From the NCBI GenBank assembly GCA_965237955.1, contig OZ250169.1:3072001-3136000 (forward strand): a stretch of 64,000 nt of DNA, in the 5' to 3' direction. A program made the position numbers and the translations under genes. Each line of letters starts with the position of its first letter. Positions within the stretch are counted from its first letter, which is position 1. A model generated the notes under the pieces. That model was not told the DNA's origin, did not search any database, and was given only the letters and a program-made list of their open reading frames with translations. Positions 1-64,000 of the stretch are shown here, piece after piece. The stretch is from Candidatus Marinacidobacterales bacterium (GTDB lineage Bacteria > Acidobacteriota > Vicinamibacteria > Marinacidobacterales > SMYC01).

Positions 1-302
1 CGCCCCGCAGCCGATTTGAGCCGGCCGTGCGCACCCCCGGTGGGCCTGTCGCCCGCCACCCGCAGCCCAGGGGTCGGAAGCCAGCCCTGCGGCGCGAAAT
101 ACCCTGGATTCTGCGCGGATTCCAAGGGCGTCTAAGCTGCTGATTTGCGGTCTATTTCAAAAGGGCCGAGTTTTGGCTGTGCCTTCTATTTATTCATCCG
201 CGCCGACCCGAACCTGATCGGTCTCCGATCTGCCGGGACTATGCCTGCATGATTTCGTCGTTTGTTCGCGCTCGGCCCTGGGCACGGCCGCAAACACAGA
301 CT

Positions 303-356
303 CTAAGTTGCTGATTTATGGTCTATTTCAAAAGGGCTGAGTTTTGGCACAGGACG
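303..356. repeat. 54-bp dispersed repeat = left end of an rve-integrase IS (representative copy of 19)
   Basis: Consensus CTAAGCTGCTGATTTRTGGTCTATTTCAAAAGGGCCGAGTTTTGGCACAGGACG. Copies start at 132 (truncated), 303, 9889, 20284 (rev, partial), 20547, 29462, 30218 (rev), 30829 (partial), 31861, 37016, 44629, 45697, 47634, 49818, 50351, 56247, ~56567, 59704, 59930. The reverse complement starts CGTCCTGTGCCAAAAC, resembling the IRs of the element at 772-2119. Confidence 0.9.
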
Positions 357-771
357 CCATCGGCTCGACGGCAGCCGACCCAACGACCCTATCCTAAACT
401 TTGTCGCATCATAACTGTTCAGCCAAGCGATCGAACGCGTCGTCAACTCAGACTGACCTAGCTTCTCGCGGCAAACAACGCGTTCTTTCTCAAGCACGTT
501 ATTGCGTCGGTGGTCCGGCGGCGACAGTGTGCAGAATTCGAAGAAGGAGTTGACTCTGGACGACGTAGCCTAAATCAACTTAAAGGAACTGCGTGTCGGA
601 GAATTTCTCAACTTGTAGACGCCGCGGTGCCACTCCCGCGCCCTGCGCCTCGCTTTAGGTCCGCTGGTGTCGGGCGCGCGGCGAGGTCATCGCCTACCGT
701 CACAGTCCGCTCAAGGATTTCGAAGAACTCGATCCTCGGCCACAAGATACTCGTTGCGCAAGAGCAACTCC

Positions 772-2119
772 CGTCGTGTCCAAAAATACAAACGGACTCA
801 AGACCAGCTCGCCGGGACGTTTCGGAATAGACGTATCTACGCTTGATTGGCCAATGGGAGCTAGAATCCTCGGTCATGAGCACACCGGTCCAGCCCTTGA
901 CATTGTTGGTCGTCGCCATCGCTGGTTGGCTCCAGCGTGACCAACAGGCCGCTATGGTCTACTTGCTCGAGGAGAACAAAGTCCTCAAAGCTCGGCTTTG
1001 CGGGAGGAAGCTTCGTCTCACAGACGACGAGCGACGTCGGCTCGCGGTAAAGGGTAAGGCGCTTGGCCGGAAACTCTTGACAGAAGTCGCCGGTATCGTC
1101 ACACCGGAAACCTTGCTGGCTTGGCACCGAAGGCTCATTGCGCGGAAGTGGGACTACAGCGAGCGGCGGAAACAGCCCGGACGGCCCCGGGTCATGGTGG
1201 AGATTAGCGAGCTCGTGGTGGGGATGGCGACGTCGAATCCGAAGTGGGGGTATACACGCATTCGCGGCGCCCTCTCGAATCTCGGCTATACGGTAGCCAG
1301 GAGCACCAGCGCCAATATTCTGCGAGAACATGGCATCGAGCCCGCGCCGGAGCGAGGTGAGCGGACGCCGTGGCGCACGTTTCTCGCCGCCCATTGGGAA
1401 ACCGTTGCGGCGACCGACTTCTTCACCGTCGAGGTCGCCACAGTTCGCAGGCTCGTGACCTACTATGTGCTCGTCGTCATCGAGCTCTCTTCGCGAAAAG
1501 CGCACATTGCCGGAATCACTCCGGGGCCGGATGGCCCGTTCATGATGCAGGTCGGTCGGAATCTCACCGACCCATTCGACGGCTTTCTGCGCGGCAAGCG
1601 ATTCCTCATCCTGGACCGCGACAAGAAGTTCACCACGGAGTTTCGCGATTTGCTTGAGCACGCCGGAACGGACGTCATTCGGCTGCCGCACCGTTCGCCG
1701 AATCTGAACGCTTACGTCGAAAGGTTTGTTTTGTCGATCAAGAGCGAGTGCTTGGAGCGGATGATCTTCTTCAGTGAGCAATCGCTGCGCCGTGCCGTCG
1801 CTGAGTTCATCCATCATTATCACGGAGAGCGCAACCATCAAGGGCTCGGGAACGCGTTGCTCGAAGCGGAAGAATGCGTCGGCAGTCCTCACGAGAAGGT
1901 GCGATGTCGTAAGCGATTGGGCGGCTTGCTCAGCTATTACCACCGCGACGCCGCATAGGAGTTCGGGCGCGCCAGTTGGACGGAACGGATGGTCTGCAGG
2001 AGAGGTCTGCTCGGGGTCGCCTATCGCAGAGCCAGTACTGCGTCGGCTGGTCTCCGCGAGTTTTGAGAACGCCTCTAGGATTCGACCTTGCCGCTCCGTT
2101 CCCGTTTTCGGACAGGACG
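772..2119 (+). mobile_element. IS with single rve/integrase-core transposase (IS3/IS481-related, unclassified)
   Basis: Imperfect IRs CGTCGTGTCCAAAAATAC ... CCGTTTTCGGACAGGACG; degenerate second copy at 60159-61600 has the same boundaries; no TSD visible. Confidence 0.85.
876..1958 (+). CDS. Integrase-core (rve) DDE transposase, ~360 aa
   Basis: N-terminal LxEENxxL coiled coil, [16 protein letters not shown], catalytic motifs ATDFF / LILDRD / YVERFV, HYHGERNHQGLGN. Confidence 0.9.
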   Translation: MSTPVQPLTLLVVAIAGWLQRDQQAAMVYLLEENKVLKARLCGRKLRLTDDERRRLAVKGKALGRKLLTEVAGIVTPETLLAWHRRLIARKWDYSERRKQPGRPRVMVEISELVVGMATSNPKWGYTRIRGALSNLGYTVARSTSANILREHGIEPAPERGERTPWRTFLAAHWETVAATDFFTVEVATVRRLVTYYVLVVIELSSRKAHIAGITPGPDGPFMMQVGRNLTDPFDGFLRGKRFLILDRDKKFTTEFRDLLEHAGTDVIRLPHRSPNLNAYVERFVLSIKSECLERMIFFSEQSLRRAVAEFIHHYHGERNHQGLGNALLEAEECVGSPHEKVRCRKRLGGLLSYYHRDAA

Positions 2120-2419
2120 CCAGCGCATGGTCGTGGCGGCGAGGTTCCAGCGGCTAGTCATTAGCCAGGGCAACCAAAACGGACACCAAGTCGTCGTCGA
2201 ACGACGTCCTGTGCGGTGCCCACCCTCCGTGTCAACATCCCTCCGACGCGAAGGCCATACCGTGAATCCGAAGCGGGTCTACCGACTGTACCCGTGAGGT
2301 CAAAATACTCATCGTGGTGATGGTAGACGACGTACTCCCTAAGCGCATTGTGGATTCGAGCGGTCGTTGGAAAGGTGCAAACTACTGACCCGCTGGGCGT
2401 TCGAGTATTTTTACCAGAC

Positions 2420-2558
2420 GGGAACGGATACCCTGGAGGAGAGCTCTGCTCGGGCTCGCCTTTCGAAGACCCTGTGCCACGTCGGCGGGTCTCCGTGAAT
2501 TTCGGCAACCTCTCCAGGATTCTAGATTTCGGCTCCGTTCGCATTTTCGGACACGACG
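2420..2558 (+). repeat. Diverged second right end of the rve-IS family
   Basis: Colinear with 1982-2119 and ends TTTTCGGACACGACG; preceded by IS3-like and rve scraps (2120-2400). Confidence 0.7.
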
Positions 2559-2607
2559 CCTTGTCAGCACCGAATTGCTGAGCTACGACGTCGTACTAAC
2601 CGTGGCG

Positions 2608-3783
2608 TCAAGTCAATTGCTTGACTCGGACGACTGACGGCGGGTCAAGTACAAGCAGAGGATTTGGTTTGTTGTCCCAGTGGTCAGGGTCCAGATCTCT
2701 TTGGGACGCGAAGATTACGATTGATCGCCCATCCGCACAATGAGCGCTTGGGTAGACGATTCCGTCGATGTCGAAACTGCCATTGGCCAAGGACCGATGG
2801 CGGAAGTACTCTGTGAGGATCTGTGTCGGAACGTATTCGATGTGTTCTCTCCCGTCGTGTTCGACGGGCTGTGTAATGGCCCGCACGAACTCGCGAAGAA
2901 ACATCAAAGGATCTCTCTCGTCGCGAGGTATAGCAAAAATGCTGGGAACAGAGGGAAGCTTTGTCAGGTCCAGCACATAGAGTTCTCGCGTGTTAGTCCA
3001 TTCGGCGCAGGTCAGAATGTGCTCGCCAGCCGGGAGGTTTGCTGAGACCTCGGCTCGCGCCGTAGCCATGTCGAACGCAGCGTAGAACATGCTGATGCCG
3101 GCAGCGCTCATGCGGTTTGCAATAGCTTCGCTATCCGGCGGGGAGCCGAGAGACTGCCATGTGTTGCAGATTTCAGCTCGGCTGTGCGGGCGGACTCGAA
3201 AAAACCGCGTGGCCACTGGCAGCATTCCTACTAGATTGACCCTCGAAATGATGTCTCGGAGTTCGTCCAGCATTCGCGGAACGGGAATTGTTTCGGGGAA
3301 GTCTTCCTCTTGCTCCGTGGTGTCGAAGAAGTAACGAATCTTGTGTTTTACGGTGTTGCAGAAATCAGTCCAGCTAGCTGTGTAGCGGTCTACTCCGTTC
3401 AGGCGGTACATGTCCAGCTCGCACCACGTCTCATCTCCGATCGATTCGATAATTGCTTCGTTGACAGCCTCGCGGTGGCTCAGCTCGTCGAGGCGATAAG
3501 AGATCAATTCCGAGGTGTCCAATGTGTCACCTAAATAGCCCCCTTCCTCAGAGTCCCACCCGGCTTCGTTTACAGCGTGGTCGTAGTATTGAAAGATCGT
3601 GTCCTTGATGATCTCCATGAAAGTGTCGAATGGCACGCTGTGTCGCCCACGACGGTGACAGAAGGTGCATGGCGAAACGCTTGCTGCACGTTGAATTTGC
3701 TGTTTTAGATAGGGGTCGGAAACGCATTGCGAGCAGATCAGCTGTTCCGAAAAATGCCAGTCCTCTGCTTTGGAAATAGACAT
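2608..3783 (-). CDS. RES-domain protein with Zn-ribbon / HEPN-RES-associated N-terminal domain
   Basis: CxxC...CxxC N-terminus; RES motifs NRMSAAGISMFY, ARAE, EYVPTQILTEYFR, GIVYPS. Confidence 0.85.
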   Translation of the reverse strand: MSISKAEDWHFSEQLICSQCVSDPYLKQQIQRAASVSPCTFCHRRGRHSVPFDTFMEIIKDTIFQYYDHAVNEAGWDSEEGGYLGDTLDTSELISYRLDELSHREAVNEAIIESIGDETWCELDMYRLNGVDRYTASWTDFCNTVKHKIRYFFDTTEQEEDFPETIPVPRMLDELRDIISRVNLVGMLPVATRFFRVRPHSRAEICNTWQSLGSPPDSEAIANRMSAAGISMFYAAFDMATARAEVSANLPAGEHILTCAEWTNTRELYVLDLTKLPSVPSIFAIPRDERDPLMFLREFVRAITQPVEHDGREHIEYVPTQILTEYFRHRSLANGSFDIDGIVYPSAHCADGRSIVIFASQRDLDPDHWDNKPNPLLVLDPPSVVRVKQLT

Positions 3784-3797
3784 GTTATTAATTCATT

Positions 3798-4446
3798 GAG
3801 GTAAACCCCCGGCTCTGCCGGGGTGACTCCCAGAGGTTTGACCGTGTAAGGAAGTAGGAAAGAAAGTCCTCCTTGGAAAGCGCGAACTTCCAAACAAGGA
3901 GGACTACCAAGGTGAAAGAATACAAGAGCCTATCCCACACGGACGATGGGACTGCAAATATCACGTTGTGTTCATCCCGAAGTACCGAAGGAAGAAGATG
4001 TATGGTGCAATCAGAACGCATCTGGGAAAGATTCTCCACGAGCTGGCGAAACAAAAAGAGGCCCGGATTCTGGAGGGCCACTTGATGTCGGACCACGTCC
4101 ACATGTGCATCAGCATCCCACCGAAGTTTGCGGTGTCGAACGAGGTGGGGTTCATCAAAGGCAAGAGTGCGATCTCGGTGGCACGGAACTTCCGCGGACG
4201 CAGACGCAACTTCACCGGCGAAAGCTTCTGGGCACGCGGTTACTTCGTGTCGACCGTAGGCTTGGACGAAGAGATGGTCTGCAAGTACATTCGTGACCAA
4301 GAGCAGGAGGACCAACGTCTGGACCAGCTAAATATGGACTGGTCGGGCTCGTAGTTGGGGAGCAAGATCGCCCCCTTTAGGGGGCTCATGAACAGCCCCT
4401 TCGAGGGGCTCTTATGAATAGGCCCCCGGCTTTGCCGGGGGTCACT
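3798..4446 (+). mobile_element. IS200-type element (IS200/IS605 family, tnpA only)
   Basis: Subterminal hairpins CCCCGGC-TCT-GCCGGGG (~3807) and CCCCCGGC-TTT-GCCGGGGG (~4423) flanking tnpA; exact ends approximate. Confidence 0.85.
3912..4354 (+). pseudogene. tnpA: IS200 Y1 transposase, frameshifted near codon 11
   Basis: RBS AGGAGG, GTG start MKEYKSLSHT then a frame change to (R)WDCKYHVVFIPKYRRK; HuH motif DHVHM, FWARGYFVSTVG, catalytic KYIRDQ. Confidence 0.85.
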
Positions 4447-4459
4447 TTAACTTAATTAG

Positions 4460-5282
4460 AGTGGTAAGGCATAACGGATTGCCTTGCGCACGCGGTCCGT
4501 TGGGATGGCGTCTTCGGTGGCAATCTCCTCATAGGTTTTGCCTGCTTTGATTCGGTCGAGCCAGGAGAGAGCGTTTGGCAGTGGAGGTGTCCGCGACGGA
4601 ACGGCAACCCGCCTGTCCGGGTTCCATCCGCGGCGAAGCGTCGCTTGGTGCGCAGTCTCAGACGGTCCGCCTCGGCCTTCACCTGCCGGAGCGTTCCGTG
4701 CTTCCGGTACAGCGCATAGAGCGTCCGGACCGTTTCGGCCTCAGCCTCGTTGATGCGCAGCGTGCGCTCGTCCTTCTCATAGCCGAGCGGTACGCCGCCG
4801 CCTATCCATAGTCCCTTGCGCTTGGAGGCAGCGACCTTATCGCGGATCCGCTCGGCCGTGACCTCGCGTTCGAATTGTGCGAAGGACAGCAGCATATGCA
4901 GCGTCAGTCGTCCCATGCTGGTCGCGGTGTTGAAGGACTGAGTCACCGAGACGAAAACCGCGCCGGCCGCCTCGAGCCGTTCGACGAGCTTTGCAAAGTC
5001 GGAGAGGGAACGGGTCAGCCGGTCGACCTTGTAGAGCACGATCTGCTCGACGAGACCGGCGTCGATGTCGGCGAGCAAGCGCTGCAGGCCCGGGCGCTCC
5101 AGGGTTCCTCCCGAGAGCCCCGCGTCCTCGTAGACAGTCGGCAGCAGCACCCAGCCCTCCGCTTTCTGGCTCGCGACATACGCGGCGCAGGCTTCTCGCT
5201 GCGCATCGAGGGAGTTGAACTCCTGCTCGAGACCCTCTTCCGCGCTCTTTCGCGTATAGATGGCACAGCGGATTTTCTTCAT
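4460..5282 (-). pseudogene. Large serine recombinase, internally deleted copy
   Basis: N-terminal domain nearly identical to 42324-43985; at ~4576 it jumps from GHLHC to the C-terminal region, and is cut next to IS200. Confidence 0.85.
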
Positions 5283-5283
5283 G

Positions 5284-5715
5284 TTAGGCCTTGCGCTTGG
5301 GCGTCAGACCGAAAAAGCGTGGTCCTGACCAGTGGGTGCCGGTGATTCGCTTTGTGATGGCGGTGAGGGACGGATAGGTTTTGCCGTCGAACCGATAGCC
5401 GTTGTCGACTACCTCGACCTGGTAGGTCCGGCCATTCCACTCGCGGACGAGATGGGTGCCGGCAGAAACGGACCCTGCGGGAGCGGCGTTGCCTGGTGTC
5501 TCGTTCGCCATAGCGGCCAGAGCGCGCCGGGTTGCGGCCGAAAGCCCGCCATGGGTCCGGCACTGGCGTTCGTGCAAGAGAACGCGGCGCATGAAGATAC
5601 GCGAGAGCGAGCTTGGCGGAGCTGCCCCAAAGGTCTGCTCCCAGACCCGCCGCAAGCTGGCGAAGTCCAAACCGTCCAGAACGACGTTCCGCCCAACCCC
5701 TGTATCCTGCGGCAT
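5284..5715 (-). CDS. DUF2924-family protein
   Basis: GTHLVREWNGRTYQVEV, YPSLTAITKRITGTHWSGPRFFGL motifs; directly upstream of the recombinase. Confidence 0.85.
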   Translation of the reverse strand: MPQDTGVGRNVVLDGLDFASLRRVWEQTFGAAPPSSLSRIFMRRVLLHERQCRTHGGLSAATRRALAAMANETPGNAAPAGSVSAGTHLVREWNGRTYQVEVVDNGYRFDGKTYPSLTAITKRITGTHWSGPRFFGLTPKRKA

Positions 5716-5843
5716 CACCGAACGTTCGCTCTTGTGCTCGGTAAAGTCCAGTCTAATCAGAGACTTCCGGGTGCGCAGTTCACTGCCCGTAGCTCGCCCC
5801 GCAGCCGATTTGAGCCAGCCGTGCGCACCACCGGTGGGCCTGT

Positions 5844-6728
5844 TGCGTATTCCAGCCATCGTGAACGCCGAATCCAGAGCAAGCTGAACAGCGAATCCGG
5901 TGAAGCCGAACGCTCATCGAAGCGATGAAGTGTTGGGTGACCTCCTTTCCACTGATTGAAAACGTGAACCTATCTTACCTGCGTGTTGTGTAGCAAGGGG
6001 CGGCAGGTCGGTGCCGGAGGGAGCGGGCGTAAGGAAAGACGCGAAGCGACCTTCCCGCTCCCGTAGGCAGCGACCTGCCGCGGCCGAACCCCGGGCGATG
6101 TGGGGCTGGTTTCGGGGGGTTGCTGGGGTATGGCCTGGCTCGAGAAGACGCTTCCTGAGGCATTCTCGCGCGTCGTTTTGGCGCCGCATCGTCTGGTACC
6201 CCGGGTTTGGCGGTTTCACCCGTTTTTATCGCATCGACGCTGTGGTCCCTCGCTCGCTCATGCATCGGCGTTGTCAAATGCCTTTGGCGCAGCCTTGGTC
6301 TTTCTCAGAGAAGCTCCTTTGAGAGTGATGCGGTGCGCGCTGTGGAGAATGCGATCGCAGATAGCGTCTGCCTGGTTTGGGTCGCCAATCGCTTCGTGCC
6401 ACTGCTTGAGCGGAATCTGGGTCGCGATGAATGTGGAGCCACGCTCGGCGCGGTCTTCGATGACCTCCATTAGATCCCGTCTCTCCGATTCTTTCAGCGG
6501 GTGAAGCAGCCAATCATCGATAGCCAGTAAGTCCAGCTTGGCGAGTTTCGTCAAAAGCCGGGCGTAGGAACCATCACCACGAGCGACCGCGAGCTCGTGG
6601 AGCAAGCGCGGTGCTCGCACGTAGCATCCGGTGAAGCCGCGACGACAGGCCCGCTCCACGAAGGCGCAAGCCAAGAACGATTTGCCAATCCCCGTCGGGC
6701 CGGTGATGAGCAGGTTATGGCGCTCACC
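5844..6728 (-). mobile_element. istB: IS21 right-end remnant with 3' part of istB (6258-6728)
   Basis: Near-identical to 52721-53603 (reverse); terminus TGCGTATTCCAGCCATCGTGAAC at 5844; truncated by the IS5-family element at 6729. Confidence 0.9.
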
Positions 6729-7812
6729 GGCGTTGTTGCACCGCTCTGGCTGAGAGCGAAATCCGCCTATGGTGGTGGCCGAGGTATGTTCGAGCATGAA
6801 GTATCCCAAGCGCTGCCAGTACAAGCACGCGAAGCAGAAGAAGTACCACGTTCGCAACTGGGCGGAATACAACGAAGGGCTGCGCCGCCGGGGCGATTTG
6901 ACAGTCTGGTTTGACGAGGAGGCAATCGCGAACTGGAAGGCCGACAAGACCGGTAAGCCTGGCGGTCAACGGGTCTATTCAGACATGGCGATTGAAACGG
7001 GCCTGGTTGTCCGGATGGTGTACAAGCTCGCCTACCGACAAACCGAAGGCTTCTTGCACTCGATCGCCTCGCTTCTCGGGCTCGGTATCGAGATCCCGGA
7101 CTACTCGACGTTGTGTCGGCGCTCGAGGTTGCTCCGCAAGAAGCTGCGGATTCCGAAAGCCGCGAGCACTCAACCCATCCACCTGATGATCGATAGCACG
7201 GGCTTGAGGATTCATGTTGGAAACGCTCGCAAACCGCCAAAGCAGCGCGCATGGCGCAAGTTGCACATCGCCGTTGATCGCGAGACAGGGAACATTGTTG
7301 CGTCCGAACTGACGGCGTCACGAGCTCGCGACGCAACCCGAGTCCCCGCTTTGCTAACACAGATTCAAGCACCTCTAGTGTCGGTGGCGGCGGACAGTGC
7401 ATACGACAAGGAAGCGGTCTACGAAGCCATCGAAGCGCACAGTCCTGGACGAAGGACGCGCGTGGTGATTCCGCCACAACGAAACGCGACGCTCAGTCAG
7501 AATTCGAACACCGCCATGCAGGAGCGCGATCGCCATATTCGTGCAATCGAAAGACACGGCCGACGTGAATGGTACAAGCTCTCAGGCTACACCAAGCGAA
7601 GCATGGTGGAGAACGCGGTCTATCGTTACAAGGCGATCATCGGGCCGGAGATGCGGGCTCGAACGTTGGCGAGGCAACGAATTGAACACCGAATTGGGTG
7701 CGAGATACTCAACAAGATGGCTGCGCTCGGGATGCCCGATACGTACTGCGCCGGGTGACTCTGCAACCGGCACAGGGAGGTCAGCGATTTGCTCCGGCCG
7801 TGCAACAACGCC
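6729..7812 (+). mobile_element. IS5 family, IS903 group, copy 1
   Basis: IRs GGCGTTGTTGCAC ... GTGCAACAACGCC; ~1.08 kb; no 9-bp TSD. Confidence 0.9.
6796..7758 (+). CDS. IS903-group DDE transposase
   Basis: NWAEYNEGLRRRGDLTVW, IDSTGL, WRKLHIAVD, ADSAYD, YTKRSMVE (YREK-type) motifs. Confidence 0.92.
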   Translation: MKYPKRCQYKHAKQKKYHVRNWAEYNEGLRRRGDLTVWFDEEAIANWKADKTGKPGGQRVYSDMAIETGLVVRMVYKLAYRQTEGFLHSIASLLGLGIEIPDYSTLCRRSRLLRKKLRIPKAASTQPIHLMIDSTGLRIHVGNARKPPKQRAWRKLHIAVDRETGNIVASELTASRARDATRVPALLTQIQAPLVSVAADSAYDKEAVYEAIEAHSPGRRTRVVIPPQRNATLSQNSNTAMQERDRHIRAIERHGRREWYKLSGYTKRSMVENAVYRYKAIIGPEMRARTLARQRIEHRIGCEILNKMAALGMPDTYCAG

Positions 7813-8435
7813 GGTGAGCATGGCCAGTCCTCAAAACACGAAACAAAAATTCAGCTACCCGCCGTTGACTGGGCAGTAGCATGCCAACGAGTAGGCCGGT
7901 TCAGACCGAGTCAAATACTCGCAGCGTTGATTCGTGAGAGTGCGAGTTGGCAACAAGTCGGAAACGACGACAACGAGTTCAACGCAGGGTATAACGAAGA
8001 CTCACTGGTTTCCTCGCTCGACTCGTTAACTGCCACAACGGCGGGTCTTAGCCTGGGAAGCGAGGAAAAGATTCTGGCTCGAATAGTCGCATGCGCCGCC
8101 GCTGTTGGTGCAGTGGCTACTGTAGCTATCGCAATCGCTGCTTGGCTGTCACCCCCCTATCGTGCTACACGGCCAGGACAGGCCCTCGACCCACAGCAGA
8201 AAGGATGGGTGTGCCAGCTCCTGGGCTAGTGGACTGCCCTTGATAAACGTTTTTCGTTCGGCGGTTGTATTCCATATACATGCCCTTTGAAGGACGGCCG
8301 TTTCATCTTACCACCGGACAGCGTGATGACCTTGAGGAGATCGCCCCTTCGCACGGGTGGGGCCTGCGACAATTTGTGATCCGCAAAAAAGGAGATCGCG
8401 TATCAACAGGCAGACCGCCATGAGAGGGAAGTCCT

Positions 8436-8601
8436 GGTGCTTGCGCCATTTACTGTTGGTGATGTGTGCGCATCCCTTTGCAAAAGAGGCGCTTACGCTC
8501 CATTTAGCGCGCAGCGAAGGTCGCGAGCGCTATTTTGGCTGTAATTTAATGCACCATATAGTCTTAGCGTCATCTCACCAACACTTGATGGCGGAAGCAC
8601 C
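8436..8601. mobile_element. 166-bp MITE with IS1-family IRs
   Basis: GGTGCTTGCGCCAT ... TTGATGGCGGAAGCACC; same IR as the IS1-family element at 14457-15653; copies at 28835-29000 and partial ~20320-20385. Confidence 0.85.
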
Positions 8602-8715
8602 CGATGACGGATTCTCTCGATCGGTTTCTCGATGCTCGGCTCGCTCCGTCTCGTATGGGCAAGAATTCATCCTCGATCTGGCACTGTATCCGGAGTTGAT
8701 CGCACCTATGTGATA

Positions 8716-9228
8716 ATGAGAAGGATGATGCACATGGTGATAGACACAAGCGTATACAGGACCGATCCGAAGCGGAGCAGGGCAGGATTCCATGCGATCA
8801 CGCGTCTGGCCGTGGCCCAACGAATCCGAAACCATCTTCCCTATTATGTTCGTCAGGAAGTCCTGACGCAGCAAGCGGAACGTCTGTCGAAGGAATTCAA
8901 CAAAGCGATCAAATCATTAGAATCAGTTAAGAGGATAAGCGCGCGGAAGTCGACTGCTGACGTCATAAACCGAACGCTAGGTCAAATCAAGAAGCTAGCC
9001 AATGACGCGGCCGCAACTGCGTGCGAGGAACTAGACTCTTGGATTGAGAACACGCAGACGTTGAAGTACGAGTTCGATGAGCCATGGCAAGCGCGTCACG
9101 GATGCATACTTTGCAGGCGGAGAACCATTCAGTAGTCCGAAGCACAGGATGGATTTTCCAGACGCGTTCATCTACGAGTCGGTCAAGGATATTGCCGCTA
9201 AGCGTGGAACACTGCACGTGATTGTGGC
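8716..9228 (+). pseudogene. PIN-domain protein, frameshifted and truncated
   Basis: VIDTSVY, EV, then after a frame change at ~9077 EPF..K..DFPDAFIYES; cut by an IS3-type end at 9229. Confidence 0.65.
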
Positions 9229-9763
9229 TGCGGAACGTGTCAACAACTTTGAGACACCCGCGGACTGCATTTAGTGAGCCTCAATCAATGCAGTAAGACT
9301 CGTGGGCCCGGGGCGGTCACCGTCTGCGTGCGGCGAGATCTGGTCGCGTTGGCCTGAATCCGGGGGTACCCCAGGTGTGGACCACCTCGAGAAAGTGGCT
9401 CCGGCGGCCTCCTGGCGCGTCGTTTTCTCCGGCGGCGGGTTGATCCAGGCCTAAGGAGGCAAAACGGGGGGCTGTGGCATTCCGCGAACGAAGCGTTCGG
9501 GATGAGCCCGATGAGCTTCGAGGAGGATTTGGCGCCGGGCAGTGGTGAGCTGTTCCGCGAGACCATCGTGAACGGCGGCCGGTGTCATGAGGCCGATTCC
9601 CGCGTGCCGGCGTTCGTGATTGTAGTAGTCGAGGAAGCCGCCGCAGAACAGCCGGCCGTCTTCGATGGAACCAAAACGGCTCGGAAACTGAGGGCAATAC
9701 TTCAGAGTCTTGAACTGGGACTCGGAGTAGGGGTTATCGTTCGAGACGTAAGGTCTGGAGTGG
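9229..9763 (-). mobile_element. IS3-family 3' remnant
   Basis: Minus strand reads RPYVSNDNPYSESQFKTLKY...DYYNHE...GIGLMTP...AHPERFV; terminus TGCGGAACGTGTCAACAACTTTGAGACA at 9229. Confidence 0.75.
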
Positions 9764-9967
9764 GTGTGCCTTCTATTTATTCATCCGCGCGCCCCGAACC
9801 TGATCGGTCTCCGATCTGCCGGGACTATGCCTGCATGATTTCGTCGTTTGTTCGCGCTCGGCCCTGGGCACGGCCGCAAACACAGACTCTAAGTTGCTGA
9901 TTTATGGGCTACTTCAAAAGGGCTGAGTTTTGGCACAGGACGGGATCGATTTTTTGCGAAGCACAGC

Positions 9968-10705
9968 CTATCGTCGTGCTGCCTCTGCTGCTATGTGGCC
10001 TGCCAGTACGCTCGCAAAAGTCTGCAAACCCGTCATCTCGCTCAACTCTGAATATTTGCCGGTATTGGCCGCAGAGCGCGGGGAAACAATGAGCGACGCG
10101 GCAGTATAGAGCTGTTCCTGCACAAGCTTGCGGCACAAAATGTTGTAGCGCTCTGCGTACGATGCCCCTTTAAACTCCGGGAACACTGGGAAATGAGGCG
10201 ATACATCACGGACCGGCGACCGAGATTGCTCAGCATCTTCCATTAGCATCATCCAGCCGACGAACGGCCGGGATTGCTCGCCGAAAGCACCTTCCCGGTA
10301 AGCGGTCCAAAGATCGAGCGCGGTACCGATGGCCTCTTCGGTCCGGTTATTGCAATTGTTACCGAATGACGGCCCTACTTGGCTCTTGAACTCCAGGGCA
10401 GCAATAAGGCGGCCGTCGTTGACAACAAGCAAATCCCAAAGCTTGGTCGGACGAAAATAGCCTGGTAGCGTGACAACGCGGCGTTTCCTGTGAATGTCGG
10501 CATGGTCCAGACCGTTCGTGCGAACGATATCCATGACAAGAGCAACGAACCCGTCCATGTTTTTGCCAGCTGTCACGCCGGCACGCTCTCCCTGGTCAAC
10601 ATTTCCGGACCCGATTTGCTTTTGCCGCGCCTGCTCGCGGCTGATCCAGAAGGCCTGAACCGCCTTGCACGCCTTCTGTTCGTAATTTGAGAGGTCGATG
10701 GCCAT
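9968..10705 (-). CDS. PaeR7I/XhoI-family Type II restriction endonuclease
   Basis: [57 protein letters not shown] family motifs. Confidence 0.9.
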
Positions 10706-10716
10706 GCGATTCCTTC

Positions 10717-12471
10717 CTATCCCTCTCCGTTTCTACCAAGGACTGTTCGTTCTTCATTTGAAAGGCGGTAGAGCTTGAAGGCTGCTGCATTGCACGCCAG
10801 CGTATCTCCACGTTTTGCTGCCGCAGTTAGCACTGTCTTAATCTCGGGAGGCACATCCTTCCAGCGCGGCAGGCGAATACGCCGGAGATACTGCGCCTGA
10901 AAGCGTAGATAACCGCCGCGCATCTGGGTTGAATAGATAGAGACAAACAGCCGGGCGACCCCGGATCGCAGGACTGCTTGTAGCGCTATCAAATCCCACT
11001 CATCGGACGTTATGAAATAGAGATTGTGGTGCGGGTAGAGCTGGCCGTTTTCATAGACGATATGGGCCTCACCCTTGATATCCGGGATGAGCAGCTTCGG
11101 TTTCTTCGCAAGAGTCGGATAAATCCGGTCAATGGTTCGATACCAATTTGCTGGAACCTTTTGGGCGATGTGGCGCTTGGCAATCTGGTCTTTGCGCGCT
11201 TCCAGATAACGTCTAAGCCTAGGATATTGGTCGAGCTTGACAAGTCCGTCTTCATCGTCAAACGGATTGACGATACCAAGGCCACGCCAATTGACCTCAC
11301 CGCTCAAGATATCGCGTGTCATAGCAAGGGGCAGTTTGCGATCTAGCTCTACGTCAAGCTCGTCATAGGGGCCGATAAAGGCCTTGTCTGCACCGGTCGC
11401 AACGCCGATGCCAACCTTGCATCCCGCGTCTTCAATGAGAGGAAAGTCGCGTTCAAAGCGGCGCACCAGAGCCAATTGTTCCAGAGATTCTAGTATCCAC
11501 GGTTCCGCACCCATCGCCACACCGGCAAGTTCTTTCACGAGGCTGTCTGGTTTGGGGGGTTGGATTGCCAGGAGTTCGCGGGTTAGGGCGCGCAGCACTT
11601 TTCTGGTGATCTCCGGTCGTCGGGCAATCCGGGTCTTACCAGGCTTTTCCCTGCCGATGATGGTGATGGCGGGATACGCGATCACGTTTTCATGGAAGGC
11701 CGGAGTATTCACCATGTCCACATAGGCTCTCAAATGAAAGCGCTCTGCAACCATCTGGCGTAACTGCCTGCCGTAACGGTTCTTCACCCAGCGGTCAGCA
11801 CAGATGAAACCGAGCACACCGCCTTTCGAGAGAAGGCTGAGCGAGCGCTCGATAAAGGGGATATATAGATCGGCCCGGTCAAAGATCGTGGTGTAGCGCG
11901 AGCGATATTCAGCAATCAGAGCGTCCGGAATTAGTTCCTGCCGAACATATGGGGGATTGCCGACGACATGATCGAATCTGCCCAGCAGCGGTGCCTGCAG
12001 GAAATCACCGCATATGAGCCAAGTCCCTGCAAGCTGCTCGGCGGTCTTAGGAGCAATCCCCTCTTGTGTGAGAAGGGCAATGACCTTCAGGCGCGTTGCG
12101 ACGTAAGAAGCCTTGTGCAGTTCCACCGCGCGAATGCTGTCCTTCAAGCTATCAAATACGTCATGCCTGCCGTCATGTCGTATCCACGCCTTGAGTAGGC
12201 GCTCGACAACGATGAGCAGAAAATCACCTTCTCCGAAAGACGGTTCTAGAATGCGGCGTTTGTATAAAGCCCTGTCGTGCGTGTAGCACAGCAGGTCGAG
12301 GATGAATTCGACGACCTCGGGCCGGGTGAAGATCGCCCCCCTTTCCTCAATGCCGGCAGCGGCGAGACCCTCCAACGCATCTTCAACCGGACACATGCCG
12401 GGCAACGAACCTTGGTGAAGATGTTGTTGAACTGGTTCAATCATTTCTGGAAGCGCCCTGCGCAACGCCAA
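10717..12471 (-). CDS. N6-adenine DNA methyltransferase (M.PaeR7I/M.XhoI-like, gamma class)
   Basis: [17 protein letters not shown] (motif I), VVGNPPYVR (motif IV), TaqI-C-like region KLLIPDIKG; true start may be ATG at 12444. Confidence 0.9.
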
Positions 12472-12550
12472 GGCATCGCTCAGACTCTTTTTGCGACATC
12501 AATAGTCTTTGGCTCTACTTTCTTCCCTGCGACACTTATCCAGCGGCTTT

Positions 12551-12640
12551 TGAACCGCCCCGGTTTTCTCGGAGACTGTTTTAGTTGACTCCCGCCTCCA
12601 CGACGCCGGCCGCCTGATTCCGATAGTACATCTGCTCGAA
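12551..12640 (-). mobile_element. IS3-family right-end remnant
   Basis: Terminus TGAACCGCCCCGGTTTTCTCGGAGACT, related to the end at ~20810-20835. Confidence 0.6.
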
Positions 12641-12729
12641 CCCCCGGACCTTTCGATCAACGGTTTTCAAGACCGCCGCCTTAGACCGCTCGACCATCCC
12701 TCCGCACCCTCATCATTGTAGCAAAGAAT

Positions 12730-13814
12730 GGCGTTGTTGCACCGCTCTGGCTGAGAGCGAAATCCGCCTATGGTGGTGGCCGAGGTATGTTCGAGCATGA
12801 AGTATCCCAAGCGCTGCCAGTACAAGCACGCGAAGCAGAAGAAGTACCACGTTCGCAACTGGGCGGAATACAACGAAGGGCTGCGCCGCCGGGGCGATTT
12901 GACAGTCTGGTTTGACGAGGAGGCAATCGCGAACTGGAAGGCCGACAAGACCGGTAAGCCTGGCGGTCAACGGGTCTATTCAGACATGGCGATTGAAACG
13001 GGCCTGGTTGTCCGGATGGTGTACAAGCTCGCCTACCGACAAACCGAAGGCTTCTTGCACTCGATCGCCTCGCTTCTCGGACTCGGTATCGAGATCCCGG
13101 ACTACTCGACGTTGTGTCGGCGCTCGAGGTTGCTCCGCAAGAAGCTGCGGATTCCGAAAGCCGCGAGCACTCAACCCATCCACCTGATGATCGATAGCAC
13201 GGGCTTGAGGATTCATGTTGGAAACGCTCGCAAACCGCCAAAGCAGCGCGCATGGCGCAAGTTGCACATCGCCGTTGATCGCGAGACAGGGAACATTGTT
13301 GCGTCCAAACTGACGGCGTCACGAGCTCGCGACGCAACCCGAGTCCCCGCTTTGCTAACACAGATTCAAGCACCTCTAGTGTCGGTGGCGGCGGACAGTG
13401 CATACGACAAGGAAGCGGTCTACGAAGCCATCGAAGCGCACAGTCCTGGACGAAGGACGCGCGTGGTGATTCCGCCGCAACGAAACGCGACGCTCAGTCA
13501 GAATTCGAACACCGCCATGCAGGAGCGCGATCGCCATATTCGTGCAATCGAAAGACACGGCCGACGTGAATGGTACAAGCTCTCAGGCTACACCAAGCGA
13601 AGCATGGTGGAGAACGCGGTCTATCGTTACAAGGCGATCATCGGGCCGGAGATGCGGGCTCGAACGTTGGCGAGGCAACGAGTTGAACACCGAATTGGGT
13701 GCGAGATACTCAACAAGATGGCTGCGCTCGGGATGCCCGATACGTACTGCGCCGGGTGACTCTGCAACCGGCACAGGGAGGTCAGCGATTTGCTCCGGGC
13801 CGTGCAACAACGCC
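12730..13814 (+). mobile_element. IS5 family, IS903 group, copy 2
   Basis: Near-identical to 6729-7812 with the same IRs. Confidence 0.9.
12797..13759 (+). CDS. IS903-group DDE transposase
   Basis: Differs from copy 1 by two visible residues (ASE/ASK, RIE/RVE). Confidence 0.92.
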   Translation: MKYPKRCQYKHAKQKKYHVRNWAEYNEGLRRRGDLTVWFDEEAIANWKADKTGKPGGQRVYSDMAIETGLVVRMVYKLAYRQTEGFLHSIASLLGLGIEIPDYSTLCRRSRLLRKKLRIPKAASTQPIHLMIDSTGLRIHVGNARKPPKQRAWRKLHIAVDRETGNIVASKLTASRARDATRVPALLTQIQAPLVSVAADSAYDKEAVYEAIEAHSPGRRTRVVIPPQRNATLSQNSNTAMQERDRHIRAIERHGRREWYKLSGYTKRSMVENAVYRYKAIIGPEMRARTLARQRVEHRIGCEILNKMAALGMPDTYCAG

Positions 13815-13939
13815 GACCGAGATCGCGAGTTGTGCACCAAGGCCTCGATAATCCCCCTTAGCCTCGATGGCGACGACCCATGCTTACTTCGTACAATACG
13901 TGCCTTGCTGTCTCGATGACTCAAAAAGGAGGATGACCC

Positions 13940-14287
13940 TTGACGATAGAGCGTCACGAAGTAGGACCCCGTATGAGCCAGTGCGTCGTTCACAACGACA
14001 CTGTCTATCTCGCCGGCCAGATCGATCGCGCTGGCTCGCCGACGGTCGGAGAGCAGACGAAGCGCATTCTGGAGGGCATCGATCGACTGCTGGCGACCGC
14101 CGGCACCGACAAGTCAAAACTGCTGACCGCCACGATTTGGCTTTCCGACATCCGGTTTTTCTCGGAAATGAACGAGGTATGGGACGCGTGGGTGAGCCCC
14201 GGCAATACGCCAGCACGCGCCTGTATCGAGGCCAAGCTCGCAAGGACGAAGTTTCTCGTCGAGATAGGCGTCACGGCGGGGCGCTAG
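13940..14287 (+). CDS. RidA/YjgF-family protein (YoaB-like)
   Basis: RBS AGGAGG; RMSQCVVH, VYLAGQ, MNEVWDAW, PARAC, VEI motifs. Confidence 0.9.
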   Translation: MTIERHEVGPRMSQCVVHNDTVYLAGQIDRAGSPTVGEQTKRILEGIDRLLATAGTDKSKLLTATIWLSDIRFFSEMNEVWDAWVSPGNTPARACIEAKLARTKFLVEIGVTAGR

Positions 14288-14456
14288 TGTCCCGGCTTTC
14301 CAGAGGGGAGAAGTTCCTCGGTGCCGAAGTGGATCGCGGCGAAGCTCACGACGGAGCCTTCGTCGATGTTCCACTGCCCGTAGTGGCGCAGCTCGCCTTT
14401 CAGATCCTTCAGCGAAGGCACTGGCTCGAGAGAGCGGAGGAACGTATAGAGGGGCG

Positions 14457-15653
14457 GGTGCTTCCGCCATGAAGTGTTGGTGGCTGCCGCGTAACCCGTT
14501 CGCGTGCTAGAGTTTGAACCAGAATTCTGAAGACACAGTTCTCTCATCGTCAGGGCCGAGCCGAAGTGAAGAATAGCAGATGTCTCAATCCCGCATGTCC
14601 GTTGCGGGGCAAAGTCAGTTCCGGAAACATCGTTCGCCACGGATTCTACCGAACCAGGTCCGGGAAACGCCGTCGATACCGGTGCGGCGAGTGCGGAAAG
14701 ACGTTCTCCTCGACGAAAGGCACGCCCTACTACCGTCTCCAACATCGAAGAGCTACTTTCGATGGGGTCATCGCTCTCAGAGTCGAGGGTGTCAGCATTT
14801 CCTCGATTTCCCGGACCGAAGGGCTTGCCTGGAACACCGTCGCCCGCTGGCTCGAGAAGGCAGCCCAAGTGTGTCGTCGATTCAACCACACAAGGATCGC
14901 TGGCTTCGCTGCCGAAGAGCTTCAAGCCGACGAGATTCGCACGTTCGCGGGCGACAAGAAGACGCCGAGTTGGGTCTTCGTTACGATCGAGGTCTGGTCT
15001 CGGCTCTGGCCATCGACGGTGACGGGAAGGCGAAGCTACCGGAACACTCACGCTCTGTTTCACGACCTTTCGCGGCGGATGAATTTCGAGCGTCTTCCCT
15101 TGATCGTTACGGATGGATTCGAATTCTACCAGAAGGTCATCCGTCGCTTCTTCGGGCCAGCGTGTCTCTACGGCCAAGTCCTCAAAACTCGCAGGAACGA
15201 TCGTATCATCAAGGTCGAACGGAGAGCGCTGCACGGAGCCGCGTGGCGATTCGAAGACGCGCTCAATAACTCCGAGGACTCTTCGACATTGAACACGTCG
15301 TTCATCGAGCGGTTGAATCTGACCATCCGGCAAAGCTCGGCATACCTTTCGAGACGAACGCTTTCCCACGCTCGCTCGACGGAGAGGCTCGATGAGCACC
15401 TGGAGTTGCTCCGTTGCTATTACAACTTCGTCCGACCGCACGGAGCTCTGAAGTTCGGACGTGAGATCCGAACTCCGGCTATGCAGGCTGGTCTGACGAC
15501 GCGACGGCTCACCTTTCGAGACATCTTCTTGGCGACAACGATTCCTTTGTGGTTGCGGATCGAGGTTTTCCTGCTCACTAGGGCGCGCAACCCGGTCTCT
15601 TCCGCACCTGTACCACTGCCCGCAGCCGCGTAGCACTTGATGGCGGAAGCACC
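14457..15653 (+). mobile_element. IS1-family element, single ORF
   Basis: IRs GGTGCTTCCGCCATGAAGTG ... CACTTGATGGCGGAAGCACC. Confidence 0.85.
14566..15633 (+). CDS. IS1-family transposase
   Basis: Zn finger CxxxxC...CxxC, HTH, LQADE, IVTDG, TSFIERLNLTIRQ, YYNFVRPH, TPAM. Confidence 0.88.
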   Translation: MKNSRCLNPACPLRGKVSSGNIVRHGFYRTRSGKRRRYRCGECGKTFSSTKGTPYYRLQHRRATFDGVIALRVEGVSISSISRTEGLAWNTVARWLEKAAQVCRRFNHTRIAGFAAEELQADEIRTFAGDKKTPSWVFVTIEVWSRLWPSTVTGRRSYRNTHALFHDLSRRMNFERLPLIVTDGFEFYQKVIRRFFGPACLYGQVLKTRRNDRIIKVERRALHGAAWRFEDALNNSEDSSTLNTSFIERLNLTIRQSSAYLSRRTLSHARSTERLDEHLELLRCYYNFVRPHGALKFGREIRTPAMQAGLTTRRLTFRDIFLATTIPLWLRIEVFLLTRARNPVSSAPVPLPAAA

Positions 15654-15771
15654 CAACGACGCGCCTACGGCTATCGCGACGAGGAATATCTCAAGCTGAA
15701 GATCGTGGCGGCTTTCCTTCCGCCATTACCCAGAAATGCAGTTTTCAACCCACACGAATCCGCGTAGACCC
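15654..15771 (+). mobile_element. ISL3-family 3' remnant
   Basis: QRRAYGYRDEEYLKLKI C-terminal motif; terminus GAATCCGCGTAGACCC. Confidence 0.7.
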
Positions 15772-15860
15772 TCTTTTTTCGGATCACAGGCGGATTACAC
15801 GGACACGAACGGGACGCCGACCAGTAGTTCTCCGCTCAATCTTAATCTCAATCAGACCCT

Positions 15861-16814
15861 CTAGAAAAGGTACTTTAAGTTCAAGCCGACGCCGAACATT
15901 TGGATGTCGCCGACCTCAAGGCCGCCCGACACAGGCTCGCTGCCATCCCTGCGAAGATTGGGCGGGTGGCTGCGCAGTGGATCCCAGACAATACTGTCGT
16001 CGTTTCGAAAAGAATGAAAGTTAACCCAGCGTCCCTTAACCCCGAGCAGTAATGCCTCCGTGAGCGCGTAGTCCACACCAAATAATACCTGGTAGCCGAA
16101 CAGCGTATCGCTGAGCACGGTCTGTGCGCTGCTAGTCGATCCGGCAAGGGTCTGACGGATCTGCTCCACATTGTCTAGCCCCTCCCCGGTCGTGATCGCA
16201 TTCACATCAAGGTTCCTCTGCCACAGGGAACCATAATCCATATTGGTAAACCCGGTGCCCACACCAACCCCAACATACGGCGTAAGCCGGCTAGCGTTCT
16301 TAAAATCGAAATACAGGTTGGCAAACAAGTTGTGCGAGGTAAGGCTGCCGATGCGGTCTGTGGCTACCTGGAGTTCCTGGGCGAGCTTGTCACCGGAGGC
16401 TCCAGTGGCCCCGGGAATATCGGAAGTTTGGTCATGGCCGGTGTCACGGTAGAAGTATTCCAGTTCAAAACGGAAGGAGTTATCCGCGAAGCGATAGCCG
16501 AGCGCCATACCGAACAGAGGGCCCTTGGCGGAATCGAATGCGTTTTGCCAAGCGTCACCCTGACCGCGATTTGCGCCGGTGCAGTTGTAGTTCTCGTACC
16601 CCAGAGTGCCCATGACTGTATCGAACGCAGGGTTGATGTATTCGTCACACACACTCGCCCGGTCGTTGCTGAATCCGACCATATCCAACGACGAGCCGAA
16701 ATTCGCTCCCCACTCGCTGCCGAAATAGAACCCCGATTGGGCGTGCGCCGGGGCGCCTATCCAGAATGTAATGAAGATAACTATCAAAATTACAGACTGG
16801 AAAAACTTGTTCAT
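15861..16814 (-). CDS. Outer-membrane beta-barrel protein (opacity/OmpA-like 8-strand type with long loops), copy 1
   Basis: Signal peptide ending AHA; GFYFG, RFELEY, NLYFDF, TPYVGVGVG, FGYQ, C-terminal LKYLF. Confidence 0.85.
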   Translation of the reverse strand: MNKFFQSVILIVIFITFWIGAPAHAQSGFYFGSEWGANFGSSLDMVGFSNDRASVCDEYINPAFDTVMGTLGYENYNCTGANRGQGDAWQNAFDSAKGPLFGMALGYRFADNSFRFELEYFYRDTGHDQTSDIPGATGASGDKLAQELQVATDRIGSLTSHNLFANLYFDFKNASRLTPYVGVGVGTGFTNMDYGSLWQRNLDVNAITTGEGLDNVEQIRQTLAGSTSSAQTVLSDTLFGYQVLFGVDYALTEALLLGVKGRWVNFHSFRNDDSIVWDPLRSHPPNLRRDGSEPVSGGLEVGDIQMFGVGLNLKYLF

Positions 16815-17223
16815 GAAGTCCCTCTCACTTTTGTCGAAATACTCATGCGTACATTGTACCGCGCCCGGTGATCCGCTCCGGGTTTTCCGGAGGCTCTATT
16901 TCTTGAGAGGATGGGAGTCATTATGGGAAAATCAACGCGATATTCTTCAGAAGTTCGTGAGCGTGCCGTCGGGATGGTGTTGGAGCATCGGGACGAGTAC
17001 GAATCGCAATGGGCGTCGCTGACGTCGATTGCCTCGAAGACCGGGTATGCAAGCGGCTTATTCTCAGCTTGTCTGCCAGGGCTGCCTTCGTCAATCCCTC
17101 CTGCAAATGCTCTCGCAGCAACACTCGTTTCTCCCTCCCGTACATGGGTCGCCTCCGCTCTTGAGGGACTACTTTGTCTGAAGGGCCGCGGTCCTCGTGA
17201 GATCAAAATACTCATGCGCCTTC

Positions 17224-17426
17224 TGTCCAAAAACACAAACGAACTCAAGACTGGCGCGCCGGGACGTTTCGGATCAGAGACGTCTGAGGCTTGGTTGGCC
17301 AATGGAAGCTAGAATCCTCGGTCATGAGGAGGCAGAGCCAGCCCTGAACCTTGTTGGTCGTCGCCATCGCTGGCTGGCTCCAGCGTGACCAACAGGCCGC
17401 TATCGTTTGTGTTTTTGGACACGACG
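17224..17426. mobile_element. ~200-bp MITE derived from the rve IS left end
   Basis: TGTCCAAAAACACAAACGA ... TCGTTTGTGTTTTTGGACA(CGACG); interior matches 777-955; copy at 63330-63532. Confidence 0.8.
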
Positions 17427-17674
17427 GGAAGCGACGCCTCCTCGCCCGACTTCGAGCGAACTCGAGGTCGCGACACTTGGATGCGACGACCACCGAAGCT
17501 CAGCTCTCCGTTCGTGCTCCCCCAGTGGTTATGAGTTCGCTCCTTCTCGTGCTTGCCCTTGAGCCCCGCGATCTCCTCGGCGTCCTCTCTGAGCAGTAGG
17601 TGCAGAGCTGTCAGTCCTTGCTCGTACACCCATTCCGTCAGATCCGCCTTCGTGGCCGCGATCCCAGCTATCAT
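17427..17674 (-). pseudogene. IS256-family transposase N-terminal remnant
   Basis: EEIAG.KGKH...HWGST.GELSFGGRRIQVSRPRVRS motif. Confidence 0.7.
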
Positions 17675-17709
17675 CGGTAGCAGTATCTGACCGACTTGGC
17701 CAACTACCT

Positions 17710-17876
17710 TGCCCGTAGGCGTTTCCGCCGAAGGCGACGCAGGCTACGGCGTCGTCACGCTCGACCTGGAACTCACGCTTGAGGTAAATGAGCGCGAAGT
17801 AGTCATTCCGGACGCCCCCGCACGTCGCCTTCAGGTCGGAGTACGCCTGGTCGATCATTTGGTCGGCAATCGCCAT
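17710..17876 (-). pseudogene. AIPR-family protein N-terminal remnant
   Basis: RBS GAGG; MAIADQMIDQAY...RNDYFALIYL...VAFGGN(A)YG resembles AIPR N-termini; truncated. Confidence 0.5.
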
Positions 17877-17970
17877 TTACCTTTGCCTCGCGTTACACGT
17901 TGGAAGTGGCCGGCTGCACCGAGACGACTGACAGTTCGGCAATGATTTTCACATTGCCCTCACACTCGGG

Positions 17971-18066
17971 TTGTGATCCGCAAAAAAGAAAACCGGCCAG
18001 AAGCAGCCGACTATGGTAGGCCTAACCCGCGTAATCAACGCCGGATTGACTTTTTGCGGAGCACAA
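17971..18066. mobile_element. ~96-bp MITE
   Basis: IRs TTGTGATCCGCAAAAA / TTTTTGCGGAGCACAA; reverse copies at 30657-30752 and 45846-45943; partial ends at ~8374, ~15775, ~36662, ~44905. Confidence 0.8.
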
Positions 18067-18091
18067 CCCCCGCCGTCGCTCCACCGTCTCC

Positions 18092-18472
18092 TCAAGACTG
18101 GAATCCGATAAGCAAGAGGAACGCGGCATCTTCCGCGGCCGAAACCCGGTGCTTTTTGCCTTGTCCGATGAATAGCGTCCGGCCCGAGCCCAGCGTGAGA
18201 GATTGACGGTTCTCGAGTCCCTCGACAGTGACCGCCCCGGTGACCGGCACGATGACGACGGGGCCAGGCGCCACGTGTTCGTGAATCTCTCCACCTGCCC
18301 GGACGGCGGTGAGTACGGCCGTCATTCCTTTACCCTTCGCCAGCGTGCGCGCCGAGCGGCCGTTGCGGGCGAGCTCTTCGGAGCCCAGCAAGTCGCGAGC
18401 GATCGCCGCCACGTCAAGAGATTCGAGCGTGATGGCTCCGAAGTCGAGCGGTGCGTCCCGTTGCGTGGCCAT
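18092..18472 (-). CDS. Cupin-domain protein
   Basis: EIHEHVAPG and HRVSA cupin motifs. Confidence 0.8.
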   Translation of the reverse strand: MATQRDAPLDFGAITLESLDVAAIARDLLGSEELARNGRSARTLAKGKGMTAVLTAVRAGGEIHEHVAPGPVVIVPVTGAVTVEGLENRQSLTLGSGRTLFIGQGKKHRVSAAEDAAFLLLIGFQS

Positions 18473-18717
18473 TGCTTTACTCCATTCTCGAGGAAGTACC
18501 AGACCCGTGTTTAGGGAATGGCCTCAATCCTTGCGTTCTTCCTGGCTGCGGCTGCCTTGCGTCTTTGCTGCGTGATCTTCCAGTCCATCCCCGTATCGCT
18601 GTCGCGAAGACCTTTTGGTGCTTACGCCATCAAGTGATGGAATGGACTCCTCCGCTGACATAGACGGCATCGATGTGCCAAAGTCAGTCGAATACGCATC
18701 GAAAAGGAGGAGTCCGA

Positions 18718-19749
18718 ATGAAAGATACGACGATCGCTGTGGATCTTGCAAAGAACGTCTTCGAGATTGCCATCTCGGGAGAAGCGGGGAAGGTGTCCAA
18801 GCAACTCCGTGTGAGTCGACCCAAGTTGGTGTCGTTTTTTGCCAAACAGAGCGCTGCCACCGTGCTTCTCGAAGCCTGCGGCTCTGCTCACTTCTGGGCA
18901 AGGACGTTCCGAAGGTTGGGACACGACGTCGTCCTGCTCCCACCTCACCTCGTGAGGCCCTATCGACGCGGGAGCAAGAACGACCGCGCCGACGCCAAAG
19001 AGTTGCTCGAGGCCTACAGGAACGAGGAGATTCTTCCCGTGCCCATTAAGTCCGTGCACCAGCACAGCCTCGCCGCGCTCCATCGCCTGCGCTCAGGATG
19101 GCTCTCCACACGGACCGCACGCATCAATGCCGTACGCGGGATCCTGCGCGAACTCGGATTCATCATCCCAAAGGGCGCTCACTTCGTCGTGCCCGCCCTC
19201 TTCGAACTCGTCGAAGACGCTGATTCTGATTTGCCCGACGTGCTCCGTTCGCATCTCCGTGATGCCTGCTCCGAGATTCGAGAACTCAAGGACAAGTGCG
19301 CTGGCATCGAGCACGAGCTCAAGGCGCTCACCAAGCAGCTTCCTGAAGTCCAACGACTTCTCGCCATTCCCGGCATCGGACTTCTGACCGCGACCGCCAT
19401 CGTGGGCTTCGTCGGCGATCTTCGCCGCTTCCCATCGGGGCGCCGCTTCTCGAGCTACCTCGGCCTAGTTCCCAAGGAAAACTCCAGTGGCGACATTCGC
19501 CGCCTCGGACGCATCACCAAGCGTGGCGACTCCTACCTCCGTATGCTCCTCACCCAGGGCGGGCGCGCCGTGCTCCGCGCGGCGAACGTCAGTAAGAGCC
19601 CGCCCGACAAGCTCCGCGCCTGGGCTCGGAAGGTCCACCGCTCGCGGGGACACAACAAGGCCGTGATTGCTGTCGCCAACAAACTCGCCCGGATCGTCTG
19701 GGCCGTCTCCACCCGCGAGAGTGAATTCCAGTCGCCGATGGCCGCTTAG
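18718..19749 (+). CDS. IS110/IS1111 DEDD transposase (bridge recombinase)
   Basis: RBS AGGAGG; AVDLAK, LEACG, KNDRADA (D-E-D-D), IPGIG, YLGLVP..NSSG (catalytic Ser), GDSYLR, VANKLAR. Confidence 0.93.
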   Translation: MKDTTIAVDLAKNVFEIAISGEAGKVSKQLRVSRPKLVSFFAKQSAATVLLEACGSAHFWARTFRRLGHDVVLLPPHLVRPYRRGSKNDRADAKELLEAYRNEEILPVPIKSVHQHSLAALHRLRSGWLSTRTARINAVRGILRELGFIIPKGAHFVVPALFELVEDADSDLPDVLRSHLRDACSEIRELKDKCAGIEHELKALTKQLPEVQRLLAIPGIGLLTATAIVGFVGDLRRFPSGRRFSSYLGLVPKENSSGDIRRLGRITKRGDSYLRMLLTQGGRAVLRAANVSKSPPDKLRAWARKVHRSRGHNKAVIAVANKLARIVWAVSTRESEFQSPMAA

Positions 19750-19794
19750 ACTTAGAGGCTCCACTTTCGTGTTTTCCTTTTTCCCTTCCAAAAG

Positions 19795-19976
19795 AGGCTG
19801 CGACGATACCCATCCAACTGATGGCGTACCGGTCGGACCGGCGCGGGGTCAAGCCGATAGCAACACTGGCCCTAAGAGGTCGTTCAAAGTGATTGGCTCC
19901 TCGCGCGCGGATTTTCCATCATGGCCCGGAGCACCCAAGACGCTCCTCACTGAGGCCGAAGATACGTTTGCAGTCT
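19795..19976 (+). ncRNA. Predicted bridge RNA / seekRNA
   Basis: Two stem-bounded loops carrying segments that match the target (TAGCAACACT 19858-67; AAGTG 19887-91) and the circle junction (TTCCATCAT 19914-22; AGATAcG 19960-66). Transcript ends are approximate. Confidence 0.8.
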
Positions 19977-21002
19977 GACCCACTCGTCACGACGCGATGG
20001 ATGCGCAGCTTCGATGGAAGATTTATTAAGAAAGGGGCTTGACTAGAGGAGTCCAGATATGTTGCTACGCAGCATTTGAATGCTAGTGTCAGTTGGCCTG
20101 CCTGTGTCGGCGCACGCCAAATAAGTATGTGACGTGCACACAGAGACATCCTTGAAGGTGAGGCATCGCGTGGTCAGCCCAGCCGGCATCGCAGAAAGAA
20201 CTGCGTCTCTCGAAATCAAGCTCAAACTCTAGCACGAGAACGGGTTACGTGGCAGACACCAACACTTGCTTGCGGAAGCACCGCGTCCTGTGCCAAAACT
20301 CGGCTCTTTTGAAAGACCATGGCTGTAATTTCATGCACCGTGAAGTCTTAGCGTCATTTTACCAACACTTAATGGCGGAAGCACCCATGAGGTCTGTGTG
20401 AGCAGCAGGGCTACCCGATCGAACAACGGCTGCCTGACCAACAGTAGGATTTGCACATGGTACGTCATGATGGATCCGAAGATAACACCCTCGGGCCAGA
20501 CGATTGTAAAGCCCACAGCCCTTGGCACCGTCGCAAAACACAGACGCTAAGCTGCTGATTTATCGGCTATTTCAAGAGGGCCGAGTTTTGGCACAGGACG
20601 GGGAACAGGTTTATTGGCAGACCTATTCTTAGGCCGGCCAAGGAGCCACCGCTACCCCAAATTCAACATCCGGCGGGACATTCCCGTCCATTGGTACAAC
20701 ACGCAACGACTCTTGGAGCCGATCGGAAATGTCGCCCCGGTCGAGTACGAGATGAACTACTATCGATCGCAGGAAGGCTCGCTAGAGATGGCGAGACTCA
20801 ACTAAAGCAGTCTCCGGAAAACCCGGAGCGGTTCACCCGGGGCGGTTCAGTATCAGCAGATTGGCCCGCGGTGGGAAGGGCAAGGAAGTGACGGTCGTCA
20901 AGGGGAAAACCTTGCCGCCAGGTCCGACAAAAGGGACCACCTACAAACTCGTGGACGCGACGAAGAACAAGTCCGGGAGAGGAAAATAGAGGGGTTCGGA
21001 CA

Positions 21003-21992
21003 ATGGCCACGCTCTTCGGCGACTTTCGAGTCCGTATCGATCCATGGGAAGTCGACTACGGTGACCAGACGCCGCTGCTGTCGCTCGAGGCCCGCCCTGA
21101 TGAGCAGGTAGACCACGAAGTCGAAGTGTCCGATGGGCAGTGGTCGGCGCTCACCCCCTCAGACTCCACGGCAGTGCCCGAGCGTGTCGTGTTTGTCGAT
21201 GGGGTTCGTAGGCTCGAGGCGCGAGTTCACGCTCGTCAGGGAGAAAAGTTGATCTATGGCGGCTTTGGCAGTCACGCAGTCGGCGCTGTGGAGATTCACG
21301 ATTCCAAAGCGAGCTTCGGTGAAATCCGCGTTTTTCGCACCGCTGTACTTGGATCGGGCGAGCGCCTTCCTGCGCCGGTGCAGGTGCGTGAGGACCTCGT
21401 GTATGCAGCTGAGAGTACACCGACGACCGAAGTCGATGGACCGTTGCGCCACATCCAGAAAGCGATGCGCCTCGCCGAAGCCACACTCGCGCGAGACCTC
21501 TGCCGGGACGACACCCTCGCAATCATCGATGGACCGCTCAGCTTTGAGCCAGAACGGCGCGGCTTGGCGCTCGGCTACATCAAGCGCGTGCACCAGCTCT
21601 ACCTCCCCAATAAGTTCATCCCGCTGCTGGCAACCCTCTCGGCTGGCTCGCGCACACCGATGTTCACAATCCAGAGCGCCAAGGCTGGGTTCGCGAGGTA
21701 CGCGTGGTTCCAGCGACTTGCATATCCCGGTCCCGGTGCCACGGAGCTTCACGGCATCGTACGACTCGAGGCGGCTGCGGATGTCGGCTTCGATGTCGCA
21801 CGCGGTCTCGCGAACGCCGCCACCACTTGGCTCCCAAAGACGGCACCAAAGCGTGCGAGAGATCCGAGATCGCCCCAGAATCTTCTGCCGATCGGTGCGC
21901 TCGAACAGCGGCTGCGAGTCCAGCTCGGCGATGCACGACTGATTCGGCGATGGATCCAGACACTCGTCGCAAAGGAAGCTTCTTATGGCTGA
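21003..21992 (+). CDS. nurA: NurA-family 5'-3' nuclease
   Basis: VFVDGVRR, IIDGPL, GYIK, C-terminal PQNLLPIGALE; first gene of the herA-sbcD-sbcC operon. Confidence 0.75.
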   Translation: MATLFGDFRVRIDPWEVDYGDQTPLLSLEARPDEQVDHEVEVSDGQWSALTPSDSTAVPERVVFVDGVRRLEARVHARQGEKLIYGGFGSHAVGAVEIHDSKASFGEIRVFRTAVLGSGERLPAPVQVREDLVYAAESTPTTEVDGPLRHIQKAMRLAEATLARDLCRDDTLAIIDGPLSFEPERRGLALGYIKRVHQLYLPNKFIPLLATLSAGSRTPMFTIQSAKAGFARYAWFQRLAYPGPGATELHGIVRLEAAADVGFDVARGLANAATTWLPKTAPKRARDPRSPQNLLPIGALEQRLRVQLGDARLIRRWIQTLVAKEASYG

Positions 21993-23658
21993 ACAGGACA
22001 TTGCACCAAATATCCCCGTCGGAGTTGTGCTGGGGTCGATGGACGCCGGTCCGCTCGAGTTCTGGGTCGGGGTCACGGTTGGCAGCGTCGTTCAGCTCGA
22101 TGATCTCGTGGTGGTTGAAGCGAACGTGGGTGACGGCCGGACCGTGAGCTTCTTTGGCATCGTCGACATGGTCCGTAAGCGTTACGAGGGGGCCCAGTTC
22201 GATTCCGATGCGTTCCGCGCCTCCGAAGGAACGCTCCCAGTCGAGGTGTCCTACGCCGCGCATATCCAAGTGACCCGGGTTGATCCGGAGGTCTTCGTGC
22301 CCCCTCATCCTGGCACCGACGTTCGGATTGTGCGCGGCGAACAGTTCCAGCGCGCTCTCTTCATCGATAGAATGGAGAAAAAGGTCGTCATCGGCAGTAC
22401 ACGCACCGGCGAGACGGTCTATGCAAATTTTGAGTTCCTCGATGGCACGCGCGGCGCCCACGCGTCGATAAGTGGGATCTCTGGCGTCGCCACCAAGACC
22501 AGTTATGCGACGTTCCTCCTCTACTCGCTCTTTCACTCAGACGCCCTAGGTGCGGATCGCACCAACACCCGAGCGCTCATCTTCAACGTCAAGGGCGAGG
22601 ACCTTCTCTGGCTCGACAAAGAGAACATCCACGTAGACGAGGAGCTCACCGAGAGCTATCGCAGCCTTGGGTTACCGGCAGGACCGTTCGAGAGCGTCGG
22701 CTTCTTTGCGCCGACCCGACGGCACGGCGACGTCCTCATGCCTGATGTCGGCAGCCGCCACGAAGGTGTCCGGGCCTATGCCTGGACGCTACGGGAGTTC
22801 GCCCGCGATCGTTTACTGCGCTTTGTCTTCGCAGAGGCCGAGGACGCCCGATCCCAGTTGTCGTTCCTGATCTACCGTGTCGAGCGCGCGCTCGAGCGTG
22901 CCGCCCGCGAAGGGGACAAGGACGACCCCGGAATCGACGTCGATGGAAGGCGGATACAGAGCTTCGATGATCTGCTGGACCTTCTCGACGGCACTGCGCT
23001 GGATCCGATGGCGCGTAACGCCGCGCCAGGAACGTTGGATGCCTTTCGGCGCCGCCTTCACGGCACCGCGCAACACATGGGGCACCTGGTCCGCGGCGAC
23101 CGAGAGACTGCGCGTCATCGCATCGACTGGCAAGCGAACCAGGTTACCGTCGCGGATATCCATACGCTCCACCAAACGGCACAGATGTTCGTCGTCGGTG
23201 TACTTCTTAAGCGGATGATGCATGACAAAGAGACGCAGGGCACTGCCACGCCCCTCGTCTTCGTCGTCCTCGACGAGCTCAACAAGTACGCGCCGCGGTC
23301 GGGCTGGAGCCCAATCCAAGATGTTCTCCTCGACATCGCCGAACGCGGACGCTCTCTCGGAGTCTGTCTATTCGGTGCTCAACAGACAGCGAGCGAAGTT
23401 GAACGGCGCGTAGTCGCCAACGCAGCGCTCAAGGTCGTCGGACGTCTCGATGCGGCAGAGGCGGAGCGTGGCGAGTACGGCTTCCTGACTCGGGTGGCAC
23501 GGCAACGCGCGACGATGCTGTCGCCAGGCACGATGATCGTCACACAGCCGGAACTGCCAACCCCGGTTCTGCTGAAGTTCCCGTTCCCCTCGTGGGCGAC
23601 GCGACAGAGCGAGGTCAAGAACCCGGGTGGAGACGATGATCCCTTTGCCCGTACCTGA
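21985..23658 (+). CDS. herA: HerA-family ATPase/DNA translocase
   Basis: N-terminal HAS-barrel-like region, variant Walker A GISGVATKT, Walker B VVLDELNKYAP, ERGRSLG..LFGAQQ. Confidence 0.85.
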   Translation: MAEQDIAPNIPVGVVLGSMDAGPLEFWVGVTVGSVVQLDDLVVVEANVGDGRTVSFFGIVDMVRKRYEGAQFDSDAFRASEGTLPVEVSYAAHIQVTRVDPEVFVPPHPGTDVRIVRGEQFQRALFIDRMEKKVVIGSTRTGETVYANFEFLDGTRGAHASISGISGVATKTSYATFLLYSLFHSDALGADRTNTRALIFNVKGEDLLWLDKENIHVDEELTESYRSLGLPAGPFESVGFFAPTRRHGDVLMPDVGSRHEGVRAYAWTLREFARDRLLRFVFAEAEDARSQLSFLIYRVERALERAAREGDKDDPGIDVDGRRIQSFDDLLDLLDGTALDPMARNAAPGTLDAFRRRLHGTAQHMGHLVRGDRETARHRIDWQANQVTVADIHTLHQTAQMFVVGVLLKRMMHDKETQGTATPLVFVVLDELNKYAPRSGWSPIQDVLLDIAERGRSLGVCLFGAQQTASEVERRVVANAALKVVGRLDAAEAERGEYGFLTRVARQRATMLSPGTMIVTQPELPTPVLLKFPFPSWATRQSEVKNPGGDDDPFART

Positions 23659-23669
23659 GGAGTAACCCC

Positions 23670-24827
23670 GTGAAGATCGTGCACACAAGCGATTGGCACG
23701 TTGGGCGACGCTGGAAAGGCATCCAACGCATGGACGAAATGGAGGCCATCCTGGGGCAACTCGCGGATTTCATCGAGAAGGAGTCCGTCGATCTTGTCCT
23801 GCACACCGGTGACATCTTCGACAGCAGGAACCCACCGGCTGACGCCGAGCGTCTCGTCAACGAGTTCTTCGTTCGGATGGGCAAGGCGGGCGCCCATATG
23901 GTGTTGATCGCTGGAAACCACGATGATCCTCACCGGCTTGATGCGCGGGCACTATTGGCTGAGTTCACCAACGTGCAGATACTTGGACGGCCACGCCCAG
24001 CCAGCCGAGGCGGGGCGCGTACGATCGAGACCCGCAGCGGAGAGAGCGCGGTGGTGGCAGCGCTTCCCTTTGCCTCCGCTGGTGCATGGGTGTCAGCACT
24101 GGACCTCGCCGGCGACGAGGCGACGGCGCGCAGCAAGTACGCACGGATGTTCCAGCTCGCTGTCGAGAACCTCTGCGGCAGTTTCAGCGGCGACGCGGTC
24201 AACCTACTGATGGCGCACACCCACCTCGAAGGGGCCGTCTTCAGTGAGTCGGAGCGGCGTGTCCATGTCGCCGAAGACTGGGCGGCCACGCCGCAGACGC
24301 TTCCGTCGACGGCGGCCTATATCGCGCTGGGCCACATCCACAAGCCGCAGAAGGTGGCAGGGTCCCTGCCCGCGTACTACGCAGGCTCGCCATTGCAGCT
24401 CGATTTCGGAGAGGTCGGTCAAGAGAAATCCTTCGTCGTCGTCAATGCGACGCCAGGACGCCCCGCGCAGGTGGAACACTTGGCCTACGAAGGTGGTCGG
24501 CCGCTGCACGATGTCCATGCGACGCTGGCGGAGCTGGAGACTGAGGCGGACAAGCTCGGCAACGGATGCTGGTTGCGCGTCACGGTTCCGCTGACGGAGA
24601 AGGACCCGGACATCAGCCGCAAGGTGCGGGAGATCTTGCCGAACGCGCTGATCGTCAAGGTAGAGCTGCCGGGGACCAATGATGCTTCCGTCGAGCGGCT
24701 CCCAGCGAGCGCGTCTGTTCCCGAGCACTACAGCGCCTACCACCGAAAAGAGCACGACCGCGATCCTGATCCCACCGTCCTCGAAACGTTCCAACAGCTC
24801 TACGAGCAAAAGTCCGAGGAGGCCTGA
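23670..24827 (+). CDS. sbcD: SbcD/Mre11 nuclease
   Basis: HTSDWH, GDIFD, GNHD, AH, LGHIH phosphoesterase motifs. Confidence 0.92.
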   Translation: MKIVHTSDWHVGRRWKGIQRMDEMEAILGQLADFIEKESVDLVLHTGDIFDSRNPPADAERLVNEFFVRMGKAGAHMVLIAGNHDDPHRLDARALLAEFTNVQILGRPRPASRGGARTIETRSGESAVVAALPFASAGAWVSALDLAGDEATARSKYARMFQLAVENLCGSFSGDAVNLLMAHTHLEGAVFSESERRVHVAEDWAATPQTLPSTAAYIALGHIHKPQKVAGSLPAYYAGSPLQLDFGEVGQEKSFVVVNATPGRPAQVEHLAYEGGRPLHDVHATLAELETEADKLGNGCWLRVTVPLTEKDPDISRKVREILPNALIVKVELPGTNDASVERLPASASVPEHYSAYHRKEHDRDPDPTVLETFQQLYEQKSEEA

Positions 24828-24830
24828 GCG

Positions 24831-27800
24831 ATGCGCCCGATCTATCTCAGCGTCGAGGGCCTCGCGTGCTTCAAGGAAAAGCAGGAGATCGACTTCTCCG
24901 AGCTCGATCTTTTCGCGATCTCGGGTCCGACCGGGGCGGGCAAGTCCACGCTCCTTGATGCGATGTTGTTCGCGCTGTACGGCATCATCCCCCGCGTAGG
25001 AAAACAGGACCTCAAGGAGATGATCTCGGCAGCTCGGGACAGGGTAAGCGTCTTGTTCAAGTTCGATGTCGGCGATGAGCGGTTCCGGATCACCCGCACG
25101 TTGCGCAGGAAGGGACCGGCGACTGTTCGCCTGGAGAAGCACGACGGGGAGGACTTCAGCGAGAACGTCGCCGATCAGGTCCGGACGGCCGGTGACGAAG
25201 TCACGCGTATCCTTGGCCTCGCTGGTGATGCGTTTACTCAGGCTGTTGTGCTACCCCAGGGGCAGTTCGCCAGATTCCTCCAGGCCGTTCCTCGCGAGCG
25301 GCGCGGCATGCTTCGTACGCTGCTGCGCCTCGAAGTCTACGAGCGCATGCGGGATGAGGCCCAGCGTGTCTCCAGCACTAAGAAGACCGCCCGTGATTCC
25401 GCCCAGAAGCTATTGAGCAACGAGTACGATGGCGTCACCGACAAAGCACTCGCTGCACTCGAAGCGGAGTGGAAGCTGGTTGGCGAGAAGCTCGAAGAGC
25501 TGCGAAAGGAACGCGACGCTGCCCAGGAGCAGCTCACCAAGCTTCGCGCTCTGCACGCGAAGACCGATGAGCTCGGACAGAAAGAGGAGCGACTGGAAGA
25601 GTTGAACCAAGCGGCTGCTGAGATTGGCACGGCGAAGGCGGAGCTTGAGGCGGCAGGGCGGGCAGCGTCCCTCGTCGCGGTGCTCGAAGAGGCGACCCGT
25701 GCTGCGGACTACGCCAAGCAGGCCCGTGCTGAAGCCGATCAGGCAAGGATCGACCACGAAGGTGCGGTCAAGGCTCACAGTGGGAAGGAAGAGCTACTAC
25801 AAAAGGCCAACGCCGCGGCGGCCGAAGTCGCCCCGACACGGGAGAAGGTCGCAAGGCTCAACCAGATCCTCGGCCGCCTGCCTGAGCGCAACCGCCTGGC
25901 CGAAACCATCGAGCGGCAGCGGACCGATGTCGACACGATGAAGGCGAAGGTGGCTGGTCTGCGGCAAGACCTCGATGGTTTGAGCGAGACGCAGCGCGCG
26001 CAGCTCACGACCACAGAGGCGGCGCGCACGACGCTCGAAGGTATCAGCTACGACGCGGACCTGGATGTCTCTCTGGAGAAGGTCCGTGACCTCGCAGCCA
26101 AGCTCTCGGTCGCCCGCGAGGGGCTGAAAACGGCTACAGATGAGAAGGCGAAACGGCAGAAGGCAATGGCCGAACTCATCGGCCGCATCGAGTTCCTCGA
26201 GCGCGAGGCGAAGGGTGCGAGCCAGGTCGAGGCCGAGGCTCAAAAGGCGGCAGACGCAGCGGACCAGGCAGTTCACGACGCCCATCGCATGGATGAAGCG
26301 AACCACCTGCGCGAATCCCTGGCAGCCGGGGAATTGTGTCCGGTCTGCGATCAGGTTGTGAAGGATCCGCCGCCGGCTGACCTGCGTCCCGAAGTCGAGA
26401 AAGCGAAGACCAGCCGCGAAGAGACCGCCTTCAAGCTCAAGAATGCCCAGAAGAAGGCCCGAGAGAAGCACGAGGTTCTAACACGAGAGCAAGGAAACGC
26501 CGACGCTGCCCAACGCGCACGCGACGAAGCTAACGCTGCCCACAAGAACGCGCTGGAAGCGGTTGCCGGACAGGAAGTTGATATACGGACTCGCCTCGAT
26601 GGCCGCGGCCCGAAGGGCGATCAAGGCATCGAAGTGTGGGTTGAGGAGCACGTCCGGGCATCATCCAACGCGCGAAAAGCCTACGAAGCGGCGAAGCAGA
26701 AGCTCGAACGGGCGGAGCGCAATCTCACCAAGGCAAAGGAGACCGAGAAGGCGACGAAGGAGAAGATCGACGAAACGAACATGGCACTGCGCAAGCTCGA
26801 GGGGGAGCTGAAGGACAACGAGCGTTGCTTGGAGGCGCTTCAGAAAAAGATCAGCGAGGTCACACACTCGCCGGATCCGGAAGCAGAGCGCGATGGCCTG
26901 GTCGGCAAGATTACAGACCTCGAGTCCGAGCAGAAATGCGCCGCCGAGGCAGTGGCGAACACCAAGAACCAGCTCACGGCGGCGGAGCAAGCTCTGAAGC
27001 TGAAGACGAAGGCAGCAAAGGAAGCCGAAGAGGGCGCAGTGCAGCGGCAAAAGACACGTGATGAACGCGTCGCTCAGGCTGGCTTCCAGAACGCGCGTGC
27101 CATCGAAGAAGCCGTGCGTAACGATGAGGTCCAGGCTGATCTTCGCGAAAAGATGCAGGCCCACGAGCGCGAGCTGCACACGGTCGAACAGCGCATCAAC
27201 ACCCTCAAGAAAGAGCTGGGCACCGAGCGGGTTTCGAAGGACCAGCTTGAGAACGCCAGCAAGCGAGCCACCGATCTCAGCGAGGAGGTCGAGACGGTCG
27301 TCGGGCGCGGCAAGAAGTTGGAGCACCAAGTCGAGAGCATGAAGCAGCGCCTCAAACGGTCAAAGGAGCTACGCGAGGAGCTTCAAGCGGAGGAGGAGGG
27401 CTATCGGTTGTACAACCACCTCGCAGCGGATCTGCGCAGCGACAAGTTCCAGGCCTATGTCCTCGAGGAGGCGTTCACGGAGCTCGTTCGGGGCGCTTCG
27501 ACCCGCCTGCTTGTCCTGACACGGGAGCGCTACTCGCTGGAGTTCGCCGAGGATCAGATCGTCGTTGTCGACCACGACAATGCCGGCGAGACCAGGATCA
27601 GCGACACCCTGAGCGGCGGTGAGACCTTTCTGACCTCTCTGTCCCTCGCGCTCGAACTTAGCGAGCAGGTCCAGCGCGCCGCGGGAGCCGTGAACCTGGA
27701 TAGCCTCTTCATCGATGAGGGCTTCGGCACGCTCGATCCGGACACCTTGGCCGTCGTGTCGGAGACGATACAGAGCCTTCAGGTGGGCGGGCGAATGGTC

Positions 27801-27908
27801 GGCATCATCACGCACATCCCGGAGCTCCGGGATGAGTTCTCGCAGCAGATCCTTGTGACGAAGCATGAGGGCTACTCGACGGTTGAGGTCCGGCCCCGGT
27901 CGACGTAG
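24831..27908 (+). CDS. sbcC: SbcC/Rad50 SMC-family ATPase
   Basis: GPTGAGKST, LPQGQF Q-loop, coiled coil with CPVC zinc hook, LSGGE, LFIDEGFGTLD, ITH. Confidence 0.93.
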   Translation: MRPIYLSVEGLACFKEKQEIDFSELDLFAISGPTGAGKSTLLDAMLFALYGIIPRVGKQDLKEMISAARDRVSVLFKFDVGDERFRITRTLRRKGPATVRLEKHDGEDFSENVADQVRTAGDEVTRILGLAGDAFTQAVVLPQGQFARFLQAVPRERRGMLRTLLRLEVYERMRDEAQRVSSTKKTARDSAQKLLSNEYDGVTDKALAALEAEWKLVGEKLEELRKERDAAQEQLTKLRALHAKTDELGQKEERLEELNQAAAEIGTAKAELEAAGRAASLVAVLEEATRAADYAKQARAEADQARIDHEGAVKAHSGKEELLQKANAAAAEVAPTREKVARLNQILGRLPERNRLAETIERQRTDVDTMKAKVAGLRQDLDGLSETQRAQLTTTEAARTTLEGISYDADLDVSLEKVRDLAAKLSVAREGLKTATDEKAKRQKAMAELIGRIEFLEREAKGASQVEAEAQKAADAADQAVHDAHRMDEANHLRESLAAGELCPVCDQVVKDPPPADLRPEVEKAKTSREETAFKLKNAQKKAREKHEVLTREQGNADAAQRARDEANAAHKNALEAVAGQEVDIRTRLDGRGPKGDQGIEVWVEEHVRASSNARKAYEAAKQKLERAERNLTKAKETEKATKEKIDETNMALRKLEGELKDNERCLEALQKKISEVTHSPDPEAERDGLVGKITDLESEQKCAAEAVANTKNQLTAAEQALKLKTKAAKEAEEGAVQRQKTRDERVAQAGFQNARAIEEAVRNDEVQADLREKMQAHERELHTVEQRINTLKKELGTERVSKDQLENASKRATDLSEEVETVVGRGKKLEHQVESMKQRLKRSKELREELQAEEEGYRLYNHLAADLRSDKFQAYVLEEAFTELVRGASTRLLVLTRERYSLEFAEDQIVVVDHDNAGETRISDTLSGGETFLTSLSLALELSEQVQRAAGAVNLDSLFIDEGFGTLDPDTLAVVSETIQSLQVGGRMVGIITHIPELRDEFSQQILVTKHEGYSTVEVRPRST

Positions 27909-27975
27909 CGTGCTCGGCCATGGCGTCGTCTCGTACCATGTGTTCCTTTCCCTCTTGGGTGGGTCGCAATACGCA

Positions 27976-28558
27976 TGGGCTTGATCCGGTTTCGTGGACA
28001 CTTTCTGAAAGGCGGATACGATGTCCACAATGGCAAAGGCAACGCAGCCCCGGCGACCCCGCCGGGAGTTTGATGACGAGTTTAAGGCAGGCGCGGTCCG
28101 GCTGGTGCTTGATGAGGGCCAGAGCGTGGGTCGGGTGGCCCGGGAGCTTGACCTCACCGAATCGGCGTTTCGCAACTGGGTCCGTCAGGCCCGGGCCGAT
28201 CGGACGAAGGGCCGGACGGGCTTGACGGGCGTGGAACGCGAGGAGCTTCGGCGGCTCCGCAAAGAGAATCGGCGGTTGCGGGTGGAGCGCGACGTGTTAA
28301 AAAAAGCCGCGGCCTTCTTCGCGAAGGAGAGCGAGTAAGATTCGCGTTCATCCAGGCGGAGAAGGCCACCGTACCGGTCGCTCACCTGTGTCAGATTCTC
28401 AACATCTCTCGGAGTGGCTTTTATGCCTGGGTACGTCGGCCGCCGTCGGCCCACGCGCGCCGGGACCGCCAGTTGCGCGTGTTGATTCGTGCCTCCCATG
28501 AGGCGAGTCGCCGCACCTATGGGAGTCCGCGGATTCATCACGACCTGCACGAGCAGGG
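27976..28558 (+). mobile_element. IS3-family element, truncated (orfA 28021-28338 plus start of orfB)
   Basis: Left IR TGGGCTTGATCCGG...GGACA; orfA RREFDDEFK...LKKAAAFFAKE; A6G frameshift motif ~28299; cut by an rve-IS end at 28559. Confidence 0.85.
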
Positions 28559-28834
28559 CGTCGTGTCCAAAAACACAAACGAACTCAAGATCGGCGCGCC
28601 GAGGCCATTTCGATCGTCATCAACCCGTGGCGTGCCCCAGATCTGGGGGTCGGAGGCGATGTCGGCGATTCCAGTTCCTCGTACGCGCAGGGAAAACACC
28701 GTTCAGCAAGGGGATGCCACGCTCCCGAGCGGAAACCTGGGTCCAGGCCCGGGCCGCACCTGGACCAGAATGTGCTAGCCCCGTTGCGCCACGGTAGCCC
28801 CGGCCTCGATTCTAGGTCCTCTAGAGATACGCCG

Positions 28835-29000
28835 GGTGCTTGCGCTGTTTACTGTTGGTGATGTGTACGCATCCCTTTGCAAAAGAGGCGCTTACGCTCC
28901 ATTTAGCGCGCAGCGAAGGTCACGAGCGCTATTTTTTCTGTAACTTAATGCACCGTAAAGTCTTAGCGTCATCTCACCAACACTTGATGACGGAAGCACC
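28835..29000. mobile_element. 166-bp IS1-type MITE, copy 2
   Basis: Near-identical to 8436-8601. Confidence 0.85.
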
Positions 29001-29052
29001 GACCGGAGACTAATCAAGTTCGATGCGCGCGGATGAATAAATAGAAGGCACA

Positions 29053-29222
29053 CCCCTCGTGGGATAGGTGTTGGCGAAGAAACGGGCCGGATCAAGATAT
29101 TCAGCATTGCCCGTGCCAATGACGACCTGGGCCAGGTCCGCAGCAAAGTCGGCCGCGGTAATCGCTCCCTTGAGAACATCCGCGCGTGGCCGACATGTCT
29201 CAAATATCGTTGGAATGGTCAT
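29053..29222 (-). pseudogene. DUF499-family ATPase N-terminal remnant
   Basis: TIFETCRPRADVL.G....DFAADLAQV......EY.DP..FF..TYPT.G; preceded (ATGA overlap) by an excisionase-like HTH C-terminus KVGGSWRFRKSEIDQW at ~29219-29327. Confidence 0.7.
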
Positions 29223-29515
29223 TGCTTCCGCTCCACCGGCTCTCCCGTGTCATCCGGCCAGGCCGCGTTCCCTGCTGCCCACTGGTCGATCTCGCTTTTT
29301 CTGAACCGCCAGGAACCACCAACCTTTAGCTGCTGGCGGTTGACCCAGCCAGAACGAGCAGTAGGAATTGCACGTGGTACGTCATCATGGAACTGAAGAT
29401 AACACCCTCGGCCAGACGATTGTAAAGCCTACGGCCCTTGGCCCGGTCGCAAACACAGACACTAAGCTGCTGATTTATGGTCTATTTCAAAAGGGCCGAG
29501 TTTTGGCACAGGACG

Positions 29516-30156
29516 GGGTCGCCTACGAGCGTATCGCCAACCCCCTGGGTTGGCGTACCGGTGTACGTGAGATTCCACTCGATGTCTTCGATCGTATCCT
29601 GAGGGCAGCTCGCAGCAGACCTCCCGCCCCTCCGACTCCGCAATCCAACACCTTGAGGGCAACACTCATTGTCGAGGACGATCCAACTCGTCTGTTCCTG
29701 CGAAGGCCCCGTTCCGGGCGGCTTCGTACCACCTCTGCCGGCACTCGCAAGTCTGACCGCTCTCGGGAAGTTGGCGATTGGGCGGAAGAACGCGTCTTGG
29801 AGCACCTTCGGAAGACGCTCTCCAGCGGTGGTAGGGACTCGCTCCGCTGGGTAGCACAGGAAGGCGAAACTCCAGGTTGGGACATCAGCTACGAAGACGA
29901 CGATGGCCAACTCATCGCAGTCGAGGTCAAAGGTACAACGCTCTCCCGATTTTCTTCTTTGGAGATGACGAGCAACGAGTGGAGTGCCGCTGAAAGGATG
30001 GGCTCCCGTTACGTGCTCGCGCTCGTGGTAAGGGCTGCAAGCAGCAAGGCCAGCCTCGCACTCATGCAAAACCCGTTCTCCGCAAAGGAACGTGGCCTTC
30101 TGGCTGTTGAACCTCTCAGCTGGCGCCTGCGGATGATGGATAGCGATGAAACCTGA
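29516..30156 (+). pseudogene. DUF3883/NOV-C PD-(D/E)xK nuclease-domain protein, 5'-truncated
   Basis: GDWAEERV, PGWDISY, VEVKGT, MTSNEW; begins exactly at a 54-bp repeat end. Confidence 0.75.
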
Positions 30157-30656
30157 GTTTCAGCAGGACGCCAATTGGAACCTGGCCCTGACAGCACTGC
30201 CCATTCTCGAAGCACCCCGTCCTGTGCCAAAACTCGGCCCTTTCGAAATAGATCATAAATCAGCAGCTTAGCGACTGGGCCAAGGGCCCCTTGGCTTTAC
30301 AGTTACCCCACCCGCGGTCGACCTTCGAGAGCCGCGCCGTTTCACCGGACGGCAGAGGACGGCGAGCTGCTGCCGAAGAGCGACATTGTCAAGAGCCAGT
30401 TCGCGACGAGCCTTGAAGGCGGAGATGAGCGCGCGAACAAACGGCGAAATCAAGCAGGTATGGCGAGAGGCGCGCGCGCTCCAGGGTTTCGAGACGCTGG
30501 TCGATCTTCCCGAAGGCGATCTCGACCGTGCGCGGGCGGGAATCCATGCTGCGCAGGTCCGTTCCAAGTCACTGTAAGCGGCCGTTGAGGTCGTCGATCC
30601 GGGCGTTCAAGCTGGCGTTGACGCCCGCGATCTGTGCTGACAGCAGCCCGGTCACC

Positions 30657-30752
30657 TGTGCTCCGCAAAAAGTCGATCCGGCGTTGATTGCGCGGGTTAG
30701 ACCTACCATAGTCGGCTGCTTTTGGCCGGTTTTCTTTTTTGCGGGTCACAAC
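30657..30752. mobile_element. ~96-bp MITE copy
   Basis: Reverse copy of 17971-18066. Confidence 0.8.
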
Positions 30753-31027
30753 TCCCACAGGAAACGGGGAGAAACAGATAGGCCGCGCCTACGGAGCACC
30801 GCGCCAGCCCTCGACCCTGGCGGGCACAGCCGAGTTTTGGCACAGGACGGGGAGCCGAACGAAGCCGTGCAGCGGCTTTCTTGCTAGCAGGCCTCGAAAG
30901 GATGTCTCTCTTCCCTGGTCCTTCTTTCATATCGAGACACGCTCCACGATGTTGCGAGTGACGTGCTGTCTACGCCGGTCATAGATCTTGGGACGAGGAC
31001 TTTCTCGCGGCCGAGCTTGGTGCGCTT

Positions 31028-31860
31028 GTGTCCGCGGACCTCGACTTCGACATCGGGCTCACCGGCTTCTCGATCCCTGAAATTGATGGAACTCTGGCGA
31101 CGGTCAAACCAGAGGAGCCGGGTGATCCGCGGGACGATGTCATCCCGGACGGGGCACCCTCCCGTGTCGACCCGGGTGACGTCTGGCAGCTCGGGGCGCA
31201 TCGTTTAATCTGTGGCGATGCGCTCGAACGGGGCGTGGTGACCACGCTGATGGCGGGCGAACAGGCCCGGATGGTCTTCACCGATCCTCCCTATAACGTT
31301 CCGATCGACGGGCATGCCGGCGGCTCCGGCAAGATCAAACACCGCGAGTTTGCGATGGCTTCCGGTGAGATGAGCAGAGAGGAGTTCACGGGGTTTCTTC
31401 AGCGTGCCTTCGAGCGTCTGGTCGAGCACAGCGTCGACGGCTCGATCCACTTCATTTGTATGGATTGGCGCCACATGCCCGAGATCCTCGCGGCTGGCGA
31501 GGCCGTCTTCGATGAGCTTAAAAACCTGATCGTTTGGGTGAAAGATAACGGCGGGATGGGCGCGTTCTATCGCTCGCGGCACGAGCTCATCTTCGCCTTC
31601 AAGCACGGGAAGGCACCACACATCAACACCTTCGAGCTTGGTCAACAACGGCCGGTATCGCACGAATGTGTGGCAGTACCGCGGTGTCAACACCCTGCGG
31701 CCGGGCCGGATGGAGGAACTTGCGCTGCACCCGACGGTCAAGCCGGTGCAGATGATCGCGGACGCCATCCGCGACGTCTCGGGCCGGGGCGATATCGTGC
31801 TCGATGTGTTTGGCGGGTCCGGCTCGACCCTGATAGCGGCGGAGAAGACTGGCCGGAGAT
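31028..31860 (+). pseudogene. Phage/element-type N6/N4 DNA methyltransferase remnant
   Basis: GDVWQLGAHRLICGD, FTDPPYN, then a frameshift at ~31645 to HPTVKP, LDVFGGSGST; truncated at both ends. Confidence 0.85.
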
Positions 31861-31952
31861 CTAAGCTGCTGATTTGTGGTCTATTTCAAAAGAGCCGAGT
31901 TTTGGCACAGGACGACGTTACCGTGTTGCTCTGTTCGGAGTAACCCGATTCG

Positions 31953-34550
31953 TCAAACCACCCCCGAAGAGAATTGAGTTCGTAAAAGCACGGCGAGCTT
32001 TGCCCGGACTTCCTGATAGACGGGGATGCCTTCGCCCGCCTCAATGGTAACCGCAACTCCGTAGCGGATACTCTGATCCAGAGAACCAGCTTGTTCCCTA
32101 CAGAATATGCGAAGCAGCACGTGCCCATCATCGATGAATGACACCGCTTTGCTGCCCTCGTATCGGGTATGGAACACGGTGCCACGGGGGACCGATTTAT
32201 CCGAGGGCTGACCGGCCGATCTTTTCACTCCCGCAGCGTCTTCGAATTTCGTGATGGCGCTCACTACCAGCTTCGCTCGGCGATACGCCTGATGACGAGG
32301 GTTGATCGGCGAAAACCAGGTGACCGTGATCGTTACCGCTCTCGGCTCGGTGACCATTTCCAGGCTCGGCGGAAGAGGAATTCGATGGATATTCGTTTGA
32401 CGGGCCTCAATGGCTCCGTGCCCGACCAGTGTCGCCCGGTTCGGAGCGCATGAGATGGCTTCCTTAACATCAGGGAACCCATACCCCAACAGACGCGCAA
32501 TGTTGTCGCGTCTTACGACATGACTTCCCTGCCCATGCGGGCCATAGAGCTGGTCCAAAATGTCCGCACGGTTCCCCCATTTTGACCGATGAACGAGTAG
32601 CGCCTTAATCACGACCGCGTAGAATTGCGGATCCATGTCCGTGTGCATAGACCCGCCGGCTGCATCCATCAGCGCCTCGAACAATCGATGTGCCGCTCGC
32701 GTGGCGAGGGCCGTGGCAGCACTGGTTCCCTGTGTCAAGCACACGCGATCTAGATTTCCTCCGGCATCCGGAGACGCCGCGCTCAAGCCATATCGCCCCC
32801 CGGGAACGACAATGAGTGTCCCGCTGCTCGCCTGAAGCCTTACATGCTCACGGCCGCCTGGCAGGTAGACATCGGGTTTGACGACCTTCCGGTGACCCAG
32901 GCCCAAAGCTGAGCTTATGTTGGGAAGGTCCCCGTTTTCGTAGGGATCTGCTGCTCCCGCACCTCGAGGCGCGTTAACTGCGTCGTCATGCAATGCGCCG
33001 ACCGTGACGATGTTCAGCGCTTCCGCCGGTGACAGAAGCGTGCGACGCTCTTTTTGATCGGAGAGAGCCCGGAGCACCGCGCGCTCTCGCTCTACGGGCT
33101 CTGCATCTTCGAAACTCGTCCAGTCGGAGAAGTCGCCTATCGGCAAAGGCAGATCTATGTTTCCGGCGCTTACCAGAAAGAGAATTCCATATCGGTCGGC
33201 AAGATAATCGAGAAGTTTCGCCCAGGGGCTCATGGGACCGCTAAAGGGCCGTCTCGGATCGCCCAAGGAAAGATTCACGAGGAACACCGCCGGGGCTGTC
33301 GCTTGGCTGATCCCGTCTCCTTCCTTCATGCGTCTGATGGCGCGGTAGATCACGTCAACCAAAAGGTGATCCTGTCTTGACTGCTCACGAACGCCGTTTC
33401 CTGGCGCGTACAGGACCGGCCGCAGGTGGAGCCTGCGCTGGATCGATGGCTCGTGACGGTTTCTGTCTCCGTGCAAAATCAGCGACGCCATCGCCGTGCC
33501 GTGATAACGTTCAGTGAGGACGCTCATAGGTTCAAGGTTGTCCGCGTCGTCGACATCAAGCCTGCGGCTCAGCAGTTGGTGGTTCTGTACCGGCAGGCCG
33601 TCGAGTAGCGCCGCAATGGGCGACAGATCGCCGGGAGATTCCACGGGAGCCCTCGATCCAGCTTCGGTTTCATCGGCCGGTTCCGGAACATCGACCGACG
33701 ATTGCGGGCGCAGAAACATCGCGTCGTCGCAGACCGCCAGAGGGATCTCCTCGCGGGCAATCAGACGCTCGATTTCAGAAGACGGCAGGTCGATCAGCGC
33801 CGCTTCGTAACCAATTTCCTCAATGACCGCATGATCGACGACGTTCCCGCCAGCACTGGAAATGGCCTCCTCGAGTCGTCGGTATGCCATTTCTCTGAGC
33901 GACATGCTCTCCCGAAACCACAATTCCACTTCGATCCGGCGTATGGCTGTTGGATCGGCTTCGACCTCCTCACGCCAGCACTCTATGGTCTCATCCGTAA
34001 GCCTATCGACCGGACCCCACGGTCGAATGTCCTTCAAACCCGCAAACAGGTCCCGCCATCGCCCCCAACCGGAGGGAAGATCCCTTTCGCGCTGCCAACG
34101 ATTCCACAACGACAGCAATTCCCTCAGCGCACTAACATCGGGCATGGCGAGATAGAGCCGTCCGCCGACCGGCTTGTCCGTTCGAGGTTGTCCCCTCTTA
34201 CCCTTGCGGGTATCTACCTTGAAAAAATCGTCGTCCGGCTCGAACTCCATCTCTTCGTCGGCAAGAAATTCCAAGCCTTTCACTTGCTTCACGAGTGCGT
34301 AGAAATCACCAATCGACCCGGCGACCTCCAACACGAGCGCACGCTCAGGTGCGATGCGCGATGCATCGTCACGGAGCGAAAGCCCATTGCGGTCCGCCTC
34401 CAAAACGCTCTGGAGGCGTTCGAATTTCGATCCGAGACGTTGCCCCTGCCTCTCTGGGGTCAATCTTGGAAAATCTGGTGGGAAAGATGACGACTTCGGC
34501 GAGTCACCCTGCTCGAATCTCGGCAGGGGCAGAAGCGGATACTCCGGCAT
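31953..34550 (-). CDS. S8 subtilisin-like serine peptidase (IetS-like)
   Basis: Catalytic triad LLDG / HGTAMAS / GTSAA, VSAGN, KPD; no signal peptide. Confidence 0.9.
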   Translation of the reverse strand: MPEYPLLPLPRFEQGDSPKSSSFPPDFPRLTPERQGQRLGSKFERLQSVLEADRNGLSLRDDASRIAPERALVLEVAGSIGDFYALVKQVKGLEFLADEEMEFEPDDDFFKVDTRKGKRGQPRTDKPVGGRLYLAMPDVSALRELLSLWNRWQRERDLPSGWGRWRDLFAGLKDIRPWGPVDRLTDETIECWREEVEADPTAIRRIEVELWFRESMSLREMAYRRLEEAISSAGGNVVDHAVIEEIGYEAALIDLPSSEIERLIAREEIPLAVCDDAMFLRPQSSVDVPEPADETEAGSRAPVESPGDLSPIAALLDGLPVQNHQLLSRRLDVDDADNLEPMSVLTERYHGTAMASLILHGDRNRHEPSIQRRLHLRPVLYAPGNGVREQSRQDHLLVDVIYRAIRRMKEGDGISQATAPAVFLVNLSLGDPRRPFSGPMSPWAKLLDYLADRYGILFLVSAGNIDLPLPIGDFSDWTSFEDAEPVERERAVLRALSDQKERRTLLSPAEALNIVTVGALHDDAVNAPRGAGAADPYENGDLPNISSALGLGHRKVVKPDVYLPGGREHVRLQASSGTLIVVPGGRYGLSAASPDAGGNLDRVCLTQGTSAATALATRAAHRLFEALMDAAGGSMHTDMDPQFYAVVIKALLVHRSKWGNRADILDQLYGPHGQGSHVVRRDNIARLLGYGFPDVKEAISCAPNRATLVGHGAIEARQTNIHRIPLPPSLEMVTEPRAVTITVTWFSPINPRHQAYRRAKLVVSAITKFEDAAGVKRSAGQPSDKSVPRGTVFHTRYEGSKAVSFIDDGHVLLRIFCREQAGSLDQSIRYGVAVTIEAGEGIPVYQEVRAKLAVLLRTQFSSGVV

Positions 34551-34557
34551 GAGCGGC

Positions 34558-35538
34558 TCAGGTGGCGTCCGGTTGACGCGCTCTCGCCTCCCACAGCTTT
34601 AACTGTTCGTCGACAATTGTTTTTAAGGGTTTCTCGCCCATTGACAATGTATGGCGTCTGCAGACGCCGTAGCAGAACTCTTCCGCTTCCGCATAGCTGA
34701 TCTTGCCCAGGGACTTGGCTATCGTTTCCGCGCTGAGCCCCAGGGGCTCGTCCACCCTGCTCGCAAACGCTTCGAGGTAACTGCAGATTTGAGCCCGTGT
34801 CGGAGCTGGCAACTCCAAACGGAGTTGGAAGCGCCGCCAGACGGCACGGTCGAGAAGCTCCGAATGGTTGGACGCCGTTACGACTACCGTATAGCTCGGC
34901 AGGTCATCAATTTGCATCAACAACGACGTCACCACGCGCTTGATTTCACCCGTCTCGTTCACGTCGCCGCGTTCCTTGCCCACGGCATCAAACTCGTCGA
35001 AGAAAAGGACGCACGGCGTCGTCCGCGCGTAATCGAAGACGCGCCTCAGACGGCTCGCCGTCTCGCCCAGGAAACTGCCGATAATCGCATCGTAACGAAC
35101 GACGAAAAACTGAACTGCAAGCGCCTCCGCAATAGCCTCGGCCAATGAAGTTTTCCCGTTGCCTGGCGGACCCACCAGCAGCACTCGGTGGCGTGGCTCC
35201 AGGCTGTGCGAACGCAACAAATCGGCGCGGTGTTGTTCTTCGACAAGCTCGCGGCACGCCCGCTCACAGAGATCGGACAAAAAGAGGTCTTCAAAACGTT
35301 TTCGAGGCGGGACTTCCAGAACGTAGTCCCGGGCGCGCATGGCGGGCTCCACCGCGACGAATCCGGTGGGACTACCGTTGCGGTTGTCTCGCAACACGCG
35401 CGTCAAGCGCTCGGCAAGAACATTGTGCTGTTTGGCGCGCTCTTCCGCGATGATCGCTTCAACGGTGGCGGTCAGTTCTTTCCTGTCCCCCGAGGCACCC
35501 GCCCGGACGAGAGACACAAGAAGGTCGCTACGAGCCAT
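34558..35538 (-). CDS. AAA+ ATPase (IetA-like)
   Basis: RBS AGGAGG then MARSDLL; GPPGNGKT, LFFDEFD, ASNH..LLDRAVWRRF; 7 bp upstream of the S8 gene. Confidence 0.9.
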   Translation of the reverse strand: MARSDLLVSLVRAGASGDRKELTATVEAIIAEERAKQHNVLAERLTRVLRDNRNGSPTGFVAVEPAMRARDYVLEVPPRKRFEDLFLSDLCERACRELVEEQHRADLLRSHSLEPRHRVLLVGPPGNGKTSLAEAIAEALAVQFFVVRYDAIIGSFLGETASRLRRVFDYARTTPCVLFFDEFDAVGKERGDVNETGEIKRVVTSLLMQIDDLPSYTVVVTASNHSELLDRAVWRRFQLRLELPAPTRAQICSYLEAFASRVDEPLGLSAETIAKSLGKISYAEAEEFCYGVCRRHTLSMGEKPLKTIVDEQLKLWEARARQPDAT

Positions 35539-35617
35539 TCCGCCTCCTCCGGCGATCCTTTCCCTGCCGTGCCCGTTTCGAGCAGATCGCCCCATTCCTG
35601 GTATCTGACAACCTTAA

Positions 35618-35806
35618 CCCTAATCGCAAAATCTTCGAAGCACGAAAACGCGAAACAGCCGCACTGGGCGCAGGCGAGAAGCTCGTGCTGGGGCACCCGC
35701 TCGCCGCCACTATAGGTGATTCTGCACGGTGTATGCAGAGCCTGGAAAAGGTGCTATTCACGGAGCCAAAGACCTCAGACACGGTGACGTTTATTTGCGA
35801 TTAGGG
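35618..35806. mobile_element. 189-bp MITE with TTAA TSD
   Basis: TTAA|CCCTAATCGCAAA ... TTTGCGATTAGGG|TTAA. Confidence 0.88.
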
Positions 35807-35905
35807 TTAAGTCATACATCACGGAGGAATTAGCTACTTCGAGCCAGCATATTCTCGCCATCATGCGCGGTGCTGTCAAGTTAGCGGGGCGCAATCGACT
35901 TCCGT

Positions 35906-36365
35906 TCATGCGGAGCGGTATGCCCAGAAGGCATCCCAAGTCCCGGTGCTGCGGTAGACGGAGCGCAGGGCCAACATGGCGTCTGCACCGCGGGCACGCC
36001 AGCGCATTCCCGAACGCTTCATTCGCTGCTGAACCACGTGATTCACAGCGCTCTCCACCGCGCCGCTGCCGATGTCATAACCGCTGTGGCGAAAGCTTTT
36101 GTAGAACATCCTCTGGCGATTGTTCTCGAGGTAGCTCTCTAGCTCGTCTATCTGTTTACGTTTTTCCGCAGAGCGCTGGCCTCTCTTGACGAACCCCAAG
36201 CCTTGGATGACTTTGTCCACCTCGTCTTCCCACAGCCGAGCGAGCTGGACCTTACGCCATTTCTTGGCTTTGTCCGTCCCGTCACCATAGAGCACTCGCG
36301 CCAGGTGACTGATGTGTTCGTCCGCATGATACCAATCAAGGATCTCTACTCGGTCCGGGAACAGC
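35906..36365 (-). pseudogene. ISKra4/UPF0236-type transposase C-terminal remnant
   Basis: DWYHADEH, YLENN, IGSGAVES, RMKRSGMRW motifs. Confidence 0.8.
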
Positions 36366-36378
36366 CTGTGCCTTCTAA

Positions 36379-36567
36379 CCCTAATCGCAAATAAACGTCA
36401 CCGTGTCTGAGGTCTTTGGCCCCGTGAATAGCACCTTTTCCAGGTTCTGCATACACCGTGCAGAATCACCTATAGTGGCGGCGAGCGGGTGCCCCAGCAC
36501 GAGCTTCTCGCCTGCGCCCAGTGCGGCTGTTTCGCGTTTTCGTGCTTCGAAGATTTTGCGATTAGGG
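36379..36567. mobile_element. 189-bp MITE with CTAA TSD (inverted copy)
   Basis: CTAA|CCCTAATCGCAAA ... TTTGCGATTAGGG|CTAA. Confidence 0.88.
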
Positions 36568-36734
36568 CTAATTATTCATCCGCGCGCCCGGAACTTGATT
36601 AGTCTCCGGTCTGCCGGCACCATGCCGGCATGATTTCGTCGTTGGTTCCCGCTCTCATCTCTTGTGTTCCGCAAAAAGTCGATCCGGCGGTACGCGGTCT
36701 TCTTTTTTGCAGATCGCAGCTCCGGCGTCGCCCG

Positions 36735-36925
36735 GCAGGTGGCGATGAAGCCAGGCAAGCGTCGCCTGCTCGGCAGGGACGGCGCCGAGGCGGCGGAGAA
36801 GTGCACAGCGTCGGTACGGGCGCAGGTGGAGCATCCGTTCCTATACGTGAAGCGGCACTTCGGGTACCGCAAGGTCCGCTACCGGGGGCTGGCGAAGAAC
36901 ACGCAGCGCATCGCTCTGCTGCCCG
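36735..36925 (+). pseudogene. IS5-subgroup transposase remnant
   Basis: ASVRAQVEHPF.YVKRHFGYRKVRYRGLAKN motif. Confidence 0.75.
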
Positions 36926-37012
36926 CTCGATGGCGACCAGGTGCGCGATGACCTCGACGGCCTCGGCCGCCTTCGCCCTGCGCGCGAGCTGGTTCAGGTT
37001 GTTGCCGATGAG
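36926..37012 (-). pseudogene. mobC: MobC relaxosome protein remnant
   Basis: Minus strand reads IGNNLNQLARRA, the MobC signature. Confidence 0.6.
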
Positions 37013-37269
37013 ACACTAAGTTGCTGGTTTATGGCCTATTTCAAAAGGGCCGAGTTTTGGCACAGGACGGGCGCGATCTCTTCCCAACGCTCCAGTTGTG
37101 CGAGCAGCATGTACTGTTGCCAGCGCGCTTTGCCGTCGCCGCCCGATTCGGCATTCCGAAGATCGGCCAAGGCGTGTTCGATGCCGGTTTCCAGGTCGAG
37201 GGACGGCTCATGCCTAGACTCCATCGCTGTCAACTGAGATTGCCAGAAATCCCAGAGGGGTTGTGCTGA

Positions 37270-40266
37270 ATCACGGATGAACAGCTCCTTCGTTCGCTCA
37301 AGAATCCCGCGGTCGAGCTGCTTGATTTCCTCGGCTACACCTACGTTCCACCCGAATCCCTTGAAGGCGAACGCCAGGGCTTTAAGGAAACGAACCTCAC
37401 CGGACGCCTCGCATCGGCCCTTAAGCGACTGAATCCCTGGCTCTCCGAAACGAATGTCGCCAAGGCAGTGAAGACGGTGACGCACGTCGCTGCGGCCAGT
37501 CTCACGGAGGCGAACGAGAAAGTCTATACATCGCTCACCTACGGCATCGCGTTGGAGCAGGATCGGGGCGACGGACGGAAAAGCCATACAGTCCGGTTCT
37601 TCGACTTCGATCGGCCTGACCGCAACGAATGGATTGTTACCCGTCAGTACAAGGTGCTCGGGTCGAAGAAGCACATCGTCCCGGATGTCGTGGTGTTCGT
37701 CAACGGCCTCCCGCTCGCCGTCATCGAATGCAAGAGCCCGACCATCGGCGATGCCTGGAAGGCGAAGGCGATCCAGCAGCTCCACCGGTACCAGGAGGCT
37801 GGCACGCAGTGGAAGGACCAGGGGGCACCGAGGCTCTGCGAGGTGGCGCAGATTCTCGTCGGAACCTGTGGCGAACGGGCCGTCTACGGAACGGTCGGCA
37901 CGCCGGAGCGGTTCTTCCTGAAATGGAAGGAGCCGTACCCTCTAAGCGTAAAGCAACTCGGTGAGCGGCTCGGGCGCAAGCCAACGCCGCAGGACGTCTT
38001 GCTGTATGGATTACTCGAGCCGCGCAATCTGCTCGACATCGTGCGGAACTTCGTCGTTTTCGAGGTCGAAGGCGGCCGGAGCGTCCGCAAACTGGCACGC
38101 TATAAGCAGTTCATCGCCGTGAACGAGGCCATGGGCCGGATTCGTACGGCTCGGAAGCCTAGCGAGCGCGGCGGTATCGTTTGGCACACACAGGGTTCGG
38201 GCAAGAGCCTGACGATGCTATGGCTTGCACTCAAGCTCCGGCGTGACGCTGCCCAGCAGCAGCCTACCATTGTGATCGTCACCGACCGCACCAAGCTCGA
38301 TCGGCAGATTGCGGGCGTGTTCACTGCGTGCGGGTTCCCGAATCCCGAGCGGGCATACAGTGTGCGCGAGCTGCGGCGAATCCTGGAACATCCGACCGGC
38401 AGGACGGTGATGACCACGATCCAGAAGTTCCAGGAGATCACCGACACCGACCAGCGGGGGGCGGTCCACCCGACACTGTCCGAGGCCACCAACATCTTCG
38501 TCATGGTGGACGAAGCCCACCGCACGCAGTACAGGAGCCTGGCGGCGAACATGCGGCAGGCGCTGCCCAATGCGTGCTTTCTCGGCTTCACCGGCACGCC
38601 AATCGATAAGAAGGACCGCAGCACGCTGCGGACGTTCGGTCCTTACATCGATACCTACACGATTGAGCAGGCAGTTCAGGACGGGGCAACGGTGCCGATC
38701 TTCTACGAGAGTCGGCTCCCCGAGCTGCAGATCATCGGACAGACCATCGATCAGGTATTCGAGCGTGTATTTGCCGATTACACCGAGGACGAACGGACCG
38801 CTATCAAGCAGCGGTTTGCCACCGAGCAAGCGATTGCCGGCGCACCGCGTCGCATCGAGACGATTTGCCTGGACCTGATTGACCATTTCACCAGGTTCAT
38901 CGCACCGAATCGATTCAAGGCCCAGGTGGTGACCACGAGCCGCCACGCTGCGGTCACCTATAAGGAGACCCTGGACCGGCTGAACGGCCCTGAATCGGCT
39001 CTGATCGTGTCGTCGAGCAACAACGACGAGGAACGGCTGGCGCGCTGGCATCTGGGCAAGGAGCAACAAGACCGGCTCATCGAACGGTTCAAGGATCGGA
39101 ACGACCCGCTGTCCATTCTGGTGGTTTGCGACATGCTGTTGACCGGTTTCGACGCGCCGGTCGAGCAGGTCATGTATCTCGATGCGCCGCTCAAGGAACA
39201 CACGCTTCTGCAAGCCATCGCCCGGGTGAACCGGCCGCTCGGAGAGGAGAAGACCTACGGTTTGGTCGTGGACTACTGGGGCGTGTCGGCGAAGCTGCGG
39301 GATGCGCTCGCTGTCTTCTCGACCACGCATGTCCAAGAGGCGCTCATGCCAAAGGTGGACGAGTTGCCGCGTCTTCAGAGTCGGCATGCGGCGGCGATGA
39401 AGTTCTTCCGGATGGTCGAAGACACGAGCGACCTGGAAGCCTGTGTGCGGGTGCTGGAGCCGAAGGATGTCCGTGCGGAGTTCGACCTTGCGTTCCGCCG
39501 CTTCAGCCAGTCGATGGATATGATGCTGCCGGAGCAGCGTGCCCTCGCGTATAACACCGACCTGCGCTGGCTGGGAAAGATTCGTGGAACCGCGCGTGCC
39601 CGCTACCGGGATGACCGGCTCGACCTGTCGGGCTGCGGCGAGAAAGTGCGGAAGCTGATTGCCGACGCCGTAGTCGCGGACGGAATTCAGATCCTGGTCA
39701 CGAAGGTCCAGCTTTTCTCGCCGGAGTTTGAAGAGAAGGTCAATGCGCTCAAGACTGACGAGGCGAAGGCGAGCGAGATGGAGCACGCCATCCGTCACGA
39801 GATCAACGTCCGCGTGGAAGAAAACCCAGCCTTCTATCAGTCGCTGCGCGAACGGTTGGAAGAGATCATTGAACAGCGGCGGCTGGAACGGCTCGATGCC
39901 GCCAAGCAGCTGTCGCTTCTCAACAGCCTGCGCGAAGAACTGAAGGGCGAGCAGGCTCGGGCACAGGACATGGGGCTCGACGGGCGTGGCTTTGCCATCT
40001 ACGGGCTGCTGGAGCGGCAACGTCCGATGGCAGAAGGGGGAGATTCCACTTCGTACAACGCCGCCAACCGCGACCTCGCATCGCTCATCGACGAGGCGGC
40101 GGCACCCTTCACGGAGCTGGTCGACTGGTGGCAGAAGGATGACCTGCAGCGGCAGATGCGTAGCCAGATCAAGCGTCAGCTACGTGCCAGCGGCATCGCC
40201 GCCGAAGCAGTGGAATCGCTGGCGGCGGAAATTGTGGACTTGGCCAAGGTGAGAACCGACCGATGA
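37270..40266 (+). CDS. hsdR: Type I restriction endonuclease subunit R; native 5' codons apparently lost
   Basis: PDVVVFVNGLPL..IECK, HTQGSGKS, DEAHR, FTGTP, MLLTGFDAP, QAIARVNR; frame open from 37270 without an ATG, first GTG at 37468. Confidence 0.9.
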   Translation: MTDEQLLRSLKNPAVELLDFLGYTYVPPESLEGERQGFKETNLTGRLASALKRLNPWLSETNVAKAVKTVTHVAAASLTEANEKVYTSLTYGIALEQDRGDGRKSHTVRFFDFDRPDRNEWIVTRQYKVLGSKKHIVPDVVVFVNGLPLAVIECKSPTIGDAWKAKAIQQLHRYQEAGTQWKDQGAPRLCEVAQILVGTCGERAVYGTVGTPERFFLKWKEPYPLSVKQLGERLGRKPTPQDVLLYGLLEPRNLLDIVRNFVVFEVEGGRSVRKLARYKQFIAVNEAMGRIRTARKPSERGGIVWHTQGSGKSLTMLWLALKLRRDAAQQQPTIVIVTDRTKLDRQIAGVFTACGFPNPERAYSVRELRRILEHPTGRTVMTTIQKFQEITDTDQRGAVHPTLSEATNIFVMVDEAHRTQYRSLAANMRQALPNACFLGFTGTPIDKKDRSTLRTFGPYIDTYTIEQAVQDGATVPIFYESRLPELQIIGQTIDQVFERVFADYTEDERTAIKQRFATEQAIAGAPRRIETICLDLIDHFTRFIAPNRFKAQVVTTSRHAAVTYKETLDRLNGPESALIVSSSNNDEERLARWHLGKEQQDRLIERFKDRNDPLSILVVCDMLLTGFDAPVEQVMYLDAPLKEHTLLQAIARVNRPLGEEKTYGLVVDYWGVSAKLRDALAVFSTTHVQEALMPKVDELPRLQSRHAAAMKFFRMVEDTSDLEACVRVLEPKDVRAEFDLAFRRFSQSMDMMLPEQRALAYNTDLRWLGKIRGTARARYRDDRLDLSGCGEKVRKLIADAVVADGIQILVTKVQLFSPEFEEKVNALKTDEAKASEMEHAIRHEINVRVEENPAFYQSLRERLEEIIEQRRLERLDAAKQLSLLNSLREELKGEQARAQDMGLDGRGFAIYGLLERQRPMAEGGDSTSYNAANRDLASLIDEAAAPFTELVDWWQKDDLQRQMRSQIKRQLRASGIAAEAVESLAAEIVDLAKVRTDR

Positions 40267-40991
40267 GCACCCCGGAGACCTCTGCCATCGTCTGGGGTAA
40301 CAGACAACTGTCCTACAACATCCGCCGCAGCGCCCGTCGGAAGAAGACGGTGGCCGTGACGGTAGAGCCCTCCGGGAGTGTCCTGGTGATCGCTCCGGAA
40401 CGCCTTGCCACCGACCGACTCGACGCAATTGTGACCCGCAAGGCGGAATGGATCGTGCGACGCCTCCGGCGTGCGGAAGGCCAGGCTCCGCGCGCTTCGC
40501 CGCGCGAGTTCGTCAGCGGGGAGAGTGTCCTGTACCTGGGGCGGCACTACCGCTTGAAGGTCGATCCGCGCGCGACCGGTGAGGCGAAGCTGCGCGGCGG
40601 ATGGCTGCACGTACCCGCGCTGGGGGAAACGCATCAGACCGCTCACGTGCGAGCCGCTTTGGTGTCCTGGTTCCGCCGTCAAGCCGCCGAACGGCTTCCG
40701 GAACGGATGGAGGCATGGCGGTCGAAGGTGGGTACTCCAGTGCCCCGCGTCATCGTCGCGGACCAACAGAAACGCTGGGGAAGCTGCAACCAGCGTGACA
40801 CCATTCGGCTGAACTGGCGCATCATCCAGGCGCCGATGCGGCTCATCGACTACGTCCTCGTCCACGAGCTGGTGCATCTGCGCCACCGCGGCCACAGTCG
40901 CAGCTACTGGTAGGCCGTCGGACGGGTTATGCCGGACTACGAGCGGCGCCGAGAGGAACTGCGGCAGTGCGGACCCGGGTTGGCGTGGTAG
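40263..40991 (+). pseudogene. M48/YgjP-like (DUF45) metal-dependent hydrolase with internal TAG at 40911
   Basis: YLGRHY, RWGSC, YVLVHELVH; homologous reading continues past the TAG (AVGRVMPDYERRR). Confidence 0.8.
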
Positions 40992-42323
40992 GAATAACAG
41001 CGGCTTCCTGCTGCTCCAGCGTGGTCATTAGCAAGCGTAACGTTTGGGCCGAACGGGCCTGAGCCGACGGTTTCGGAAAATCTTGCAATTTGGACAGAAG
41101 GGCTGATTTCCCAAGAAAGGCCGATCAACAACGGGCCGAAGAGCGACGATGGACGGGATGCTCTCAAGCCTTGCCGTATCCTGGTGGATACAAACTCCGA
41201 GGCATCCGAGGCAAGTGAGGGTATCAATGAAGCCCAGGCACACCTGGACCAGAACGTGCTAGCCCGCTACGCCACGGTAGCGCCGGCCTCGATTCTGGGC
41301 CTCGCGGGAGGCCTCTTTTCCGCTGCCGCACGGCCCCCGGTCAGCGCCCGCTCCCCCCTTTGGCGCAAACGTGGCACTCGAAAATCGCGATTAGAGACCA
41401 ATACCGAAAATGAGGCCTGTTCAGCCCTTCTAGCGCGTCTCTGGTGCCACCTACCCCTGCAAAACCCCGCCAACCGCGCGGAAAATCTCACCCGTCTCTG
41501 CAGTGCCACAATTGGCCAGACTGAGTGGCGGATGGTGCAGTCTCGAGCCATCCGGTCTCGGCAAAAGGTATTTTGGCAATTTTGGGAGTCAGGATCGAAC
41601 TTTTGGCCGTGCGCGTGGTTGGGGCAATGTAGCGAAAACTCAGAGAAGCCCTGATGCCCACAGCGTTCTATCCTGTTTTGTTACAGTGACTTAACGGAAG
41701 CCACCACGTGCTGGTCCCCGCACATCTCATCGCGGGTGCTCGTTCCGAGCCGGAATCGAATTTGCTTCAATCAAATTTCTTGTACGGCAATCTCAACCTC
41801 CTGGACGCTTGAAAGAGGGCCGTGTCGTAAACCCTCCGGAGGCGGCTCCGACCGTTACTCATTGTCGCAAAAGGCTTTACGTCTCATCAGCGAATGTTCG
41901 TCGACGGGAACATCTTTCCGGCTATCGCAGTCAGGAGGCTCGAGTGGAGCTTCCGATTCTTGGCTGGAAACGATCAGAAACAGAGCTAAACAGGCCATTA
42001 ACGTGCAATTTGGTGCGATTTTGGGGCTTATCGGGCCGTTTTTCTACTTAATCGCGCAGATAATGAGAAGACGCTTAACGCCTAGATCGCGCCTGAGGAG
42101 AAGGCGAATAGCGGAATTCGAATTGGCCAAACCTCGAATTCATCCAGCGGAGTTTTACGGAGGAAACGAAGATGACTCCGCAGACGGTCCAGTACAAGGA
42201 GCTATCCGAGTCTGGAAACCATGACAGGGAATTTGGGCCAGTTTGAGGCTGATTGGTGGAGGCCAGTGTCGGAGAGCAGCTTGCTGCTAACCGAGCCCAT
42301 TCACGAAGTGGGCGCTGGCAGGC

Positions 42324-43985
42324 TCACAGCGTTTTGACGAGCACTCGCTGTTTCTCCCAATCGTCGGGAAGCGGATGATGCAAGAGGTAGCTCGAGGTCA
42401 GCCCAACGGGCTGGCGGCCTTCGACAATGGCGCGGACGATGTCGGGAGCCAGGAAGGCATAACGGATTGCCTTGCGCACGCGGTCCGTTGGGATGGCGTT
42501 TTCGGTTGCAATCTGCTCATAGGTTTTGCCTGCTTTGATTCGGTCGAGCCAGGAGAGGGCGTTTCTGATATTGCGCAGGAGTGTGCGGTCGACGGATTTC
42601 GTGGGGTTGCCCAGAACGAGCTTGGTCTCGACGCCGCGTCGACGCAAGCGGAACGGTGCGAGGATGCGGAGTGCATCGTCGCGAATGCGTTCGGGTCCCA
42701 TAGAGAGGCAAGCAGCGAACGCATCGCGGTCGAGCAGGATGGACACAGAGCCGGGGCTGATGTCGACCCGCCGGATAAGACGGAGCAGGGGGGCTGCCGA
42801 GGCACTATCATTGTTACTACCGGAACACAGCCCGTCTAAAAAGCGACGCACCGAGGCGAGCTCTTGCATCGTCGGAGTGTGGATCAACGAGGCCGAGAAG
42901 GTCGTGGCATCCACATGCTGTCGGATGAGATGCACGACGGTCTGTTCCAGCATCGGGGCGGGCAGTCGCCAGCCGGAGAGGTCCTTTTGGCCACTGTGCT
43001 GGATGAGGCGCCGGGAGACGTAGTAGCGGAGCCGTTGCCCGTTTTTCTTTTTGGTGTGGCTCGGCGTCAGCCGGTCCCCGGTCTCGTCGAAGAGCTTGCC
43101 TGCCAGTGGGGAAGGGGCGGCACGGCCCTTCGTCGTGCGTCTCCTTGGTTTGGCAGCCCCTGCCTGCAGCTGCGTTTGGACCGCGTCCCAGAGCTCCGGA
43201 GCAATGATCGATGGATGCTGGCCCTCGTACACACGCCTCTGGTGCCGGATGCGGCCGGCGTAGAGAGGATTGGTCAGCAGGCAGTGGAGGTGTCCGCGAC
43301 GGAACGGCAGCCCGCCCGTTCGGGTTCCATCCGCGGTGAAGCGTTGCTTGGTACGCAGTCTCAGACGGTCCGCCTCGGCCTTCACCTGCCGGAGCGTTTC
43401 GTGCTTTCGGTACAGCGCATAGAGCGTCCGGACCGTTTCGGCCTCAGCCTCGTTGATGCGCAGCGTGCGCCCGTCCTTCTCATAGCCTAGCGGTACGCGG
43501 CCGCCCATCCATAGTCCCTTGCGCTTGGAGGCAGCGACCTTATCGTGGATCCGCTCGGCCGTGACCTCGCGTTCGAATTGTGCGAAGGACAGCAGCATAT
43601 GCAGCGTCAGTCGTCCCATGCTGGTCGCGGTGTTGAAGGACTGAGTCACCGAGACGAAAACCGCGCCGGCCGCCTCGAGCCGCTCGACGAGCTTCGCAAA
43701 GTCGGAGAGGGAACGGGTCAGCCGGTCGACCTTGTAGACCACAATCTGGTCGACGAGACCTGCGTCGATGTCGGCGAGCAAGCGCTGGAGGCCCGGGCGC
43801 TCCAGGGTTCCTCCCGAGAGCCCCGCGTCCTCGTAGACGGTTGGCAGCAGCACCCAGCCCTCCGCTTTCTGGCTCGCGACATACGCGGCGCAGGCTTCTC
43901 GCTGCGCATCGAGGGAGTTGAACTCCTGTTCGAGACCCTCTTCCGCACTCTTTCGCGTATAGATGGCACAGCGGATCTTCTTCAT
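42324..43985 (-). CDS. Large serine recombinase, ~553 aa
   Basis: RCAIYTRKS (catalytic Ser), DAGLSGG..RPGL, KVDRLTRS, FEREVTAER, PLGY, NPLYAG, YEGQHPSII. Confidence 0.92.
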   Translation of the reverse strand: MKKIRCAIYTRKSAEEGLEQEFNSLDAQREACAAYVASQKAEGWVLLPTVYEDAGLSGGTLERPGLQRLLADIDAGLVDQIVVYKVDRLTRSLSDFAKLVERLEAAGAVFVSVTQSFNTATSMGRLTLHMLLSFAQFEREVTAERIHDKVAASKRKGLWMGGRVPLGYEKDGRTLRINEAEAETVRTLYALYRKHETLRQVKAEADRLRLRTKQRFTADGTRTGGLPFRRGHLHCLLTNPLYAGRIRHQRRVYEGQHPSIIAPELWDAVQTQLQAGAAKPRRRTTKGRAAPSPLAGKLFDETGDRLTPSHTKKKNGQRLRYYVSRRLIQHSGQKDLSGWRLPAPMLEQTVVHLIRQHVDATTFSASLIHTPTMQELASVRRFLDGLCSGSNNDSASAAPLLRLIRRVDISPGSVSILLDRDAFAACLSMGPERIRDDALRILAPFRLRRRGVETKLVLGNPTKSVDRTLLRNIRNALSWLDRIKAGKTYEQIATENAIPTDRVRKAIRYAFLAPDIVRAIVEGRQPVGLTSSYLLHHPLPDDWEKQRVLVKTL

Positions 43986-43986
43986 G

Positions 43987-44418
43987 TTAGGCCTTGCGCT
44001 TGGGCGTGAGACCGAAAAAGCGTGGTCCTGACCAGTGGGTGCCGGTGATTCGCTTTGTGATGGCGGTGAGGGACGGATAGGTTTTGCCATCGAACCGATA
44101 GCCGTTGTCGATTACCTCGACCTGGTAGGTCCGGCCATTCCACTCGCGGACGAGATGGGTGCCGGCAGAAACGGACCCTGCGGGAGCGCCGGAGCTTGGT
44201 GTCTCGTTCGCCATGGCAGCCAGAGCGCGCCGGGTTGTGGCCGAATGCCAGCCAAGGGTCCGGCACTGGCGTTCGTACGCAAGAACGCGGCGCATGAAAA
44301 CGCGAGAGAGCGAGCTTGGAGGAGCAGCCCCAAAGGTCTGCTCCCAGACCCGCCGCAAGCTGGCGAAGTCCAAACCGTCCAGAACGACGTTCCGCCCAAC
44401 CCCTGTATCCTGCGGCAT
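43987..44418 (-). CDS. DUF2924-family protein
   Basis: As 5284-5715. Confidence 0.85.
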   Translation of the reverse strand: MPQDTGVGRNVVLDGLDFASLRRVWEQTFGAAPPSSLSRVFMRRVLAYERQCRTLGWHSATTRRALAAMANETPSSGAPAGSVSAGTHLVREWNGRTYQVEVIDNGYRFDGKTYPSLTAITKRITGTHWSGPRFFGLTPKRKA

Positions 44419-45113
44419 CACCGAACGTTCGCTCTTGTGCTCGATAAAGTCCAGTCTAATGAGGGACTTCCGGGTGCGCAGTCCGTTGCTCGTAGCTCGC
44501 CCCGCAGCCGATTTGAGCCAGCCGTGCGCACCCCCGGTGGGCCTGTCGCTCGCCACCCGCAGCCCAGGGGTCATAAGCCAGCCCTGCGGCGCGAAATACA
44601 CTCGATTCTGCGCGGATTCCAAGGGCGTCTAAGCTGCTGATTTGTGGTCTATTTCAAAAGGGCCGAGTTTTGGCACAGGACGGGGTGGCGGATAAGCGAA
44701 ACCTCCTCGGGCTTTCTCGGAAAAAGCTGGAATCATGCGCGACGCCCGAAGCTGACAAGTGGTGGGGTTGTCTGCGAGCGTTGAATGGTGCGGCCAGTCT
44801 AGATGCCTTAACGCTCCAAGTTCATAAGACTCCGGTGGCGTCGTCGGGTCGAACGGCACGAAGCAGCCAAGCGATGGCAAGTCCTAACCACGCAATCAAC
44901 GCTGGATCGACTTTTTGCGGAGCACAGGTTACCCAGCTTCTTCAGAGTATCCTGCGCGGTGTTTCTCGCTTTGATTCGCTCTCCTTCCGCGCCGTCGCGT
45001 ACGTCGCGTGTTGGGTTCCCGCGACAAGAGTCACCCGCACGGATCCCGTCACGACCACTTCTTCGCGAGTGAAACGGAGTGCGCCGTCTCCGGATTTCCA
45101 GTCGAGAACGCGG

Positions 45114-45569
45114 CTAGTTGGACTCGATCGGAGCGCTCAGGACGTTGGTCCCCCACATCAGCTTGATCTCGCCGCTGTTGCCGGAGCCGGACAGCTCGAT
45201 CGTGAACTGTTCCGTCGCGTCTCCGTCCTTCTTCCACGTGAGCTGGGCTTCGCCCACGTCGCGGCTGGCGTCGTGGGACGTGCCCCACTGCCCGGTCTGG
45301 GAGTTGAACACTAGGTGCCACGTGTCTTCGCTCACTCGTTTCGTGAACAAGCTGTACGCGCCCTTCGCGATCGCAGTGCCGGAAACGGTGATGTCGGCCC
45401 CGGTCGTGAACGTGGTGGATTGATCCGCGCCTGTGCGCCAAACGGTACCCACGGGGGCTTGGCCGAGCATGTCGCGTCCCCGGAGACTCGGCCGACCGTA
45501 GTCCACGGAAACCTCGCTTCCGCCTATGGTCGCTTTGGATGTGCCGCGGGGAGACTGAGCCCACGCCAC
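45114..45569 (-). CDS. DUF2911-family protein, 5' end clipped
   Basis: SPR, VDYGRP..RGR, VWRTGA, YSLF motifs; signal peptide region interrupted by an rve-IS end at ~45575. Confidence 0.75.
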   Translation of the reverse strand: MAWAQSPRGTSKATIGGSEVSVDYGRPSLRGRDMLGQAPVGTVWRTGADQSTTFTTGADITVSGTAIAKGAYSLFTKRVSEDTWHLVFNSQTGQWGTSHDASRDVGEAQLTWKKDGDATEQFTIELSGSGNSGEIKLMWGTNVLSAPIESN

Positions 45570-45845
45570 GACGCCCAGCCAGCTAGAACGAGCAGTAGGA
45601 ATTGCACGTGGTACGTCATCATGGATCTGAAGATAACACCCTCGGGCCAGACGATTGTAAAGCCTACGGCCCTTGGTCCGGTCGCAAACACAGACACTAA
45701 GCTGCTGATTTATGGTCTATTTCAAAAGGGCCGAGTTTTGGCACAGGACGGGGAATTGAGATAAACGAATAGGGGAATGTCAGAGCAGCACGTGAGGAGT
45801 TCCATTCGAGCACACGAATGGTTTTCTGCCTCTCCGTTCAAAAGA

Positions 45846-45943
45846 GTTGTGCTCCGCAAAAAGTCGATCCGGCGTTGATTCCGCGGGTTAGACCTACCAT
45901 AGTCGGCTGCTTCTGGCCGGTTTTCTTTTTTGCGGATCACAAC
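45846..45943. mobile_element. ~96-bp MITE copy
   Basis: Reverse copy of 17971-18066. Confidence 0.8.
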
Positions 45944-45992
45944 AGCCAGCGGCCAACGTGGTCAATACCGGAAAATCAGGTGTTGCCTAGCC

Positions 45993-47408
45993 CTAGCTGA
46001 AGTCCACCCCGAAGAACAGCACCGCGATGATGATCGCCGCCACGGCCAGCGGCGACACGAACTGAATGAAGAACCGCCACGCTCCATAGTTGAACCACCT
46101 GGGTTCTGAGCCATCCACGAGCTCCCGCTCGGTGTACTTGCGCGTCAGGAACCAGCCCGCCGCGATCGTGATCGCAAATCCCCCGGTCGGGAGCATCCAG
46201 TTCGACACGAAGTGGTCGACCATGCCGAACCAGCTCGCCTTGCCGCCGAAGAGCATCTGGCCGAGCGCGCCGCCGAGTTGGAGCTCGGTGATCGCGCCGA
46301 CACCACCGAACGACAACGCGGCGAGGACCGTGAAGGCAAACACCGCACCACCACACAGCAGCGTCGCCGTGGCCCGCGGCATGTGGTGTTCGTCGATCAC
46401 GTAGGCAGCGACCACTTCCAGTAGCGACATCGTCGAGGTGAGCGCCGCGAGGGCCACCAACACGTAGAAGAGTGGCCCCAGGAATGCCCCGAACGGGACC
46501 TCGGTGAAGAACAGCTGCGGCAGCGAGATGAAGAGCATCCCCACAGTGCCCGTGCCGCTGACCTGCTCATCCATACCCGGCACGCTGAAGATCACCGAGA
46601 ACATGATCACCGTGGCCACGAGTGCGATCAGCGTATCGAGCACGACGATGATCGCCGAGGCTTTCACGATCGACTGATGCTTTGCGATGTACGAGCCGTA
46701 CGTCACCATCGCGCCCATGCCGAGCGAGAGCGTGAAGAACGCGTGGCCGAGCGCCTCGAGGACGCTCCCCCCATCCAACTCGCCGAAGCGCGGCAGGAAG
46801 ATGAAGCGGAGCGCCTCACCGGCCCCGGCCATCTCCAAGGCGGAGACAAGCAGCAAGACGAGGATCCCGAAGAGAATCGGCAGAAAGACACGCGCGATGC
46901 GCTCGATGCCCTTTTGGACGCCGAAGTAGACGACCGAGACCGTGGCGATACTGAACCCGAGAGACAAGCCAAGCTGCAGGCCGCCATTGGCCGCCTGCGC
47001 ACCGAACAGCTCGCCCATCGAGGCGCCCGCCGGGAATCCACCGACCGACCAGCCCGCGGACTTGGCGAAGTAGAAGAGCGACCAGCCCGCAATCACCGTG
47101 TAGTAGCTGAGCAGCAGAAAGCCGCAGAGCACGCCCCAGAGGCCAACGATGCCCCACGCCGGCCCGATGGCCTGCTTGAGCGCCCCGACCACGCTCTTCT
47201 GCGTCGCTCGCCCGATCAGCAGTTCGGCCATCATGATGGGCAGGCCCACGGCGGCGATGCACACGAGGTACACGAGGACGAAGGCCCCGCCGTTGTTCTC
47301 CCACGTGACGAACGGGAACTTCCACAGGTTGCCGAGGCCGATCGCGCTCCCGGTCGCGGCGAGAATTAAGCCGGTGTTCGAACTCCAATGGCCGCGCGGC
47401 TCTGACAT
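45993..47408 (-). CDS. Sodium-dependent transporter, NSS/SNF family
   Basis: GSAIGLGNLWKFP, NGGAF, GIER, AFFTLSLGMG..TYGSY; many transmembrane segments. Confidence 0.93.
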   Translation of the reverse strand: MSEPRGHWSSNTGLILAATGSAIGLGNLWKFPFVTWENNGGAFVLVYLVCIAAVGLPIMMAELLIGRATQKSVVGALKQAIGPAWGIVGLWGVLCGFLLLSYYTVIAGWSLFYFAKSAGWSVGGFPAGASMGELFGAQAANGGLQLGLSLGFSIATVSVVYFGVQKGIERIARVFLPILFGILVLLLVSALEMAGAGEALRFIFLPRFGELDGGSVLEALGHAFFTLSLGMGAMVTYGSYIAKHQSIVKASAIIVVLDTLIALVATVIMFSVIFSVPGMDEQVSGTGTVGMLFISLPQLFFTEVPFGAFLGPLFYVLVALAALTSTMSLLEVVAAYVIDEHHMPRATATLLCGGAVFAFTVLAALSFGGVGAITELQLGGALGQMLFGGKASWFGMVDHFVSNWMLPTGGFAITIAAGWFLTRKYTERELVDGSEPRWFNYGAWRFFIQFVSPLAVAAIIIAVLFFGVDFS

Positions 47409-47687
47409 GTGTCGTTCTCCGATCGATGGCGTGGTCTACGGGAGGCGATGCGGCCCCAATAGATCCCGGCCCGTGAAGTCTCGCCCAGTAGACGTTACGT
47501 AAATACTCTAAAGGATTTCTGTCGGGCCAGCGAGCGGCACGGCAGTATCGCGCGTCAGCACGCCACGGAGAGAGGTCGGAAGCCAGCCCTGCGGCGCGAA
47601 ATACCCTCGATTCTGCGCGGATTCCAAGGGCGTCTAAGCAGCTGATTTGTGGTCTATTTCAAAAGGGCTGAGTTTTGGCACAGGACG

Positions 47688-49005
47688 GGGTGTACCTCTC
47701 GGCGGTAGAGGATGCGTTCGGATCTGATATCGACTACGTAATGTTGATCAAAAACTACGGAGACGCGCCGGAAGGTCAGAGGCGGTACAGCCCGGCCGTC
47801 TGCACCGGAGCGACGCGGATACGCGTCACTGGCGACCCCGACGATGACCACATCTCCACGAGCTACGTCGAGCGCCAGAACCTGACGATGCGGATGTCGA
47901 TGCGGCGTTACACGCGGCTGACGAACGCCTTCTCGAAGAAGCTGGCGAACCTGGAGCATCACGTCGCGCTCTACTTCGTGCACTACAACTTCTGCCGGGT
48001 CCACAAGACGTTGAGAACGTCGCCGGCGATGGCAGCCAAAATCACGGACACGCTTCACGACATGGAGTGGATCGTCGGCCTCATCGATGCGCGGGCACCG
48101 AAGCCAGGCCCACGCGGACCCTACCGAAAGCGCCAGCAGGCAGCATAACCCAGGGCTTGGGACTGTTGGTGCTTGATCTGCCAACCTCGTTCAGCTTAGA
48201 ATCCCACTAGCTCGGTTTCCCCGAGTCCGTTGATTCTTTCGGCTTAGTCTCCATAGAATCAGCCGCCCCGCTAGCCGGCCGCTAGCGGGGCGGCGCACTT
48301 TCGCCGGCCTCGATGGAGCCGAAACATGGAGACTAAGGATGATAATTCCGTCTTTACCCCCGATCCCTGATCCGTTCGACGACCCACGACTCAAAAAAGA
48401 ACTTCTCCAAATGGCGAAGGCGTTCGAAACCCACGAGAAGAAGTTCGCTGCGCTTAAGCCACAAGTGGAGCGTCAGTTCCGTCATATGTCGGCAGAGTTA
48501 GCGCGAAGCTGGCCTGCTCTGAGGCAGTCGCGTGTCAAACTTGAAGGAAAACCAAGCATGAAGATTCCATCTATACCCGTCGCTCCATTTGAGCTGAAGC
48601 TCCCTAGAAGCGATCAGCTAGAAACCATCATCCGTAGACTTGACGAAATTGATTCTACTCTGGGAAAGGTCGTAATTTTGATGCAGGAAGGGTTGAATCG
48701 GAAGGTTCAGACCGAGACGAGCCCAACGTCGGAAGGACATACTCAACCACCCTCAAAGCCGAAAACTGTTCGTTAAATGTCGTTCCACTGTTTTCCAAAA
48801 GCTCGATGATAGACTGGGCCAGGGCGAGCGAAATGGCGCGTTTTCCGACTAGATGAGAACCGGGAAGGTCCGACATGAAACCCCACTTGTGAAGGCCTGG
48901 AAGGAAATTATAGCATGAAGCCCAACTGGTAGCGTTCAGAGCGGCGAGGCTTACGCCTTCCAACTTGTGAGCTCCATTTTCTTAATTTCAAACTGAGACA
49001 CTACC
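47688..49005 (+). mobile_element. Second IS1-family element, 5'-truncated, with passenger DNA
   Basis: Transposase C-terminus 47688-48148 (TSYVERQNLTMRM..RRYTRLTNAFSKK, YNFCR, SPAMAA); candidate right IR TTCAAACTGAGACACTACC at 48987-49005. Confidence 0.7.
48339..48776 (+). CDS. Hypothetical protein (passenger)
   Basis: 145-aa ORF with a GGAG RBS in lower-GC DNA; no recognised motif. Confidence 0.45.
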   Translation: MIIPSLPPIPDPFDDPRLKKELLQMAKAFETHEKKFAALKPQVERQFRHMSAELARSWPALRQSRVKLEGKPSMKIPSIPVAPFELKLPRSDQLETIIRRLDEIDSTLGKVVILMQEGLNRKVQTETSPTSEGHTQPPSKPKTVR

Positions 49006-49264
49006 CCATCAAGTGTTGCTTCAGTTGGCCTGCCTGTGCCGGCGAACGCGTCGTGTCCAAAAATACAAACGAACTCAAGATCGGCACGCCGGGACGTTTC
49101 GGAATAGATTGATGACAGCTAGTGGACCCACTGGTAGTTGATGCGGGCACGAATCAAAGCTGGGGATTATTACAGCGAATTGGAATCCTCGTTCAAGGGG
49201 AAACCGTAGTATCCTGGGAGCGTCTTTCAATACAGAAGGGGGCAACGCCATTTGGAGGAGAACT

Positions 49265-49516
49265 ATGGCAAAAGCGCGAGTGTTGACGCGGTTGGAACTA
49301 GCCGAGCATTTGGGTGTCGATAAACAGATGGTAACGAAATGGGAGCGGTCTGGGATGCCGGTCCACACCAGAGGGCGCGGCGTGGCGTCTCAATTCCGTC
49401 TGGGGGAGGTCCGGGCGTGGCTAAGGGTGCGGGAAGCGAAGGCCAAAGCGGCGGAGAAGGCGAAGGTGCGGGAAGCCAAAGCGTCAGAGAAGGCGAAGAA
49501 GACAGCGAAGGGTTAG
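49265..49516 (+). CDS. Phage terminase-small-subunit (Nu1)-like / excisionase-type wHTH, probably truncated
   Basis: RBS GGAGG; LTRLELAEHLGV....VTKWERSGMP.....G....F....V..W; abuts a DUF2924 fragment at ~49515. Confidence 0.55.
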   Translation: MAKARVLTRLELAEHLGVDKQMVTKWERSGMPVHTRGRGVASQFRLGEVRAWLRVREAKAKAAEKAKVREAKASEKAKKTAKG

Positions 49517-50404
49517 CCCCAAAGGTTTGCTCCCAGACCCGCCGTAAGCTGGCGAAGTCCAAACCGTCCAAAACGACGTTCCGGCCAATCCCTGTATCCT
49601 GCGGCATCACCGAACGTTCGCTCTTGTGCTCGATAAAGTCCAGTCTAATGAAGGACTTCCGGGTGCGAAGTTCACTGCCCGCAGCTCGCCCCGCAGCCGA
49701 TTTGAGCCAGCCGTGCGCACCCCCGGTGGGCCTGTCGCTCGCCACCCGCAGCCCAGGGGTCGGAAGCCAGCCCTGCGGCGCGAAATACCCTCGATTCTGC
49801 GCGGATTCCAAGAGCGTCTAAGCTGCTGATTTGTGGTCTATTTCAAAAGGGCCGAGTTTTGGCACAGGACGGGGAGCGGCGCACCTCGCTCACGGCCGTA
49901 CGAAGTCATGGCACGCTGGTACGATGTCGACGGCAAGCCGTCGCTGTTCATCTTCGGTCCCGCCGCTCAGACCCCGTTTGGCCTAATCTCCGATCCCCAG
50001 AAGGGCAAGGTAGGGGCCATCCTGCGGGAGGTATGTCGGAATGGACGATAGACGATGTTTCGTTCAGTTCTCGCACCCCGGGGGCGTTGTTGCACCGCTC
50101 TTGGCTGAGAGCGAAATCTGCCTATCGTGGTGGCCGGGGTCGGAGAGCAGATGATGCAAGAGGTAGCTTGAGGTCAGCCCAACAGGCTGGCGGCCGTCGA
50201 CAATGGCACGGACGATGTCGGGTGCCAGGAAAGCATAGCGGATTGCCTCGATATTCGCTCTCGACTAGGTGGTCATCTGCATGGTGACGACCCGCCCGCC
50301 CAAGACAATTGTAGAGCCTACGGCCCTTGGCCCAGTCGCAAACACAGACACTAAGCTGTTGATTTATCAGCTATTTCAAAAGGGCTGAGTTTTGGCACAG
50401 GACG

Positions 50405-50662
50405 CCATCCGGACAACCAGGCCCGTTTCAATCGCCATGTCTGAATAGACCCGTTGACCGCCAGGCTTACCGGTCTTGTCGGCCTTCCAGTTCGCGATTG
50501 CCTCCTCGTCAAACCAGACTGTCAAATCGCCCCGGCGGCGCAGCCCTTCGTTGTATTCCGCCCAGTTGCGAACGTGGTACTTCTTCTGCTTCGCGTGCTT
50601 GTACTGGCAGCGCTTGGGATACTTCATGCTCGAACATACCTCGGCCACCACCATAGGCGGAT
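50405..50662 (-). mobile_element. IS903-group 5' fragment interrupted by IS21 (left IR resumes 53604-53641)
   Basis: Identical to the start of 6729-7812 in reverse orientation. Confidence 0.88.
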
Positions 50663-50680
50663 TGCGTATTCCGGGGCATC

Positions 50681-50820
50681 GTGAACGCAGATTCCAGCCG
50701 AAGGTGAACATCCATTCCAAAGCATCGTGAACACGGATTCCGGGGATCGTGAACATCGATTCCGGGGAAGGTGAACACGGATTCCAGGCAACGTGAACGC
50801 CGGTTCCGGCATCGCGAACG
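50681..50820. repeat. Array of ~7 imperfect ~22-bp IstA-binding repeats at the IS21 left end
   Basis: GTGAAC-N4-ATTCC units at ~22-bp period; inverted GTTCAC-type units at the right end. Confidence 0.8.
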
Positions 50821-50882
50821 CTCATCGATAGCACGTTTCAAGGCAACTCTAGGTCGTACCCGGAAGGAGGACGATCTAGGAA

Positions 50883-52439
50883 ATGGCAGCTAAGAGGTTA
50901 TCGATGAGAAAAATACGAGAGGTTCTAAGGTTAAAGTACGAGCTGGGTTTTACTCACCGCATGATCGCAAAGGCACTTCGCGTGGCGGTTGGAACGGTGA
51001 GTGAGTACCTGGCCAAGGCGAAGAAGGGTGGTCTGAGCTGGCCGCTCCCGGAGGAGCTGAGCGAAGGGGAGCTGGAGGCAGGGCTGTTTCCGCCGCCGGG
51101 CTCGTCTGGCGCACGGCCGGGTCTGGACTATGCCCACATCCACGAGGAGCTGAGGCGTCACCGAGAGCTGACGTTGCTGCAGCTGTGGGTGGAGTACGCG
51201 GAGAATAAGCCGGGAGCGTACGGCTACAGCCGTTATTGCGAGCTGTACGGTCAGTGGAAGAAGAAGCTGAACCCGACGATGCGTCAACGGCATCGAGCAG
51301 GCGAGAAGACATTCGTCTATTTTTCGGGGAAGAAGCCTCACATCGTCGATCCGAAAACGGGAGAGCTCGTCGAAATGGAGCTGTTCGTCGGGACGTTGGG
51401 CGCGAGCAGTTACACCTACGTCGAAGCGACACTGAACCAGTCGCTGGAATCGTGGGCGAAGGCCCATAAGGGGATGTCGGATTACTTCGGTGGCAGTACG
51501 GAGATCTGGGTTCCGGACAACTTGAAGAGCGGCGTGGATTTGGTGGACCGTTACGAGCCAGGGATCAACCGGACGTACGAAGAGCTGGCGACGCATTACG
51601 GTGCGGTTGTGGTCCCGGCTCGGGTGTTCAAGCCGAAAGACAAAGCGAAGGTGGAGTCGGCAGTGCAGGTGGCGCAGCGCTGGATCCTGGCGGTGCTTCG
51701 TCATCGCACGTTCTTCAGCCTGGCGGAACTGAACGAAGCCATCTGGGAGAAGTTAGAGGTCCTGAATGCGCGTCCGATGCAGAAGCTCGGTGTGAGTCGG
51801 CGGGAGTTGTACGAAAGGCTAGACCGGCCCGTACTGAAACCGCTACCGCAGGAGAGCTACGAGTTATCGACGTGGAAGCGGTGCAGAGTGAACATCGACT
51901 ACCACGTGGAGGTGGAGAACAACTTGTACAGCGTTCCCTATCAGCTCATTCACGAGAAAGTCGAGGCACGGGTGACGGCCTCGGTGGTGGAGGTCCTGTT
52001 CAAGGGAAAGCGCGTCGCGTCGCATCCCCGCAAGAAAGGAAAGGGGCACTACTCCACGAACCCGGAGCATATGCCACGTTCGCATCGGGAGCACCTGGAG
52101 TGGACGCCGTCGCGGCTGCTCCACTGGGCGGAGCAGTCAGGTCGCGCCACGGGAAGGCTGGTTGCGGGGATTCTAGAGAGTCGGCCTCACCCGGAGCAGG
52201 GATTTCGCTCTTGCCTGGGAGTCATGCGACTAGGCAGCCGCTGGGGCAGTGAGCGTCTCGAGGCCGCTTGCGCACGAGCGGAAGCTTTGAGCTCTTACAG
52301 CTATCGCACGGTGAAAAACATTCTCTCGGCTGGTCTGGATCGTGTGGTGCTCGAATCGGACGCCGAAGCGAAACCGCGAGAGGAGCACGAGAACATCCGA
52401 GGCGCGGATCACTACGAAGGAGGAGAGTCCCGATGCTGA
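50883..52439 (+). CDS. istA: IS21 transposase IstA
   Basis: HTH, YGYSRYC, HRAGEK, VPDNLKSGV, PKDKAKVE, DYHV, YSVP; first catalytic Asp appears to be Tyr. Confidence 0.92.
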   Translation: MAAKRLSMRKIREVLRLKYELGFTHRMIAKALRVAVGTVSEYLAKAKKGGLSWPLPEELSEGELEAGLFPPPGSSGARPGLDYAHIHEELRRHRELTLLQLWVEYAENKPGAYGYSRYCELYGQWKKKLNPTMRQRHRAGEKTFVYFSGKKPHIVDPKTGELVEMELFVGTLGASSYTYVEATLNQSLESWAKAHKGMSDYFGGSTEIWVPDNLKSGVDLVDRYEPGINRTYEELATHYGAVVVPARVFKPKDKAKVESAVQVAQRWILAVLRHRTFFSLAELNEAIWEKLEVLNARPMQKLGVSRRELYERLDRPVLKPLPQESYELSTWKRCRVNIDYHVEVENNLYSVPYQLIHEKVEARVTASVVEVLFKGKRVASHPRKKGKGHYSTNPEHMPRSHREHLEWTPSRLLHWAEQSGRATGRLVAGILESRPHPEQGFRSCLGVMRLGSRWGSERLEAACARAEALSSYSYRTVKNILSAGLDRVVLESDAEAKPREEHENIRGADHYEGGESRC

Positions 52440-53191
52440 CACCCGAAACGATAGAAAAGATGAACGCCATGAAGTTGTTCGGCTTGGTGTCCGCGTTCGA
52501 AACCCAGTTGAGCTCGAGCGAATACAAGGAGCTGAGCTTCGAGGAACGTGTGGGACTCCTGGTCGATGCCGAGTGGACCGCCCGCGAACAGCGTAAGCTT
52601 TCTCGACGACTGCGAGCGGCAAAGCTCCGCTATCCGGCATGTTTGGAGAACGTGAACTTCCAAGCGCCTCGAGGCTTAAACCGCGAACAGATCTTGAGCC
52701 TGGGCAACTGCCGCTTTGTCGGTGAGCGCCATAACCTGCTCATCACCGGCCCGACGGGGATTGGCAAATCGTTCTTGGCTTGCGCCTTCGTGGAGCGGGC
52801 CTGTCGTCGCGGCTTCACCGGATGCTACGTGCGAGCACCGCGCTTGCTCCACGAGCTCGCGGTCGCTCGTGGTGATGGTTCCTACGCCCGGCTTTTGACG
52901 AAACTCGCCAAGCTGGACTTACTGGCTATCGATGATTGGCTGCTTCACCCGCTGAAAGAATCGGAGAGACGGGATCTAATGGAGGTCATCGAAGACCGCG
53001 CCGAGCGTGGCTCCACACTCATCGCGACCCAGATTCCGCTCAAGCAGTGGCACGAAGCGATTGGCGACCCAAACCAGGCAGACGCTATCTGCGATCGCAT
53101 TCTCCACAGCGCGCACCGCATCACTCTCAAAGGAGCTTCTCTGAGAAAGACCAAGGCTGCGCCAAAGGCATTTGACAACGCCGATGCATGA
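52433..53191 (+). CDS. istB: IS21 helper ATPase IstB
   Basis: GPTGIGKS, LLAIDDW, ADAICDRI; overlaps the istA stop. Confidence 0.92.
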   Translation: MLTPETIEKMNAMKLFGLVSAFETQLSSSEYKELSFEERVGLLVDAEWTAREQRKLSRRLRAAKLRYPACLENVNFQAPRGLNREQILSLGNCRFVGERHNLLITGPTGIGKSFLACAFVERACRRGFTGCYVRAPRLLHELAVARGDGSYARLLTKLAKLDLLAIDDWLLHPLKESERRDLMEVIEDRAERGSTLIATQIPLKQWHEAIGDPNQADAICDRILHSAHRITLKGASLRKTKAAPKAFDNADA

Positions 53192-53940
53192 GCGAGCGAG
53201 GGACCACAGCGTCGATGCGATAAAAACGGGTGAAACCGCCAAACCCGGGGCCAGACGATGCGGCGCCAAAACGACGCGCGAGAATGCCTCAGGAAGCGTC
53301 TTCTCGAGCCAGGCCATACCCCAGCAACCCCCCGAAACCAGCCCCACATCGCCCGGGGTTCGGCCGCGGCAGGTCGCTGCCTACGGGAGCGGGAAGGTCG
53401 CTTCGCGTCTTTCCTTACGCCCGCTCCCTCCGGCACCGACCTGCCGCCCCTTGCTACACAACACGCAGGTAAGATAGGTTCACGTTTTCAATCAGTGGGA
53501 AGGAGGTCACCCAACACTTCATCGCTTCGATGAGCGTTCGGCTTCACCGGATTCGCTGTTCAGCTTGCTCTGGATTCGGCGTTCACGATGGCTGGAATAC
53601 GCACCGGATTTCGCTCTCAGCCAGAGCGGTGCAACAACGCCGGCTTATCGGGACGTTTTTGCGCTTAATCGTGCAGACAATGAGAAGACGCTCTACGCCT
53701 AGATCGCGCCTGAGGAGAAGGCGAATAGCGGAATTCGAATTAGCCAAACCTCGAATTCATCCAGCGGAGTTTTACGGAGGAAACGAAGATGACTCCGCAG
53801 ACGGTCCAGTACAAGGAGCTATCCGAGTCTGGAAACCATGACAGGGAATTTGGGCCAGTTTAAGTCTGATTGGTGGAGGCCAGTGTCGGAGAGCAGCTTG
53901 CTGCTAACCGAGGCCATTCACGAAGTGGGCGCTGGCAGGC

Positions 53941-55603
53941 TCACAGCGTTTTGACGAGCACTCGCTGTTTCTCCCAATCGTCGGGAAGCGGATGATGCAA
54001 GAGGTAGCTCGAGGTCAGCCCAACGGGCTGGCGGCCTTCGACAATGGCGCGGACGATGTCGGGAGCCAGGAAGGCATAACGGATTGCCTTGCGCACGCGG
54101 TCCGTTGGGATGGCGTTTTCGGTGGCAATCTGCTCATAGGTTTTGCCTGCTTTGATTCGGTCGAGCCAGGAGAGGGCGTTTCTGATATTGCGCAGGAGTG
54201 TGCGGTCGACGGATTTCGTGGGGTTGCCCAGAACGAGCTTGGTCTCGACGCCGCGTCGACGCAAGCGGAACGGTGCGAGGATGCGGAGTGCATCCTCGCG
54301 AATGCGGTCAGGTCCCATAGACAGGCAATCAGCGAACGCATTGCGGTCGAGCAGGATGGACACAGAGCCGGGGCTGATATCGACCTGCCGGATAAGACGG
54401 AGCAGGGGGGCTGCCGAGGCACTATCATCATTAGTATCGGAACACAGCCCGTCTAAAAAGCGACGCACCGAGGCGAGCTCTTGCATCGTCGGAGTGTGGA
54501 TCAACGAGGCCGAGAAGGTCGTGACATCCACATGCTGTCGGATGAGATGCACGACGGTCTGTTCCAGCATCGGGGCCGGGCAGTCGCCAGCCGGAGAGGT
54601 CCTTTTGACCACTGTGCTGGATGAGGCGCCGGGAGACGTAGTAGCGGAGCCGTTGCCCGTTTTTCTTTTTGGTGTGGCTCGGCGTCAGCCGGTCCCCGGT
54701 CTCGTCGAAGAGCTTGCTTGCCAGTGGGGAGGGGGCTGCACGGCCCTTCGTCGTGCGTCTCCTTGGTTTGGCAGCCCCTGCCTGCAGCTGTGTTTGGACC
54801 GCGTCCCAGAGCTCCGGAGCAATGATCGATGGATGCTGGCCCTCGTAGACACACCTCTGGTGCCGGATGCGGCCGGCGTAGAGAGGATTGGTCAGCAGGC
54901 AGTGGAGGTGTCCGCGACGGAACGGCAGCCCGCCCGTTCGGGTTCCATCCGCGGTGAAGCGTTGCTTGGTACGCAGTCTCAGACGGTCCGCCTCGGCCTT
55001 CACCTGCCGGAGCGTTTCGTGCTTTCGGTACAGCGCATAGAGCGTCCGGACCGTTTCGGCCTCAGCCTCGTTGATGCGCAGCGTGCGCCCGTCCTTCTCA
55101 TAGCCTAGCGGTACGCGGCCGCCCATCCATAGTCCCTTGCGCTTGGAGGCAGCGACCTTATCGCGGATCCGCTCGGCCGTGACCTCGCGTTCGAATTGTG
55201 CGAAGGACAGCAGCATATGCAGCGTCAGTCGTCCCATGCTGGTCGCGGTGTTGAAGGACTGAGTCACCGAGACGAAAACCGCGCCGGCCGCCTCGAGCCG
55301 CTCGACGAGCTTTGCAAAGTCGGAGAGGGAACGGGTCAGCCGGTCGACCTTGTAGACCACAATCTGCTCGACGAGACCTGCGTCGATGTCGGCGAGCAAG
55401 CGCTGCAGGCCCGGGCGCTCCAGGGTTCCTCCCGAGAGCCCCGCGTCCTCGTAGACGGTTGGCAGCAGCACCCAGCCCTCCGCTTTCTGGCTCGTGACAT
55501 ACGCGGCGCAGGCTTCTCGCTGCGCATCGAGGGAGTTGAACTCCTGTTCGAGACCCTCTTCCGCACTCTTTCGCGTATAGATGGCACAGCGGATCTTCTT
55601 CAT
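53941..55603 (-). pseudogene. Large serine recombinase, +1 frameshift at ~54576
   Basis: GGGGCCGGGC versus GGGGCGGGC in the intact copies. Confidence 0.88.
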
Positions 55604-55604
55604 G

Positions 55605-56036
55605 TTAGGCCTTGCGCTTGGGCGTGAGACCGAAAAAGCGTGGTCCAGACCAGTGGGTGCCGGTGATTCGCTTTGCGATGGTAGTGAGGGACGGATAGGT
55701 TTTGCCATCGAACCGATAGCCGTTGTCGATTACCTCGACCTGGTAGGTCCGGCCATTCCACTCGCGGACGAGATGGGTGCCGGCAGAAACGGACCCTGCG
55801 AGAGCGCCGGGGCTTGGTGTCTCGTTCGCCATGGCAGCCAGAGCGCGCCGGGTTGCGGCCGAAAGCCCGCCATGGGTCCGGCACTGGCGTTCGTGCAAGA
55901 GAACGCGGCGCAGGAAAACACGCGAGAGCGAGCTTGGAGGAGCAGCCCCAAAGGTCTGCTCCCAGACCCGCCGTAAGCTGGCGAAGTCCAAACCGTCCAA
56001 AACGACGTTCCGGCCAACCCCTGTATCCTGCGGCAT
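55605..56036 (-). CDS. DUF2924-family protein
   Basis: As 5284-5715. Confidence 0.85.
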   Translation of the reverse strand: MPQDTGVGRNVVLDGLDFASLRRVWEQTFGAAPPSSLSRVFLRRVLLHERQCRTHGGLSAATRRALAAMANETPSPGALAGSVSAGTHLVREWNGRTYQVEVIDNGYRFDGKTYPSLTTIAKRITGTHWSGPRFFGLTPKRKA

Positions 56037-57491
56037 CACCGAACGTTCGCTCTTGTGCTCGATAAAGTCCAGTCTAATGAGGGACTTCCGGGTGCGCAGT
56101 TCACTGCCCGTAGCTCGCCCCGCAGCCGATTTGAGCCAGCCGTGCGCACCCCCGGTGGGCCTGTCGCTCGCCACCCGCAGCTCTGGGGTCGGAAGCCAGC
56201 CCTGCGGCGCGAAATACCCTCGATTTTGCGCGGATTCCAAGGGCGTCTAAGCTGCTGATTTGTGGTCTATTTCAAAAGAGCCGAGTTTTGGCACAGGACG
56301 GGGTAGCCGAAGCACGGCCGACCAGTTGACCTGACCCCACGGTTAGTACCACGTTGTATCTCAGTAATTCGGCGCCGTATCCCATGGAAAAGCATGGACC
56401 ATTTGTTGCGCCGTCCACTCGGCAGAAGGATGTTCGGTGACATCGAGATACGGCGACGGTCGTGGCGAAGGACGATGAAGACGGACAGAACTCTGAAGGT
56501 TGCGGTCGGCAAAGTGAAAAAGTCGAGCGACACCAAGTCTTTTTGGCCCGGTCGCAAACCCAAACACAAAGCTACTGATTTATGGTCTATTTCAAAGGGG
56601 CCGAGTTTTGGCACAGGACGGGGTGGCGGATGGTGCAGGTTGGAGCTATCCGGTCTCGGCAAAAGGCGGTCCAGCTTTTGGCGGAAATCCTCAACCAGAA
56701 AAGCAAGTGGAAATTCAGGAGGTTTCGAGTTTCGCGCATTTCTTGACTTTTTTGACGCGTACACAGGTTTTGCGAGAAGGCTGTTTTACGCCCTCTCGGG
56801 TTTCAACCATGATGCCAATTTCGTTCCATCCTATTCCCCTACAGTGATTTAACGGCCTCCGTCACGTGCTGGTCCCCGCACGCATTATCGACGGGTGGTC
56901 GTTCGAGCCGGAATTTTAATTGGCTTTAATCAGATTTTCTATACGGCAATTTCAACCTCCTGGACGCCTGAAAGAAGGCCGTGTCGTGAACCCTCCGGCG
57001 CCACCGCCGACCGTTACTCATTGTTATAAAAAGCTTTACGTCTCATCAGCGAATATTCGTCGACGGGAACATCTTTCCAGCTATCGCAGTCGGGAGGCTT
57101 GAGTGGGGGCGAGTGGAGCTTCCGGTTCTTGGCTGGAAACGATCAGAAACAGAGCAAAACAGGTCCTTAGCGTGCAATTTGGGGCGATTTTGGGGCTTAT
57201 CGTGTCGTTTTTGCACTTAATCGCGCAGACAATGAGAAGACGCTCAACGCCTAGATCGCGCCTGAGGAGAAGGCAAATGGCGGAATTCGAATTGGCCAAA
57301 CCTCGAATTCATCCAGCGGAGTTTTATGGAGGAAACGAAGATGACTCCGCAGACGGTCCAGTACAAGGAGCTATCCGAGTCTGGAAACCATGACAGGGAA
57401 TTTGGGCCAGTTTGAGGCTGATTGGTGGAGGCCAGTGTCGGAGAGCAGCTTGCTGCTAACCGAGCCGATTCACGGAGTGGGCGCTGGAGGC

Positions 57492-59153
57492 TCACAGCGT
57501 TTTGACGAGCACTCGCTGTTTCTCCCAATCGTCGGGAAGCGGATGATGCAAGAGGTAGCTCGAGGTCAGCCCAACGGGCTGGCGGCCTTCGACAATGGCG
57601 CGGACGATGTCAGGAGCCAGGAAGGCATAACGGATTGCCTTGCGCACGCGGTCCGTTGGGATGGCGTCTTCGGTGGCAATCTCCTCATAGGTTTTGCCTG
57701 CTTTGATTCGGTCGAGCCAGGAGCGGGCGTTTCTGATATTGCGCAGGAGTGTGCGGTCGACGGATTTCGTGGGGTTGCCCAGAACGAGCTTGGTCTCGAC
57801 GCCGCGTCGGCGCAAGCGGAACGGTGCGAGGATGCGGAGTGCATCCTCGCGAATGCGGTCAGGTCCCATAGAGAGGCAAGCAGCGAACGCATTGCGGTCG
57901 AGCAGGATGGACACAGAGCCAGGGCTGATGTCGACCCGCCGGATAAGACGGAGCAGGGGGGCTGCCGAGGCACTATCATCATTACTGCCGGAACACAGCC
58001 CGTCTAAAAAGCGACGCACCGAGGCGAGCTCTTGCATCGTCGGAGTGTGGATCAACGAGGCCGAGAAGGTCGTGGCATCCACATGCTGTCGGATGAGATG
58101 CACGGCGGTCTGTTCCAGCATCGGGGCGGGCAGTCGCCAGCCGGAGAGGTCCTTTTGGCCACTGTGCTGGATGAGGCGCCGGGAGACGTAGTAGCGGAGC
58201 CGTTGCCCGTTTTTCTTTTTGGTGTGGCTCGGCGTCAGCCGGTCCCCGGTCTCGTCGAAGAGCTTGCCTGCCAGTGGGGAGGGGGCTGCACGGCCCTTCG
58301 TCGTGCGTCTCCTTGGTTTGGCAGCCCCTGCCTGCAGCTGCGTTTGGACCGCGTCCCAGAGCTCCGGAGCAATGATCGATGGATGCTGGCCCTCGTAGAC
58401 ACGCCTCTGGTGCCGGATGCGGCCGGCGTAGAGAGGATTGGTCAGCAGGCAGTGGAGGTGTCCGCGACGGAACGGCAGCCCGCCCGTTCGGGTTCCATCC
58501 GCGGTGAAGCGTTGCTTGGTACGCAGTCTCAGACGGTCCGCCTCGGCCTTCACCTGCCGGAGCGTTTCGTGCTTTCGGTACAGCGCATAGAGCGTCCGGA
58601 CCGTTTCGGCCTCAGCCTCGTTGATGCGCAGCGTGCGCCCGTCCTTCTCATAGCCGAGCGGTACGCGGCCGCCCATCCATAGTCCCTTGCGCTTGGAGGC
58701 AGCGACCTTATCGCGGATCCGCTCGGCCGTGACCTCCCGCTCGAATTGTGCGAAGGACAGCAGCATATGCAGCGTCAGTCGTCCCATGCTGGTCGCGGTG
58801 TTGAAGGACTGAGTCACCGAGACGAAAACCGCGCCGGCAGCCTCGAGCCGCTCGACGAGCTTTGCAAAGTCGGAGAGGGAACGGGTCAGCCGGTCGACCT
58901 TGTAGACCACAATCTGCTCGACGAGACCTGCGTCGATGTCGGCGAGCAAGCGCTGCAGGCCCGGGCGCTCCAGGGTTCCTCCCGAGAGCCCCGCGTCCTC
59001 GTAGACGGTTGGCAGCAGCACCCAGCCCTCCGCTTTCTGGCTCGCGACATACGCGGCGCAGGCTTCTCGCTGCGCATCGAGGGAGTTGAACTCCTGTTCG
59101 AGACCCTCTTCCGCACTCTTTCGCGTATAGATGGCACAGCGGATCTTCTTCAT
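57492..59153 (-). CDS. Large serine recombinase, intact copy
   Basis: Near-identical to 42324-43985. Confidence 0.92.
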   Translation of the reverse strand: MKKIRCAIYTRKSAEEGLEQEFNSLDAQREACAAYVASQKAEGWVLLPTVYEDAGLSGGTLERPGLQRLLADIDAGLVEQIVVYKVDRLTRSLSDFAKLVERLEAAGAVFVSVTQSFNTATSMGRLTLHMLLSFAQFEREVTAERIRDKVAASKRKGLWMGGRVPLGYEKDGRTLRINEAEAETVRTLYALYRKHETLRQVKAEADRLRLRTKQRFTADGTRTGGLPFRRGHLHCLLTNPLYAGRIRHQRRVYEGQHPSIIAPELWDAVQTQLQAGAAKPRRRTTKGRAAPSPLAGKLFDETGDRLTPSHTKKKNGQRLRYYVSRRLIQHSGQKDLSGWRLPAPMLEQTAVHLIRQHVDATTFSASLIHTPTMQELASVRRFLDGLCSGSNDDSASAAPLLRLIRRVDISPGSVSILLDRNAFAACLSMGPDRIREDALRILAPFRLRRRGVETKLVLGNPTKSVDRTLLRNIRNARSWLDRIKAGKTYEEIATEDAIPTDRVRKAIRYAFLAPDIVRAIVEGRQPVGLTSSYLLHHPLPDDWEKQRVLVKTL

Positions 59154-59154
59154 G

Positions 59155-59586
59155 TTAGGCCTTGCGCTTGGGCGTGAGACCGAAAAAGCGTGGTCCAGAC
59201 CAGTGGGTGCTGGTGATTCGCTTTGCGATGGTAGTGAGGGACGGATAGGTTTTGCCATCGAACCGATAGCCGTTGTCGATTACCTCGACCTGGTAGGTCC
59301 GGCCATTCCACTCGCGGACGAGATGGGTGCCGGCAGAAACGGACCCTGCGAGAGCGCCGGAGCTTGGTGTCTCGTTCGCCATGGCAGCCAGAGCGCGCCG
59401 GGTTGCGGCCGAAAGCCCGCCATGGGTCCGGCACTGGCGTTCGTGCAAGAGAACGCGGCGCAGGAAAACACGCGAGAGCGAGCTTGGAGGAGCAGCCCCA
59501 AAGGTCTGCTCCCAGACCCGCCGTAAGCTGGCGAAGTCCAAACCGTCCAAAACGACGTTCCGGCCAACCCCTGTATCCTGCGGCAT
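59155..59586 (-). CDS. DUF2924-family protein
   Basis: As 5284-5715. Confidence 0.85.
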   Translation of the reverse strand: MPQDTGVGRNVVLDGLDFASLRRVWEQTFGAAPPSSLSRVFLRRVLLHERQCRTHGGLSAATRRALAAMANETPSSGALAGSVSAGTHLVREWNGRTYQVEVIDNGYRFDGKTYPSLTTIAKRITSTHWSGPRFFGLTPKRKA

Positions 59587-59757
59587 CACCGAACGTTCGC
59601 TCTTGTGCTCGATAAAGTCCAGTCTAATGAGGGGCTTCCGGGTGCGCAGTCCGCTGCCCGCAGCTCGCCCCGCAGCCCAAGGGTCGGCGGATTCCAAGGG
59701 CGTCTAAGCTGCTGATTTGTGGTCTATTTCAAGAGGGCCGAGTTTTGGCACAGGACG

Positions 59758-59983
59758 CGGTTCTCCTCTTGCTGGTAGTCGATCACATCCTGCTGCTGGC
59801 GGTTGACCCAGCCAGCTAGAACGAGCAGTAGGAATTGCGCGTGGTACGTCATCATAGATCTGAAGATAACACCCTCGGGCCAGACGATTGTAAAGCCTAC
59901 GGCCCTTGGCCCGGTCGCAAACACAGACACTAAGCTGCTGATTTATGGTCTATTTCAAAAGGGCCGAGTTTTGGCACAGGACG
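59758..59983 (-). mobile_element. Longest left-end remnant of the second rve-IS (54-bp end plus transposase start)
   Basis: Minus strand MTYHAQFLLLVLAGWVNRQQQDVIDYQQEENR is homologous to the N-terminus of 876-1958; similar remnants at ~20440-20600, ~29330-29515, ~45575-45750, ~50290-50404. Confidence 0.8.
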
Positions 59984-60158
59984 GGGAGGTCATGGGGACT
60001 ATTGATATTAACTTTGGGGGGTACTTTCGAGTGAACGAACGATTTCGGTCACTCCCCGATGACCTCCGCCCACGCGGGCAGTGCCATTGCTGTCAAATTG
60101 GGCTGGCGTCTGACAGACTGGGAGGATGAAAAGGGACACGCCGAGCGGTGCTTGCGCT

Positions 60159-61600
60159 CGTCATGTCCAAAAATACAAACGAACTCAAGACCATCTCGCC
60201 GGGACGTTTCGGAATAGACGTATCTACGCTTGATTGGCCAATGGGAGCTAGTCCCCTGTATCAGAACAAACTAGATAAAGCAGAGCTTGCCGAAACCCTT
60301 CTAAGTGCATGAATCTTATGAATCTTATGGGCTGGCGAAAAGCCTAACTTTGTATAGTAATCAAAGATCCATGGGACTAGAATCCTCGGTCATGAGCACG
60401 CCGATCCAGCCCTTGACTTTGTTGGTCGTCGCCATCGCTGGTTGGCTCCAGCGTGACCAACAGGCCGCTATGGTCTACTTGCTCGAGGAGAACAAAGTCC
60501 TCAAAGCTCGGCTTTGCGGGAGGAAGCTTCGTCTCACAGACGACGAGCGACGTCGGCTCGCGGTAAAGGGTAAGGCGCTTGGCCGGAAACCCTGCTGGCT
60601 TGGCACCGAAGGCTGATTGCGCGGAAGTGGGACTACAGCGAGCGGCGGAAACAGCCCGGACGGCCCCTGGGTCATGGCCGAGATTAGCAAGCTTGTCGTA
60701 GGGATGGCGCAGTCGAATCCGAGGTGGGGGTATACACGCATTCGCGGCGCCCTCTCGAATCTCGGCCATACGGTAGCCAGGAGCACCATCGCCAATATTC
60801 TGCGAGAACATGGCATCGAGCCTGCGCCGGAGCGAAGTGAGCGAACGCCATGGCGCACGTTTCTCGCCGCCCATTGGGAAACCGTTGCTGCGACCGACTT
60901 TTTCACCGTCGAGGTCGCCACAGTTCGCAGGCTCGTGACCTAACTATGTGCTCGTCGTCATCGAGCTGTCTTCGCGAAAAGTGCACATTGCCGGAATCAC
61001 TCCGGGGCCGGATGGCCCGTTCATGATGCAGGTCGGTCGGAATCTCACCGACCCATTCGACGGCTTTCTGCGCGGCAAGCGATTCCTCATCCTGGACCGC
61101 GACAAGAAGTTCACCACGGAGTTTCGCGATTTGCTCGAGCACGCCGGAACGGACGTCATTCGGCTGCCGCACCGTTCGCCGAATCTGAACGCTTATGTCG
61201 AAAGGTTTGTTTTGTCGATCAAGAGCGAGTGCTTGGAGCGGATGATCTTCTTCAGTGAGCAATCGCTGCGCCGTGCCGTCGCTGAGTTCATCCATCATTA
61301 TCACGGAGAGCGCAACCATCAAGGGCTCGGGAACGCGTTGCTCGAAGCGGAAGAATGCGTCGGCAGTCCTCACGGGAAAGTGCGATGTCGTAAGCGATTG
61401 GGCGGCTTGCTCAGCTATTACCACCGCGACGCCGCATAGGAGTTCGGGCGCGCCAGTTGGACGGAACGGATGGTCTGCAGGAGAGGTCTGCTCGGGGTCG
61501 CCTATCGCAGAGCCAGTACCGCGTCGGCTGGTCTCCGCGAGTTTTGAGAACGCCTCTAGGATTCGACCTTGCCGCTCCGTTCGCGTTTTCGGACAGGACG
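60159..61600 (+). mobile_element. Degenerate copy of the rve IS at 772-2119
   Basis: Same ends; internal deletion at ~60590, frameshifts at ~60668 and ~60942, MITE insertion at 60252. Confidence 0.88.
60252..60376. mobile_element. 125-bp AT-rich MITE with CTAG TSD
   Basis: Absent from the copy at ~860; CTAG|TCCCCTGTATC ... GATCCATGGGA|CTAG. Confidence 0.8.
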
Positions 61601-61966
61601 GGCAAGCCGTAACCCTAAAGCGTACCTTGGTAGAGCGCCAGGGGTTGGCCTCGGAAGGTGTGACAAACGTTTCAAGGTTTCATCGCGAACTGAAGGCCGC
61701 CTTGCAACAATAACTCGATTTCGCCGTCAGGTCTTGATAACGCAGCTTGCGGTTGAAGGATTCCACATACCTGTTCTCCCACGGACTGCCGGGCTCGATG
61801 AACAACGTCTCAACGTCCAGGGTCTCAAGATTGGGTTGCCCGAGATTCGAGCTGCCCACGATCGTGTTCACCTGGACAAACATCAAGGCTACAGTAAAGT
61901 GACCGCCGAAGCGTCGACTACGCCGACCAGTAGTTTTCCGCTCAATCTTAATCTCAATCAGACCCT

Positions 61967-62920
61967 CTAGAAAAGGTACTTTAAGTTCAGGCCGACGCCG
62001 AACATTTGGATGTCGCCGACCTCAAGGCCGCCCGACACAGGCTCGCTGCCATCCCTGCGAAGATTGGGCGGGTGGCTGCGCAGTGGATCCCAGACAATAC
62101 TGTCGTCGTTTCGAAAAGAATGAAAGTTAACCCAGCGTCCCTTAACCCCGAGCAGTAATGCCTCCGTGAGCGCGTAGTCCACACCAAATAATACCTGGTA
62201 GCCGAACAGCGTATCGCTGAGCACGGTCTGTGCGCTGCTAGTCGATCCGGCAAGGGTCTGACGGATCTGCTCCACATTGTCTAGCCCCTCCCCGGTCGTG
62301 ATCGCATTCGCATCAAGGTTCCTCTGCCACAGGGAACCATAATCCATATTGGTAAACCCGGTGCCCACACCAACCCCGACATACGGCGTAAGCCGGCTAG
62401 CGTTCTTAAAATCGAAATACAGGTTGGCAAACAAGTTGTGCGAGGTAAGGCTGCCGATGCGGTCTGTGGCTACCTGGAGTTCCTGGGCGAGCTTGTCACC
62501 GGAGGCTCCAGTGGCCCCGGGAATATCGGAAGTTTGGTCATGGCCGGTGTCACGGTAGAAGTATTCCAGTTCAAAACGGAAGGAGTTATCCGCGAAGCGA
62601 TAGCCGAGCGCCATACCGAACAGAGGGCCCTTGGCGGAATCGAATGCGTTTTGCCAATCGTCACCCTGACCGCGATTTGCGCCGGTGCAGTTGTAGTTCT
62701 CGTACCCCAGAGTGCCCATGACTGTATCGAACGCAGGGTTGATGTATTCGTCACACACACTCGCCCGGTCGTTGCTGAATCCGACCATATCCAACGACGA
62801 GCCGAAATTCGCTCCCCACTCGCTGCCGAAATAGAACCCCGATTGGGCGTGCGCCGGGGTGCCTATCCAGAATGTAATGAAGATAACTATCAAAATTACG
62901 GACTGGAAAAACTTGTTCAT
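61967..62920 (-). CDS. Outer-membrane beta-barrel protein, copy 2
   Basis: Three amino-acid differences from 15861-16814. Confidence 0.85.
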   Translation of the reverse strand: MNKFFQSVILIVIFITFWIGTPAHAQSGFYFGSEWGANFGSSLDMVGFSNDRASVCDEYINPAFDTVMGTLGYENYNCTGANRGQGDDWQNAFDSAKGPLFGMALGYRFADNSFRFELEYFYRDTGHDQTSDIPGATGASGDKLAQELQVATDRIGSLTSHNLFANLYFDFKNASRLTPYVGVGVGTGFTNMDYGSLWQRNLDANAITTGEGLDNVEQIRQTLAGSTSSAQTVLSDTLFGYQVLFGVDYALTEALLLGVKGRWVNFHSFRNDDSIVWDPLRSHPPNLRRDGSEPVSGGLEVGDIQMFGVGLNLKYLF

Positions 62921-63535
62921 GAAGTCCCTCTCACTTTTGTCGAAATACTCATGCGTACATTGTACCGCGCCCGGTGATCCGCTCCGGGTTTTCCGGAGGC
63001 TCTATTTCTTGAGAGGATGGGAGTCATTATGGGAAGATCAACGCGATATTCTTCAGAAGTTCGTGAGCGTGCCGTCGGGATGGTGTTGGAGCATCGGGAC
63101 GAGTACGAATCGCAATGGGCGTCGCTGACGTCGATTGCCTCGAAGACCGGGTATGCAAGCGGCTTATTCTCAGCTTGTCTGCCAGGGCTGCCTTCGTCAA
63201 TCCCTCCTGCAAATGCTCTCGCAGCAACACTCGTTTCTCCCTTCCGTACATGGGTCGCCTCCGCTCTTGAGGGACTACTTTGTCTGAAGGGCCGCGGTCC
63301 TCGTGAGATCAAAATACTCATGCGCCTTCTGTCCAAAAACACAAACGAACTCAAGACTGGCGCGCCGGGACGTTTCGGATCAGAGACGTCTGAGGCTTGG
63401 TTGGCCAATGGAAGCTAGAATCCTCGGTCATGAGGAGGCAGAGCCAGCCCTGAACCTTGTTGGTCGTCGCCATCGCTGGCTGGCTCCAGCGTGACCAACA
63501 GGCCGCTATCGTTTGTGTTTTTGGACACGACGGCG

Positions 63536-63793
63536 TCAGCACGCGGGCGTCGACACCGAAACGCCGGTAGTTGTGATAGGTGGCCGTGCATCAGTGATGG
63601 CGGTCTGGACCGCCCCGCCGGCCGCCGTGCTCCGCACCTCCACGGTCACGCCGGGCAGCACAGCATCCGTGGCGTCTCTGACCGTGCCGCTAATGGTCCC
63701 GTCCTCCTGGGCGCTGACGCTCGGAGCGAGCGCCAGCGCGGCGAGGACCGCCGAGGTGATCATGACGATTGACTGTCGGCGAGACTGGGGCAT
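63536..63793 (-). pseudogene. TonB-dependent receptor / carboxypeptidase-regulatory-like domain, N-terminal remnant
   Basis: Signal peptide, AQEDGTISGTVRDATDAVLPGVTVEV...TAITD; truncated near the MITE at 63532. Confidence 0.7.
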
Positions 63794-64000
63794 CTTCTTT
63801 CCCTTTCAGCGACTCGGGCGTGGAGGCAGACTCCTTCACAGGATTTGCCTGTCGGTCAGCTGTAAGTCACTCAAAACACGTGATTCTACTACGAATACGT
63901 GTGATATTCACGTATTCTTTAATCGATGGTCTCGGGATGGAGCAGGTCCTTACCGCACCGCACTCCCCGTGGCAGAATCCATTTGTCGAAAGGATGCTCG

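Follow-up and report, generated by a model that had tools for sequence, protein, structure and literature searches.

The window, the whole stretch of 64,000 nucleotides analysed here, contains 19 copies of a short terminal repeat, 17 of which share one orientation. To what element do these ends belong, and how were they joined to the DNA outside them? A sequence-only reading took them for orphan left ends, 54 bp each, of a one-ended mobilisation system with polarity, a one-sided GGGW flank and no target duplication (TSD). Its counts are correct: 18 copies have the exact 11-nt tip and one, at 132-176, is tip-less; the next four bases are GGGA or GGGT at 11 of 18 ends, and the fourth outer base is A or T at 17 of 18. 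The tip motif, with at most one mismatch, has 21 matches in the window, against 1.9 expected from shuffles.

The 19 repeats are terminal repeats, some left and some right, that belong to an insertion sequence of 1,428 bp, to its MITEs and to cargo units (Table 1). This element, subtype A, has inverted repeats of about 102 bp, two near-identical ends and one 356-aa DDE transposase ORF. The full-length element thought to be absent was found by genome search in 22 copies of 1,428 bp, and 30 of the 43 full copies have an intact transposase ORF. Nor do the ends in the window all lack partners: 20284-20600 is a MITE with two inverted ends, the tip at 30218 and the remnant ending at 30849 face one another, and 50404 is a right end. 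Their lengths vary, about 21 nt being retained at 30849 and 78-232 nt at others. The protein at 876-1958, earlier proposed as their transposase, is 54.5% identical to the correct one and has its own complete element at 772-2119, which by sequence reads as a sister of the A ends, not as their partner.

Table 1. Ends, elements and cargo units of the family in the window
Feature	Coordinates	Strand	Remarks
A-type end without tip	132..176	+	cut by sister (TGTGCC-tip) end; part of recombinase cargo unit
A-type end, 84 bp	273..356	+	flank CCAT
Complete B-subtype element, 1,348 bp	772..2119	+	tips CGTCGTGTCC/CGTCCTGTCC; transposase 876-1958
A-type end, 84 bp	9859..9942	+	flank GGAT
Complete MITE, 317 bp, two inverted A ends	20284..20600	.	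outward flanks CGGT, GGGA; without TSD
A left end and transposase 5′ part, ~190 bp	29329..29515	+	joined to NOV_C (DUF3883) gene; flank GGGT
Two A tips facing inward (30218; 21-nt remnant ending 30849)	30218..30849	.	enclose sister-subtype fragments
A-type end, 54 bp	31861..31914	+	flank ACGT
A-type end	37016..37069	+	flank GGCG
Cargo unit: DUF2924 and large serine recombinase	41231..44682	-	A end at 44682, flank GGGT; far end cut
A left end and transposase start, 177 bp	45574..45750	+	flank GGGA
Cargo-unit-type A end, 117 bp	47571..47687	+	flank GGGT
Cargo-unit-type A end, 357 bp	49515..49871	+	flank GGGA
A right end, 160 bp	50245..50404	+	joined into IS903-like element; flank CCAT
Second recombinase cargo unit	53642..56300	-	A end at 56300; flank GGGT
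A end, 78 bp	56543..56620	+	joined to GGGTGGCGGATG hot spot within next cargo unit
Third recombinase cargo unit	56617..59757	-	A end at 59757 joined into A element's left part; flank CGGT
A left end and transposase 5′ part, 232 bp	59752..59983	+	flank GGGA
Second B-subtype element, interrupted and frameshifted	60159..61600	+	

Polarity is a local trait. Genome-wide, 466 A ends divide 239 to 227, and the 17:2 split in the window has a binomial p of 0.0007, uncorrected. With the pattern used the window counts 16:2, a stronger skew than in any other of the 76 overlapping 64-kb windows that have at least 12 ends; the skew arises because cargo units are co-directional and truncations are nested. 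Neighbouring genes had been described as cut exactly at the tips, and this stands for the IS903-like element (50404) and for the element's own left part (59757). The NOV_C (DUF3883) ORF overlaps the end at 29515, and the supposed IS1 transposase at 47687 is an ORF with only weak matches to rve_3/IS1. Such truncations fit the idea, put forward in the sequence-only reading, that single ends attack DNA close by. In this genome, however, they do not amount to a one-ended element with solitary left ends: right ends are present too, and the two kinds follow one rule.

The A and 876-1958 transposases are each encoded by one ORF that combines an HTH with an rve D-D-E domain, and D178, D244/D246 and E279 are invariant across 28 sequences. 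The best HMM match is IS481 (NF033577), at 92.5 bits for B, 99.9 for A, 98.9 for Leptospira and 118.9 for Streptomyces, all missing the cut-off of 224; the IS3 model (NF033516) gives 75-87 bits and misses its cut-off of 160. The IS6 model did not match the family transposases in the profile search, and an IS6-like reading of the tip was set aside as lacking protein support. A PDB sequence search found no relative. The predicted structure, a moderate model (pLDDT 66) used for fold class only, matches IstA, TnsB and retroviral integrases, and as modelled the transposase is an RNase H-fold D-D-E enzyme, not an HUH enzyme. On its profile scores the family is IS3/IS481-related, below both cut-offs and unclassified. 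It has 4,988 representatives at 50% identity (E<=1e-30), annotated in the database only as ‘integrase core domain-containing protein’, and no description of it was found in the literature, in a search that did not cover most subscription journals or ISfinder.

IS481 elements have TGT..ACA tips and duplicate 4 bp or more of their target, IS3 elements have TSDs of 3-4 bp, and the HUH elements IS91/ISCR and IS200/IS605 have a one-sided short target, no TSD and apparent single-end activity. The family resembles IS481 in its single ORF with those domains and in the TGT-like tips of sister subtypes; it differs in its low bit scores, in the CG tips (CGT) of subtypes A and B, and in that no TSD was found. 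TG tips occur in subtypes D, D2 and F and in most Streptomyces copies. Since sister subtypes carry TGT tips, the supposed break with TG..CA termini disappears, and the CG tips are best read as a variant of TG tips. The HUH likeness is superficial, because the protein is, on the structural model, of the RNase H-fold D-D-E class; unlike HUH elements, moreover, the element has 102-bp inverted repeats.

The distinctive result of the family is the asymmetry of its target. At 985 of 993 A ends the first outer base (+1) is not T and the second (+2) is G or C (V-S, island background 0.46), and GG lies directly outside the tip at 745. The one-sided bias reported earlier applies across the genome and recurs in eight others; its wording changes, the rule being V-S-R-W, with GGGW at 462 of the 993. 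Left and right A ends have an identical flank logo, and at the ends of complete elements T is never found at +1 (0/176), though A is at +3 in 36. Joints of both ends read 5′-RSN^VS(RW)-3′, and of this target just the right-hand half survives. The mirror half is nearly always missing, GG outnumbering CC at tips by 332 to 20 (about 17:1). On the side that was lost the bases are A/G, C/G, N, as read for 248 targets from uninterrupted homologues, mostly repeated elements that the genomes share, so that counts are not independent. Lost-side preference differs by subtype (A-C-N for A, A-G-N for B and D2).

The A and B targets stay asymmetric at every stagger from -3 to 12 (lowest chi2/df 22.9 and 7.5, respectively). 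Applied to controls, this test returns 9 bp for two IS903-like elements (chi2/df 2.4 and 1.1) and 3 bp for an IS3 (0.8). A mapping-free symmetry test agrees, with smallest mismatches of 0.56 for A, 0.36 for B and 0.45 for D, and the mirror correlation at k=8 is -0.06. In the TG-tip subtypes D2 and F the kept bases fit a symmetric 3-bp R-S-Y core (0.18 and 0.16), roughly like the controls, and the F target is nearly symmetric overall (chi2/df 2.3-2.6); this near-symmetry counts against a single-end reading. A search for end pairs holding both halves of one target was noisy and gave no peak at any gap. Targeting of pseudo-ends was rejected: 844 flanks contain no end-like motif, and the signal is nil beyond +6.

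Each element that could be traced lies at a rearrangement junction, and simple insertions number 0 of 78 among traceable family elements and 1 of 121 among IS903-like controls. The absence of TSDs stated in the sequence-only reading thus holds for A elements and is not specific to the family, because the co-resident IS903-like elements lose theirs too; as a family trait it is ruled out. The IS903-like controls use both ends and are also without TSDs here, which counts against a single-end reading. A co-resident IS3 retains its 3-bp TSD in 5 of 16 traceable copies. In 87 complete elements, flank repeats of 1-5 bp are no commoner than after permutation (for 3 bp, 3 were seen and 2.4 expected), and none of these 87 is flanked by a repeat of 4-30 bp. 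Short flank repeats in 27 D elements are likewise at chance level (4 observed, 2.8 expected), three of the four mapping to a different upstream context, and a 4-bp repeat flanks none of the 27. Apparent 2- and 3-bp repeats are coincidental wherever traceable. The flanks of any one A element derive from different places, and one MITE stands in place of 37 bp of target DNA. One flank pair has an offset of -326 within IS110 DNA. Among 339 outward-facing end pairs there is one tip-C-tip junction. No right-end-to-left-end joint was found among the joints listed from the contigs of six runs, contigs being a form that drops rare variants. Runs labelled sponge metagenome hold a small share only.

Relatives in isolate plasmids extend the bias. 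Streptomyces ends never have T at +1 (0/37) and have G or C at +2 in only 27 of 37, the latter counting against a single-end reading. The flanks of two traced Streptomyces copies come from different contexts, and among the plasmid matches listed for these loci no record has the flanks adjacent as in an empty allele. Nine Leptospira plasmids hold 54 end-like matches, all oriented like the transposase, and no inverted end at up to 4 mismatches; +2 is G or C at 14 of 15 distinct junctions. On the 5′ side lies a mini right end, 3 nt and a tip-less inverted remnant, resembling a circle junction. On the version without a paste-in step, given below, these single-ended plasmid modules suggest that one intact end would be sufficient for rearranging DNA.

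Because TSDs are missing and the target motif is lopsided, we favour single ends attacking neighbouring DNA. The repeats are terminal inverted repeats, and their junctions probably, though by no means surely, arose by single-end, single-strand attack on nearby non-end DNA, resolved into adjacent deletions; the one-strand chemistry is drawn from junction statistics only. The transposase would nick one tip (..GACG-3′ or ..CA-3′) and transfer it to the same strand farther out, just 5′ of V-S, in a step akin to IS911/IS2 step I, except that the partner end need not serve as recipient. Once the bridged strand is replicated, element|GG.. would remain and the DNA in between would be gone. Repeated by both ends, the reaction would erase the scar of first insertion; repeated attacks would truncate adjacent elements, with surplus ends and local one-direction runs as the outcome, and cargo could be captured between two ends. 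Such deletions may confine the family to dispensable islands. A stronger version is possible though doubtful: that there is no paste-in step, and that each copy is put in place by two single-end transfers, independent of one another and at separate RSN^VS sites, which would make every transposition a deletion, duplication or fusion.

The usual IS3-type copy-out/paste-in, leaving a short TSD of probably 3 bp, would also fit if frequent adjacent deletions by a two-ended, orientation-biased complex had overwritten the first scars. We consider this rather unlikely. The closest models are indeed IS481 and IS3; among the staggers, a 3-bp mirror correlates best in A and F and nearly ties for best in D2; the Leptospira 5′ side has its circle-like junction; IS903-like controls lose TSDs as well; and adjacent deletions appeared after IS150 insertions in the LTEE and, as in the family, grew over time (PMC11708052). 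It is opposed by the permutation-level repeats in both complete and D elements and by the co-resident IS3 that keeps its TSD. Moreover, because GG so outnumbers CC, both ends of almost every copy would need overwriting, including the 30 with intact ORFs.

Replicative copy-in of the IS6/IS26 or IS903 kind, in which both ends act together and target halves are parted by intramolecular events and recombination between copies, is improbable. IS26 generates adjacent deletions and inversions in this way (PMC10433875), and IS903-like elements in the same islands lose paired flanks alike; however, both halves should then be kept equally, as in the symmetric control logos, and the family's mirror half is nearly absent. 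The asymmetry already largely refutes this explanation, and the IS6 model is unmatched. Pasting into pre-existing double-strand breaks during host rearrangements, the target uncut, has been proposed for IS481 and IS5: a de novo IS481 of SBW25 lies at a 60-kb duplication junction and an IS5 at a 62-kb deletion, neither with a TSD; the four resident IS481 copies of SBW25 have a putative 4-bp TSD, partly questioned by the authors (PMC11708052). All traceable elements here lie at rearrangement junctions too, yet random breaks should not yield a 99% +1/+2 rule, lost-side preferences or subtype-specific targets, and long flanking duplications occur in 0 of 320 pairs; we hold this very improbable. 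Assembly chimeras at a high-copy repeat are scarcely credible: the genome is repeat-rich and no examined contig spans a whole element, but eight other assemblies give the identical logo, identical junction sites are found in more than one genome, contigs of independent runs contain tip joints with GG/CC letters, and the bias is found in the Streptomyces and Leptospira plasmids.

Single-end attack has partial parallels among DDE elements. Step I of IS3 elements (IS911, IS2, IS150) is an asymmetric single-strand transfer by one donor end, described for IS2 in PMC3299598, and a 3-nt spacing is possibly shared. Unlike IS3, the family has one ORF without an orfA/orfB frameshift, attacks DNA that is not end-like and was found with no TSD-bearing paste-in product, such as the co-resident IS3 retains. 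With IS26/IS6 and IS903 it shares frequent adjacent deletions and cargo between copies. The targeted mode of IS26 also acts by single-strand transfer from one end (PMC10433875); that mode, however, aims at another IS copy, not a short motif, and the IS26 target is a symmetric 8 bp (9 bp in the IS903-like control). Telomeric TnsBC/Tn7-like transposons are DDE elements found with a single end, but they require TnsC, their movement still involves two bridged ends, and their TSDs are 5 bp long (bioRxiv 10.1101/2024.11.13.623437).

Single-end attack with deletion, as suggested here, would be an unusual working mode for the DDE enzyme class. An asymmetric target with one half kept is a sequence-level signature separating single-end attack from two-ended transposition, and it bears on why some IS copies without TSDs sit amid large rearrangements (PMC11708052). 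The question is directly testable because nearly 1,000 junctions and intact transposases are in hand. If true, the reading without a paste-in step would make the family a DDE counterpart of HUH one-ended transposition, in which one intact end suffices to rearrange DNA. In these genomes the family appears to be a leading cause of island erosion and of the shuffling of cargo.

The A ends, the CG-tipped subtype to which the 19 window repeats belong, join their flanks by a one-sided rule that we observe directly. Numbering the kept flank +1, +2 outward from the tip and the lost side with negative numbers, +1 is not T and is followed by G or C at 985 of 993 ends (island background 0.46), and 745 of the 993 join GG (background 0.07). 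Left and right ends behave alike, and the rule holds in all eight relatives. The target consensus rests on 248 non-redundant targets, for each of which two or more uninterrupted homologues agree (844 ends examined); it is A/G, C/G, N on the lost side, then V, S, R, W on the kept side.

A two-ended staggered cut would leave both target halves at the junctions, and a logo with mirror symmetry would then be expected. Control elements gave best staggers of 9 (both IS903-like) and 3 (IS3), with chi2/df of 2.4, 1.1 and 0.8. The A logo has no mirror at staggers from -3 to 12 (lowest chi2/df 22.9), sister subtype B is likewise unmirrored (lowest 7.5), and the per-site normalised misfit is 9.2 for A versus 1.6-2.7. 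When filled flanks alone are compared, A, B and D have smallest mismatches of 0.56, 0.36 and 0.45, where controls give 0.10-0.14; at 176 ends of complete elements +1 is T in none and +3 is A in 36. Subtypes D2 and F speak against an asymmetric reading, since a symmetric 3-bp core describes both (0.18 and 0.16) and F is near-symmetric overall, but both have preferences at -2/-3 with no mirror counterpart. No end-like motif was found in the flanks. The one-sided flank proposed from the sequence alone survives controls and extends across phyla, and its asymmetry is the distinctive signal; a missing target duplication (TSD) by itself is not special.

The tip GGCACAGGACG has 21 window matches at up to one mismatch, versus 1.9 expected; two of these, at 30361 and 39970 and each with one mismatch, do not represent ends. 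The 19 copies first counted were recovered as 18 exact tips and, at 132-176, one copy that lacks its tip, with the same flanks (GGGW in 11/18, fourth base A/T in 17/18). The polarised, orphan left ends of the sequence-only reading do not hold across the 8.13-Mb genome: its 466 A ends, in 52 of 163 50-kb bins, are oriented 239 to 227, and right ends, full copies and MITEs (~317 and ~395 bp, bounded by A ends) all occur. In the two main clusters 233 ends were typed, 101 as left and 66 as right, while the other 66 were too short to assign. Much of the window's skew is due to co-directional copies of a 3.4-3.8-kb cargo unit (DUF2924 plus a large serine recombinase) bounded by two A-type ends, to which ~80 ends in the genome belong. 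The complete A element is 1,428 bp, with 102-bp inverted repeats 95% identical and a single 356-aa ORF, intact in 30 of 43 full copies checked; 22 full copies lie in this genome and 22 in the relatives' stretches. A-type ends are present in 10 of 31 genomes searched, this one included. A 276-bp two-ended derivative lies in overlapping IS110 DNA, which may reflect a duplication or two nearby copies.

Coordinates of features in the window, the rest of the genome (contig G000:C1) and one locus of another genome (L054, genome G021)
Feature	Position	Remarks
MITE with A ends	window 20284-20600	
276-bp two-ended derivative	G000:C1:3660277-3660552	IS110 DNA on both flanks, offset -326
IS903-like elements	window 6729-7812, 12730-13814	
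DUF2924 + large serine recombinase unit	G000:C1:608119-611598	
DUF2924 + large serine recombinase units	window 41231-44682, 53642-56300, 56617-59757, 4466-5846	
Defence-island genes	window 9968-12471, 21003-27908, 31953-35595, 37468-40913, 2608-3783	XhoI-type endonuclease + methylase, SbcCD-like pair, AAA ATPase + subtilase, type I restriction subunit R + YgjP, HEPN/RES protein
IS110, IS21, IS1-like element (unusual rve-type C-terminus, below NCBIfam cut-off)	window 18618-20100, 50841-53300, 14566-15633	
Outer-membrane beta-barrel gene, duplicated	window 15861-16814 and 61967-62920	adjoins B-subtype remnants
Sole abutted junction in 339 pairs	L054:1451 (G021)	B-type + A-type tip, single C between

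The A transposase shares 54.5% identity with the 876-1958 protein; the latter lies in its own complete element (window 772-2119) and has relatives up to 98% identical in Candidatus Marinacidobacterales records. Both carry rve_3 and HTH domains with invariant acidic residues, and the predicted structure resembles IstA, TnsB and retroviral integrases. The four proteins tested fall far below both the IS481 and IS3 cut-offs. The family is a large one, with 8,000 of 8,000 scored candidates and, in another count, 4,988 representatives at E<=1e-30, including genes of Streptomyces, Bradyrhizobium and Leptospira plasmids annotated 'integrase core domain-containing protein'. Nor are the tips unusual, as had been supposed: CG differs by one base from the TG carried by sister subtypes of this genome and by most Streptomyces copies. 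The group is real and abundant, apparently new to description, and related to IS3/IS481 while a member of neither by the tests run.

For paired flanks the sample was enlarged by ~2 Mb from eight relatives, in stretches picked for high copy density. Direct repeats of 1-5 bp flank 87 complete elements in 21, 8, 3, 0 and 0 cases (permutation expectation 20.6, 8.4, 2.4, 0.01 and 0.01), and none exceeds 5 bp. For 78 of them, one or both flanks could be placed on an uninterrupted homologue, and none of the 78 is a simple insertion; 27 D-subtype elements gave the same outcome, with no TSD signal. The reported lack of TSDs stands, but not as a special trait, since the two co-resident IS903-like controls lose theirs too (simple insertions 0/68 and 1/53); a co-resident IS3 gave 5/16, with a 3-bp TSD. 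The IS903-like elements (125 and 207 ends of the two types in this genome, mostly complete) have lost their 9-bp TSD almost throughout. Complete copies hold ~70% of their ends, versus 9% in full elements plus 7% in MITEs for A.

At Streptomyces plasmid loci, 37 distinct ends have +1 T in 0/37 and +2 G/C in 27/37. At two copies, one flank has an uninterrupted homologue that runs on into unrelated DNA, and the opposite flank is found in other records. The Leptospira interrogans relative, 30% identical, lies downstream of a helix-turn-helix gene in 9/10 plasmid loci. All 54 end-like matches (up to four mismatches; nine plasmids, some with internal duplications) are co-directional with the transposase, and 15 distinct junctions have a +1 purine in 15 and +2 G/C in 14. 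At several of them, what follows the right end is a copy of DNA from upstream of the element. These copies look naturally single-ended; in an alignment made by eye, their 5' side consists of a short end in direct orientation, then three bases, then an inverted remnant lacking its tip, which hints at an IS911-like circle junction. L. interrogans plasmids of rep_cluster_216 (L224-L233, L264) carry repeated, array-like modules, each made up of a small ORF, the helix-turn-helix gene, the family's transposase and a single intact end; their cargo genes have short direct mini-ends between them.

Assembly chimeras are an unlikely source of the junctions: the flank rule recurs in independent assemblies and isolate plasmids, hot spots recur (one site was used 13 times by ends of differing interior type) and tip joints are also seen in contigs from other runs. 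Ordinary paste-in later overwritten by deletions seems improbable to us, and the more radical view, a family with no paste-in at all, is doubtful. Extracts of PMC11708052 describe deletions that grew after IS150 had inserted, and a de novo IS481 copy that lacks a TSD and sits where a 60-kb duplication joins; each route to a first insertion therefore has a precedent there; IS3 deletions are treated in part of PMC8860574. No intermediate turned up: abutted ends occur at one junction among 339 pairs, long flanking duplications in 0 of 320 pairs, and no right-to-left joint appears among the joints listed for public contigs.

The anatomy of the element, the flank rule, its asymmetry and the unpaired flanks are direct observations; attack by a single end is the explanation that we favour as probable. 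One end would transfer its 3' strand to a more distant site on the same strand, and the product would be turned by replication into a deletion adjoining the element. Step I of IS2/IS911, as an extract of PMC3299598 presents it, is likewise an asymmetric single-strand reaction, whereas this family would aim at non-end DNA. Single-end action by IS26 differs in targeting another IS copy (extract of PMC10433875), and telomeric one-ended transposons still employ two ends (extract of bioRxiv 10.1101/2024.11.13.623437). Repeated attack at both ends would strip insertion scars, cut neighbours and confine the family to dispensable islands.

Follow-up and report, generated by a model that had tools for sequence, protein, structure and literature searches.

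The insertion sequences IS4321 and IS5075, of the IS1111 family, reportedly insert at a fixed base of the terminal inverted repeat (IR) of Tn21-family transposons, an observation said to go back to Partridge and Hall in 2003; homing on transposon ends is said to be already known from these two elements. IS1111-type elements usually carry sub-terminal IRs of 11-13 bp, set back from the ends by extensions of 7 bp on the left and 3 bp on the right (PMC11187229). ISPa25 and ISPa21 belong to the attC-targeting group of this type (PMC11187229 and PMC3001079), and ISEc11 and ISXne4, a pair 72% identical, are described as having conserved stems, changed guides and different targets (PMC11187229). In titles and abstracts of the literature, we found no IS110/IS1111 element in the IRs of IS1-family elements and no switch from attC to an IR; subscription papers, ISfinder and supplements (e.g. 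the target tables of PMC11187229 and PMC11208160) may hold one.

Here, we analyse an insertion sequence in a 64,000-nucleotide stretch of the genome of a Candidatus Marinacidobacterales bacterium (contig OZ250169.1 of assembly GCA_965237955.1; hereafter ‘the window’). We are confident that it is an IS1111-type element of the attC-targeting ISPa25 lineage, located at a single fixed position in the right IR of an IS1-like family, that it is likely guided by an RNA from its 3′ end, and that its target loop was likely rewritten from that of an attC-reading ancestor. The mechanism is known; what is new is the likely switch from attC to the end of an insertion sequence, with both states in one genome. 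A first-pass annotation of the window, made from the sequence alone, had drawn attention to the element; its observation is real and well supported, with corrections to the ends, core, host and intactness given below, and kinship with the attC-targeting ISPa25 was absent from its reading.

The closest named relatives, as the best named plasmid hits, are ISPa25 (46.6% protein identity) and the ISPa21 family (42.5%). With ISPa25, ISKpn4, ISPa21 and ISPst6, the element has in common the layout of the 3′ RNA, a guide start of the ATAAC/ATAGC type and one sister copy in attC; these four target attC, whereas the main allele here targets the IS1-like right IR, with a target arm one to two bases shorter in the same 11-nt loop. 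IS4321 and IS5075 are alike in being IS1111-type elements at a fixed base of another mobile element's IR; they target the Tn21-family IR, whereas here the site is a 23-bp IS1-like IR, used at the right end only and mostly in MITEs. The likeness to IS621 lies in the DEDD and Ser residue set and in a target loop followed by a donor loop with two guides each (PMC11208160, PMC11208158 and PMC13626964), and handshake-like positions here match post-insertion junctions too (PMC11208158). Unlike in IS621, the RNA lies 3′ of the ORF, there are 10-bp sub-terminal IRs, and the donor and target dinucleotides of homologues need not match; the IS621 recombinase aligns significantly over the C-terminal domain only (E 2e-8). 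Compared with ISEc11 and ISXne4, the two alleles described here have 92.7% identity, occur in one genome and switch between two classes of mobile-element site.

The element and its recombinase

The element spans 18635..20059 of the window on the forward strand (1425 bp, TGATGGA... to ...CCAGATA) and has no target duplication. Its ends are set by homologues, in which the left end is a constant TG and the right-junction dinucleotide varies; at 46-79% identity, the left end is nearly always TGAT, and the right end is CCAGATA followed by the CG or CC of the target. The first 18 bases of ISPa25 are identical to the left end. From the ends of the homologues, the left end of ISPa25 and the IS1111 extension rule, the element is 18635-20059, and the presence of TG at both junctions is therefore coincidental. 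The boundaries first proposed, 18637-20061, are equivalent in sequence, but homologues put the crossover two bases further left. Removal of 18637-20061 does yield the uninterrupted sequence that had been claimed, and one public contig, from run X16, carries the empty allele, in which 18634 is joined to 20060 (75 + 61 bases, 0 differences, the unique left flank of the locus included).

The sub-terminal IRs, as read from the sequence, are TGGACTCCTC at 18643..18652 (forward strand), after the terminal extension, and GAGGAGTCCA at 20046..20055 (forward strand). They are perfect over 10 bp with one further mismatched position (11 bp in the 91% sister copy considered below), and the extensions, TGATGGA on the left and ATA on the right, have the 7 bp and 3 bp of the IS1111 rule. 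Non-coding sequence amounts to 310 bp 3′ of the ORF and 83 bp 5′ of it, and the top-strand match precedes the bottom-strand match, which is the IS1111 order (PMC11187229). The genome copies, the homologues and the empty allele agree in having no target duplication, a single site and a single orientation, as is typical of IS1111 elements.

The recombinase (18718..19749, forward strand, 343 aa) had been assigned to IS110/IS1111, and this assignment stands: it scores 305 bits against the IS110-family model NF033542 (cut-off 140), and PF01548 and PF02371 are both detected, giving the DEDD RuvC domain and the Transposase_20 domain with catalytic Ser that define the group. D9, E52, D89, D92 and S257-G258 are all present and align with the catalytic residues of IS621. 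The description of the enzyme as intact is put in doubt by a private substitution: the window copy alone, against all 15 near-identical sisters, has A for C at 19001, producing A95E at a position that is Ala or Gly in 51 of the 52 recombinase homologues over which residue columns were counted. Every public run covering position 19001 has C there. The window copy may be impaired, or E95 may be a consensus error; sister copies could provide the protein in trans. A single-sequence AlphaFold model (pLDDT 39) was discarded.

TTGACT at 20039..20044 (forward strand), picked out by eye, is the predicted -35 box of a circle-junction promoter; a promoter scan of the linear element found no promoter-like site. 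The circle joint (right end to left end) was not seen in the contigs of eight of the 24 listed runs, and contigs drop rare forms. RNA runs X15, X16 and X17 cover only parts of the element, in a patchy way and possibly from DNA.

Insertion sites in this genome and its relatives

Seventeen full-length copies are present in the genome, 16 of them at 97.8-100% identity and one at 91%. When the flanks of the genomic copies are aligned, the proposed target recurs: 25 of 26 left junctions genome-wide read TCAAG^TG (the caret marks the insertion point), the base being identical each time and lying in an IR or a site resembling it. The right junctions read TGTTGCTA in 18 of 25 cases, six more are internal tandem joints, and one belongs to the 91% copy in attC; among the 18 occupied right junctions, 16 are MITE-type and two autonomous-type. 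Insertion at CAAG^TGTTGCTA is site-specific, in a single orientation and without duplication. The occupied hosts have diverged from one another (median identity 72%, over 120 bp at 17 sites) and 13 of 15 sister copies have 1-3 base differences; near-identical copies in diverged hosts point to independent recent insertions.

There are 206 IR-like sites in the genome, 21 occupied and 185 empty; none of the empty ones reads CAAG^TGTTGCTA, and one reads AAG^TGTTGCTA. Three AAGTGTTGCTA sites are empty genome-wide, one of which, at C1:234169 (AAAG^TGTTGCTAC), lies outside any IR and matches the RNA fully. Because this fully matching site is empty, and because all occupied sites have C at the position where the RNA carries A, something beyond the guide may count in site choice.

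Close relatives of the element, with unchanged target guides, occur in eight of the 55 genomes of Candidatus Marinacidobacterales (five genera, one by weak matches only). Their left junctions lie in the IR in 56 of 62 cases (loci L001-L074 except L047 and L052), and the six outside it all come from one genome, G002, and still end in AAG or GAG. Five relative genomes have 67, 0, 22, 14 and 52 empty IR sites (G002 alone has none) and, by the strict pattern, 33, 3, 11, 4 and 5 occupied ones, in the same order. One of 52 right junctions in the close relatives reads as a left IR (L001). In the relative G001, an identical allele of the element occurs in different hosts.

The IR-associated copies could in principle all descend from one old insertion that its host spread passively, with no repeated guided insertion, and four copies with both flanks in common are indeed segmental duplicates. 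Such a history is highly improbable, as near-identical elements sit in diverged MITE and autonomous hosts, one allele in G001 occurs in different hosts, the G002 insertions outside IRs keep their AAG or GAG, and run X16 holds the exact empty allele. The discordance between hosts and insertion sequences already largely refutes it.

The host family and the effect of insertion

In the window, the host is a MITE of 241 bp when empty. The outer 18 bp of its right IR (18617..18634, forward strand), ending in CAAG, make up the left arm of the target; the remainder (20060..20282, reverse strand) comprises the inner right IR, the body and the left IR, which ends at 20282. The first 89 bp of the MITE are 83% identical to the left end of an IS1-like element, and copies of the MITE family are 79-95% identical. 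The host is a derivative of the IS1-like element and not an autonomous IS1.

An autonomous IS1-like element, owner of the targeted IR family, lies at 14457..15653 (forward strand; ORF 14566-15633), and its right IR is short of 3 bp at the target. The IR (23 bp) is common to this element and its MITEs, the right IR being marked by TTGCTA and the left IR by TTGGTG or TTGGCG. The best family for the ORF is IS1, by model NF033558 (E 5e-22, 78.8 bits against a cut-off of 100); against PF03400 it scores 21.2 (cut-off 24.1), and its plasmid relatives are 27-31% identical, with an IS1 annotation in three of the 12 matches listed. The first-pass annotation had named an IS1 terminal IR as the target, and repeated insertion in an IS1-like IR bears this out, but the right IR alone is used, the hosts are mostly MITEs, and the family falls under the curated IS1 cut-offs.

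IS1 elements generate target duplications of 8-9 bp. In this genome, none was present around any paired host, empty or occupied, and a search for shuffled duplication partners between host ends returned only repeat-derived matches. Another MITE-like family shares the IR of the host family (TTGGTGA/TTGGTAA type; window 20320-20400, 8436-8601 and 29000) and is never occupied; one of its subtypes always follows the same 15-bp flank.

The crossover falls after base 18 of the IR, and the TGATG of the element restores bases 19, 20, 22 and 23, giving 22 of 23 IR bases. The insertion site lies 3′ of the host ORF and mostly in MITEs. Given the restored IR bases and a site 3′ of the ORF, the disabling of host ends that had been proposed is not evident from these sequences. 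A reading closer to that proposal holds that the element suppresses the IS1-like family by breaking the right IR and immobilizing the host, and that hosts with mutated targets are escapees. We regard this as rather unlikely, though several observations speak for it. Every CAAG^TGTTGCTA IR site in the genome is filled, insertion displaces three IR bases and the sub-terminal region 1.4 kb inward, and, of the three full-length IS1-like ORFs in the genome, one is occupied and two have altered targets; full saturation here, with altered targets in two of the three full-length hosts, leaves room for suppression and escape. Against it stand the MITE-type of 16 of the 18 occupied right junctions, the 22 of 23 IR bases in the hybrid end, the unaltered host ORF, the 67 empty sites beside 33 occupied ones in G001 and, weakly (n = 2), two diverged IS1-like ends that lack IR bases 21-23 at different flanks. 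The IR family is instead likely to serve the element as an abundant and harmless landing pad, given the left end that restores the IR bases and a site downstream of the host ORF, and the element may ride along.

Two diverged IS1-like right ends (window 15634-15653 and C1:7995414) share the 3-bp deletion at the target site, which could be an escape allele or the footprint of imprecise excision.

The predicted RNA and its guides

The core of a predicted bridge/seek RNA (19831..19980, forward strand), delimited in a 24-sequence alignment, comprises a closing helix, a target-binding loop and a donor-binding loop. All four guides lie on the forward strand. The first target guide loop (19857..19867, 11 nt, ATAGCAACACT) is the LTG when the DNA is read on the opposite strand, and covaries with the right flank; the second target guide (19886..19893) reads AAAG-TG plus AT, the AT matching the left-end junction as a predicted handshake, by comparison with PMC11208158. 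The first donor guide (19914..19922, TTCCATCAT) is complementary to the left end, and the second (19960..19968) reads AGATA-CG plus TT, with TG for CG in the 94% clade. The guides are thus complementary to both target arms and both element ends, and they change with the targets. The four motifs are present where the first-pass annotation had placed them, and its predicted 3′ bridge RNA with four guides is supported.

When the 3′ non-coding region was shuffled 100,000 times, TAGCAACACT appeared 14 times and TTCCATCAT 85 times, as against 20,763 times for AAGTG and 23,600 times for AGATATG (at most one mismatch); the first three guide motifs never appeared in order (0/100,000). The two long guides are far beyond chance, and the two short guides are supported by position and covariation. 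Covariation was assessed on hand-picked representatives of 25 distinct target loops, of which 16 were taken and 14 were usable per test. Exact matches between the first guide and its own right flank run for 7.57 bases on average (4.10 in shuffles). The second guide matches its own left flank at 3.71 of 5 positions (1.58 in shuffles). Either value was reached in 0/20,000 shuffles, which is no strict probability as the rows are mutually related. The correspondence between guides and targets therefore extends to the homologues.

Pairing in a six-helix structure, which was drawn from the window sequence, amounts to 89.9% across the 24 sequences (31-48% in slid controls), and 21 of its 34 pairs show two-sided (compensatory) changes. 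The single-sequence fold of the region has z = -1.9, and an Rfam search of the region gave no match up to E 1. The stem AGCCGAT/ATTGGCT proposed at first is over-extended: only AGCCG/TGGCT is conserved as paired, and the adjoining bases are part of the guides. The loop that follows, 11 nt long in most rows, accommodates target arms of 7 to 9 bases. Bases after the second and fourth guides (AT and TT) match the post-insertion junctions, as handshake guides would; handshake covariation in the donor loop is weak (0.76 versus 0.52 matches, 646/20,000 shuffles, with related rows).

The junction dinucleotide and a recombination model

A TG/CA core common to donor and target had been thought to be required, a view that the homologues do not support: they insert at CG, CC, GG or AG and keep TG at the left end only. 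In the close clade, the right-junction dinucleotides are 48 TG, 2 AG, 1 GG and 1 CG (n = 52). The left TG is the element's own, with no need for a shared TG core; the identical 2-nt core of donor and target that the IS621-type model involves is not kept in the homologues, and the TG match at this locus is coincidental. The CG in the last guide, which the first-pass annotation had counted as a mismatch, agrees with the dinucleotide of the target in 16 of 25 rows and with TG in one of 25; CG is the ancestral state, changed to TG in the 94% clade. It could reflect pairing with the incoming target strand after exchange (PMC11208158) and would also fit top-strand-only integration (10.1101/2025.10.25.684509).

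By analogy with IS621, ISEc11, ISKpn4 and CazIS110, the element would form a circle, by copying or by excision, with a promoter created at the circle junction, and a recombinase tetramer would pair the circle junction with the target via the RNA. One strand would then be broken at the same side of the central dinucleotide in circle junction and target, and joined; such a single-side break would always leave the element's TG at the left junction and the target's dinucleotide at the right. The preference for right ends would follow from the last three guide-read bases (CTA), which lie just inside the 23-bp IR and differ between the two ends of the host.

A sister copy in attC and the origin of the lineage

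The 91% sister copy (C1:5245814-5247238; recombinase protein 92.7% identical) has the guide ATAACAATCGT and the site CTCCAG^TGATTGTTATCC, at the end of a 114-bp attC-like palindrome with matching R′′ and R′ boxes. The bottom strand of the palindrome folds at -22.6 kcal/mol (0/300 shuffles). At least five members of its family are empty, and the guide of the 91% copy does not match their spacers. The genome encodes an integron integrase above cut-off (C1:3346207-3347146), and attC sites of one family are scattered far away from it (C1:5241297-5247340, 5400325-5402646, 6379892-6384696 and 7297177).

Insertion in attC, the trait of the IS1111-attC group, is seen in this sister alone, 25 of the 26 copies lying in IS1-like IRs; descent from the group holds, and functional membership does not. 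Among 20 homologue sites, 15 have GTT just right of the junction, five have a matching R′′ upstream, and five have neither. As five sites are without GTT and a matching R′′ is present in five only, the wider group appears to have several targets. Loci L091, L078, L106, L111, L119 and L120 have guides that match targets without the GTT motif, further natural retargetings in the lineage. A decayed fragment (77%) of a related element, with part of the target loop, lies at C1:5560833-5561020.

Over the guide-read stretch, two substitutions and one indel separate the attC site from the IS1-like IR. Between the main and sister RNAs, the first loop has four base differences and the second loop about four. 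In a recombinase tree rooted on ISPa21-family rows, the IS1-IR copies and the attC copy form a clade (0.991) whose sister, L077 (1.0), has an attC-type guide. The attC copy falls outside the IS1-IR clade in the protein tree (0.776) and is nested inside it in the DNA tree (bootstrap 64). Since attC-like motifs flank the element in most outgroups as well, the lineage likely targeted attC at first and acquired its present site through about eight changes in the guides; attC ancestry is the parsimonious reading.

For the sister copy itself, the direction might be reversed: the clade would already have been IS1-targeting, and the attC copy would be a reversion, or a recombinant with an acquired attC-type loop. 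Besides its nesting in the DNA tree, the copy pairs a left-end allele found in one subclade with a donor guide found in the other, and it is the sole such allele in the 55 genomes of the order. The protein tree, which keeps the copy outside, and the likeness of ATAACAATCGT to the guides of the nearest outgroup, L077 (ATAACACTCGT), and of ISPa25 speak against the reversal, which we consider unlikely and which would change how this single copy arose and leave the attC ancestry of the lineage as it is.

Tandem ends and neighbouring features

In six cases the right end is joined to an internal position (19587, 19664, 19722 or 19768), with the whole predicted RNA duplicated, and a similar joint, to 19527, occurs in run X15; one-sided products of this kind have been described (10.64898/2026.08.14.744561 and 10.64898/2026.08.31.748434). 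These 3′-end duplications (predicted RNA plus right end) comprise up to three extra units (C1:1133671-1135435, 3027298-3029199, 3051910-3054422 and 7863073-7864837), and a 338-bp unit is identical in two different hosts, which suggests that the element moved as a whole after its enlargement. Left-flank tandem repeats of 16 and 48 bp stop exactly at the insertion point (C1:2861921-2862100 and 2974140-2974176), as a mirror of the right-end duplications.

In four genomes, a repeat starting CCCGTCCTGTGCCAAAAC (window 20284-20610; C1:480062 and 3660553; L065, L066 and L068) truncates the IS1111 element at an identical base (about 305). This repeat, which often lies directly against the IS1-like MITE, may be another site-specific element. 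The genome also has several copies of a second IS110-family element, a distant one (28% identity), at C1:4337923-4338396 and eight similar places. Elsewhere in the window, 12770-13759 encodes an IS5-family transposase, 10717-12471 an adenine methyltransferase-like ORF with weak PglX matches, and 21003-27908 a run of four genes, the last two being sbcD and sbcC. The first two ORFs of this run, with no NCBIfam match at 1e-5, look by eye like a NurA/HerA-like pair.

Implications

We tentatively propose, as a possibility to which we give somewhat less than even weight, a natural host switch within one genome. An attC-homing, RNA-guided insertion sequence would have rewritten about eight guide bases and exchanged integron cassettes for a new site, the right end of a prolific IS1-like/MITE family, where it would rebuild the end and ride along; it would have spread with this host over four genera, spilling to non-IR sites once the IRs are full.

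Two alleles of one recombinase (92.7% identical, with the same donor loop) that have different natural target classes make the guide rules readable. The locus favours IS1111 ends made by a single break without duplication over a strict shared core, which bears on the programming of IS1111-type editors. If the proposed switch is true, the allele pair would be a ready test of the need for attC structure, of slack in the guide register and of recombination without a matched core. The locus also illustrates how a few point mutations can change which mobile element an RNA-guided element exploits.

What the first reader, a model, noticed from the sequence alone, without database searches (positions are those of the whole stretch)
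42324..59757. DUF2924 + large serine recombinase module amplified four times, capped by the 54-bp IS end
Copies at ~4460-5843 (deleted; upstream replaced by IS21), 42324-44682 (intact), 53941-56300 (frameshift) and 57492-59757 (intact), plus upstream fragments at 1-177, 47575-47687 and 49515-49871. Wherever the upstream region survives it is fused to the 54-bp end, and homology stops exactly at GGACG. All are on the minus strand and the last two are head-to-tail. Several hundred bp of downstream non-coding DNA is also shared (41525-42323 vs 56622-57491). Large serine recombinases are usually single-copy integrases; here the module behaves like a transposon, either carried by the rve end or self-mobile.
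Basis: partly seen in the sequence, partly recalled or inferred. Interest (0 to 1): 0.7.

Follow-up and report, generated by a model that had tools for sequence, protein, structure and literature searches.

The report
Integrase-stacked mega-island at tRNA-Ser
The repeated recombinase gene pair is the integration module of DNA units that lie by the dozen, facing the same way, behind a serine tRNA gene in this genome and occur in several relatives; the recombinase likely stacked them there, and insertion-sequence ends likely attach new cargo such as anti-phage genes.

Summary
Observation confirmed and much larger than the window: 22 whole-gene LSR copies (16 intact) in the genome, and the same LSR at 93-98% identity in many copies in 9 of 40 relatives from two families. 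The 54-bp cap is the terminal inverted repeat of a 1,428-bp IS481-like element, but the module does not look like a simple passenger: none of 99 informative IS-end pairs has matching flanks. The shared 'non-coding DNA' holds the att site (core CC). The genome has an attL at tRNA-Ser(TGA), a synteny-matched attR, 35 intact P-P' junctions in two strand blocks, and a 31,953-bp unit inserted at CC between two genes adjacent in 5 of 5 relatives. Best reading: units integrated by their own LSR and stacked into a ~0.85-Mb array, later broken by IS rearrangements; IS ends likely join the cargo. Against: a linkage test was inconclusive, the IS is also strand-biased, and the window's island has no identified attL/attR. 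DUF2924 looks like a DNA-binding SAP+RAMA protein; an RDF role is untested. The scan noted tRNA-Ser DUF2924/LSR tandem islands before, on other DNA.

The parts
44629..44682 (-). Outer 54 bp of the terminal inverted repeat of IS-A (1,428-bp rve/IS481-like element), capping module copy 2
43987..44418 (-). DUF2924 gene, 143 aa; predicted SAP/LEM-like plus RAMA-like DNA-binding protein; stop is 1 nt before the LSR start
42324..43985 (-). Large serine recombinase, 553 aa, intact
41532..41560 (-). P arm of the att site (LSR1 lineage)
41530..41531 (-). CC crossover dinucleotide of an intact P-P' (attP-like) junction
41223..41529 (-). P' arm; begins GCCA, which restores the tRNA 3' end at attL; about 490 bp long and ending in an IS-B end in 11 of 35 junctions, truncated here
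59704..59757 (-). IS-A end capping copy 4
59155..59586 (-). DUF2924, copy 4
57492..59153 (-). LSR, copy 4, intact
56621..56658 (-). P arm (LSR2 lineage), CC core at 56628-56629 and 7 nt of P'; the rest of P' is cut off by an IS-A end
56567..56620 (-). IS-A end joined 8 nt beyond the att core, a recurrent hot spot (8 att sites in the genome)
53642..56300 (-). Copy 3: IS-A cap 56247-56300, DUF2924 55605-56036, LSR 53941-55603 with a 1-bp insertion near 54577; downstream arm truncated, no att site
4466..5846 (-). Copy 1: DUF2924 5284-5715 and an internally deleted LSR; upstream replaced by an IS21 piece
1..177 (-). Upstream fragment of the module with a cut IS-A end
47571..47687 (-). Upstream fragment with IS-A end
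49515..49871 (-). Upstream fragment (5' part of DUF2924) with IS-A end
50139..50248 (-). Small LSR 3' fragment
772..2119 (+). IS-B, the related rve element whose end type closes the P' arm elsewhere in the genome

Best explanation
The DUF2924-LSR pair plus its att site is the integration module of cargo-carrying DNA units that the recombinase likely inserts at the CC of CCGCCA at tRNA 3' ends (mainly tRNA-Ser TGA) and then likely into the resident junctions, giving a same-orientation stack, while an IS481-like transposase likely attaches new cargo to the module's IS-capped ends. SHOWN in sequence: attL at tRNA-Ser(TGA); attR whose flank is the syntenic neighbour; 24 intact plus 1 IS-broken junction assignable to that array; a precise 31,953-bp unit with the order attL-P'-cargo-IS end-DUF2924-LSR-P-attR; IS caps with unrelated outer flanks. 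INFERRED: that the array (about 0.85 Mb, 26 units) was one block before an inversion; that circles form by IS-mediated deletion or LSR excision; that the LSR accepts attP x attL/attR or junction x junction pairs; that LSR-less units (17 of 35 junctions have non-LSR P-arm types) move in trans; that DUF2924 is a DNA-binding accessory or directionality factor; the route between cells (none found). The window's own copies are likely a displaced piece of such a stack, which is not shown.
For: attL: tRNA-Ser(TGA) at G000 126836-126921 runs directly into the P' arm. The same holds in G008, G013, G015, G021, G033 and G018, and tRNA-Ser joins at window 41532 in 2 contigs of public run X16. Further attL-type sites at Ser(CGA) x2, Ser(GCT), Asp(GTC), one uncalled tRNA-like end and two non-tRNA sites all cross at CC. 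attR at 2014196 is P-CC-GCCA-unique; serS (before attL) and the Memo gene (after attR) are adjacent and convergent in 9 of 20 relatives holding both. Unit 2369651-2401604 separates a D12 methylase and a DUF255 gene that are adjacent in 5 of 5 relatives. Its first 7,914 bp are 99.85% identical to the array unit starting at the core at 305140, yet it ends in a different P-arm lineage. Polarity: 35 intact junctions form 3 runs (0 of 20,000 random-strand draws), G018 24 sites 2 runs, G008 20 sites 4 runs (p=0.002). Five P-arm lineages share one P' pool. LSR pN/pS is 0.27 over 16 intact copies. IS ends: 42 of 45 DUF2924 5' ends have the exact IS end 155-265 bp upstream; 0 of 99 informative facing end pairs have contiguous flanks and 0 of 27 full-length IS copies have a duplication of 3 bp or more.
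Against: The linkage test is inconclusive: P-side segments are linked (rho 0.43-0.64) and not linked across the core, but P'-internal control segments are unlinked too. The predicted pairing of P' at a unit's start with P at its end was not seen (rho -0.16). IS-A transposase genes are also strand-biased (5+/22- in the main array; 28 runs of 82, p=0.001), so polarity alone is not decisive. G015's sites are not significantly polar (10 runs of 27, p=0.085). Only 2 attL and 3 attR-like sites exist in G000, and none bounds the window's island (2.82-3.21 Mb) or the 7.8-8.1 Mb island. Only 37% of the main array is single-copy DNA. No VirB4, MOBP relaxase or TrwC was found, so the transfer route is unexplained. 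One of the half-sites fetched (L031+) is joined at an IS end, not at CC.
Confidence: 0.7

Rival explanations
1. The module is a 3.6-kb non-autonomous transposon (IS-A end, DUF2924, LSR, intact attP, IS-B end) copied by the rve transposases. The LSR made only the few attL/attR insertions, and the dozens of P-P' sites are passively carried, unrecombined attP.
For: IS-B end about 490 bp past the core in 11 of 35 junctions. IS-A genes show their own strand bias. Several islands lack attL/attR. The linkage tests did not favour exchange at the core.
Against: Only 1 copy has exact IS ends on both sides, 1 more degenerate. No IS-bounded unit has contiguous flanks (0 of 99). 17 of 35 intact junctions have P arms of non-LSR types yet the same polarity. 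Intact junctions are far more polar (3 runs of 35) than IS-A genes (28 of 82) or all LSR pieces (17 of 46). The duplicated 7.9-kb cargo starts exactly at the CC core.
Confidence: 0.2
2. The arrays are inflated or joined by long-read metagenome assembly across near-identical repeats (chimeric islands).
For: G000 contamination is 6.2%. Modules are 96-99.9% identical. Single-copy cargo is over 99% identical between G000 and G025, a different family. No public contig spans the whole module.
Against: Copies have different flanks and differ from each other. Nine other assemblies show the same expansion. The attL junction appears in independent contigs. attL, attR and synteny agree.
Confidence: 0.05
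3. One integrated element was amplified by tandem duplication and homologous recombination between repeats, then diversified by IS activity; no repeated site-specific integration.
For: Tandem duplication also yields same-orientation P-P' junctions. The P' arms look scrambled by recombination. 63% of the main array is multi-copy in the genome.
Against: Among 49 att sites only one pair shares more than 564 bp on the P' side and two pairs share sequence beyond the module on the P side. Five non-homologous P-arm lineages occur. Separate attL sites exist at several tRNAs.
Confidence: 0.05

Closest known systems
Integration module of Acidithiobacillus phage AcaML1 (Gp4 DUF2924 + Gp3 recombinase) and Wolbachia phage WO large serine recombinase + DUF2924
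   Same: Same gene pair: AcaML1 Gp4 is DUF2924 directly upstream of Gp3, 49% identical over residues 5-355. WO integrase is 33% identical; DUF2924 lies next to the WO recombinase (PMC11376236, passage).
   Different: Those are single prophage modules. Here there are dozens of near-identical copies, capped by an IS end, at tRNA 3' ends. No phage gene was recognised among the multi-copy ORF clusters, read by eye from N-terminal sequence only; no terminase or capsid search was run.
Staphylococcal and enterococcal cassette chromosomes (SCC/ECC, CcrAB/C)
   Same: An LSR is the only conserved gene, cargo is variable, attL/attR are about 50 bp, and IS elements give alternative mobility (PMC6222049, passages).
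   Different: The target is a tRNA end, not rlmH. Ccr profiles score far below cut-off (131 vs 900 bits). ECC genomes had fewer than five att hits each; this genome has 49.
Tandem accretion of ICE/IME/CIME at tRNA 3' ends
   Same: Successive site-specific integrations leave chimeric att junctions and decayed units (PMC5704250, passages).
   Different: That review assigns gene-end targeting to tyrosine recombinases and gene-internal sites to serine recombinases. No relaxase (MOBP, TrwC) or VirB4 was found here. One integrase lineage accounts for about 26 units.
Tycheposons of Prochlorococcus
   Same: Cargo-carrying elements at tRNAs including Ser(TGA), without conjugation genes, growing islands by successive integration (10.1101/2020.12.28.424599, passages).
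   Different: 474 of 501 tycheposons use tyrosine recombinases, with 1-2 elements per genome making 3.6% of island DNA. Here a serine recombinase acts, junctions are attP-like, and IS ends border the cargo.
IS481/IS3-like rve insertion sequences (IS-A, IS-B)
   Same: rve_3 + HTH_32 transposase, long terminal inverted repeats, MITE derivatives.
   Different: Below the IS481 cut-off (102 vs 224 bits). No target duplication and no matching flanks. Target bias is R(C/G)N|GG(G/A)T and asymmetric.

Membership tests
Large serine integrase | N-terminal resolvase-type catalytic domain with the serine nucleophile | tested here: met
   PF00239 128.5 bits; R11-K12-S13 invariant in 89 homologues
Large serine integrase | Recombinase DNA-binding domain | tested here: met
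   PF07508 45.7 bits; model matches solved integrases at E 4e-16
Large serine integrase | Zinc-ribbon domain with long coiled coil | tested here: inconclusive
   No PF13408 hit for the window protein, though AcaML1 Gp3 hits it; the model has a beta domain with short helices and an extra helical C-terminal domain, pTM 0.35
Large serine integrase | attP x attB giving attL and attR with a 2-bp crossover and dyad arms | tested here: met
   CC core at attL/attR in G000 and relatives; 7 of 8 dyad matches at positions 7-14 from the core. Sequence evidence only
Large serine integrase | Directionality controlled by an RDF | not tested
SCC/ECC cassette chromosome | CcrA/B/C recombinase | tested here: not met
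   131, 74 and 70 bits vs cut-offs 900, 700 and 900
SCC/ECC cassette chromosome | Insertion at rlmH | tested here: not met
   Insertions are at tRNA CCGCCA ends and a few intergenic CC sites
ICE/IME | Relaxase and/or type IV secretion system | tested here: inconclusive
   0 matches for TIGR00929, PF03432 and PF08751 in G000 (98% complete); other relaxase families were not searched
ICE/IME/CIME tandem arrays | Chimeric att junctions between attL and attR at one target | tested here: met
   25 junctions between attL 126916 and attR 2014196, if one inversion is allowed
Tycheposon | tRNA-targeting tyrosine integrase | tested here: not met
   The recombinase is a serine recombinase
Tycheposon | Replication module (primase/helicase) | not tested
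   Array ORFs were clustered but not scanned for these families
Non-autonomous/composite DDE transposon | IS inverted repeats at both ends | tested here: inconclusive
   IS-A upstream in 42 of 45; IS-B downstream in 11 of 35; both exact in 1 copy
Non-autonomous/composite DDE transposon | Target duplication or flanks from one empty site | tested here: not met
   0 of 99 informative pairs; 67 pairs uninformative
IS481 family (for IS-A) | Transposase above the NF033577 cut-off | tested here: not met
   102 vs 224 bits
IS481 family (for IS-A) | TGT...ACA termini and direct repeats (feature recalled, from no call) | tested here: not met
   TGT lies 5 nt inside the conserved end; 0 of 27 full copies have a repeat of 3 bp or more
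Prophage (WO/AcaML1 type) | Head, tail and packaging genes | not tested
   No family search for terminase or capsid was run

The most novel reading that the evidence does not exclude
A two-enzyme, integron-like gene-capture platform: an IS481-like transposase that makes only one-sided joins cuts 5-140 kb cargo blocks onto att arms, and a promiscuous tRNA-targeting serine integrase excises, shuffles and stacks them at any P-P' junction. It builds megabase arrays of defence and other accessory genes that are exchanged between bacterial families found in sponge microbiomes, without recognisable conjugation genes.
Probability: 0.35. Interest if true: 0.85.

Novelty: new variant of a known kind. 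Interest (0 to 1): 0.68.

Why it matters
It offers a concrete mechanism for how these bacteria gain up to about 2 Mb of accessory DNA (IS-end clusters span 1.95 Mb of 8.13 Mb) and share it across families (single-copy cargo 98-99.6% identical where core genes are 66-72%). It points to a serine integrase that targets conserved tRNA ends without breaking them and appears to reload the same locus dozens of times, which would be useful for iterative large-cargo genome engineering. It supplies natural attP, attB, attL and attR sets for testing how LSR directionality can be relaxed, and a candidate function for DUF2924. The IS with no matching flanks in 99 tests suggests an unstudied transposition mode.

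Tried and rejected
Simple insertion of an IS-bounded module: no matching flanks or duplications. The 54-bp end as an LSR att arm: it is the IR at both ends of a transposase-coding IS and unlike the att arms. A symmetric IS target with a 3-bp spacer: seen at one palindromic site, but the empty-site consensus has no mirror half. Secondary attB inside a gene: no long ORF spans the empty site; it is intergenic. Linkage across the core as proof of exchange: the control failed. Replichore bias as the sole cause of polarity: not separable, because of the inferred inversion. Expression: RNA-library contigs cover the module, but contigs cannot show transcription, so this is not claimed. DUF2924 fold: no Foldseek match at E<=0.001; best structural Z 6.2, middling. 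An attR closing the G018, G008, G015 or G013 arrays was sought in 11 chosen 15-20 kb stretches and not found. Literature searches found no paper on this system: DUF2924 (3 Wolbachia papers), (0; 0); the library lacks most subscription papers and no supplements were read.
Full report
1. Observation. The window is G000:C1:3,072,001-3,136,000 of an 8.13-Mb single-contig genome. Self-BLAST and translation confirm the four copies and three upstream fragments at the stated places. The likely genes are DUF2924 43987-44418 (143 aa) and LSR 42324-43985 (553 aa), 1 nt apart. Genome-wide, tblastn gives 65 LSR and 52 DUF2924 alignments. Twenty-two copies span the whole LSR gene and 16 are intact, 96.0-99.9% identical, with pN/pS 0.27. 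The same LSR occurs at 93-98% identity in many copies in 9 of 40 relatives, in two families of the order. The IS-cap/module junction was found in exactly those 9 and not in the other 31 searched, many of which are fragmented. The LSR's 90% cluster has 1,926 members; the nearest named relatives are 58-63% identical alphaproteobacterial proteins. Public runs holding the stretch come from 13 studies; the three holders with a readable label are sponge metagenomes (one a small share), the rest are coded.

2. The 54-bp cap. It occurs 367 times with <=10 mismatches. It is the outer part of a ~100-bp inverted repeat at both ends of a 1,428-bp element with a 356-aa rve transposase (IS-A), which also has 317- and 134-bp MITEs. 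IS-A is IS481-like but below the family cut-off. The window's own rve element (IS-B, 772-2119) is 54% identical in protein and has different ends. Of 45 DUF2924 5' ends, 42 have the exact IS-A end 155-265 bp upstream, 2 appear to have a degenerate one, and 1 is the IS21-replaced window copy. An IS-B end lies about 490 bp past the att core in 11 of 35 junctions, but only one copy has exact ends on both sides. Of 166 facing end pairs under 4.5 kb, 99 were informative and none had flanks that are contiguous in an empty allele, including 16 full ISs and 20 MITEs; 0 of 27 full ISs show a duplication of 3 bp or more. Empty targets read R(C/G)N|GG(G/A)T with no mirror half. So these ends mark joins between unrelated DNAs, not simple insertions. 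One-sided or replicative intramolecular transposition is my inference.

3. The shared non-coding DNA is the att site. About 800 bp past the LSR stop lies a site with two arms around CC. tRNA-Ser(TGA) at 126,836-126,921 runs straight into the P' arm, whose first bases GCCA restore the tRNA end: attL. The census is 35 intact P-P' junctions, 9 cut by an IS, 3 attR-like and 2 attL. I fetched 20 loci chosen mostly for half-site matches in relatives. Twelve sites are attL-type, all crossing at CC: 5 at Ser(TGA), 2 at Ser(CGA), 1 at Ser(GCT), 1 at Asp(GTC), 1 at an uncalled tRNA-like end and 2 elsewhere. Five are attR-type. The rest are one partial P arm, one IS-cut site, one intact junction and one half-site joined at an IS end rather than CC. 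G018 also has attL at Ser(TGA); in G025 no P' arm was found behind that tRNA. Two contigs of run X16 join tRNA-Ser sequence at window 41532.

4. One array. The attR at 2,014,196 reads P-CC-GCCA-unique. serS lies before attL and a Memo gene shortly after attR. They are adjacent and convergent in 9 of 20 relatives that hold both, on different contigs in 7, and far apart in 4, all 4 being module-rich genomes. attL and attR are thus likely the ends of one insertion, now split by an inversion. GC skew fits: 11 of 14 50-kb windows at 1.30-2.00 Mb are positive although they lie left of dnaA at 2.352 Mb. Allowing that inversion, 24 intact and 1 IS-cut junction lie in one orientation between attL and attR: about 26 units and 0.85 Mb. 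Spacing in the main part is 5-143 kb, median 32 kb. All 35 intact junctions form 3 runs (0 of 20,000 random draws). G018 has 24 listed sites in 2 runs over 1.1 Mb, G008 20 in 4 runs (p=0.002), G015 27 in 10 runs (p=0.085); these lists were capped at 40 matches per genome.

5. A complete unit. attL 2,369,651 and attR 2,401,604 bound 31,953 bp between a D12 methylase gene and a DUF255 gene that are 0.5-0.6 kb apart in 5 of 5 relatives tested. The order is attL, P' arm, cargo, IS-A end, DUF2924, LSR (frameshifted), P arm, attR. Its first 7,914 bp, which look like a type I R-M cluster from the ORF starts (no family scan), are 99.85% identical to the array unit that starts at the core at 305,140 and stop at an IS-A end. 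So the same P'-cargo block was placed at a new attB and has a different P-arm partner. Five P-arm lineages (LSR1 10, LSR2 8, repeat-rich 10, T3 6, T5 1) share one P' pool; the last three carry no LSR directly upstream and would move in trans.

6. Results against. The linkage test is inconclusive: P-side segments correlate (rho 0.43-0.64) and nothing correlates across the core, but P'-internal segments do not correlate either, and the unit-wise prediction failed (rho -0.16). IS-A genes are strand-biased too. The window's island (2.82-3.21 Mb) has 4 intact and 4 IS-cut att sites but no attL or attR, so how these particular copies arrived is not shown. Only 37% of the main array is single-copy. 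No VirB4, MOBP relaxase or TrwC was found. G000 has 6.2% contamination and raw long reads were not examined.

7. Cargo and exchange. Window cargo includes a type II R-M pair, IetAS, a type I restriction subunit, a HEPN-RES protein and an SbcCD-like pair. G025, of another family, shares single-copy stretches with G000 at 98-99.6% while core genes are 66-72% identical, and holds a 92%-identical copy of G000's tRNA-Ser(GCT)-Memo region inside its array. This suggests recent exchange, though chimeric assembly is not excluded.

8. The proteins. The LSR model matches solved large serine integrases (best E 4e-16) and has an extra helical C-terminal domain. DUF2924 (pLDDT 86) has a SAP/LEM-like N-terminal and a RAMA-like C-terminal part (Z 6.2 to the CcrM C-terminus, 6.0 to MPND; middling). 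[quoted passage not shown] Known RDFs are predicted to bind the second DNA-binding domain (PMC12286644, passages, which does not mention DUF2924). Whether DUF2924 binds the LSR is open.

9. Comparison. It works like tandem accretion at tRNA ends (PMC5704250, passages), like tycheposon island growth (10.1101/2020.12.28.424599, passages) and like cassette chromosomes (PMC6222049, passages), but fails the membership tests for Ccr and for tyrosine-integrase tycheposons. The gene pair is that of phage AcaML1 and phage WO. PMC10299305 and the other listed papers were seen as search listings only. Nine searches found no paper on this system; supplements were not read. Earlier AI notes of this scan describe tRNA-Ser DUF2924/LSR tandem islands in other genomes. 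I had reached that reading before seeing them, and they are not independent evidence. What this finding adds is the scale, the near-clonal spread across families, the precise secondary unit with copied cargo, and the coupling to IS ends that never show matching flanks.

10. Verdict. Real; a new variant of a known kind. LSR-driven stacking with IS-recruited cargo 0.7; passive IS-borne attP module 0.2; assembly artefact 0.05; tandem duplication 0.05. Interest 0.68.

Noticed in passing
G000 genome-wide; e.g. L052 (G000:448590-450017); window IS-A ends at 303-356, 9889-9942, 20547-20600, 29462-29515, 30218-30271, 31861-31914, 37016-37069, 45697-45750, 50351-50404, 59930-59983: IS-A/IS-B form an IS481-like group with about 650 ends, MITEs, no target duplication and no matching flanks in 99 informative pairs; the transposition mode deserves its own study.
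   Followed up: partly
window 56620 and 7 other att sites; also window 44683: IS-A ends join 8 nt past the att core at 8 att sites, a hot spot that destroys P' arms; copy 2's own outer flank carries the same 9-bp motif.
   Followed up: partly
G000 upstream of att sites 354045, 466749, 810762, 1078751, 2014196 and others: LSR-less P arms carry 4-6 short direct repeats at about 22-bp spacing, iteron-like or protein-docking sites.
   Followed up: no
window about 42150-42230 (minus strand): A second, degenerate P-arm-like sequence lies about 100-170 bp after the LSR stop; some LSR-less junctions look like its left part fused to the main site.
   Followed up: no
L040 (G025:6236000-6255999): A 1.4-kb tRNA-Ser(GCT)+Memo segment 92% identical to G000 core DNA sits inside the array of a genome from another family.
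   Followed up: partly
L046, L045 (G009): Distant LSR homologues (53% protein identity for the L046 copy) lie beside tRNA-Ser(GGA) and near tRNA-Ser(GCT) in a relative without the expansion or exact IS-A ends in these loci.
   Followed up: partly
L049 (G018:7498567 and 7500087): Two divergent attL-type half-sites 1.5 kb apart, one behind a tRNA-Ser-like end not called by ARAGORN, head the 1-Mb polar array.
   Followed up: no
window 9968-12471, 31953-35595, 37468-40913, 2608-3783, 21003-27908, 29368-30156: Defence-type cargo: XhoI-type R-M, IetAS, type I HsdR + YgjP, HEPN-RES, an SbcCD-like four-gene block with two unassigned ORFs, and a NOV_C protein.
   Followed up: partly
window 15814-17427 and 61920-63533: A 1.6-kb duplicated block (99.4%) with an Opacity-family outer-membrane gene next to IS-B pieces.
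   Followed up: no
G000 about 0.9-2.09 Mb: A large inversion is suggested by GC skew and by the split attL/attR.
   Followed up: partly
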